From positions 124,001 through 158,077 of the forward strand of contig JBBIQV010000002.1 of NCBI GenBank assembly GCA_037442105.1: a DNA stretch of 34,077 nt. The letters run 5' to 3'. The position numbers were made by a program, and so were the translations under genes. Below are positions 1 to 34,077 of this stretch, one piece after another (position 1 is the first letter of the stretch; each line of letters starts with the position of its first letter). Source of the DNA: Nitrospiraceae bacterium (GTDB lineage Bacteria; Nitrospirota; Nitrospiria; Nitrospirales; Nitrospiraceae). The notes below the pieces were generated by a model. It was not told the origin of the DNA and did no database searches. It worked only from the letters and a program-made list of their open reading frames with translations.

Positions 1-954
1 GAGCGGCATATAGGGGCAAGGAGTCAATTCCCCGTTCGGAGTCACTCGCGCATAGTTGGTGCCGGCCAAGCAACCTCCGCCCATATAGCCCGTCGCCTTG
101 GTGATCGGCGAGTTCGGATCTTTTTCGTAGGCGAGCCGTTTGAAATGCGGCGCGCAGCGAGCCCGGACCAGCATGTTCTTGTACTTGTCCTGGGAGTCGA
201 CCAAATGGCCAAGCACTTCTTCGTACTGGGCCGGGGTGATGTCGGTCAGTTCCTCGCCGCGCCCGGTACAGACCATGAAGAAGACATTGAGGACTCTGGC
301 GCCGAGATTGTGAGCCCAGTCGATCACCGCCGGCAGTTCTTGATAGTTCATCGGCTGCGCGCTGAAGTGGACTTGAAACTGTAGGCCGTTGCGTTTACAG
401 GCTTCGATGCCTGCCACCGCCGCTTCCCAGGCGCCGGGGACTCCACGGAACCGATTGTGCTTCTGTGGGTCCAGTGAATCGATACTGATACCGACTCCCA
501 TGACGCCGATCTCGACCAGTTGCTTGGCCATTCGATCGTTGATCAACATGCCGTTCGTGCCGAACACGACCATGAAGCTGAGTCCCACTGCGTAGCGGGC
601 GATATCGAGGATGTCGGGACGAACCAGCGGCTCGCCGCCCGTGATGACGAGCAAGCAGCCCTTGTTCACCTCTGCGATTTGGTCGATGAGCCGGAAACAC
701 TCGGCGGTCGTGAGCTCGTCGGCACCGCCCCCGGCCTTGGTCGTCGCGTCCAGGTAACAGTGGTCGCATTTGAGGTTGCAACGCTTCGTGAGGTTGAGTG
801 CGATCAGGTAAGGCTTGAAGTCGTCAACGGTGCGGCCATCCCGTGGGCCTGACGAGGATTGGTCTGGGGAGATGAACCGTGCGATCTGTTGTTGAAGGGA
901 ATCCAGCTTTCCCGCGAACGGCGAGAAGTTGAGGATGGGGAGCGACTTGCCCAT
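1..954 (-). CDS. Radical SAM/SPASM protein, AhbD/NirJ/PqqE-like (3' end runs off the window)
   Basis: Not in the ORF track; translated by hand from ATG at 954: MGKSLPILNF...NLTKRCNLKCDHCYLD (CxxxCxxC), ITGGEPLVRPD, GTNG, ISIDS, and SPASM start GCLAG...TPNGELTPCPYMPL. Starts 6 bp after the stop of the USP gene. Confidence 0.9.
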   Translation of the reverse strand, partial: MGKSLPILNFSPFAGKLDSLQQQIARFISPDQSSSGPRDGRTVDDFKPYLIALNLTKRCNLKCDHCYLDATTKAGGGADELTTAECFRLIDQIAEVNKGCLLVITGGEPLVRPDILDIARYAVGLSFMVVFGTNGMLINDRMAKQLVEIGVMGVGISIDSLDPQKHNRFRGVPGAWEAAVAGIEACKRNGLQFQVHFSAQPMNYQELPAVIDWAHNLGARVLNVFFMVCTGRGEELTDITPAQYEEVLGHLVDSQDKYKNMLVRARCAPHFKRLAYEKDPNSPITKATGYMGGGCLAGTNYARVTPNGELTPCPYMPL

Positions 955-960
955 ATCGCT

Positions 961-3066
961 TTAGGCACTTCCCTTTCCTGTGAGATCGGCGATCAGGTCC
1001 TTAAGGTTGCCGGTCTTCATCGCTTCGGCCATATAGCTCTTCGACTGCTCGATACCCTCGTTGGCTACTTCGATCGTGATGACCGTCGTGCCGATCTTGT
1101 CCGCATGTTTCTGGATGAGGGCGCGGGTACACTCGCGCATGAAGCCCTCAGGCGCCCGTTCAAGCCGAGCCTGCGCGTCAGGCGTCCAGGTGTAGAGAGG
1201 CGCCGGTTCCGCTGTGTGGCCGTTCCCGTTCCCATTGCCGTGTTTGTGCTCCGGCTTCGCGCCGTTGGCGCCGCTCGCGGCGGCTGTTGCGGTGGCTCCG
1301 GTCTTGGGCAAGGCCCCGGTTCCCTTATTGGCGAAAATGGGGCTGTAGTCTTCCGATGCGGCTTCCTGAATCATGGGCGCGGCATATTCCAACGTGATGG
1401 TGGTGATGCCGAGCTTGCGGGCGCTCTTTTCGATTTTGGCTTTAGCCCGGCGGCGCTGGAAGCCGGCTGGGATCGCACGGATCGCCTCCTTGGCATCCTT
1501 CGTCCATTGCATCGGCACATCGTCGTAGGCCACATCCGTTTCGAGGCCACCTTCGGCTTTCGCCGCTGCGTCGAAGATGCCTTTGTCGACCTGCTTGAAT
1601 CGGTCACCCGCGGCGCTGCAGACAGGACACTTGACCGGCGCGTCGCCCTTTCCGATGTAACCACAGCCGTCGCAGACGAAGTAGTTCTGGCTCATCCGGT
1701 CGAGGTAAGCCTGGGTCGTGTTTGCCGGTTTTGGCTTCTCCTCGACGATCTCGGTCATCATGCCGCTGAGCTTGTTGCCCATGAGGTCTTTGGCCACCGC
1801 ATCGTCGGCCTGCATCTTGTCGCGATTGATGCCCGATGCATCGAGGCCGGCGCCCAGCGCGCGCATCGCGTCCATCGCACCCTTGGGCAAAATGTGCCCG
1901 ACCGCCGCATCGACCACCGTGTTGCTGATGATGGTGTGACCCTTCTCGATGGCATAGCGGTGGATGGCGGTCTTGGCCACGCCCCGTGCGAACACAGGGA
2001 TCTTTTCCATCCGTCGGAGCGCTTCTTCGGTCCAGGCGATCGTGTATTCAGCCTGCGTGTCGATCGGCGGCACGTGCTTCCGGTTGGAGACGAGGAGATT
2101 GCACGGGGCGCTGCGCAGCAGGTTTTCCGTATTGCTGCCGATGTCCATATCGTCGTCGCTGTGAACGCCGATCCGTCCCACAATGAGAAGCCAGGGAACT
2201 TCCTTCCGGACGTACTGAATGATTTTTTCGAAGGCCTTGCCGTCCAACAAGGTCGTCTTGATGTCGGTTTGCTCGGCTTGAGCCAGCTCGCGGGAAATAT
2301 CCAGATGCGATTGATAGATCTTGGCCAAGCCGCTGTCGATGATCTCCTCGTGCAGCTTTTCCTGCTCCTTGAACCGGAAGACCTTGCCGGCTTCTTCGTT
2401 CAGCACACCGGAAATGCTGTGGAAAGCGGCGTAGTGGAAATAGGGGTCGAACGCAGAGATGGCTTCAACCGGCCGATTGAACGCCTTGCCGAGCGCGAGC
2501 CCGGTCATGAGCCCGCCAAACGAATAGGGGCTGCCGTCCACCGCGACGACGATCTTGCCATTGGTCATCGGTTGGGTCTGTTTCACGACCAACATGTCCG
2601 AATTCCGCACGCGGCGAATCACGCGCTCGGTATTGCTGCCGATGACGCTGTCCTTCACCGCGCCGACGCCCAGCGCGCCCATGATGACGAGGTCATACCC
2701 ATTGGTATTGATATCCTCGGCCAGGACTTTCCAGTTGCGGCCCTCCAGCGATCGACGCTCGAGGGGGAGGTTGGCTTCCGTACATTTCTTGTCCACGAAG
2801 TCCAGGTAAGAGTCGGTGATGATCTGCAACCCGCGGGTAATCAAGGAGTCGTGGATCTGCCGCTGCCGGTCTAACTCCTTCTCGTCGTGATATTCCTCCG
2901 GGAGGCCTGCCTCCATTTGTTTGAACCGCTTGTCGTGCATCTTGGCGGCATAGACGTGGCTCCCGACAATCTTGGAGCCGAAGGTCTTAGCGAAGTGGAT
3001 ACCGGTCTCCACGGCCGTATTGGAATGGTCGGAGTTATCGACCGGGATATAGATAGTCTTATACAT
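961..3066 (-). CDS. Multidomain universal stress protein: 2x USP, 3x PCP_red-like modules, rubredoxin-like CxxC..CxxC
   Basis: USP motifs IYIPVDNS / DLVIMGALG..GSNTERV and IVVAVDGS / LLIVGRIG..GSNTENLL. Three WT-x-(E/D)A...P..F.R repeats. FVCDGCGY..PVKCPVC. SD AGGAGG upstream. Confidence 0.9.
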   Translation of the reverse strand: MYKTIYIPVDNSDHSNTAVETGIHFAKTFGSKIVGSHVYAAKMHDKRFKQMEAGLPEEYHDEKELDRQRQIHDSLITRGLQIITDSYLDFVDKKCTEANLPLERRSLEGRNWKVLAEDINTNGYDLVIMGALGVGAVKDSVIGSNTERVIRRVRNSDMLVVKQTQPMTNGKIVVAVDGSPYSFGGLMTGLALGKAFNRPVEAISAFDPYFHYAAFHSISGVLNEEAGKVFRFKEQEKLHEEIIDSGLAKIYQSHLDISRELAQAEQTDIKTTLLDGKAFEKIIQYVRKEVPWLLIVGRIGVHSDDDMDIGSNTENLLRSAPCNLLVSNRKHVPPIDTQAEYTIAWTEEALRRMEKIPVFARGVAKTAIHRYAIEKGHTIISNTVVDAAVGHILPKGAMDAMRALGAGLDASGINRDKMQADDAVAKDLMGNKLSGMMTEIVEEKPKPANTTQAYLDRMSQNYFVCDGCGYIGKGDAPVKCPVCSAAGDRFKQVDKGIFDAAAKAEGGLETDVAYDDVPMQWTKDAKEAIRAIPAGFQRRRAKAKIEKSARKLGITTITLEYAAPMIQEAASEDYSPIFANKGTGALPKTGATATAAASGANGAKPEHKHGNGNGNGHTAEPAPLYTWTPDAQARLERAPEGFMRECTRALIQKHADKIGTTVITIEVANEGIEQSKSYMAEAMKTGNLKDLIADLTGKGSA

Positions 3067-3238
3067 TGAGATGCCTCCTTAAGGAGCTCTCCCTGCCAGA
3101 GAGGACCGTCACAATTTCCAGAAAATCCAACCGGTTGACAAAGTTCCCCGGTGTCAAAACGAGGGAGGATGATAGCACCGGGGTTGCGGGGAATGCAAGA
3201 CGCAAGTCGTCACGGTGGACGGTTGACGATGGTTTGAC

Positions 3239-4864
3239 TCAGGCGGTTGACGATTGACGGTTGGCGGTTGACGGGACCTGGGCATTCTGCCGACGCGAGT
3301 GCAGGATCTCTTCGAGCGTAAGCAGGGCATCCCGTCCCGAATTCCCTTCGATGCCGCGGATCAGGCTCCCGTCGGCATATTTCTTTGCCGGTTCGGTTTG
3401 GGAGAGCGACCCGGTCCAGGCGCGGGGATCGCGGCTGCCCTGTTTCCGTTCCCAGGCGGTGAGGCAGGCCTTGGCAATAATCTTATTCAGCGGTGCCGGG
3501 TTATAGAGGAGCTTGCGTATGCTGGTGGGGGTCAACATGAGGGGATTGTATCCGGCCAATAGGTATCCCTCTTCAAGCAGTCGATGCTCCAACTCCGTGT
3601 TCGGCTGGATGCCAAGGAAGAACATCAAGGGGAAGACACGCTCTTCCCCCAGGATCGCGGCGACCCTCTTATAGGACTCGACGCTCTGGAGCAGGGTCTC
3701 CTCCGTCTCCTTGGGGCTGTTCAGCGAATAGTTCAGAATGACCTTGCCTTTGAACCCGGCCTCGGCCAGGTAGCGGCAACCGTCGTAGAGGCGTTCGAGC
3801 TTGAATCCCATATGCAGATTATTGAGCACTTCCTGGGAGCCGGAGGTGATGGCTACCTCCAGATCACCCACACCGGACCGGACCATCAGCTTGGCCAACT
3901 CAGGCGTGATAAGAGAAGTCCTGATATAGCCGGACCATTCGATCTCCAGCTTCTCCCGGATGACGCGTTCCAGGATCTCCGTGCATTGGGGGTAGGCTTC
4001 TTTGCCGGTGATGAACTGGGCGTCGGTGAACCAGAACCGGCGCGCGCCCCATTGATGGTAGTGATGGGCGATGTCCTGCACGACCAGGGATGGCGGCCGG
4101 TAGCGAACCCGTTTCCCTTCGATGTAGGGATACAGGCAAAACGCGCAGTCGTAGGGGCAGCCGCGTTTGGTCTGGACGCCGATGGATTCGCCGACGTATT
4201 CGCGATATTGCGGGAAGATGGACGTTAAGTATGGGAGGTCGACCGTGAGGGTGTCCAGCGAGGCCGGCGCGCGTTGTTCGCCCTTCCGGATGGTTGTTCC
4301 GTCGCGCAGAATGTAGCGCTCGCCCTCGAGAGACCGCCCCTCGATCACTTTCAGGATCGCATCCTCGCCTTCGCCCATTATCCCGATGGTGCCTTCCGGC
4401 AGTTTCTCGATGAGTTGGTCGGCAAAAGCCGTGAAGGCTCCGCCACCGATCATGATCTGAGCCTTCGGGAATTCTTTGTAGATCAGCCACGGATAGGAGA
4501 GGTTGGCCCGGATGTGGCTGTAGTAGCGATAGAGCTGTTTCAGGCCTTCGAAGGACGCCATCACCCGTTTGAGCGGGTTGCTCGCAAAGTAGAAATTGAA
4601 TGCATGTTCGAGCGAGGCATCGCCTTCGTGAGGCGAGAAGATCTGAATGTCACGCCATGAAAAGCAGACAAGATCCGGTTTGAACTCCGTGGCTGCGTCG
4701 CGGATGGCCTGGCTTCGCTGCGAGACGGGATACAGCGAGAGGTCCAGAATCCGCTGCCGCACCTCCGGCTTCCGCCGGTGGATGAAATCCGCCAGGTAGG
4801 TGACCCCGATGGGATACACCTTTTTGCACGGCAAAAAGATATAAAGGATGGAGTTCATGCTCAT
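3239..4864 (-). CDS. Cobalamin-binding radical SAM protein (class B methyltransferase-like; resembles the cyanobacterial Slr0320 family)
   Basis: N-terminal YPIGVTYLAD..FSWRDIQI..IMIGGGAF..GEGE B12-binding region; TKRGCPYDCAFCLYP radical SAM motif; FWFTDAQF. Confidence 0.85.
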   Translation of the reverse strand: MSMNSILYIFLPCKKVYPIGVTYLADFIHRRKPEVRQRILDLSLYPVSQRSQAIRDAATEFKPDLVCFSWRDIQIFSPHEGDASLEHAFNFYFASNPLKRVMASFEGLKQLYRYYSHIRANLSYPWLIYKEFPKAQIMIGGGAFTAFADQLIEKLPEGTIGIMGEGEDAILKVIEGRSLEGERYILRDGTTIRKGEQRAPASLDTLTVDLPYLTSIFPQYREYVGESIGVQTKRGCPYDCAFCLYPYIEGKRVRYRPPSLVVQDIAHHYHQWGARRFWFTDAQFITGKEAYPQCTEILERVIREKLEIEWSGYIRTSLITPELAKLMVRSGVGDLEVAITSGSQEVLNNLHMGFKLERLYDGCRYLAEAGFKGKVILNYSLNSPKETEETLLQSVESYKRVAAILGEERVFPLMFFLGIQPNTELEHRLLEEGYLLAGYNPLMLTPTSIRKLLYNPAPLNKIIAKACLTAWERKQGSRDPRAWTGSLSQTEPAKKYADGSLIRGIEGNSGRDALLTLEEILHSRRQNAQVPSTANRQSSTA

Positions 4865-4941
4865 AGCCGGTAGCTGATAGCGAGTAGCGAACAGCTTCTT
4901 TGGTCCGAAGCTATTAGCTATTCGCTGCTGGCTGTTCGCTA
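4864..4941. repeat. Heptamer-period imperfect hairpin filling the ubiE / radical SAM intergenic space
   Basis: TAGCCGG TAGCTGA TAGCGAG TAGCGAA CAGCTTC ... GAAGCTA TTAGCTA TTCGCTG CTGGCTG TTCGCTA; the right arm is the approximate reverse complement of the left. Confidence 0.85.
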
Positions 4942-5712
4942 TTTGACCGCCATATGAATCGCCACGATCCCCCCGCTTAAGTTGCGGTACTCGACATGGC
5001 TGAAGCCGGCTTCCCGCAAAAGTTGGCTTAATCGTTCCTGATCCGGGAAGGTGCGGATCGAGGCGGGGAGATATTCATACACGCCCGTGGTGTCGTGCGC
5101 GACCTTGGTCCCGATCCAGGGAAGAAGGCGGAAGGAGTACCAATCGTACAGATTGAGCAGCCACTTCCGCACCGGCCTGGAAAATTCCAGGCACACGAAC
5201 CGTCCGCCCGGTTTTAGCACCCGCCGGATCTCCATGAATGCCTGCATGAGATTCCCGACGTTTCTCATGCAGAAGCCGGTGGTGACGGCATCGAAGGTGT
5301 CGTTGGGAAAGCCCAACTGTTCGGCGTTGGCTTCCAGACAGGTGATCCGGCGATTGAGCCCCCGCCGGCTGATCTTCTTGAGTCCCTCGGCCAGCATGGC
5401 ATGGTTCAAGTCGGAAGCGATGACCCGGCCGTTGGCTCCCATCCGGGGTTCGATCAACAGGGCAAGATCCGCGGTGCCGGCCCCCACGTCGAGGGCCTTC
5501 CCCCCTGCAACCATCGGGACGAACGAGGCGGTGATCTTCTTCCAGCGGTGGTGCAGGCCGAAACTGAGGACCGTGTTGTTCAGGTCATAGACCCGTGCAA
5601 TGGCCGTGAACATCCGCTGGACGGCCTGCTCGCGCGCCTGGCCGGACCAGGTCGAAATCGTGCGGGCCTCTGCCTCTGGCGGTCGCTGACCCTGAGTCAC
5701 CGATTCCTCCAT
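4939..5712 (-). CDS. ubiE: UbiE/MenG-family quinone C-methyltransferase
   Basis: VQRMFTAIARVYDLNN.VLSFGLHHRWK, LDVGAGTAD, FCMRNV, RVLKPGGRFVCLEFS, YEYLPASIRTFP. Start may be 5712 or 5721. Confidence 0.9.
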   Translation of the reverse strand: MEESVTQGQRPPEAEARTISTWSGQAREQAVQRMFTAIARVYDLNNTVLSFGLHHRWKKITASFVPMVAGGKALDVGAGTADLALLIEPRMGANGRVIASDLNHAMLAEGLKKISRRGLNRRITCLEANAEQLGFPNDTFDAVTTGFCMRNVGNLMQAFMEIRRVLKPGGRFVCLEFSRPVRKWLLNLYDWYSFRLLPWIGTKVAHDTTGVYEYLPASIRTFPDQERLSQLLREAGFSHVEYRNLSGGIVAIHMAVK

Positions 5713-5785
5713 GGACAACATGAGCAGCGTGGTAGCACCCGGTTCGAAGCGGTGTCAAGCCGGATGCCCCCAGCTTGCTCCTCAT

Positions 5786-5902
5786 CACCTTGGTGGTGAA
5801 GCAGCCGGGTAGCCGTCCGATGGATCGGCGAGCTTCTAACGCTGTGAGCTGCTCCAGCAATTCGGCATAGAGCGTCTGAGTTTCGAGCGGTAGCCGTTCC
5901 AT
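5786..5902 (-). pseudogene. 5' remnant of a GSU2403-like nucleotidyltransferase-fold gene
   Basis: MERLPLETQTLYAELLEQL..RSIGRLPGCFTTK resembles the N-terminus of that family as I recall it; after about 39 codons the frame runs into unrelated sequence upstream of ubiE. Confidence 0.5.
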
Positions 5903-6179
5903 CGCGTTCCACGCGGATCAGTTATACGCAGGATAGGTTAAAGCTACGTATAACGCAACGGGACTTCGGGGCTCGTCCGGCGAGGAGATGGGCCGAAGCC
6001 TCTTACCGCTTTTGAACCCGGCTACAACAAATGGTGGCATGTTCTGATCCTTGCTCGTTCCTCTGAAGATTGCCCTGCCTGGGGGATTTCGCTAGACTGC
6101 GTGACCATGAAGCAAGAGGCGCCGGTGCGTAAGCACCCGGCAGCCCGTTGGCGCTATCTGGGGAGTAAGGGTAGTAACT

Positions 6180-6350
6180 CGATCAAGCCCGGGGCGCTTC
6201 GCCGGCAGATTGAGGAGGCCGGCGGCTTGAAGCTCATCCACGTCGCCCCGCCCTTCGACGTGGGCGCGGACTTCAGCATGGACATCGAGATCGGCGGCGA
6301 GACTTTTCATAAAGAGCCGAACCTGCTCGAACAGATCGCAGACTGGGGGA
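6180..6350 (+). pseudogene. N-terminal fragment of a beta-class (Mod-like) adenine DNA methyltransferase
   Basis: LRRQIEEAGGLKLIHVAPPFDVGADFSMDIEIGGETFHKEPNLLEQIA, where the usual catalytic IYIDPPF is decayed to IHVAPPF. Confidence 0.7.
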
Positions 6351-6356
6351 AACACT

Positions 6357-7454
6357 ATGTCACTCGAAACCACACTCTCAGACATCACGACCCGACTTCG
6401 CCAAGGGAAATTCCCAAACGAGCAGGCGATCTCACAAGGCATCGTTCTGCGTGTATTTCAAGAACTCGGCTGGGACACTTGGGATACCAATGTCGTCTGG
6501 CCTGAATATCACACCGGCGAAGGTCGTGCCGATTTCGCGCTGTGCCATCCTCCATCAAAGCCAATGGTATTCTCCGAAGTAAAGCAGCCTGGCAAAGCCG
6601 AGGACGCTGTGCGCCAAGCACTCGAATACGCGTTCCACGCAGGTGTTCCATTTGTTGTTCTAACAGATGGCCGAACGTGGAGCTTTTATCTGCCAGCGGA
6701 ACAAGGCAGCTATGAAGACCGCCGCGTTTACAAGCTCGACCTGTATGAGCGTCCACCTGCTGAGGCTGCTGAAGTCCTCTTGCGCTATCTCGAACGTGTC
6801 AGAGTCGAATCGGGAGATTCACTGGAAGCAGCGCGAAAGGAATACCGCAGCCGCAACCGTCGCTCGCAGGCGAAAGCTGCTATCCCGGAGGCGTGGCGCG
6901 AATTGGTAGAAAAGGGTGACGAACTTCTCGTGGAGATGTTGATGAGTGCTGTCGAATCTAAGGCGGGTGTTCGACCGGATGCCGATGATGTGGCGGAGTT
7001 TCTCGTCGGGCTTGGCCAGCCAGTTATTGTCGAAGCCCAACGCAGCAGCACGACTCAGCCGACCAGCGCAGTATCTCCGCGCCCAACTCCGACGCGCATG
7101 ATGACGGAGTCGTCTCGAAGCGGCAACTTGGTTCTCCTTGGCAAAGCACACGCTTACCACAACGCAAAAGATGCGATGGTTTTCATCCTTAGAGAACTTG
7201 CTAAAGCTGACGCTTCCTTTCTCGAACGTTGCTCCCAGCATCCAGACGCTCAAGGACGGAAACGGCGTTACATCGCTCGGACGCCGGAGGAACTCTATCC
7301 GGACCGCGAGGATCTCCGCGACATGCGGGAACAGTTACCGAACGGCTGGCTGGTCTCAACCAACCTGAACAACGTTCTCAAGAAAACCATCATCCGTCTT
7401 GCGGCTGAGGTTGCCGGATTGTCATTCGGCAAGGATGTCATCGTAGATTTTTGA
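6357..7454 (+). CDS. HsdR-N-like PD-(D/E)xK endonuclease with linker and SeqA-like C-terminal domain
   Basis: NEQAI..LGWD..VWPEY..GRADFAL..FSEVK..QALEYAF..VLTDGRTWSFY; S/T/P-rich linker; C-terminal GRKRRYIA..WLVSTNLNN.LKK. Confidence 0.8.
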   Translation: MSLETTLSDITTRLRQGKFPNEQAISQGIVLRVFQELGWDTWDTNVVWPEYHTGEGRADFALCHPPSKPMVFSEVKQPGKAEDAVRQALEYAFHAGVPFVVLTDGRTWSFYLPAEQGSYEDRRVYKLDLYERPPAEAAEVLLRYLERVRVESGDSLEAARKEYRSRNRRSQAKAAIPEAWRELVEKGDELLVEMLMSAVESKAGVRPDADDVAEFLVGLGQPVIVEAQRSSTTQPTSAVSPRPTPTRMMTESSRSGNLVLLGKAHAYHNAKDAMVFILRELAKADASFLERCSQHPDAQGRKRRYIARTPEELYPDREDLRDMREQLPNGWLVSTNLNNVLKKTIIRLAAEVAGLSFGKDVIVDF

Positions 7455-7472
7455 CCCAACCGATGCTCGGAC

Positions 7473-8117
7473 TCATCCACCGTGGCCGAAAAGCTCGGGT
7501 GCAAGTAGATCGCCACCGACCTCGGCAAGTTCGGTGCTGGTACAATCGAGTTCGAGATGGGCCTGTTCCCCGCCATGCTGGACGAAGCGAAACAGAAGGG
7601 CCTCGACCTCGCGCCCAAGACCATCCCGCCGGAAGTCTTCGACAAACGCGCCGTCGAGAAGGGCCAGGTCCGCTTTCACGACGTGGCCTATATTGCAGTC
7701 ACGCCCCGGTTCGACAAGAAAGACAAGCTGACACTGGCGATCGAGCTGACGGATTTCTCCGTTTATTACTCTCAAGGAATTTCTGAATCAATTACGGCCG
7801 AGTTGAAGGAAGGCAAGAGCGAGGTCGTCTGCGAGCAAGGCCATCTTTACAAAATCAGCAAGGACAAGAAGGGCGTCATCCAGAAGGAGAAGCTCACCAA
7901 GAAATGGACCGACTTGGTGGACTACTGGGCGGTGGATTTCAATTATGAGAGCCGGAAGGAGATCATCAAAGTTCCGCGAGGAACCGGCCTGGCCGGCGTG
8001 CAGGGCTTTCTGCCCGGACAGGAACCGGCTCAACGTGATCTTGAGTTATCCACCGACAAAGAAACTATCCTGACGGAAAAGAAACAGGTGTCGAGCCACT
8101 GGCTTGACGCCGAATAG
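7473..8117 (+). pseudogene. Middle and C-terminal fragments of the same Mod-like methyltransferase
   Basis: In frame with ORF 7557: STVAEKLGCK*IATDLGKF (post-motif I segment, TAG at 7506-7508 where Trp is expected), joined directly to EFEMGLFP..PPEVFDKRAVEKG..WTDLVDYWAVDF. Confidence 0.7.
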
Positions 8118-8137
8118 TCCTTGCCATAAAGTAAGGA
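8104..8137 (+). promoter_or_regulatory. Sigma70-like promoter and inverted-repeat operator of the AbrB/PIN TA operon
   Basis: TTGACG (8104-8109), 17 bp, TAAAGT (8127-8132); inverted repeat TCCTTGC..GTAAGGA (8118-8137) overlaps the -10. Confidence 0.55.
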
Positions 8138-8162
8138 AACGAAGAATACGAAAGGAGCTTCC

Positions 8163-8411
8163 GTGGCGACCGGAACCTTAACCAGCAAGGGGCAAACGAC
8201 CATCCCCAAGGAAGTCCGTGACCATCTGCACCTGAGTCCGGGGGATAAATTGGATTTCTTGATCGATGCCGAAGGGCGGGTGGTCTTGCGTCCGGCCACG
8301 CTGGACGTGCGGAAGCTGAAGGGGCTCCTGAAGCGGAAGCGAGGCAAACCGGTTTCTCTTGAGGAGATGAATCGAGCGATCTCGGAAGGGGCCGCACGGA
8401 AGCGCGCATGA
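8163..8411 (+). CDS. AbrB/MazE/SpoVT-family antitoxin
   Basis: TLTSKGQTTIPKEVRDHLHLSPGDKLDF; SD AAAGGAG before GTG; ATGA overlap with the toxin gene. Confidence 0.9.
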   Translation: MATGTLTSKGQTTIPKEVRDHLHLSPGDKLDFLIDAEGRVVLRPATLDVRKLKGLLKRKRGKPVSLEEMNRAISEGAARKRA

Positions 8412-8803
8412 TCGGCCTCGATACCAATCTCCTTATCCGATATTTGACGCAGGACGATCCTGCCCAATCAAAAAAAGCCTCGGCGGTGATCGATCGGGCC
8501 CTCGCCGGCGACAGCAGGTTATTCATTAACCATATTGTCTTGTGCGAAGTCATGTGGGTGCTGGATCGGGCCTACGGCTTTCCGAGACGCACGTTGGGAG
8601 AGGTGTTGGAGAGCATTCTTCAGGGGAAACAGTTCGAAATTGAAGACAAGCCCACTGCCTGGCAGGCGCTGAACGATTTCACTGCCTGCAAGGCCGATTA
8701 TGCCGATTGCCTGATCGGGGCAAAAAACCGAAAGGCCGGCTGCAGCACGACGCTGACCCTGGACCGCGGCGCCTCGACGCTCCCGACCTTTTCGCCGTTA
8801 TAG
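8408..8803 (+). CDS. vapC: VapC/PIN-domain toxin
   Basis: IGLDTNLLIRYL, VLCEVMWVL, ADYADCLI, TLTLD acidic PIN residues. Confidence 0.9.
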   Translation: MIGLDTNLLIRYLTQDDPAQSKKASAVIDRALAGDSRLFINHIVLCEVMWVLDRAYGFPRRTLGEVLESILQGKQFEIEDKPTAWQALNDFTACKADYADCLIGAKNRKAGCSTTLTLDRGASTLPTFSPL

Positions 8804-8836
8804 GGAGGCTCTCTAAAGAAGACTCGAAGCACTCCT

Positions 8837-10431
8837 ATGGGCGAAACGCGCGTTGATCTCCAACACCTCCTCGAAGACCTGCGCGATGCCTATCCCGGCG
8901 CGCTGGAAGAAACCATCCTCACGGAAATCGTCGCCAATTCGCTGGACTCCGGCGCCAGCCGCATTCGGCTCGCGACCGATCCGGCTCAGGCCACACTGAC
9001 CATCGTGGATAACGGATGCGGCATGAGGCGGAGGGATCTTGTCCGCTACCATGATCTCGCGGCGAGCACGAAGACGCGCGGCCAGGGCATCGGCTTCGCC
9101 GGAGTCGGGATCAAGCTCGGTCTGCTGGTATGTGAAGACGTCGTGACGGAAACGCGGCGCGGCAAAGAACGCGTGGCGAGCCGGTGGTTTCTGGCCGGGC
9201 GCCACAAGGCGCCGTGGAAATGGATCCCGCCTCTCGGCTTGGTTGCCGAGCATGGAACGGCGGTGCGCCTCAAGCTGCACAACGCGTTGTCGCCGCTCCT
9301 GGACGAGGGCTATCTGGAAGAGACCTTACGCCGGCAGTATCAGCCCCTGCTGGAACCGGAGTTCGACGAGATCCTCGAGACGTATTATCCGAAGGGCGTT
9401 GCGTTCGAGGTGGGTGGGAGCGTGCTTGAAAAAAGCGGGCTAGAGCGCCGGAGGTCGCGAGGCTGGCCGTCTGCCTGGCCCGCAAGCGCAAGCCGACGGC
9501 GGTCGGTTACCTGACACGGACGGACCTGTCGCTTCCGGAGGACCAGCGCGGCGTCGCGATCAGCACCTATGGGAAGGTCATCAAACGCGGCTGGGATTGG
9601 CTCGGCGTCATGCCTTCGGCGCCTGATCGGATGGGCGGCGTCATCGAGGCCCCGGCGCTGGCCGCAGCGCTCACGTTGAACAAGGGAGACTTCGTGCGCG
9701 TCGGGACGCGTGGTGCCCTGTACCTGGGCTACCGCAAGGCCATCCAGGAGGCTGTCTCGAAGCAACTGGCCGTCTGGGGCGATGCCCGAGAATCTACCGA
9801 GGCCACGCGGCGTCGCGCGATGCGCCCGCTGGAGCGAGACTTGGAAACCGTGCTCGTGGACCTGGCTGACGAGTTTCCGTTACTGGCCTCGCTCGTCGAG
9901 CGGCGCGCCGGCGGTCAGAAGCGATTGCCCCTTGGGCGGGGCGGCTCGGCCGAGGACGGGCCATCGCTTCTTGCCGCCTCCATCACCGGTCGGGCAGAAG
10001 CGCCGGAGGAGCCGGCGCTTCCGTCGGAGCCGGTGCCGGAATCAACGGGTGCGGAGCAACCAACCGCAGAAGCACAGGCAGAACCCGAACCTCAGCCTGA
10101 ACCTTTCCCCGGCGGCGCTCTGTTACCCGAAGCCAAGGGAAAACCCCGGCCGGCCCGCTATGGGCTTAACATCCGGTTCGAGGCATCAGCCGACGATCCG
10201 GAACTCGGACGACTGGTTGAATCCACGGTCGTGGTGAACGACGCACACCCGGCCTATTGCCGCGCCGTCGCTTCCCGTTCGGAGGGCTACCACGTCGCCC
10301 TCGCCGTCGCCCTGGCCCTGGCGCGTTTGGCCGTGCCGCCTGCTGAAGAACACGAGTTCGTCATGGCGTTCCTCTCTCGCTGGGGAGAATCGCTCAAGAA
10401 GCCTGCTCCTCGGGTTCGGCGGCGACGGTAG
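8837..10431 (+). pseudogene. GHKL (HSP90/MORC-like) ATPase gene split by a single frameshift near 9429-9435
   Basis: EIVANSLD, IVDNGCGM, GFAGVGIK Bergerat motifs. The -1 frame opens right after TGA 9427-9429 and runs KKRARAPEVARL..RGVAISTYGKVIKRGWDWLG into ORF 9610..10431. Confidence 0.75.
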
Positions 10432-10528
10432 AGACCGGGCAGGTAGCCGGCAGCGAAGAGCAGGCAGCGTTTAAGCTGAGCGGTTTTCTACCTCCGGCTC
10501 GATCGGATTTGGCCCCTTCGTTGTGCGA

Positions 10529-10903
10529 TTACTCCCCGAATAAGGCGAGCTCCTTTACCATCTGGAAGTGCCGTTTGTTCCTGGTCAAAAGGGGGAGTCG
10601 CTTGACGAGTGCACTGGCGGCAATCAGAGCGTCGCCTTTCTCGATCGCAGGAAAGAGGCGTCGAAGCTCTGAGTACCGCGCGGCGATGGCATCGGACAAC
10701 GGAATCAGCCGGCATCGGCTTAATTCGGCCAAAATGGATTCCTGCTCGGTATCGCGCAACCCGGGCTTGGTGAGCAGTTCCTTTTTGGTGATGATGGAAT
10801 AATAGACGGTGAAACGTTTGGAATCGAAAAGAGTGTGGAACCGGCCGGTGTTGAGATAATCGATAAAGACGTCGGTATCTACAAGGACCGAGACTTTTGC
10901 CAT
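10529..10903 (-). CDS. PIN-domain (VapC-like) toxin
   Basis: VLVDTDVFIDYL, TKKELL, GDALIAASAL..LLTRNKRHF. Confidence 0.9.
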   Translation of the reverse strand: MAKVSVLVDTDVFIDYLNTGRFHTLFDSKRFTVYYSIITKKELLTKPGLRDTEQESILAELSRCRLIPLSDAIAARYSELRRLFPAIEKGDALIAASALVKRLPLLTRNKRHFQMVKELALFGE

Positions 10904-11148
10904 GCTTCAATCTCGGCCAGGAATTCGTCATCTGACTGTCTACGGCCGTGCTTGCGGAGGGAGGTCACGTACGCGGCGCTATCCTCCACGTCCGTATGTC
11001 CGAACGGGTTGAACTTTTCTCGTACAAGATTTTCAAGCACCGTCACGGGATAGACGCCACGACGCCTCGCCGCCTTGACGACCAAGCTCTTGAGTTCCGG
11101 ATCGAACGACAACGTCCATTTTTCTTTTCGTAACGCGGTCTTCGGCAT
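10879..11148 (-). CDS. Putative antitoxin (ribbon-helix-helix-like N-terminus, acidic C-terminus)
   Basis: KEKWTLSFDPELKSLVVKAARRRG; sits upstream of and overlaps the PIN gene; SD GAGG. Confidence 0.7.
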   Translation of the reverse strand: MPKTALRKEKWTLSFDPELKSLVVKAARRRGVYPVTVLENLVREKFNPFGHTDVEDSAAYVTSLRKHGRRQSDDEFLAEIEAWQKSRSL

Positions 11149-11167
11149 GGCATCCTCTCTTTTGCCG

Positions 11168-11224
11168 TACGTATACTAGACGTATGAGCAGGCAGTGTCA
11201 AGGCTTGGAAACGAATGATATAAT
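11168..11224. promoter_or_regulatory. Divergent promoters for the TA operon (-) and uvrA (+)
   Basis: Minus strand: TTGACA (11201-11196), 17 bp, TAGTAT (11178-11173), with a TACGT..ACGTA inverted repeat around it. Plus strand: extended -10 TGaTATAAT (11216-11224) ending 9 nt before the uvrA ATG. Confidence 0.6.
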
Positions 11225-11233
11225 TCCGCGTCC

Positions 11234-13852
11234 ATGAACGGTTCAATCATCATCAAGGGCGCGCGCGAGCACAATCTCAAGAACATCGACGTCACGATTC
11301 CGCGCGACAAGCTGGTCGTCATTACGGGCTTGAGCGGATCGGGCAAGTCGTCGCTCGCGTTCGACACGATCTATGCCGAAGGCCAACGGCGCTATGTCGA
11401 GTCGCTCTCGGCCTATGCCCGCCAATTTCTTGAGCAGATGAGTAAGCCGGACGTCGACTCCATCGAAGGGCTCTCACCGGCCATCTCGATCGAACAGAAG
11501 AGCACCAGCCACAATCCTCGATCGACCGTTGGGACCGTCACCGAGATTTATGATTACCTGCGGCTTCTCTTCGCACGGGTGGGCCGGCCCTTTTGCTTCC
11601 AGTGCGGGGAGGAGATCACCGCGCAGACGGTCCAGCAGATGGTGGATGCCATCAGCGCGTTCTCTGAAGGTACGAAGTTCCAGATTCTGGCCCCGATCGT
11701 GCGCGGGAGGAAGGGCGAGTACCGCAAGGAGCTGCTGGAAATGCGGCGAGCCGGCTACGTCCGGGCACGGATCGACGGTCAGCTTGTGGATCTCGGCGAG
11801 GACATCGCGCTCGATAAGCAGAAGAAACATACCATTGAAATCATCGTTGATCGACTCGTCATGAAGCCGGGCGACGCGCTGGCCCGCCGGTTGGCCGATT
11901 CGGTGGAAACGTCCTTGAAGCTGGCGGGCGGACTGGTCGGGGTGCTGGCTGAAGGCGGGAAGACATCGCTCTATAGCGAGAAGCTGGCCTGCATCCACTG
12001 CGGCGTGAGTTACCCCGAAATCACACCGCGCGTTTTCTCCTTTAATAGTCCCCATGGGGCCTGTCCCGCCTGCGACGGCATCGGCTATGCCATGACGAAG
12101 GGGACTGAAGGGGGACTGTCCCCCTGGGTCGACGAAGACTTCACTCTGCTCGACGCCTGCCCCGTGTGTCACGGCGCGCGACTCAAACCGGAAAGTCTCT
12201 CGGTCAAGATCGGGCGCAAGTCGATCGCTGAAGTGACCGAGCTGTCGGTCCGCGCCGCCGCCGACTTCTTTTCGTCGTTGCAGTTCACCGAGCGCGATCT
12301 ACTCATCGCGCAGCGCATCTTCAAAGAGATTCGCGAGAGACTGGGATTTCTGGTGAACGTGGGGCTGGATTATCTGACGCTGGATCGCGCCGCGGCCACG
12401 TTGTCGGGCGGCGAGGGCCAGCGTATCCGGCTCGCCACGCAGATCGGGTCCGGTCTCGTCGGGGTGCTGTACATCCTCGATGAACCTTCCATCGGGCTGC
12501 ATCAGCGGGACAACCGGCGGCTGCTGCAAACGCTTGTTCGGCTGCGCGATCTCGGCAACACCGTCATCGTGGTGGAACACGATGTCGAGACGATGCTGGC
12601 GGCGGATCACATCCTCGATTTGGGACCGGGAGCCGGTTCGCACGGAGGCCACGTGGTCGCCCAAGGCACGCCGGCCGAGGTGATGGGCCATCCCGATTCG
12701 CTGACCGGCAAGTACCTGCGGGGAGAGTATACAGTCTCGCTGCCGGTCCGGAAACGGACGCCCAAGGGCTTCCTCTCCGTGGTCGCCGCCAAGAAACACA
12801 ATCTCAAAGGCATCACGGCAAAAATCCCGCTCGGCTTGCTGACGTGCGTCACCGGCGTGTCCGGCTCAGGCAAGAGCACGCTGGTGCTCGAAGTGCTCTT
12901 TCACTCGCTGTCGCAGATACTCAGCCGTCAGCCGTCAGCCGTCAGCCATGGGTATCGGACGGGGACAGGCACCGCCGGGGACGGTCGCCCTTCCGTCCGG
13001 CGACTGTCCCCCTCTCGGCGGAGCCAGTCCCCTCTTGACGGGTGCAAGGAGCTTCTCGGCGTCGAGGCGCTGGACAAGGTGATCGACATCGACCAATCGC
13101 CCATCGGCCGCACCCCGCGGTCCAATCCCGCCACCTACACCGGCCTGTTCAGTTTCATCCGCGATCTCTACTCGAATCTCCCGGAGTCGCGCGTGCGGGG
13201 GTACAAGCCTGGCCGCTACAGCTTCAATGTCAAAGGCGGGCGATGCGAAGCCTGCCAGGGCGACGGACTCATCAAGATCGAAATGCACTTTCTGCCCGAC
13301 GTGTACGTGACTTGCGAAGTCTGCAAAGGCCAGCGGTATAACCGCGAGACCTTGGAGATTCATCACAAGGGTAAGAGTATCGCCGACGTGCTCGACATGA
13401 CGGTCGACGACGCGGTGGAGTTTTTCGAGCATATCCCCTTCATCAAGCGGAAGCTCGAAACGCTGCACGATGTCGGACTTCACTATGTGAAGCTCGGGCA
13501 GTCGGCGACGACGCTCTCCGGCGGCGAAGCGCAACGGGTCAAGCTCTCCCGCGAACTCTCGAAGCGGGCCACCGGCCGGACGCTCTACATTCTGGACGAG
13601 CCGACGACCGGCTTGCACTTTGCCGACATTCAGCGCCTGCTCGATGTGCTCGATCGGCTGACCGAAGCGGGCAACACGGTGCTGGTGATCGAACACAATC
13701 TCGATGTCATCCGGAATGCGGATTGGATCATCGATCTGGGGCCGGAAGGCGGCGACCGGGGTGGAGAAATTGTCGCGGAGGGTTCGCCGAAAGAGGTGGC
13801 GAAGTCGAAGCGATCGTATACAGGGCAGGTGTTGAGAGAGGCGGGGCTGTAA
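11234..13852 (+). CDS. uvrA: Excinuclease ABC subunit A
   Basis: [23 protein letters not shown], two LSGGE signatures, [23 protein letters not shown], Cys zinc modules. Confidence 0.98.
12921..13032. repeat. In-frame composite repeat in uvrA: (TCAGCCG)x4 plus nested GGGGAC..GTCCCC hairpin
   Basis: TCAGCCG x3 + TCAGCCA 12921-12948; GGGGACAGGCACC 12961, GGGGACGGTCGCC 12977, GGCGACTGTCCCC 12999, GGAGCCAGTCCCC 13020. Confidence 0.85.
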
Positions 13853-13888
13853 GAAGGTAAGCACTCCCATGCGGCGCCGTGAGTCGCG

Positions 13889-13979
13889 TTGACAAGCGAT
13901 TGAACACGCGTAAGAATCCAGCCTCGGTGCACGATCCGGTTGGGCGTACTCTGCCGGCCAGTATACTTAATGGTTAGGC
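13889..13979 (+). promoter_or_regulatory. Candidate cassette promoter and attI-like site
   Basis: TTGACA 13889-13894 with TAAGAAT at 13911-13917; GTTGGGC 13939-13945; AGTATAC-6 bp-GTTAGGC 13960-13979. GTTAGGC is the exact complement of the R'' of the downstream attC. Confidence 0.45.
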
Positions 13980-13982
13980 GCC

Positions 13983-14248
13983 TAACCAGCATTATTCATG
14001 ACCATTTCTGCTGCAATCGCGGATTCGCTGCTGCGACAAGCCTTCGGCGGGCAGGCTCGCCGCTTGCCCCCTCGACGTACTGTTTGGGGACTGGCTCCGT
14101 CGTCCGCGACGGTGCCTGTCCCGGTTCGGACGGGGACAGACACCACGCGCAGACGCGGGGAAGGGTGTCAGTCCCCGGGGCTCCGCGTGCCCGTCTCGCA
14201 ACGCGACTGCGCGATTTCGCGACGAACTGTCATGAATAATGCGGGTTA
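13983..14248. mobile_element. MITE family A, copy 1 (GGGGAC hairpin cargo)
   Basis: 19-bp TIRs TAACCAGCATTATTCATGA / TCATGAATAATGCGGGTTA (1 mismatch); subterminal TTCTGCTGCAATCGCG and GATTTCGCGACGAAC shared with the other copies; no transposase. Confidence 0.85.
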
Positions 14249-14662
14249 ATCGGTGACTATCTCGATAGGCGGGGATATCGGAAGCAAGCTCATCCGCCAT
14301 CCAAGCCTCTTGCGGCGATGGAGCCGGGCACGTATACCTTTCGCATGAATCTGGCCGTCGGAAAGGCTCACAAAGTCAATATACCGGTCGACGTCGTGAT
14401 TCAACCCAAGAAGCTGCGCAAGGATCGGATGCCCATTTTGGTCGAAGCCAAGTCGGCTGGCGATTTTACAAATACAAACAAGCGCCGCAAGGAAGAGGCG
14501 ACCAAGATTCACCAGTTACAGGCGACCTACGGCAAGACCGTGGCGTTCGTCTTGTTCCTCTGCGGATACTTTGGCAGCGACTACTTAGGCTACGAAGCTG
14601 CTGAGGGATTAGACTGGGTGTGGGAGCACAGAATCAACGACATCGCGAAACTAGGGCTATAG
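14249..14662 (+). pseudogene. 5'-truncated XamI-family type II restriction endonuclease
   Basis: The frame begins at the MITE right end (IGDYLDRRGYRKQAHP..MEPGTYTF), then IPVDVVI..LVEAKSAGDFTNTNKRRKEEATK..LCGYF..YLGYEAAEGLDWVWEHRI. Only about 137 codons remain. Confidence 0.75.
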
Positions 14663-14666
14663 GCCA

Positions 14667-16262
14667 ATGCTTTCACGTTACGATAACCCGATTGAAGAAC
14701 GCCGACAGGCAATTCAGGCGGTGCTTGATGCAGGCAAGTCGCCGGCCGAGAGGAACCGCCTCGGTCAATTCGCAACTCCCAACGCCTTTGCAATTGAAAT
14801 CGCTCAGTATGTCCAGTCTGTTATAGAACGCCGTCTCAGTACTATTCGTTTCGCTGATCCTGCCATCGGCACGGGCAGCTTCTATTCCGCCGCACTTACC
14901 GTCTTTGGCCCCGAAAAGATCAAGAATGCTGTTGGTGTCGAACTCGATCCTGGCTTCCATAAGGCCACTCGCGATCTTTGGGCAAAGACCGGTCTTGAAG
15001 TGGTGCACGGCGACTTTACTCGTATTGTCGGAAGCAGCAGTCTCCCCGTTGCGCCCAATCTGATCCTTACCAACCCGCCTTATGTCCGGCATCATCACAT
15101 GAAGCGTGAGGATAAGGAACGCCTGCAAGCCCTTGCATACCGAATGACTGGTATCAGGGTCAACGGTCTTGCAGGCTTGTATGTTTACTTTCTCCTTCTC
15201 GCAACGGCGTGGATGGAGGAGGGGGGCTTTGCGGCATGGCTCATCCCGTCCGAATTCATGGACGTAAACTACGGAGAGGCACTCAAACGCTTTCTCACGG
15301 ATCGCGTGGAGCTCGTCCGCGTTCATCGGTTCGACGCCGAAGATGTTCAGTTTGATGATGCCGTGGTTTCATCAGTAGTCTTGGTGTTCCATAAGACACT
15401 TCCGTCACCCGGACACAGCGTCGAGTTTACTTTTGGCGGGACGATGAGTCAGCCTCACATACGCGAATCTGTCACGCTTGACCGACTGCGCGATTCGCGC
15501 AAGTGGACCGCGTACCCCGAGCACGCCAAGAATGACCGCCGCGTATCCACAAACATCGAAGGGCCACAACTCGGAGACTTATTCCGAATCCAGCGCGGTA
15601 TTGCCACGGGTAGCAATAAGTTCTTCGTCCTTGAACGCACCGAGGCAGCTCGACGCAGCCTGCCGAAGAAGTTCCTGCGCCCGATTCTTCCTAGCCCGCG
15701 CTACCTTCAGGCGACAATCATTGACGCCGACGAAGATGGTTATCCGCTGATCGACCAACAACTCTGCGTCATAGACTGCGAGCTGCCGGAGCACGCTATC
15801 GAGGCCAAGTATCCAGCTCTCTGGGAATACCTGCAAACTGCCGAGGCGCTTGGGATCAAAGACGGTTATCTCATCGGTAAGCGCGCGCCATGGTACAAGC
15901 AAGAGCAACGGTTGCCTGCCCCCTTCCTTTGCACGTACATGGGCCGGGGTACCGAGGAAAAGCAGCCGTTTCGCTTCATCTGGAATCGATCAGCTGCCAT
16001 AGGGACGAACCTTTACCTGATGCTGTATCCACAGGGCAGTCTCGCGGAAAAGCTACGCCTGCAACCAGATTGCGGTGCGATAATCCACGAGCTGTTGCGA
16101 TCTGTCACCGGCCACGAGCTGCGCGGCGAGGGACGAGTCTACGGCGGTGGGCTCAACAAGATTGAGCCGAGCGAACTGGGCCGCATTTCGGCGGCGTCGT
16201 TTGTCGATCGCTGGCCGGAGTTGAGGCCCGCTGCGGAACGCCAAGTGGAACTCTTCGGCTGA
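14667..16262 (+). CDS. Gamma-class N6-adenine DNA methyltransferase (Eco57I/TaqI-like; cognate of the XamI-like REase)
   Basis: GQFATP, FADPAIGTGSF (motif I), ILTNPPYVRHH (motif IV), GLYVYF, RGIATG, YGGGLNKIEPSEL. Confidence 0.9.
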   Translation: MLSRYDNPIEERRQAIQAVLDAGKSPAERNRLGQFATPNAFAIEIAQYVQSVIERRLSTIRFADPAIGTGSFYSAALTVFGPEKIKNAVGVELDPGFHKATRDLWAKTGLEVVHGDFTRIVGSSSLPVAPNLILTNPPYVRHHHMKREDKERLQALAYRMTGIRVNGLAGLYVYFLLLATAWMEEGGFAAWLIPSEFMDVNYGEALKRFLTDRVELVRVHRFDAEDVQFDDAVVSSVVLVFHKTLPSPGHSVEFTFGGTMSQPHIRESVTLDRLRDSRKWTAYPEHAKNDRRVSTNIEGPQLGDLFRIQRGIATGSNKFFVLERTEAARRSLPKKFLRPILPSPRYLQATIIDADEDGYPLIDQQLCVIDCELPEHAIEAKYPALWEYLQTAEALGIKDGYLIGKRAPWYKQEQRLPAPFLCTYMGRGTEEKQPFRFIWNRSAAIGTNLYLMLYPQGSLAEKLRLQPDCGAIIHELLRSVTGHELRGEGRVYGGGLNKIEPSELGRISAASFVDRWPELRPAAERQVELFG

Positions 16263-16284
16263 CTCGCAGCAGAATCAAAAGGGC

Positions 16285-16350
16285 GCCTAACCAGCCGATG
16301 AAGCTGACGGTCGCTTGCGGCACCTGTAGCTTATCGGCGAGGCGTTCGAC
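16285..16350 (+). other. Integron attC recombination site
   Basis: R'' GCCTAAC 16285-16291; stem GCCGAT[G]AAGCT pairs with AGCTTATCGGC leaving one extrahelical base; R' GTTCGAC 16344-16350; 66 bp long, starting 22 bp after the MTase stop. Confidence 0.8.
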
Positions 16351-16359
16351 GGGGCGCTG

Positions 16360-16391
16360 TCGTCACGACCCGTCATGAAGCATGCGCGATA
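16360..16391. repeat. Degenerate solo right end of MITE family A
   Basis: ACGACCCGTCATGAAGCATGCGCGATA versus the family end ACGAACCGTCATGAATAATGCGGGCTA. Confidence 0.6.
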
Positions 16392-16466
16392 ACCTCCCCT
16401 CTTGCCCGCTCGGCACAAGCGCGGGACCGAGAAGCACGGTCGCGGGACACATCCGATAGGTCGTCG

Positions 16467-18092
16467 ATGACGCAGTCTGAGGCACTCGCCATATTGAAGA
16501 CGGGCGCGAACGTGTTCGTGACCGGCGAGCCAGGGTCCGGCAAGACGCACACGATCAACGAGTATGTCGCCTATTTGCGCGCGCGAGGGATCGAGCCGGC
16601 CATCACCGCTTCAACCGGCATCGCCGCGACGCACATCGGAGGGATGACGATTCATTCGTGGAGCGGCATCGGCATTCGCACGACGTTGGGCCGATCCGAT
16701 CTTCATGCCATCGCGTTAAGCAAGCCGATCGCCAAGCGCGTCCGGCGCGCCAAGGTGCTGATCATCGACGAAGTGTCCATGCTGGCCGCCGAAGTCCTTT
16801 CCATGGTCGATGCCGTGTGTCGCGAGATCAAGGAGCGGTCGGAACCGTTCGGCGGCCTGCAAGTCGTCGTGGTCGGCGACTTTTTCCAATTGCCGGTCGT
16901 CAAGCCCGTACAAGACGAGCGAATAGCCGATAGCCGACAGCGAACAGCGAAGAGTGAAGAGCTCAAAGCTGCTTGCTACTCGCTGCCCGCTGTCTGCCGT
17001 TTTGCCTATGACTCTCCTGCGTGGAAAGGGGCCGACCTGACGGTCTGCTATCTCACCGAACAGCACCGGCAGGACGACGGCGAGTTTCTGGCTGTGCTCT
17101 CGGCCATTCGGCGCAACACGTTCGGCCCCGATCACCTGCGCTGTCTGACCGGCAGAACCGTTCAGCGCCACCATGCACCGAAGGCCGCGCCGAAACTCTT
17201 TTCGCATAACGTCGATGTGGATCGGGTGAATGAGGGGGTCCTCGCTCAACTTCCCGGCAAGCCGCGTGTCTATGCCATGACATCGCAAGGCCCGGCCGCG
17301 CTCATCTCCGCGCTGAAGAAGGGATGTCTCTCGCCTGAGACGCTGCGTCTGAAAGCCGGCGCGGCGGTGATGTTCACGAAGAACAATCTGAAAGAGGGGT
17401 TCGTGAACGGCACGCTCGGCGTCGTGGAAGCGTGTGATGACCATGACCATCATCCGATCGTCAGAACGCGAAGCGGAAGACGGATTGCCGTTGAGCCGAT
17501 GGACTGGGCGGTGGAGGAGAACGGGACCATCCGCGCGCGCATTATGCAAGTGCCGCTGAGGCTGGCGTGGGCCATCACCGTGCACAAAAGCCAAGGGATG
17601 AGCTTGGACGAGGCGGTGATGGATTTGCGCGAGGTGTTTGAATTCGGGCAGGGCTATGTCGCGCTTTCGCGCATCAGGCGACTGTCGGGCCTGCATCTGC
17701 TAGGCTGGACCGAGGACGCATTCCGGGTGCACCCGGAGGTCTTGGCCACAGATGCCGAATTCCGCACACAGTCGGAGCAGGCCGCCCGCCTATTCGGCGG
17801 AATGACCGGAGAGGAGAGGACCGCCAAGCATGAGCGATTCCTTCGCCGATGCGGTGGGACGATCCGATTCAACGAACCGATGACTCGGGCGACTCCTCCG
17901 CCGTCGGGTTTCGACACGATCAGAGCACGCCATCCCAATGCCTATTGTCCGTGGGATCAGGCGCAGGATGAGCAATTGCGGGAACTCTTTGCACAAGGTT
18001 CGTCCGTCGCCAGCCTCGCGCAAACGTTCAACAGGACGAGAGGGGCCATTAGGTCGCGCCTGGCTAAATTGGGACTGGTGGAGAAGGGATGA
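16467..18092 (+). CDS. Pif1/RecD-like SF1B helicase with C-terminal HTH-like domain
   Basis: GEPGSGKT, TASTGIAA..GGMTIHSW, LIIDEVSM, PFGGLQ..GDFFQLP, LTEQHRQ, FVNG, PLRLAWAITVHKSQGMSL, GQGYVALSR; tail WDQAQDEQL..RTRGAIRSRL. Confidence 0.92.
   Translation: MTQSEALAILKTGANVFVTGEPGSGKTHTINEYVAYLRARGIEPAITASTGIAATHIGGMTIHSWSGIGIRTTLGRSDLHAIALSKPIAKRVRRAKVLIIDEVSMLAAEVLSMVDAVCREIKERSEPFGGLQVVVVGDFFQLPVVKPVQDERIADSRQRTAKSEELKAACYSLPAVCRFAYDSPAWKGADLTVCYLTEQHRQDDGEFLAVLSAIRRNTFGPDHLRCLTGRTVQRHHAPKAAPKLFSHNVDVDRVNEGVLAQLPGKPRVYAMTSQGPAALISALKKGCLSPETLRLKAGAAVMFTKNNLKEGFVNGTLGVVEACDDHDHHPIVRTRSGRRIAVEPMDWAVEENGTIRARIMQVPLRLAWAITVHKSQGMSLDEAVMDLREVFEFGQGYVALSRIRRLSGLHLLGWTEDAFRVHPEVLATDAEFRTQSEQAARLFGGMTGEERTAKHERFLRRCGGTIRFNEPMTRATPPPSGFDTIRARHPNAYCPWDQAQDEQLRELFAQGSSVASLAQTFNRTRGAIRSRLAKLGLVEKG
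16918..17005. repeat. In-frame heptamer hairpin inside the Pif1 gene
   Basis: AGCGAAT AGCCGAT AGCCGAC AGCGAAC AGCGAAG AGTGAAG AGC .. GCTGCTT GCTACTC GCTGCCC GCTGTCT GCC. Confidence 0.8.
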
Positions 18093-18130
18093 ATGCCTGT
18101 TAGCCATATGTTCTTGAAGGGAAGGAGCCT

Positions 18131-18460
18131 ATGCACACGATCCTACTGCTGACCATCTCCAACATCTTCATGACCTTCGCCTGGTACGGCCATCTCAAGT
18201 ACAAGGAGGCGCCGTTGTGGACGGCGATCGTGGTGAGCTGGCTGATTGCTTCGGTCGAATATTGTTTCCAGGTGCCGGCCAATCGGATCGGCCATTATGA
18301 ATTCACCGCCGCGCAATTGAAGACGATTCAGGAAGTCATCACGCTACTGGTGTTCTGCGTGTTCTCGGTCGTGTATCTCAAAGAAGAGCTGAAGTGGAAT
18401 TATCTCGTCGGGTTCGGCATGATGGTCGGCGCGGTGTTCTTCATTTTCAAGGAATGGTAA
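18131..18460 (+). CDS. DMT-superfamily small membrane protein (DMT_6/DUF486-like)
   Basis: SNIFMTFAWYGHLK..SWLIA..EYCFQVPANRIG..QLKTIQEVITL; four hydrophobic helices; SD GGAG. Confidence 0.88.
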   Translation: MHTILLLTISNIFMTFAWYGHLKYKEAPLWTAIVVSWLIASVEYCFQVPANRIGHYEFTAAQLKTIQEVITLLVFCVFSVVYLKEELKWNYLVGFGMMVGAVFFIFKEW

Positions 18461-18506
18461 TCTCTTCGCTGAAGGCTGATAGCTGGCAGCTTCGGAGCAA
18501 CGCGAC

Positions 18507-20945
18507 ATGCAAGATTTTGAAAAACTCGGCGTGTTTTATCTTGGCCGCCCGTACGACCTGGCGAAGAAGAAGCCAAAACCCGGCTGGCTGCTCTACGACT
18601 CGAAGGACTTGGTTACTCACGCAGTCTGCGTGGGCATGACGGGCAGCGGCAAGACCGGTCTCTGCATCGGCCTGCTGGAGGAGGCGGCCATCGACGGCAT
18701 TCCCGCGCTGGTGATTGATCCGAAAGGCGATCTCGCGAACCTGCTGCTCACGTTTCCCCAGCTCAAGGGCGAAGACTTCGCGCCTTGGATCAACGAGGAC
18801 GATGCGCGCAAGAAAGGGCTCTCGCCGGCGGATTATGCCGAGCAACAGGCAGAGCTATGGAAGCAAGGGCTTGATGACTGGGGACAGGACGGAGCGCGCA
18901 TCCAACGGCTTCGTGAGGCCGCCGACTTTGCGATCTATACTCCGGGCAGCAATGCCGGCTTGCCCGTCTCGATTCTGAAGTCGTTCGCGGCACCGTCAAA
19001 GGAGCTCCTCAGCGACGCCGAGCTCTTGCGCGAGCGAGTCGGCACCACCGCCACGAGTCTGCTGGGCCTCCTTGGCGTTGATGCTGATCCGATCAAGAGC
19101 CGCGAACATATTCTGATCTCAACCATCCTGGATACGGCCTGGAGGCAGGGCCAGGATCTCGATCTCGCGGCGCTCATCCAACACATTCAAATGCCCCCTG
19201 TCTCGAAAGTGGGCGTGCTCGATGTAGATTCCTTCTATCCGTCGAAGGACCGATTCGAACTGGCCATGCAGCTCAACAACCTGCTGGCGGCGCCGGGGTT
19301 CTCCGCCTGGATGGAAGGGGAATCGCTGGACATCAACCGGCTGCTCTATACCCCGGAAGGCAAGCCCAGGATCGCCATCTTCTCCATTGCGCATCTCAGC
19401 GACGCCGAACGGATGTTCTTCGTCACGCTGCTCCTGAGCCAGACGCTGGGCTGGGTCCGGACGCAGTCGGGCACCACGAGCCTGCGCGCGATTCTCTACA
19501 TGGATGAGATTTTCGGCTACTTTCCACCGGTCGCCAATCCGCCCTCGAAACAACCGTTGCTCACGCTGCTCAAACAAGCGCGGGCGTTTGGTCTTGGGGT
19601 GGTGTTGGCCACGCAGAATCCGGTCGATCTCGACTACAAGGGCCTCGCCAACACCGGCACCTGGTTTATCGGGCGGTTGCAGACGGAACGAGACAAGGCG
19701 CGGGTGGTGGAAGGGCTCGAAGGGGCAGCATCCAGCAGTGGGAAGAAGTTCGACCGTCAGCGGATGGAACAGATTCTGGCCGGTTTGGGGAACCGAGTCT
19801 TTCTGCTGAACAATGTGCATGAAGATGCGCCGGAGGTGTTCCAGACCCGCTGGACGCTCTCCTATTTGCGCGGTCCGCTCACGCGGACGCAGATCAAGAC
19901 GCTCATGGAGCCGGTGAAGCGTCAACCGTCAACCGTCAACCGCCAAATGTCAGGCGAAGCCCGATTGACGAATGACGGTTCACGGATGACGGCATCACGT
20001 CCCATGTTGCCGCCGGATGTGCCGCAGCACTTTATTCCGATTCGTGGCGGGCAGCCGGGCGGCAGTTCGCTGGTCTATCAACCGGTGGTTCTCGGTTCCT
20101 CGCAGATTCGGTTCTCCGACAGTAAGGTTGGTGTGGATGTGACGCAGGAGGTCACTGTCTTGGCGCCGATCGAGGAGGGACCGGTCTCTGTGGATTGGGA
20201 CCATGCCATCGATGCCGGAGTGGCGCTGTCCGATCTGGAGCGGGCTCCGGCCGACGGAGCCCGGTTCGCTGATTTGCCGGGCGCGGCGAGCAAGGCCAAG
20301 AGTTACGAGAGTTGGAGCAAAGATTTCTCCGGCTGGCTTTTCCGGAATCAAAAGATCGACCTGTTCAAGAGTCTGAGTACGAGGGAAGTTTCCAAGCCCG
20401 GCGAGTCGGAACGGGATTTTCGCCTCAGGCTACAACAATCGGGACGTGAGCAGCGCGACAAGCGAATGGAAAGCTTACGTCAGAAATACGCGCCGAAGAT
20501 CGTGACCTTGCAGGACCGTATCCGCCGCGCGGAACAAATGGTCGAACGGCAAACTGCTGAGTCTCGGGTGAGTCAAGTGCAGGCCGCTATTTCAGTGGGA
20601 GCGACCTTGCTGGGCGCATTTCTCGGACGGAAGGCCATCAGCGCCACGAATATCGGCAGGGCGACAACTGCAATTCGCAGTGCCGGACGGGTCATAAAGG
20701 AAACGCAGGATGTTGGTCAGGCGAAGGAGAATGTCGCGGCCTTGCAGCAGCAGTTGGCCGATCTGGAGGCGCAATTCGAAGCGGAGGCCGATGCTGTGAC
20801 CACCGCCACAGATCCACTCACCGAAAAACTCGAAATCGTCTCCCTCAAGCCGGCGAAGGCCAATATCTCCGTCCGGCTCGTCGCCTTAGCTTGGACCCCG
20901 CATTGGCAGGACGCCCAGGGCCATGTAATTCCAGCCTATTACTGA
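18507..20945 (+). CDS. HerA/FtsK-like (DUF87) P-loop ATPase with C-terminal coiled coil
   Basis: HAVCVGMTGSGKT, VIDPKGD, LYMDEIFG, KQARAFGLGVVLATQNPVDLD, WFIGRLQTERD. Confidence 0.85.
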   Translation: MQDFEKLGVFYLGRPYDLAKKKPKPGWLLYDSKDLVTHAVCVGMTGSGKTGLCIGLLEEAAIDGIPALVIDPKGDLANLLLTFPQLKGEDFAPWINEDDARKKGLSPADYAEQQAELWKQGLDDWGQDGARIQRLREAADFAIYTPGSNAGLPVSILKSFAAPSKELLSDAELLRERVGTTATSLLGLLGVDADPIKSREHILISTILDTAWRQGQDLDLAALIQHIQMPPVSKVGVLDVDSFYPSKDRFELAMQLNNLLAAPGFSAWMEGESLDINRLLYTPEGKPRIAIFSIAHLSDAERMFFVTLLLSQTLGWVRTQSGTTSLRAILYMDEIFGYFPPVANPPSKQPLLTLLKQARAFGLGVVLATQNPVDLDYKGLANTGTWFIGRLQTERDKARVVEGLEGAASSSGKKFDRQRMEQILAGLGNRVFLLNNVHEDAPEVFQTRWTLSYLRGPLTRTQIKTLMEPVKRQPSTVNRQMSGEARLTNDGSRMTASRPMLPPDVPQHFIPIRGGQPGGSSLVYQPVVLGSSQIRFSDSKVGVDVTQEVTVLAPIEEGPVSVDWDHAIDAGVALSDLERAPADGARFADLPGAASKAKSYESWSKDFSGWLFRNQKIDLFKSLSTREVSKPGESERDFRLRLQQSGREQRDKRMESLRQKYAPKIVTLQDRIRRAEQMVERQTAESRVSQVQAAISVGATLLGAFLGRKAISATNIGRATTAIRSAGRVIKETQDVGQAKENVAALQQQLADLEAQFEAEADAVTTATDPLTEKLEIVSLKPAKANISVRLVALAWTPHWQDAQGHVIPAYY
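19920..19999. repeat. In-frame heptamer hairpin inside the HerA-like gene
   Basis: CGTCAAC x3 CGCCAAA TGTCAGG .. ATTGACG AATGACG GTTCACG GATGACG GCATCACG. Confidence 0.8.
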
Positions 20946-21087
20946 CCGCCCGTCGCTTGTGCTCTTCCCTACCCCTCCCCTTTCCTCTGGCCGCTCGCTC
21001 CTCGCCTGAACATCCATCCACCGGCTCAAGCTTTTCGGTCGCAGAACCGATAATTAGTATGGTGCGCCTGTCACGGCGACGCAGTTC

Positions 21088-21238
21088 TGGCCCACATTAT
21101 TCATGAACGCTTCTGCTGCGAGTGCCAAGGAGCGAATAGCGAATAGCTGGTAGCGAATGGCTCTGAGCTACTTGCTGCTCGCTGTTGGCTGTTCGCTATT
21201 CCGATTTCGCGAGGAACCGTCATGAATCATGCGGGCTA
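21088..21238. mobile_element. MITE family A, copy 2 (AGC/GCT heptamer hairpin cargo)
   Basis: TGGCCCACATTATTCATGA ... GATTTCGCGAGGAACCG TCATGAATCATGCGGGCTA; interior AGCGAAT repeats followed by GCTNTTN repeats. Confidence 0.8.
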
Positions 21239-21263
21239 ACAGCCACGAGCGGAGGAAGGAGCG

Positions 21264-21644
21264 ATGCCGTCTGTTCTGATCATCGACGACGACGATAACC
21301 TGAGAGATTCCCTGCGCCGGACCCTGCATAAGGCCGGGTACACAGTGTCGGACGCCAGCGATGGGAAGCAAGGGCTTCTCAAGCTGGAGACCGTGTCACC
21401 GGACCTCATCCTCCTCGACATCTTCATGCCGGGGAAGGAGGGCTTAGAGACCATCGTGGAACTCCGCCGGTCACATCCCGGCGTCCGGGTGATCGCGATG
21501 TCGGGCGGGGGCACCAAAGGCATGATCGACGTGCTCAAGGCGGCGACGTTGCTCGGCGCTCGGCGAACGCTGGCCAAACCCTTTAGCCCTGAGCAATTGC
21601 TCGAAGCGGTGCGGGCGGAAATGGTAGTGGCAGACCGGTCGTGA
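21264..21644 (+). CDS. Single-domain response regulator
   Basis: LIIDDDD, LLDIFMP, AMSGG, LAKPF; SD GGAG. Confidence 0.9.
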   Translation: MPSVLIIDDDDNLRDSLRRTLHKAGYTVSDASDGKQGLLKLETVSPDLILLDIFMPGKEGLETIVELRRSHPGVRVIAMSGGGTKGMIDVLKAATLLGARRTLAKPFSPEQLLEAVRAEMVVADRS

Positions 21645-21654
21645 GACTTCCCAT

Positions 21655-24600
21655 ATGTGGCTGATCGCTCGCCTTCGCACGTCATCTCCCCTCGCGCATC
21701 TGATCATCGGACTCACAGCCGTGGCGCTGGTGACGATGGTCATCGCGTGGCGGCATCTTCAGGAACGCCTCGTTGAGCGCGTCGGCACGAGCCTCGCTCT
21801 TGCCGCGCACGACATCGCCGGCAAATTGGATCTCTTGCTGGCCGAGCGATACGGGGATCTCCAGATGATGAGTCGTGCCCCTGTCCTACGAGACGGAGAT
21901 GCCACGGCAGTCACCAACTATTTGCAATCGCTCCGATCGGCGTATCCGGTCTATGCCTGGATCGGGATGGCGAACGCGCGCGGCGCAGTCGTGGCGGCGA
22001 CGGACCAGGACGATGTCGGAACAGATTGGAGCGGGGAGCCTTGGTTTCGGGAGTTGCAAGGGACCGGGAAGATCGCGGTTCGGGACGCGTCTCCGTCGGC
22101 TGAGCTGGGTGGGCACTTGGCCGTGTCGTTTGCAGCGCCGATTTATGCCGGGCAAAACGAGTTCCGCGGGGTCGTGGTGGCGCATATTGGGCTGTCCGCA
22201 TTCGAGAACCTCTTCACCGGGACCACAACCGCCTTGCAGGCCCAACACGGAACCGGGGTCAAGGTCGAATACCAATTTCTGAGAAGGAACGGCGAGTTGA
22301 TTGCCGACTCGCTGCGATCGGACGAGGGCCAGACGAATCTACAACACCTCGGTGTCCCGTCCGCGTTGCTGTTCCAAGGGGCAGTATCTGGATACACAGT
22401 CGAAAAGCACGGGCGCCGCCGCACGATGGTGATGACCGGCTACGCGCAAACCAAGGGGGCAGCGCCATTAGACCAGTTATCGTGGGGCGTGCTCGTCCGT
22501 CTCGACTGGGGCGACGTCATCGCCCCGATTCACGCGTTTCTCTGGAAGCTTGGCGCAGCCGGTGTCTTGGTGTGTGCACCATTCGTGGGGTTACTGCTCT
22601 GGCTGGCCGGCCAACTGAAACAAGAATGGGCCAAGACCAAACAGACAGAACAGGCCTTGCAGGCGAGTCAGGATAGGCTGCGCGCCATCATCGACGCGGA
22701 GCCGGCCTGCATCAAGGTGGTGGATCCGGAGGGTACCCTGCTTCAAATCAACGCTGCCGGCCTGTCCATGATCCAAGCCGATGATGAGGGTGCCGTCACC
22801 GGGCGGCCGGTGTTCCCATTGGTGGCCCGCGAACATCAGGAGGCCTTCCGGAGTTTTCATGTTCGTGTGTGCCAAGGCGCTGCGGCGTCGCTGGAGTTCG
22901 AGATCGTCGGACTGAAAGGCGCCCGCCGCTGGGTGGAATCGCATGCCGTGCCGATCCGGCTCGCTCCTCATATGCCTGTCATGCATCTGGCCGTTACACG
23001 CGATATTACGGCTGAGAAGCAGGCGGAAGGCCGGTTGGCTTTGCAACATGAGGTTACACACGTCATCGCGAACGGCGATTCTGAACATGAGGCCATTCCG
23101 CTCCTCCTCCGGACGATTTGTCATGGGTTGGGGTGGGAGCTGGGGGCCTACTGGGAAGTGGATGGCCCTTCCGACCTCTTGCGCTGCCGGCATGTCTGGC
23201 ACCGGGGCGACAGCGTGGAAGTGGCGGAGTTTGCCGCTCGCACGAGGACATCGACATTCAGCAACGGCGTGGGGCTTCCCGGGCGAGTGTGGGCGAGCGG
23301 GAAAGCGGTCTGGATTCGCGATGTGGTGGCGGACGACAACTTCCCCCGCGCACCGTATGCCGAGCAGGCCGGCATCCACGGAGGGTTGGCGTTCCCTATC
23401 ACGTCGGGGGATCGGGTCCAGGGAGTCATGGAGTTCTTTGCCCAAGCGGTTCGCGAACCGGACCACGTGCTCCTGCAAGTTCTGGAGACGCTCGCGGGTC
23501 AGATTTCGCTGTTCATCTCCCGCAAGCGGGCAAAGGAAGAGTTGCGCTTGGTCGTGGAGTCGGTTCCCAACGGCATACTGATGCTCAACCAAGACGGCAC
23601 GATTGCGCTGGTCAACGCCCAGGTCGAACAGGTCTTCGGCTACGCGAGACAGGAATTGCTCGGCCGGCCGGTGGAGGTGCTCATTCCCGAACGGTATCGC
23701 GCCCATCATGCGGAGCATCGCCGGGCGTTTTGTGCCACTCCGCGCGCGAGGGAGATGAGCGAGCGGCGGGACCTCGTCGGCCTCCGTAAAGACGGAACGG
23801 AGTTTCCCGTCGAAATCGGGCTCACCCCGATCGAGACGGTCAACGGATTGCGAACGTTGGCCGTCGTGGCCGACACGGCGGAACGCAAGCGAACGGAGCA
23901 TGCGCTTCACGCGGCGAAGGAAAAGGCCGAGCAAACGGCGAAGGAAAAAGCCGGCGTTCTGGCGGCGCTGCGGGTCTTTTTCATTTGCCTGGACGGACGC
24001 GGCTTGGTGAAAGAGTGGACGCCGAGCGCAGAACTTTTGCTCGGCTTGTCGCTCTGTGACGTCTTGGGGCATCCCTTCCGATCACTTCCCATCGGTTGGA
24101 ATTGGCAAGAGGTTGAGCCCGCCATCGATCGCGTGCGGCAGAGTCTGAAAGAAGTCCAAATCGACAAACTTGTTTTGAAACAGCCGAACGGTCAGGATCT
24201 GTTCGTCAAGCTCCAGATCTCCGCCTTGTGCGACGACCAGGAGACGGGGGTCGTCATCATGGGAGAGGATGTGACGGAGCGGCTGCAGCTTGAGCGGGAC
24301 CTGGTGCAGGCTCAGAAGTTGGAATCCATCGGGCAACTGGCCGCGGGTATTGCACACGAGATCAATACGCCGATTCAGTTTATCGGAGACAACGTCCGAT
24401 TCCTCCACGATTCATTCGCCGATTGCCTGGCCGCCATCCGGCGCTATCGCGAGTTGCTGGCTGTCGCCAAGCAGGGAGCCCCGGCGCCGGATGTGATCGG
24501 CAGCATCGAAGCGGCCGACGAGGCGGCTGACCTGAGCTACGTGATAGAAGAAATTCCGAAGGCGCTCTCGCAATCCGCCGAGGGAGTCGAACGGATCGCG

Positions 24601-25155
24601 AAGATCGTGCGGGCCATGAAGGAGTTCGCTCATCCCGGCATCGACGAGAAAGCTCCGGCCAACATCAACAAGGCAATCGAGAGCACCGTGACGGTCGCGC
24701 GCAATGAATGGAAGTACGTCGCCGACCTCAAGACCGACTTGGATCCCTCCCTGCCGTTGGTGCCCTGTCTCGTGGGCGAGTTCAACCAAGTGGTGCTGAA
24801 CATGATCGTGAACGCGACCCATGCGATTGCCGATGTCGTCAAGGGCAGCGGCGAGAAGGGGAACATCACGATCAGCACGGGGCTCGACGGGGAGTTCGCC
24901 GAAATTCGTATCGCGGACTCCGGCACGGGGATTCCGGAAACCATCCGCCCGAAGATTTTCGATCCGTTTTTCACGACCAAGGAAGTAGGGAAAGGCACCG
25001 GCCAGGGATTGGCCATCGCGCGTTCCGTGGTGGTCGATAAGCACGGCGGGACTATCACGGTGGACAGCGAGGTGGGGAAAGGGACGACCTTCATCATTCG
25101 GTTGCCGCTTCACACCACCGCCTCCGGCAAGGCGGCCACGGAGGGGATGCAATGA
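21655..25155 (+). CDS. Membrane sensor histidine kinase (TM-Cache-TM-PAS-GAF-PAS-PAS-HisKA-HATPase)
   Basis: Two hydrophobic segments around a Cache-like region; PAS motifs; GAF GLPGRVW..DDNFPR; H-box GIAHEINTP; DSGTGI, FFTTKEVGKGTGQGL. Confidence 0.92.
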   Translation: MWLIARLRTSSPLAHLIIGLTAVALVTMVIAWRHLQERLVERVGTSLALAAHDIAGKLDLLLAERYGDLQMMSRAPVLRDGDATAVTNYLQSLRSAYPVYAWIGMANARGAVVAATDQDDVGTDWSGEPWFRELQGTGKIAVRDASPSAELGGHLAVSFAAPIYAGQNEFRGVVVAHIGLSAFENLFTGTTTALQAQHGTGVKVEYQFLRRNGELIADSLRSDEGQTNLQHLGVPSALLFQGAVSGYTVEKHGRRRTMVMTGYAQTKGAAPLDQLSWGVLVRLDWGDVIAPIHAFLWKLGAAGVLVCAPFVGLLLWLAGQLKQEWAKTKQTEQALQASQDRLRAIIDAEPACIKVVDPEGTLLQINAAGLSMIQADDEGAVTGRPVFPLVAREHQEAFRSFHVRVCQGAAASLEFEIVGLKGARRWVESHAVPIRLAPHMPVMHLAVTRDITAEKQAEGRLALQHEVTHVIANGDSEHEAIPLLLRTICHGLGWELGAYWEVDGPSDLLRCRHVWHRGDSVEVAEFAARTRTSTFSNGVGLPGRVWASGKAVWIRDVVADDNFPRAPYAEQAGIHGGLAFPITSGDRVQGVMEFFAQAVREPDHVLLQVLETLAGQISLFISRKRAKEELRLVVESVPNGILMLNQDGTIALVNAQVEQVFGYARQELLGRPVEVLIPERYRAHHAEHRRAFCATPRAREMSERRDLVGLRKDGTEFPVEIGLTPIETVNGLRTLAVVADTAERKRTEHALHAAKEKAEQTAKEKAGVLAALRVFFICLDGRGLVKEWTPSAELLLGLSLCDVLGHPFRSLPIGWNWQEVEPAIDRVRQSLKEVQIDKLVLKQPNGQDLFVKLQISALCDDQETGVVIMGEDVTERLQLERDLVQAQKLESIGQLAAGIAHEINTPIQFIGDNVRFLHDSFADCLAAIRRYRELLAVAKQGAPAPDVIGSIEAADEAADLSYVIEEIPKALSQSAEGVERIAKIVRAMKEFAHPGIDEKAPANINKAIESTVTVARNEWKYVADLKTDLDPSLPLVPCLVGEFNQVVLNMIVNATHAIADVVKGSGEKGNITISTGLDGEFAEIRIADSGTGIPETIRPKIFDPFFTTKEVGKGTGQGLAIARSVVVDKHGGTITVDSEVGKGTTFIIRLPLHTTASGKAATEGMQ

Positions 25156-26273
25156 AACGCCATGTCGTGTTCGTGGACGACGATCCCGGCTTCCTCGACG
25201 GACTTCGGCGGATGCTGCGTTTTCATCGCGATCGGTGGGAGATGACGTTCGCGACCAGCGTGGATGAGGCGCTCGCCTGTTTGAAGGAACGGAGCGTGGA
25301 CGCGGTTATCTCGGATGTCATGCTGCCGGGCCGGACCGGTTTCGACCTCCTGAAAGCCGTCTCAAAATCCCCGCTCTTCGGCCATGTGCCGGTGATCATG
25401 ATGACGGGCTCCGACCAGCGGGACCTGAAGCGGCGGGCGCTGGACGAAGGAGCCGCGGATCTGCTCAATAAACCTGTCGATGTCGATGATTTGACCGCCC
25501 GCATCCGCAACGCGCTCCGGCTGAAGGCCTACGAGGATCAAATCAGGGGGCAAAATGACGAGCTCGAACGAAAAGTCCGCGAGCGCACCCAGGCGCTGCA
25601 TGCCGCTCGCCTGGATCTCATCTGGCGGCTCGGCCGGGTGGCCGAGTTTCGGGACGAGCAGACGGGCAATCACATTGTGCGGGTGGGGTCGTATTGTCGG
25701 GTCCTGGCCGAGGCGCTCGGGCTGCCGTGTGAGTTTGCCGACATGATCTTTCTCACCAGCCCCTTGCACGATCTCGGCAAGATCGGAATTCCGGACGGCA
25801 TCCTCCTGCAGCCGCGTAAGCTCATGCCGGAGGAATGGGACATCATGAAGCGGCACTGCGCCATCGGAGCCGAGATCCTTCGGCAAGACGCCTGGCGCTG
25901 GTCACCACTGGCGGCGCTGGCGGGGGTCGGATCGGCGGATGAGGCCGACGCCAAGAAAAACCCCTTTCTCGCCATGGCGTCCTCAATCGCCCTGGCGCAT
26001 CATGAGTGGTGGGACGGTACCGGGTACCCGCAACGATTGGCGGGGGAGGCGATTCCGCTGGAAGCGCGTGTCGTTGCGGTGGCGGACGTGTACGACGCTT
26101 TGTGTTCGGCGCGGCCCTATAAGCCCGCGTTCGCGGAGAAGACCGTGCTGGGGATCATGAAGGAGAAAGCCGGGAGTCATTTCGATCCCGCCGTGTACGA
26201 TGCGTTCCTGCGATCGCTTCCCGCGTTCCGTGATATTCGCCGCCGGCTCACCGATCGCGCGGCGGCAGCCTGA
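25152..26273 (+). CDS. Response regulator with HD-GYP phosphodiesterase domain (RpfG-like)
   Basis: REC domain, TGNHIVRV, LHDLGKIG, HHEWWDGTGYP, VADVYDAL..RPYK. Confidence 0.92.
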   Translation: MKRHVVFVDDDPGFLDGLRRMLRFHRDRWEMTFATSVDEALACLKERSVDAVISDVMLPGRTGFDLLKAVSKSPLFGHVPVIMMTGSDQRDLKRRALDEGAADLLNKPVDVDDLTARIRNALRLKAYEDQIRGQNDELERKVRERTQALHAARLDLIWRLGRVAEFRDEQTGNHIVRVGSYCRVLAEALGLPCEFADMIFLTSPLHDLGKIGIPDGILLQPRKLMPEEWDIMKRHCAIGAEILRQDAWRWSPLAALAGVGSADEADAKKNPFLAMASSIALAHHEWWDGTGYPQRLAGEAIPLEARVVAVADVYDALCSARPYKPAFAEKTVLGIMKEKAGSHFDPAVYDAFLRSLPAFRDIRRRLTDRAAAA

Positions 26274-26275
26274 GC

Positions 26276-27493
26276 ATGATGAAACACCTGTTGTTTGTGG
26301 ACGACGAGTCAAAACTGCTCGATGGGCTCAAGCGGTCGCTGCGTCCCATGCGGCACGAATGGAACATGACGTTCGTGACCAGCGGCGAGGAGGCGCTGAC
26401 GACGCTGGAGCAGGCGCCGTTCGATGTGGTGGTGTCGGATATGCGCATGCCGGGCATGGACGGTGCGCAACTCATGAACGAGGTTCAGCGGCGATATCCG
26501 CAAATCGTCCGGATCGTGCTGTCCGGCCACTCGGATCGAGAGATGATCTATCAATCGATCGGCGCGTCGCATCAGTATCTGGCGAAACCGTGCGAGATGG
26601 AGAACCTGAAGGCGACCATCCTGCGGGCGTGCGCTCTGCGCGATTTGCTCGGAAACGAGTCCCTCAGACGGTTGGTCGCAGGTATGCAGCAGATCCCCAG
26701 CCTGCCGACCTTGTTTGCGGAAATCAAGAAGGAGGCGGAATCCAAGACATCCTCGTTGAAGACCATCGGTACGATCATTGCCAAGGATATGGGCATGACG
26801 GCGAAGGTTCTCCAGCTTGTGAATTCGGCCTATTTCGGGCTGAACGGCACGGTGTCGACGGCGAAGCAGGCGGTGAATCTATTGGGGTTGGACACGATTC
26901 AGGCGCTCGTCTTGACGGTCCATGTGTTCTCTCAATTTCCGAGGACGATGGACGGGGTGCTTTTTCAAATCGACCGTCTGTGGGCGGAGAGCCTGGCGAC
27001 CGGCGCACTGGCGCGGGCTCTTGCGAAGGCCGAGAAAGCTTCCGATCGGGAGATCGAGCAGGCTTATACGGCCGGGCTTCTCCACGACGTGGGCGTCCTG
27101 GTGCTCGCGGCAAACGTCCGCAACCAGTACGATGCCACCCTCAGGGCTGCATCCAAGGAGCGCATTCCGGTGTGGGAGGTGGAACGGCGGGAGTTCGGCA
27201 CCACGCATGCGGAAGTCGGCGCCTATTTGCTGGGGCTCTGGGGTTTGGAGACCCCGATCGTGGAGGCGGTGGCGTTTCACCATCGCCCGGCCGACTATCC
27301 CGGAAAGGCCTTCAGCCCGCTGACGGCCGTCCATGTGGCCAACGCATTGCGGCAGGAATGGACAACCCCGGCGACCGGCGACCAACCGTCGACCATCGAT
27401 CCGGCGTACTTGGAGAAACTTCATCTCGCCGACCGGGTGCCGCATTGGCGCGATCTGGCCGGCCGGCTTCAGAAGGAGACGGCGAATGACTGA
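26276..27493 (+). CDS. Response regulator with HDOD domain
   Basis: REC (VSDMRMP), IPSLP, DMGMTAKVLQLVNSAYFG, AGLLHDVG, HAEVGAYLLGLWGL, FHH. Confidence 0.9.
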   Translation: MMKHLLFVDDESKLLDGLKRSLRPMRHEWNMTFVTSGEEALTTLEQAPFDVVVSDMRMPGMDGAQLMNEVQRRYPQIVRIVLSGHSDREMIYQSIGASHQYLAKPCEMENLKATILRACALRDLLGNESLRRLVAGMQQIPSLPTLFAEIKKEAESKTSSLKTIGTIIAKDMGMTAKVLQLVNSAYFGLNGTVSTAKQAVNLLGLDTIQALVLTVHVFSQFPRTMDGVLFQIDRLWAESLATGALARALAKAEKASDREIEQAYTAGLLHDVGVLVLAANVRNQYDATLRAASKERIPVWEVERREFGTTHAEVGAYLLGLWGLETPIVEAVAFHHRPADYPGKAFSPLTAVHVANALRQEWTTPATGDQPSTIDPAYLEKLHLADRVPHWRDLAGRLQKETAND

Positions 27494-28706
27494 CGCGATT
27501 CTCTGCGTAGATGATGATGCCAACATCTTAGAGGGATACCGGCGCCAGCTCCGAAAGGAATTTACGCTCGACACTGCGGTGGGCCCCGAAGAAGGGCTCC
27601 GGGCGATCGCGGAGCGAGGTCCCTTTGCCGTGGTCGTGTCCGATCTCCGCATGCCGGGCATGGATGGAGTTCAATTCCTGTCGAAGGTCAGGACGCAGGC
27701 GCCCGAGACGGTCCGCATGCTCCTGACCGGCAACGCGGACCTCGACGCGGCGGTCGAGGCCATCAACCAGGGTCAAATTTTCCGGTTCTTGAGCAAACCC
27801 TGCCCGCCGGAATTGCTCGCCGGCGCGCTCAAGGCCGGCTTGGCGCAACATGGTCTCATCACGGCCGAACGTGAGTTGTTGGAACGCACCCTGAGCGGCA
27901 GCATCGGCGTGCTGTGCGATATCTTGGCGTTGGTCAACCCCGAAGCGTTCGGGCGCTCCTCCCGGATCTCGCGGTACGTTGAAGCGATTGCCGCGCACCT
28001 GCATGTCACCGAGCTGTGGGCCATCAAGACTGCGGCCATGCTGTCTCAAATCGGCTGTGTGATTCTGCCGGAGGCGGTGCTCGGGAAGGTCTATCGCGGG
28101 GAAACGCTGACGCCGGAAGAATCGCAACTCTTCAATCAACACCCGTTCGTGGCCGCCGATCTGATCGCGAGGATCCCCCGCATGAAACGGGTGGCGGAGA
28201 TCATTCGGTTTCAGGACAAGTACTATGATGGGTATGGGGTACCGGGGGACAATCGACAGGGCAATGAAATTCCGATGGAAGCTAGAATTCTGAAAGTCGC
28301 GCTGGACTTCGATGCCCTCGAGTCCGCGGGCAAAACGAAGACCGAGGCGTTCGAGCAGTTGAAGCAACGTAAAGGATGGTACGATCCGACGATTGTCGAA
28401 GCGCTGAAAACGGCGTTTGCCCAGGAGATCAAGTATGAGGTGAGGACGGCCGTCGTTGCGGACCTTCAAGAAGGTATGATCTTGGCGGAGGACATCACTT
28501 CCGCCAAAGGAATCCTGCTGGCGTCGAAAGGGCAGGAGGTGAACCGGTCCATGGTCTTGCGACTCCAAAACTTCAGCAGGACGGTTGGAGTGCGAGAGCC
28601 TTTCACGGTGTTGGTGCGGATGCAGCAGGCCATAGAAGCGTCATCCGACGCGGAGCCGGCGGCAAGCTCCCCTCGCCCCCTCGACCTCGCTGGGGGTCGA
28701 GCCTGA
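27486..28706 (+). CDS. Response regulator with degenerate HD-GYP-like domain
   Basis: Likely start MTDAILCVDDD at 27486 (SD AAGGAG, overlaps the previous stop). The HD position reads LSQIG and the GYP position reads YDGYGVP. Confidence 0.85.
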   Translation: MTDAILCVDDDANILEGYRRQLRKEFTLDTAVGPEEGLRAIAERGPFAVVVSDLRMPGMDGVQFLSKVRTQAPETVRMLLTGNADLDAAVEAINQGQIFRFLSKPCPPELLAGALKAGLAQHGLITAERELLERTLSGSIGVLCDILALVNPEAFGRSSRISRYVEAIAAHLHVTELWAIKTAAMLSQIGCVILPEAVLGKVYRGETLTPEESQLFNQHPFVAADLIARIPRMKRVAEIIRFQDKYYDGYGVPGDNRQGNEIPMEARILKVALDFDALESAGKTKTEAFEQLKQRKGWYDPTIVEALKTAFAQEIKYEVRTAVVADLQEGMILAEDITSAKGILLASKGQEVNRSMVLRLQNFSRTVGVREPFTVLVRMQQAIEASSDAEPAASSPRPLDLAGGRA

Positions 28707-28757
28707 GCGGGGAGTGAAGGCTCGACCGGACTCGAAGCCCTGAGCTTATCGAAGGGC
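28696..28757. repeat. REP-like palindromes between convergent genes (possible bidirectional terminator)
   Basis: GTCGAGCCT..AGGCTCGAC 28696-28726 and GCCCTGAGCTTATCGAAGGGC 28737-28757; both share a CCTGAGC..GAAGG core. Confidence 0.5.
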
Positions 28758-28766
28758 CTTCCTCGC

Positions 28767-30359
28767 CTACGATTTCGGACTCTTTACCATCAGGTCGGCG
28801 ATCCGCTCTGCCAGGGCAGCGATCGTCCTGGACGGATTCAACCCGATGGCCTCCGGGATGATTGCCCCGTCCGCCACATAGAGGTTGCGATATCCAAACA
28901 CTTCGCCGCGATGATCCACCACCCCCTTCTCCGGCGCCGTGCCGACATTGCATCCGCCAAGCGGGTGGGGAGTGACGAGATTTCTCAGCACCGTCCACGT
29001 CGGAGGAACCCATGGCGTGCCGCCTGTCGCGGCGGATAGGTGCTTGTGCATGGCGACCATGGCGTTGACGACTGCCTCGGAGTGCGCGATGTCCCAATCC
29101 AGTTTGAGGATTTTCCGCCAGGGAGCCCACCAGCGCCTTCCCAGGTAGAGCCGTCCATCGGCAGCATCGACGGCTTGTCCGAACCAGGGCATCACGTTGC
29201 TCAGGGGATCACGGACCCGCACGATTTGGCGTAATGCCCCAAGGAGCACATTGAGTGTGCGGTTGGTCGTGCCGGACTCCAACTTGGCCTCCAAATAGTT
29301 TCCGAGCAGGTCCGGGAACCCGCCGTCTTCGACGAAGAACTGCTGCTGCTCGACTGAACCGTCCAGAAAGTCGATCGCGCAGGTGATCGTCGGACCCTGG
29401 GTGGGGGAAATACGGCGGTTGTCGTACAACGCCGGCGTCAGGAAGTCTCCGTTGGAACTCCAGTTGCGACCGAGGAATCCGCTGATTCCCGGCAACGTCT
29501 TGTACTGGTCCCGGCAGCGGAGCAGGAGCTCAGTCGAGCCCAGCGATCCGGCGGCCAGCACCACCCGTTCGGCCGTTTCGCTTCCGGGGATCGTGCGGCC
29601 CCGTTCGATGCGATCGAAATCCACGCGGTAGCCATTACCTTGCGGTGCGAGACGGCGAACCAGGTGCAGCGGTCGAACCTCGGCACCGTGGCGTTCCGCC
29701 CAAGGAATGTAGTTCAAGTCCAGGGTGTTCTTCGCCTTCACCTGGCAGCCGATATCGCAGTTCCCGCAGTGGACACAGGTTCCTTGCTCCTGGCCCTGGG
29801 CATTGGTCCAGGTTTTCGAATGGTTATTTTGAAACGGGTCCGGAAGGCTGTAGTTCCATTCCGGATCGAACGCCACGGCCAGCGGCAGCGGACGGAACCT
29901 GGCTCCGTAACCGAGGTTCTCGGCGCCCTCCTTCATCAACTTGTACCGTTCCGTGAGCTGATTGTCGGGAATGGATTGTACGTTCAACATGCGGCCGACC
30001 AGGTCGTAGTACGGCTTCAATTCGTCGTAGGTAATCTCCGCCGGCCAGCCGATGTTGAACAGATCCCGTTTCGCTTCGACGAAGACGTTGGCATAGATCA
30101 GTGAGCCTCCTCCGACTGCTGCGCCCTGCGCCACCCACATATCGCGAAAACAACGCAGATCGAGCCACCCGTTTTGGCGTTCCGGTTCGTCCTGATCCCA
30201 AATCCACGCATCCCCCGGCTCGCGCGGGTAGTCTCCAGGGTCCCACCTCCTCCCTCGTTCGAGGATGAGCACACGAGCCCCGCTCTCGGCCAGGCGGCAG
30301 GCCACAACGGCGCCGCCGAAACCGCTTCCGATTACGATGACATCGTATCTGTGCGGCAC
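28767..30359 (-). CDS. GMC-family FAD oxidoreductase (cholesterol-oxidase-like)
   Basis: VIVIGSGFGG, VGGGSLIYAN, CVHCGNCDIGC, VVLAAGSLGS, TPHPLGGC, NPSRTIAALAER. GTG start at 30359 with a GGAG SD. Confidence 0.9.
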   Translation of the reverse strand: MPHRYDVIVIGSGFGGAVVACRLAESGARVLILERGRRWDPGDYPREPGDAWIWDQDEPERQNGWLDLRCFRDMWVAQGAAVGGGSLIYANVFVEAKRDLFNIGWPAEITYDELKPYYDLVGRMLNVQSIPDNQLTERYKLMKEGAENLGYGARFRPLPLAVAFDPEWNYSLPDPFQNNHSKTWTNAQGQEQGTCVHCGNCDIGCQVKAKNTLDLNYIPWAERHGAEVRPLHLVRRLAPQGNGYRVDFDRIERGRTIPGSETAERVVLAAGSLGSTELLLRCRDQYKTLPGISGFLGRNWSSNGDFLTPALYDNRRISPTQGPTITCAIDFLDGSVEQQQFFVEDGGFPDLLGNYLEAKLESGTTNRTLNVLLGALRQIVRVRDPLSNVMPWFGQAVDAADGRLYLGRRWWAPWRKILKLDWDIAHSEAVVNAMVAMHKHLSAATGGTPWVPPTWTVLRNLVTPHPLGGCNVGTAPEKGVVDHRGEVFGYRNLYVADGAIIPEAIGLNPSRTIAALAERIADLMVKSPKS

Positions 30360-30375
30360 GGCCTGTTCTCCAACA

Positions 30376-30948
30376 TCATGCCGGTGAGTGTTTTTTCTCC
30401 TTCTGCATGATCTTATCCGTCCAGGCGAGGAGAATGGCTGACCCAAGGAAAGTCATATGAATCAGAATCTTCCACTTGATGTGCTCGGGCGATTCTTGGC
30501 TCACGTTCACAAAGGCCTTGAGCAGATGAATGCTTGAAATCCCGATGAGTGAGGCGGCGAGCTTCACCTTGATCGTGCCGGGATCGACATGGCTCAGCCA
30601 ATCCGGCCGGTCGGGATGTCCATCCAGATCGAGCTTGCTGACGAACGTCGCATAGCCGCCGATTACCACCATCGTCAACAGGTTGGCCACCATGGTGATA
30701 TCGATCAACGAGAGGATGCCCAGCATAAACACCGTTTCGTTCAACTCACGTAAGTTGTGGATCATTTCCCAGAGCTCGACGAGGAACTTATAGGCATAGA
30801 GCAACTCCGCCACAATCAGACCCCCATAGAGGGGAGCCTGAACCCATCGGCTTGCGAAGACGACGGTTTCAAAAACGTGCTCGACTGGGTGGGCGGCGCT
30901 GTTCTTGATCTCGCGCGTGGCGGTGTGCGGTGCATAACTATCCGACAT
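30376..30948 (-). CDS. YqhA/UPF0114 (TIGR00645) membrane protein
   Basis: FASRWVQAPLY.GL, LSLIDITMVANLL.MVVIGGY.TFVS, KVKLAASLIGISSIHLL. Confidence 0.88.
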   Translation of the reverse strand: MSDSYAPHTATREIKNSAAHPVEHVFETVVFASRWVQAPLYGGLIVAELLYAYKFLVELWEMIHNLRELNETVFMLGILSLIDITMVANLLTMVVIGGYATFVSKLDLDGHPDRPDWLSHVDPGTIKVKLAASLIGISSIHLLKAFVNVSQESPEHIKWKILIHMTFLGSAILLAWTDKIMQKEKKHSPA

Positions 30949-31042
30949 GTCCCCTCCTTCGTGTGCCTGCTTCCTGGGCCAAGCTTTTCCCCTCGCCCCT
31001 TGCCTTGGGCTTATTTCATGCGGCGCGGGCCCTTCGCCCTGC

Positions 31043-31230
31043 TAGGAGCCTGTCCGACATTGACCTTTCTACTGCGGCGAACGATCTGCAGCCATCTGCG
31101 TCGTTCTCGGCCCGAAAAAATCCTCAATGTATTCCAGCGAATACACTTCCGGTTTTTTCGGGCCTGCGGTCTTGCATCTGGCCGCACCTCCTTCGCCTCG
31201 TTACGAACGGCAATGTCGGACAGGCTCCTA
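31043..31230. mobile_element. MITE family B
   Basis: Perfect 20-bp TIR TAGGAGCCTGTCCGACATTG / CAATGTCGGACAGGCTCCTA; 188 bp; intergenic; no transposase. Confidence 0.88.
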
Positions 31231-31359
31231 AAGCGCGCGTATCCTAGTCACTGGATCGAGTCCTGTCAATTTGCGAGAAGGAACAACGAATCAGCCGGGC
31301 GGAGAGACGCGGGGAAGAAGGCTTCGGAGTGGCTTCAAAGAACCGTCAGGGCCGGATCT

Positions 31360-32013
31360 TCAGCTTGTCTGGAGCTTGGCATAGACAGACGCTGCCTGTG
31401 ACCGGCAGTGGACTTGCAGCTTGTCATAAATGTTGGCGAGATAATTTTTAACCGTTTTGTCGCTTAGGCCCAGCGCGACGGCGATTTCCTTATTGGTCTT
31501 CCCTTGCGCCACGAGAGGGAGAATCCGCTCCTCTTGGGGCGAGAGCCCATAATGAGGCTGACGACGGGTCTCCATCGCCCCATGGGTCTTGATCCAGGTC
31601 AAGGTTTGTCGGGTAATTCGCTGGTCGAGGTATCCCTGCCCTGTCGCGACCGTTCGAATGGCGCGGATGAGATCATCCGTCCGGATGTCTTTCAAGGCAT
31701 ACCCCTGGGCGCCCTGCCTGATGGAAGAGACCACTGTAGCCTCTTCAGCATAACTGCTCAGGATGAGGATTTGCGCCCTGGGCGCGCCTGCAAGAATCTT
31801 CTTGCACGCATCGATGCCGGAGATGTCCGGCAGCCGGATGTCGAGCAAGACGACGTGTGGACGGCGACGACTCGCAATGCCGACGGCTTCCGCGGCGGTT
31901 CCGCAGTCGCCGATGACGCGTATGCCGGGGACGAGATCGATCACGGTGCGCAGACCAGTTCGCACCACTTCGTGATCGTCCACAATAAGCACGCGGATGT
32001 CTTTGCGAGTCAT
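31360..32013 (-). CDS. NarL/LuxR-family DNA-binding response regulator
   Basis: VLIVDDHEVVR, LLDIRLPD, LSPQE..GKTNKEIA..LSDKTVKNYLANIYDKL. Confidence 0.93.
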   Translation of the reverse strand: MTRKDIRVLIVDDHEVVRTGLRTVIDLVPGIRVIGDCGTAAEAVGIASRRRPHVVLLDIRLPDISGIDACKKILAGAPRAQILILSSYAEEATVVSSIRQGAQGYALKDIRTDDLIRAIRTVATGQGYLDQRITRQTLTWIKTHGAMETRRQPHYGLSPQEERILPLVAQGKTNKEIAVALGLSDKTVKNYLANIYDKLQVHCRSQAASVYAKLQTS

Positions 32014-32837
32014 TGCGTGGCGTCCGGCTGTTCGATGGGGAGTTCGACCATGACGTCGGTCCCCCGGCCAGGTTGCGAACGAAGGTGAAGACGGCCTCCG
32101 AGTTGTCGCGCCCGCGCTTCCATGTTGCTGAGGCCGTACCCGACCCGAGTGCGGTTCGTCCGTCGAAATCCGAGACCATCGTCGGTGACCTCAAACCGAA
32201 CTGTCGGGCCGGATCGTCGCAATGAGATGGCGGCTCGGCGTGCTTTCCCGTGACGGACGCTGTTGCTGAGCGCCTCCCGCGCAATCAAGGCGATCTGCTG
32301 TTTTTCCTCGAGTGTGAGTAGCCGAGCGACGGATTCATTGACTGCCAGATCGATGTGCATCGTGCCGACCTGCCGGTACACCTGAGCCAGAGCTTGGAGT
32401 TCGGCCGCGAAATCGAACTCCTGCACCCTGTCCGATTGCAGTCCGAGGATCAATTGTCGGATCTCATGAATGAGCCGGTTCAGTTGCTCCACCACATGAT
32501 CCGTCTGCACTTTCGCTTTCTTCGGCGCCCGACCGCCCATTCGGCGGGCTGCGTCTAGGCTGAGCCCGATGGCATACAGCGATTGCAACACGCAATCGTG
32601 CAGATCGCGCCCGATACGGTCACGATCTTGGAGCAACTTGCTCAGGCGTTGTTCGGTCGCCTGGAACGCAATCGCCAGGTCCGGCGAGTTTTTTTGCGCG
32701 GAGAGATGATGCGTGCCGCTGTGCGTGAGGTGGGAAAGCCCCGGCGCGCGAGCGGAATGTACGACCGGCACGTCGCACGTTGCTTGTCGCAGACCGTCAA
32801 TCACCCGAAGTCCGTTACGTTCCTCGCTCACGCACAT
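32010..32837 (-). CDS. Soluble HisKA_3 (NarX/DevS-like) histidine kinase
   Basis: RDRIGRDLHDCVLQSL, REALSNSVRHG, VTDDGLGF, GYGLSNMEARA; no TM segment; overlaps the regulator start. Confidence 0.88.
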   Translation of the reverse strand: MCVSEERNGLRVIDGLRQATCDVPVVHSARAPGLSHLTHSGTHHLSAQKNSPDLAIAFQATEQRLSKLLQDRDRIGRDLHDCVLQSLYAIGLSLDAARRMGGRAPKKAKVQTDHVVEQLNRLIHEIRQLILGLQSDRVQEFDFAAELQALAQVYRQVGTMHIDLAVNESVARLLTLEEKQQIALIAREALSNSVRHGKARRAAISLRRSGPTVRFEVTDDGLGFRRTNRTRVGYGLSNMEARARQLGGRLHLRSQPGRGTDVMVELPIEQPDATQ

Positions 32838-32874
32838 CCCTCCTTCTTTTCTTTCTTCTCGGGAACCGGACCCC

Positions 32875-33099
32875 TAGCCCGCATTATTCACGAGCGATTC
32901 TGCTGCAATCGCGCAAAATGAGCAGCTAGTAGCGAACAGCTTTTTTAGCGAGTAGCTGGCAGCGACAGACAGGCAGCTCGGAACTTCACGCTCCCATGCT
33001 ATTCGCCATTAGCTATCAGCTATTCGCTTCTGTTTGAGAGCTATGCGCTACTGGCTATTCGCTGATTTCGCGACGAACCGTCATGAATAATGCGGGCTA
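32875..33099. mobile_element. MITE family A, copy 3 (long heptamer hairpin cargo)
   Basis: TAGCCCGCATTATTCACGA ... TCATGAATAATGCGGGCTA, CTAG at both ends; interior TAGC-type heptamers then GCTA-type heptamers. Confidence 0.88.
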
Positions 33100-33201
33100 G
33101 CACCGAATTGTTTTAGGTCACCAACAAATTCTGTACAAGACGAAGAACCAGCCAGTACCATAGCCGCTCTGTTATCTTTTTCGGGAGGAAATGGAAATAG
33201 C

Positions 33202-33573
33202 ATGATGAAGGTGTGGATAGTCATATCTGCTGTCTGCATATCAGTCTTGCTGCATCCGGCAATGACTGCTGTCCAGGCCAGCAGGTTTCAGCCGCAGGGG
33301 GCAGCGGCGGCTGGGCGGGGGAATGCCTTTGTTGCGCAAGCGGACGATGCATCGGCCATCCACTTTAATCCGGCAGGACTGACTCAAGTCGAAGGCGTTC
33401 AGAGCATTGTTGGAACCAACCTGATGGGTGGATCGATCAAATACAAGAGCCCTCTGGGTCTTGATACCAGAGGTGATCTCGGTGGCAGTGTCTCTTCTCC
33501 ACCTCCGAGCCATTTTTATCTGAGTGCCAATCTGGGGCTCTTGGAGCACCAAGTCTTTCATCGGTGACGCTGG
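33202..33573 (+). pseudogene. Truncated FadL/OmpP1-family outer-membrane transporter
   Basis: Signal peptide, then QGAAAAGRGNAFVAQADDASAIHFNPAGLTQ (FadL hatch). Stops after 121 codons, far short of a 14-strand barrel. Confidence 0.75.
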
Positions 33574-33582
33574 TCATATCAT

Positions 33583-34077
33583 CTACAGCCCCAGCACCTC
33601 GTCCGTCAACTCCTTGCCCAGCAGGAAGAACTTGCGGTCGGGATACCACAGCATCCGCCGGCCCTCGGGCTCGGTGACCGAGGTGTAGACGGCGATGTCG
33701 GTGCGCTTCAGGTTCTCGAGCAGCGGCACGCCGGCATTGTCCATCAGGAACCGGGTCGGCCCGAACGCGATCGGCTGATGCGCGCCGTATTGGTAGCGAC
33801 CGACGGCAACGTAGGCCGGGCGGCGGTTCCAGCTCGTGTCGCGCGGGCCCCACTGCTCGAAGTGGCCGTCGTTGTTGTGGTACACGAGCACGTAAAGCCC
33901 GCCCGCGAACGCGTAGATCGGACAACAGCAAAGCGGCTGCACGAACGGCTCGCCGCCGTCGTGGCGGAGCAGCACTTCGGGCGCGCGCCAAGTCGCGCCG
34001 TCGTCCTCGCTGACGCTATACCAGATGTGGCCGGTGAAGGTGCGCATGGTGCAGAACAGCCGTCCATCCGGCAGCGT
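33583..34077 (-). CDS. Asp-box (BNR) sialidase-like glycoside hydrolase, C-terminal part (5' end outside the window)
   Basis: Frame open to the window edge: LPDGRLFCTMRT..YSVSEDDGATW (SxDxGxTW). Confidence 0.7.
   Translation of the reverse strand, partial: TLPDGRLFCTMRTFTGHIWYSVSEDDGATWRAPEVLLRHDGGEPFVQPLCCCPIYAFAGGLYVLVYHNNDGHFEQWGPRDTSWNRRPAYVAVGRYQYGAHQPIAFGPTRFLMDNAGVPLLENLKRTDIAVYTSVTEPEGRRMLWYPDRKFFLLGKELTDEVLGL

Follow-up and report, generated by a model that had tools for sequence, protein, structure and literature searches.

Three repeats in the window, the whole 34,077-nucleotide stretch of DNA analysed here, are copies of a gene-less mini-transposon with IS1380 insertion-sequence ends. 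In the reading considered probable, this IS1380-ended type II MITE jumps into YTAR sites and carries palindromic cargo in a few fixed slots; the cargo is shuffled by recombination, and it replaces the whole interior when two copies recombine. The source genome of the window (G000) is 87% complete, G001 is a congener and the other G numbers denote relatives.

All three copies are on the forward strand. Copy 1 (13986–14245, flanked by CTAA and TTAA) has a canonical-type interior with a TIRYT-type double hairpin. Copy 2 (21091–21235, flanked by CTGG and CTAA) consists of the ends and an AGC/GCT heptamer hairpin (about 21125–21202), and copy 3 (32878–33096) of the ends and nested AGC/GCT heptamer hairpins (about 32912–33063); both are without the core. 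Copy 3 alone among them has a perfect target duplication (CTAG). Each folds far more stably than its shuffles (z of −8.0, −3.8 and −4.0 for copies 1, 2 and 3). A preliminary description had placed the elements at 13983–14248, 21088–21238 and 32875–33099, where they are indeed present once the outer limits are trimmed. Its 19-bp TIR is shortened to 16 bp (CCCGCATTATTCATGA); the outer TAG/TAA is part of a 4-bp YTAR target duplication. A 19-bp TIR with a TA duplication was rejected, because the outermost base covaries between the two sides of the element and IS1380 ends begin with CC; the length of the empty site, taken alone, fits both models. The shared subterminal blocks that it had pointed out extend to all forms, which have about 20 bp in common beyond each TIR, absent from the IS. 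A degenerate solo right end (16356–16388, forward strand) lies 3' of a methyltransferase gene.

The genome-wide TIR search that had been suggested revealed many more than three copies, about 38 of them complete in G000, and the objection that only the window copies might exist thus lapses. As in other MITEs, TIRs (16 bp) are combined with a length below 500 bp (102–389 bp in G000), the lack of a transposase gene and a target-site duplication (4-bp YTAR). In 15 of 35 paired G000 copies the two sides carry the same duplication (permutation mean 7.6, p = 0.0012), and so do 112 of the 165 pooled elements with YTAR on both sides. A perfect duplication is found in only 115 of 291 pooled elements, which counts against the preferred reading. 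Filled and empty orthologous sites are provided by copy 2, for which the congener G001 has an empty site with a 149-bp gap (145 + 4); the absence of such sites had been named as an outcome against the preliminary description. For copy 3 a clean empty site is lacking, as its right flank is not syntenic in G001, and copy 1 sits in an island missing from that genome.

The MITE is widespread in Nitrospira-family bacteria, with the right-end motif in 96 of 151 family genomes. The commonest form is a folded element with the modal length of 188 bp, and 232 of the 289 deduplicated elements reach the canonical-interior score; the sample of relatives is biased towards the best right-end matches, with 30 loci per genome, among the matches listed. 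Rfam gave no match at the gathering score, with nothing in the window and, in four loci, a single weaker hit (E = 0.94). In the consensus fold of 24 canonical copies, 8 of 51 pairs are changed on both sides, but covariation contributes just −0.56 kcal/mol, mostly through one subfamily split. This fold was not taken as evidence of an RNA function, and nothing points to a host function of the MITE. No description of this Nitrospira MITE family was found in a search of main texts that took in few of the subscription journals. The main text of PMC11602168 is without the string “Nitrospir”, and its MITE tables may include these elements.

Full IS1380 elements sharing the MITE end, which the preliminary description had proposed looking for, are present in two relatives. 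Those of G001 and G007 end in CCCGCATTATTCACGA, which matches the MITE TIR at 15 of 16 positions, and have YTAR flanks (CTAA on both sides in G007). They were assigned to IS1380 by profile NF033539 (362 bits, cut-off 180). Their left end matches the TIR at only 12 of 16 positions, and both MITE ends resemble the IS right end. The shared end therefore makes the shell a type II IS1380-family MITE, which is likely mobilised in trans by an IS1380 transposase. No matching partner was found in the 87% of G000 that is available, whose one IS1380-family match is without these ends. Derivation of the interior from IS1380 by deletion (type I) was rejected, since its scores against the G001 and G007 elements (52.5 and 55) are at shuffle level (means 52.3 and 54.5). 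The three copies are non-coding and carry no passenger gene, unlike a mobile insertion cassette (MIC). Of a XamI-family restriction endonuclease gene, only the 3' portion is present (14246–14662, forward strand), starting where copy 1 ends on the right, and 13986–16388 is a possible composite element.

The preliminary description saw copy 1 as a shell filled with two GGGGAC hairpins. The double hairpin is there, but the canonical interior is mostly kept (score 101.5, shuffle maximum 60), with about 20 nt of the core exchanged for a 91-bp GGGGWSAS double hairpin (cargo G, 14086–14176). The block recurs in other G000 and G004 copies (95–100% identical), and a free copy lies within a coding sequence on contig C30 (91%). 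Neither copy 2 nor copy 3 has an interior related to that of copy 1 or to the canonical one, in line with the claim that interiors differ; these two interiors are, however, related to each other (63 against a shuffle maximum of 40.5). Decay from the canonical interior was rejected for the heptamer interiors, which have no similarity to it, and they are not deletion derivatives of it; such derivation was another outcome that had been named as speaking against the preliminary description. To presume that MITE copies normally have one interior in common went too far, as size variants and mutual repeat insertion are described in passages of PMC10969869.

Both cargo types also occur outside shells in the window, as had been reported. 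In uvrA, an in-frame heptamer run with a nested GGGGAC hairpin (12922–13032, forward strand; GGGGAC part 12961–13032) adds 31 aa relative to 7 of 11 relatives. Free AGC/GCT heptamer hairpins lie between genes (4865–4943) and in frame in a PIF1-like helicase (16918–17001, forward strand), where the G001 orthologue has none. A heptamer hairpin of another word class is in frame in a HerA-like linker (19911–19985, forward strand), a site with differing heptamer-like arrays in G041, G005, G007 and G009 and none evident in G001. The UvrA loop and the HerA-like linker hold different hairpins in different genera.

A motif-anchored reading distinguished at least seven hairpin cargo families at fixed slots of the MITE that recur across genera. 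It replaced an alignment-based indel map that was noisy (172 of 279 segments unclassified, mostly a variable 21-bp hairpin extension). The slot census used loose motifs with false positives (e.g., G000:C20, L071 and L109 under W), and the cases cited were read by eye. At the junctions, cargo P is a clean insertion at G|C, W replaces about 6–8 nt and G about 20 nt. The proposal that shells are carriers is borne out by one 91-bp GGGGAC block, 95–100% identical in five complete G000 and six G004 copies, on backbones only 68–91% identical in the left subterminal stretch. The proposal that they are hotspots holds in part: slots recur across genera and cargo W and P, which the preliminary description had not noticed, is concentrated in shells, but AGC and GGGGAC cargo is mostly free (131 of 149 AGC hairpins and 22 of 35 GGGGAC matches in G000).

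Full interior replacement is explained by graded series of P and W copies. In G000, P occurs on both sides (C20:10409, C38:18173), on the left only (C28:23399), on the right only (C1:106255) and in collapsed copies (C38:11647, C41:13466, C41:17838). For W, the same states are represented by L219, L231, L234 and L242 (both sides), L285 and L292 (left), L240 and L276 (right), and the collapsed 90–91-bp copies L278, L282, L290 and L303. The collapsed W hairpins look like hybrids formed within one genome, G033, with the start of its left W and the end of its right W. Among the AGC-heptamer elements, the core is kept in 0 of 20, with no parent or intermediate seen.

The suggested search for a transposase flanked by cargo-type hairpins led to a REP-associated tyrosine transposase gene on contig C8 of G000 (NF047646, 80.6 bits, cut-off 80), located between inverted GGGGACAG ends. 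These share the first 9–10 nt with cargo G, not the whole arm. Both the gene's ends and cargo G have the GGGGWSAS motif that passages of PMC3733652 give for TIRYT ends. By sequence, the GGGGAC hairpins may be spread by a TIRYT HUH transposase. Cargo G has no terminal GTAG or CGTC tag and was rejected as a GTAG/CGTC REP or REPIN. All five four-helix-bundle (PF05635) genes of G000 are flanked by inverted heptamer arrays, and the one at C2:12013 has the AGCGAAT-type words of cargo H, which places both in one heptamer class. Cargo H is thereby tied to these genes by association. A literature search covering few subscription journals found no paper joining heptamer arrays with four-helix-bundle genes.

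The process probably runs as follows. An IS1380 transposase would move the shell in trans into YTAR sites, as suggested by the observed ends, 4-bp duplication and empty site. Cargo, seen as free copies, in-frame insertions and slot occupants, would enter through putative enzymes of its own, for GGGGAC a TIRYT HUH transposase. Shuffling between copies, which show the same cargo on different backbones, would be due to recombination and not to repeated insertion. Where one cargo is present near both ends, its two copies would recombine and so replace the whole interior, through intermediates that are observed for P and W and presumed for the heptamers. Transposition of the shell would multiply each new combination as a whole, as subfamilies at different sites suggest.

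A single free unit inserting repeatedly would fit the data as well as recombination does, the G block also being free (91%). It is conceivable, although unlikely, that cargo-specific enzymes (HUH-type or other) repeatedly target the folded single-stranded core or stems, in which case the slots would be enzyme targets instead of alleles passed on by inheritance or recombination. In G036, 62 of the 100 W hits listed (115 in all) lie in shell intervals that make up 29 kb of about 3.9 Mb, as do 22 of 46 W clusters among the matches listed, and of seven W loci inspected outside these intervals, four belong to further copies or remnants of the MITE. In G000, 15 of 24 P hits are inside the shell, most of them clean at G|C. 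Whether the shell is of the IS1380, IS1182 or IS5 type, W is found in the same loop of the core, and the loop sequences at one slot differ. However, all in-shell counts are inflated by shell amplification, leaving few independent events, and homologous cores are able to trade cargo by recombination. MITE-specific targeting is not established, because AGC and GGGGAC cargo is mostly free and the UvrA and HerA-like loops hold differing hairpins too.

That same abundance of free cargo (149 AGC hairpins and 35 GGGGAC hits genome-wide), the varied hairpins of a single UvrA loop and a single HerA-like linker, and the common junctions of the heptamer-type shells of G000, G001 and G041, consistent with few origins, would suit mere tolerance. 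Abundant repeats would land anywhere and survive in dispensable DNA, and a few founders would be amplified, with shuffling and collapse unneeded. Such an account is improbable, as it leaves unexplained the near-identical cargo on divergent backbones, the many slot assortments and the collapsed copies with hybrid W hairpins. Separate capture of unrelated palindromes by IS1380 ends, as independent de novo MITEs, would agree with the dissimilarity of heptamer and canonical interiors. It is hardly credible, and refuted for these copies, since the subterminal blocks common to all forms and absent from the IS imply descent from one MITE.

The core of the IS1380-ended MITE also lies, unexpectedly, between IS1182 and IS5 ends. 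In the window, a second MITE family (31045–31228, forward strand; absent at the syntenic G001 site) has IS1182-type ends around a homologous core. In a search of main texts covering few subscription journals, no report was found of a single MITE core flanked by the ends of different IS families. The preliminary description had overlooked the canonical interior, the IS1380 partner and the core common to IS1182- and IS5-ended MITEs. More speculatively, the structured core (CTCAACGTAY...RTACGCCTC hairpin plus stems) could be a persistent replicator in Nitrospirota that swapped its transposase partner at least twice, via IS1380, IS1182 and IS5 ends. It could also be a specific landing pad on which a guild of smaller hairpin elements settles and then overwrites it. 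Shell and cargo would both be interchangeable in this three-level parasite system, a picture that is doubtful but possible.

Together with slot shuffling and collapse, the preferred reading, these data offer a sequence-level route by which same-ended MITEs gain unrelated interiors. They also give evidence that, by changing ends, a lineage of MITEs can outlast its transposase. Interior replacement and end change both bear on the origin of type II MITEs. With an empty allele known, the shell can serve as a natural reporter of several small hairpin families, and the junction rules of P, W and G are therefore testable.

Repeats nested in repeats are known from ERIC insertions in Yersinia and from cyanobacterial SDR elements. 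The respective sources add pneumococcal BOX, RUP and SPRITE, which insert into one another (PMC10969869), long palindromes that contain GTAG-15 and CGTC-1 dimers (PMC3733652), and BrickBuilt, a minisatellite MITE (PMC4596501). Nesting of bacterial repeats is thus already known, and the present case is a variant with a modular interior. It shares with those systems small repeats within larger ones, sometimes at fixed positions, and differs in its many cargo families, its several slots and the graded series that leads from copies with two insertions to copies whose interior is entirely replaced. Cargo H is comparable to heptamer-armed hairpins at four-helix-bundle (PF05635) genes, to 23S rRNA intervening sequences (PMC4990558) and to cyanobacterial STRR. 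In common are inverted heptamer arrays, found at five of five PF05635 genes in G000, and many gene-less copies, whereas a location in rRNA is lacking here.

Type II prokaryotic MITEs, as passages of PMC10969869 present them, are likewise short, non-coding and multicopy, with TIRs, target duplication, size variants and an IS with matching ends, their likeness to it being confined to the TIRs. Here, the partner is IS1380, the interior is modular with fixed slots, and the core is common to IS1182- and IS5-ended MITEs. No IS1380-derived MITE is described in the IS1380 passages of PMC4133298 or in the other literature searched, which included few subscription journals. The mosaic non-autonomous elements MIC231 and TIME, in the parts of PMC4133298 concerned, also have one end pair around different contents, which are genes or plasmid modules there and non-coding hairpins here. 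The TIR repeats of TIRYT/TIRtron (Di Nocera 2013, PMC3733652; subclass 2.1 in PMC6006769), according to passages on them, resemble cargo G in the GGGGWSAS motif, in dimers and clusters, in a tyrosine transposase gene with such ends in the same genome, and in in-frame repeats in DNA-repair genes including uvrA. In contrast to these, the dimer described here lies within a DDE-type MITE, at a single slot, and moves along with this element.

Three MITE copies were confirmed where the preliminary description had placed them (copies 1, 2 and 3 at 13986-14245, 21091-21235 and 32878-33096), each folding well above its shuffled sequences. The terminal inverted repeat (TIR), described there as 19 bp, measures 16 bp and is bordered by a 4-bp YTAR duplication. 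In the source assembly (2.81 Mb, GC 58.6%, completeness 87%), where the window occupies G000:C2:124001-158077, a genome scan found 98 MITE ends, giving solo ends and 36 paired intervals, one of them a mis-pair across two elements. A second pass brought the tally of distinct complete copies to 38: 18 of the canonical type, 16 of the heptamer type and four with a P palindrome without the core, the central hairpin of the canonical interior. Flank duplications are identical in 15 of 35 paired copies (permutation mean 7.6, p = 0.0012). In a pooled sample, identical 4-bp flanks were found in 115 of 291 elements, and in 112 of the 165 with YTAR on both sides. Of 151 family genomes, 96 have the right-end motif; a reversed control gave no matches.

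Copy 2 is missing at the syntenic site of the related genome G001, visible as a 149-bp gap. The right flank of copy 3 has no synteny with G001, and copy 1 lies within a restriction-modification island that G001 lacks. As the left and right flanks of copy 1 are different contexts, this island looks rearranged at the MITE. The left-end 11-mer of copy 1 (13980-13990) is found again at 16285, where it begins a hairpin (16285-16345) that we take to resemble an integron attC site. Possibly, 13986-16388 is a composite element, in which copy 1 and a degenerate right end enclose an endonuclease of the XamI family, truncated at its 5' end, and an intact methyltransferase. In G001, a helicase gene directly follows uvrA. 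At the contig end (33400-34077), an outer-membrane transporter-like frame is followed by an unrelated frame on the opposite strand, a switch that might be a chimera or a truncation.

A PF13701 search gave matches in 10 of 31 genomes. The two best are ~1.7-kb elements in G001 and G007, which match the MITE TIR at 15/16 positions on the right and 12/16 on the left. They are flanked by TTAG/CTAG and CTAA/CTAA, respectively, and the protein of the G007 element was identified as an IS1380 transposase. At L011, around 2946-3010, the G001 element adjoins what we take to be attC-like sequence; YTAR occurs in such sites. No such end pair was seen at nine further PF13701 loci, including the partial match of the source genome itself and a G006 locus with the left end present and the contig cut. 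The MITE interior is unrelated to both IS sequences and the family is therefore type II, as defined in PMC10969869.

Interiors were compared in 289 pooled elements, a sample and not a census, from the source genome, G001, five genomes at 30 loci each and the matches listed in a collection scan. Deduplication was by sequence and 4-bp flanks, and a few duplicates may persist. The canonical-interior score was passed by 232 of the 289; the commonest length is 188 bp, followed by 208-210 bp. Seven motif families of cargo, the smaller hairpin repeats inside the shell (W, P, G, K, Q, S and U), sit at fixed positions recurring across genera in this sample. Copy 1 has the canonical interior plus cargo G, the GGGGAC double hairpin. 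Copies 2 and 3 are heptamer-type, with interiors related only to each other. In such elements, AGC arrays take the place of all sequence from about position 35 to about position 155; heptamer arrays of other word classes do similarly at L070, L118, L119, L164, L312 and L350. The G block is 95-100% identical across backbones of 68-91% identity (G000, the source genome, and G004). The interiors are foreign and mobile, as had been proposed.

Two further MITE families, chosen on ends and length alone, contain the same core. Pairwise comparison was used together with an HMM from 77 TIR-trimmed canonical interiors, which scored 8.1-17.6 bits in 8/8 copies of a short family (top of 160 shuffles, 1.9) and at least 5.7 bits in 10/14 copies of a 184-bp family (top of 280 shuffles, 1.4). 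The latter, with a copy at 31045-31228, also has subterminal blocks in common with the IS1380 MITE. A screen of 57 new transposase loci for full elements with the ends of these families yielded IS1182 in G001 (another in G006) and IS5 in G015. Cargo P and W is present in the further shells as well. Of 201 genomes of the phylum, 47 contain the core motif; at the 30 loci read, the surrounding shell is mostly of the IS5 type. Judged by their sequences, the cores of the three families are demonstrably homologous.

In the source genome, there are copies with P cargo on the left only, on the right only, on both sides or in collapsed form, and W cargo in G033 and G036 shows the same four states, the collapsed W hairpins being left/right hybrids. 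Each cargo being palindromic, a pair of copies also forms direct repeats. Recombination between them would remove the core, leaving the ends and a single cargo, and each product would be multiplied by the IS1380 enzyme. Heptamer types would derive from the same route, but the core is retained in 0 of 20 heptamer elements, which speaks against that origin. Cargo insertion may possibly be directed to the shells: 62 of 100 among the W matches listed in G036 fall in shell intervals totalling 29 kb, and in the source genome shells hold 15 of 24 P matches, although amplification inflates both in-shell counts. The hotspot role proposed for the shells is supported in part: different genera have the same fixed slots, but tolerant protein sites collect hairpins too.

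Cargo is in frame in uvrA (among 11 relatives, seven are short and four have other inserts), a PIF1 helicase and a HerA-like linker, so tolerant sites in general gather such hairpins. The source genome has 149 AGC hairpins, 18 of them in shells; three mononucleotide shuffles gave none. Inverted heptamer arrays flank 5/5 PF05635 genes. W and Q hairpins at L477, L482 and L423 have a further dispersed Nitrospira repeat (GCTCGCAGAGGCCGCACG-type) next to them.

GGGGAC motifs have 35 matches in the source genome, 13 in shells. The double hairpin of copy 1 has a free in-frame counterpart (91%) in a gene on contig C30. This CCG-domain gene (G000:C30:28680-28850), HdrB-like by eye, carries more GGGGG hairpins in frame. 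At G000:C62:1402-1500, GGGGAC hairpins apparently lie within an ATPase subunit coding region. L319 (G004:C23) is a 675-bp copy whose G slot holds ~330 bp of unrelated DNA flanked by GGGGAC ends, an insert resembling a decayed TIRtron. At G000:C38:24707-24892, a Y1/RAYT-like domain with short palindromes at its bounds lies inside a 1238-aa open frame resembling a DNA methyltransferase.

A literature search, its scope being sources other than subscription journals, supplements and ISfinder, found neither an IS1380 MITE nor a description of the Nitrospira MITE family, nor any single core occurring with three IS families. Type II MITEs, TIRYT repeats and in-frame palindromes in repair genes, and likewise mutual insertion of repeats, are already described in PMC10969869, PMC3733652, PMC4596501, PMC4133298, PMC3184786 and PMC11602168. 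Among three Y1 transposase matches in the source genome, one is bordered by inverted GGGGACAG ends, its protein scoring barely above the cut-off for REP-associated tyrosine transposases. A TIRYT arrangement with a GGGGWSAS motif is described in PMC3733652 and PMC6006769, and the transposase gene between inverted GGGGACAG ends has this same arrangement.
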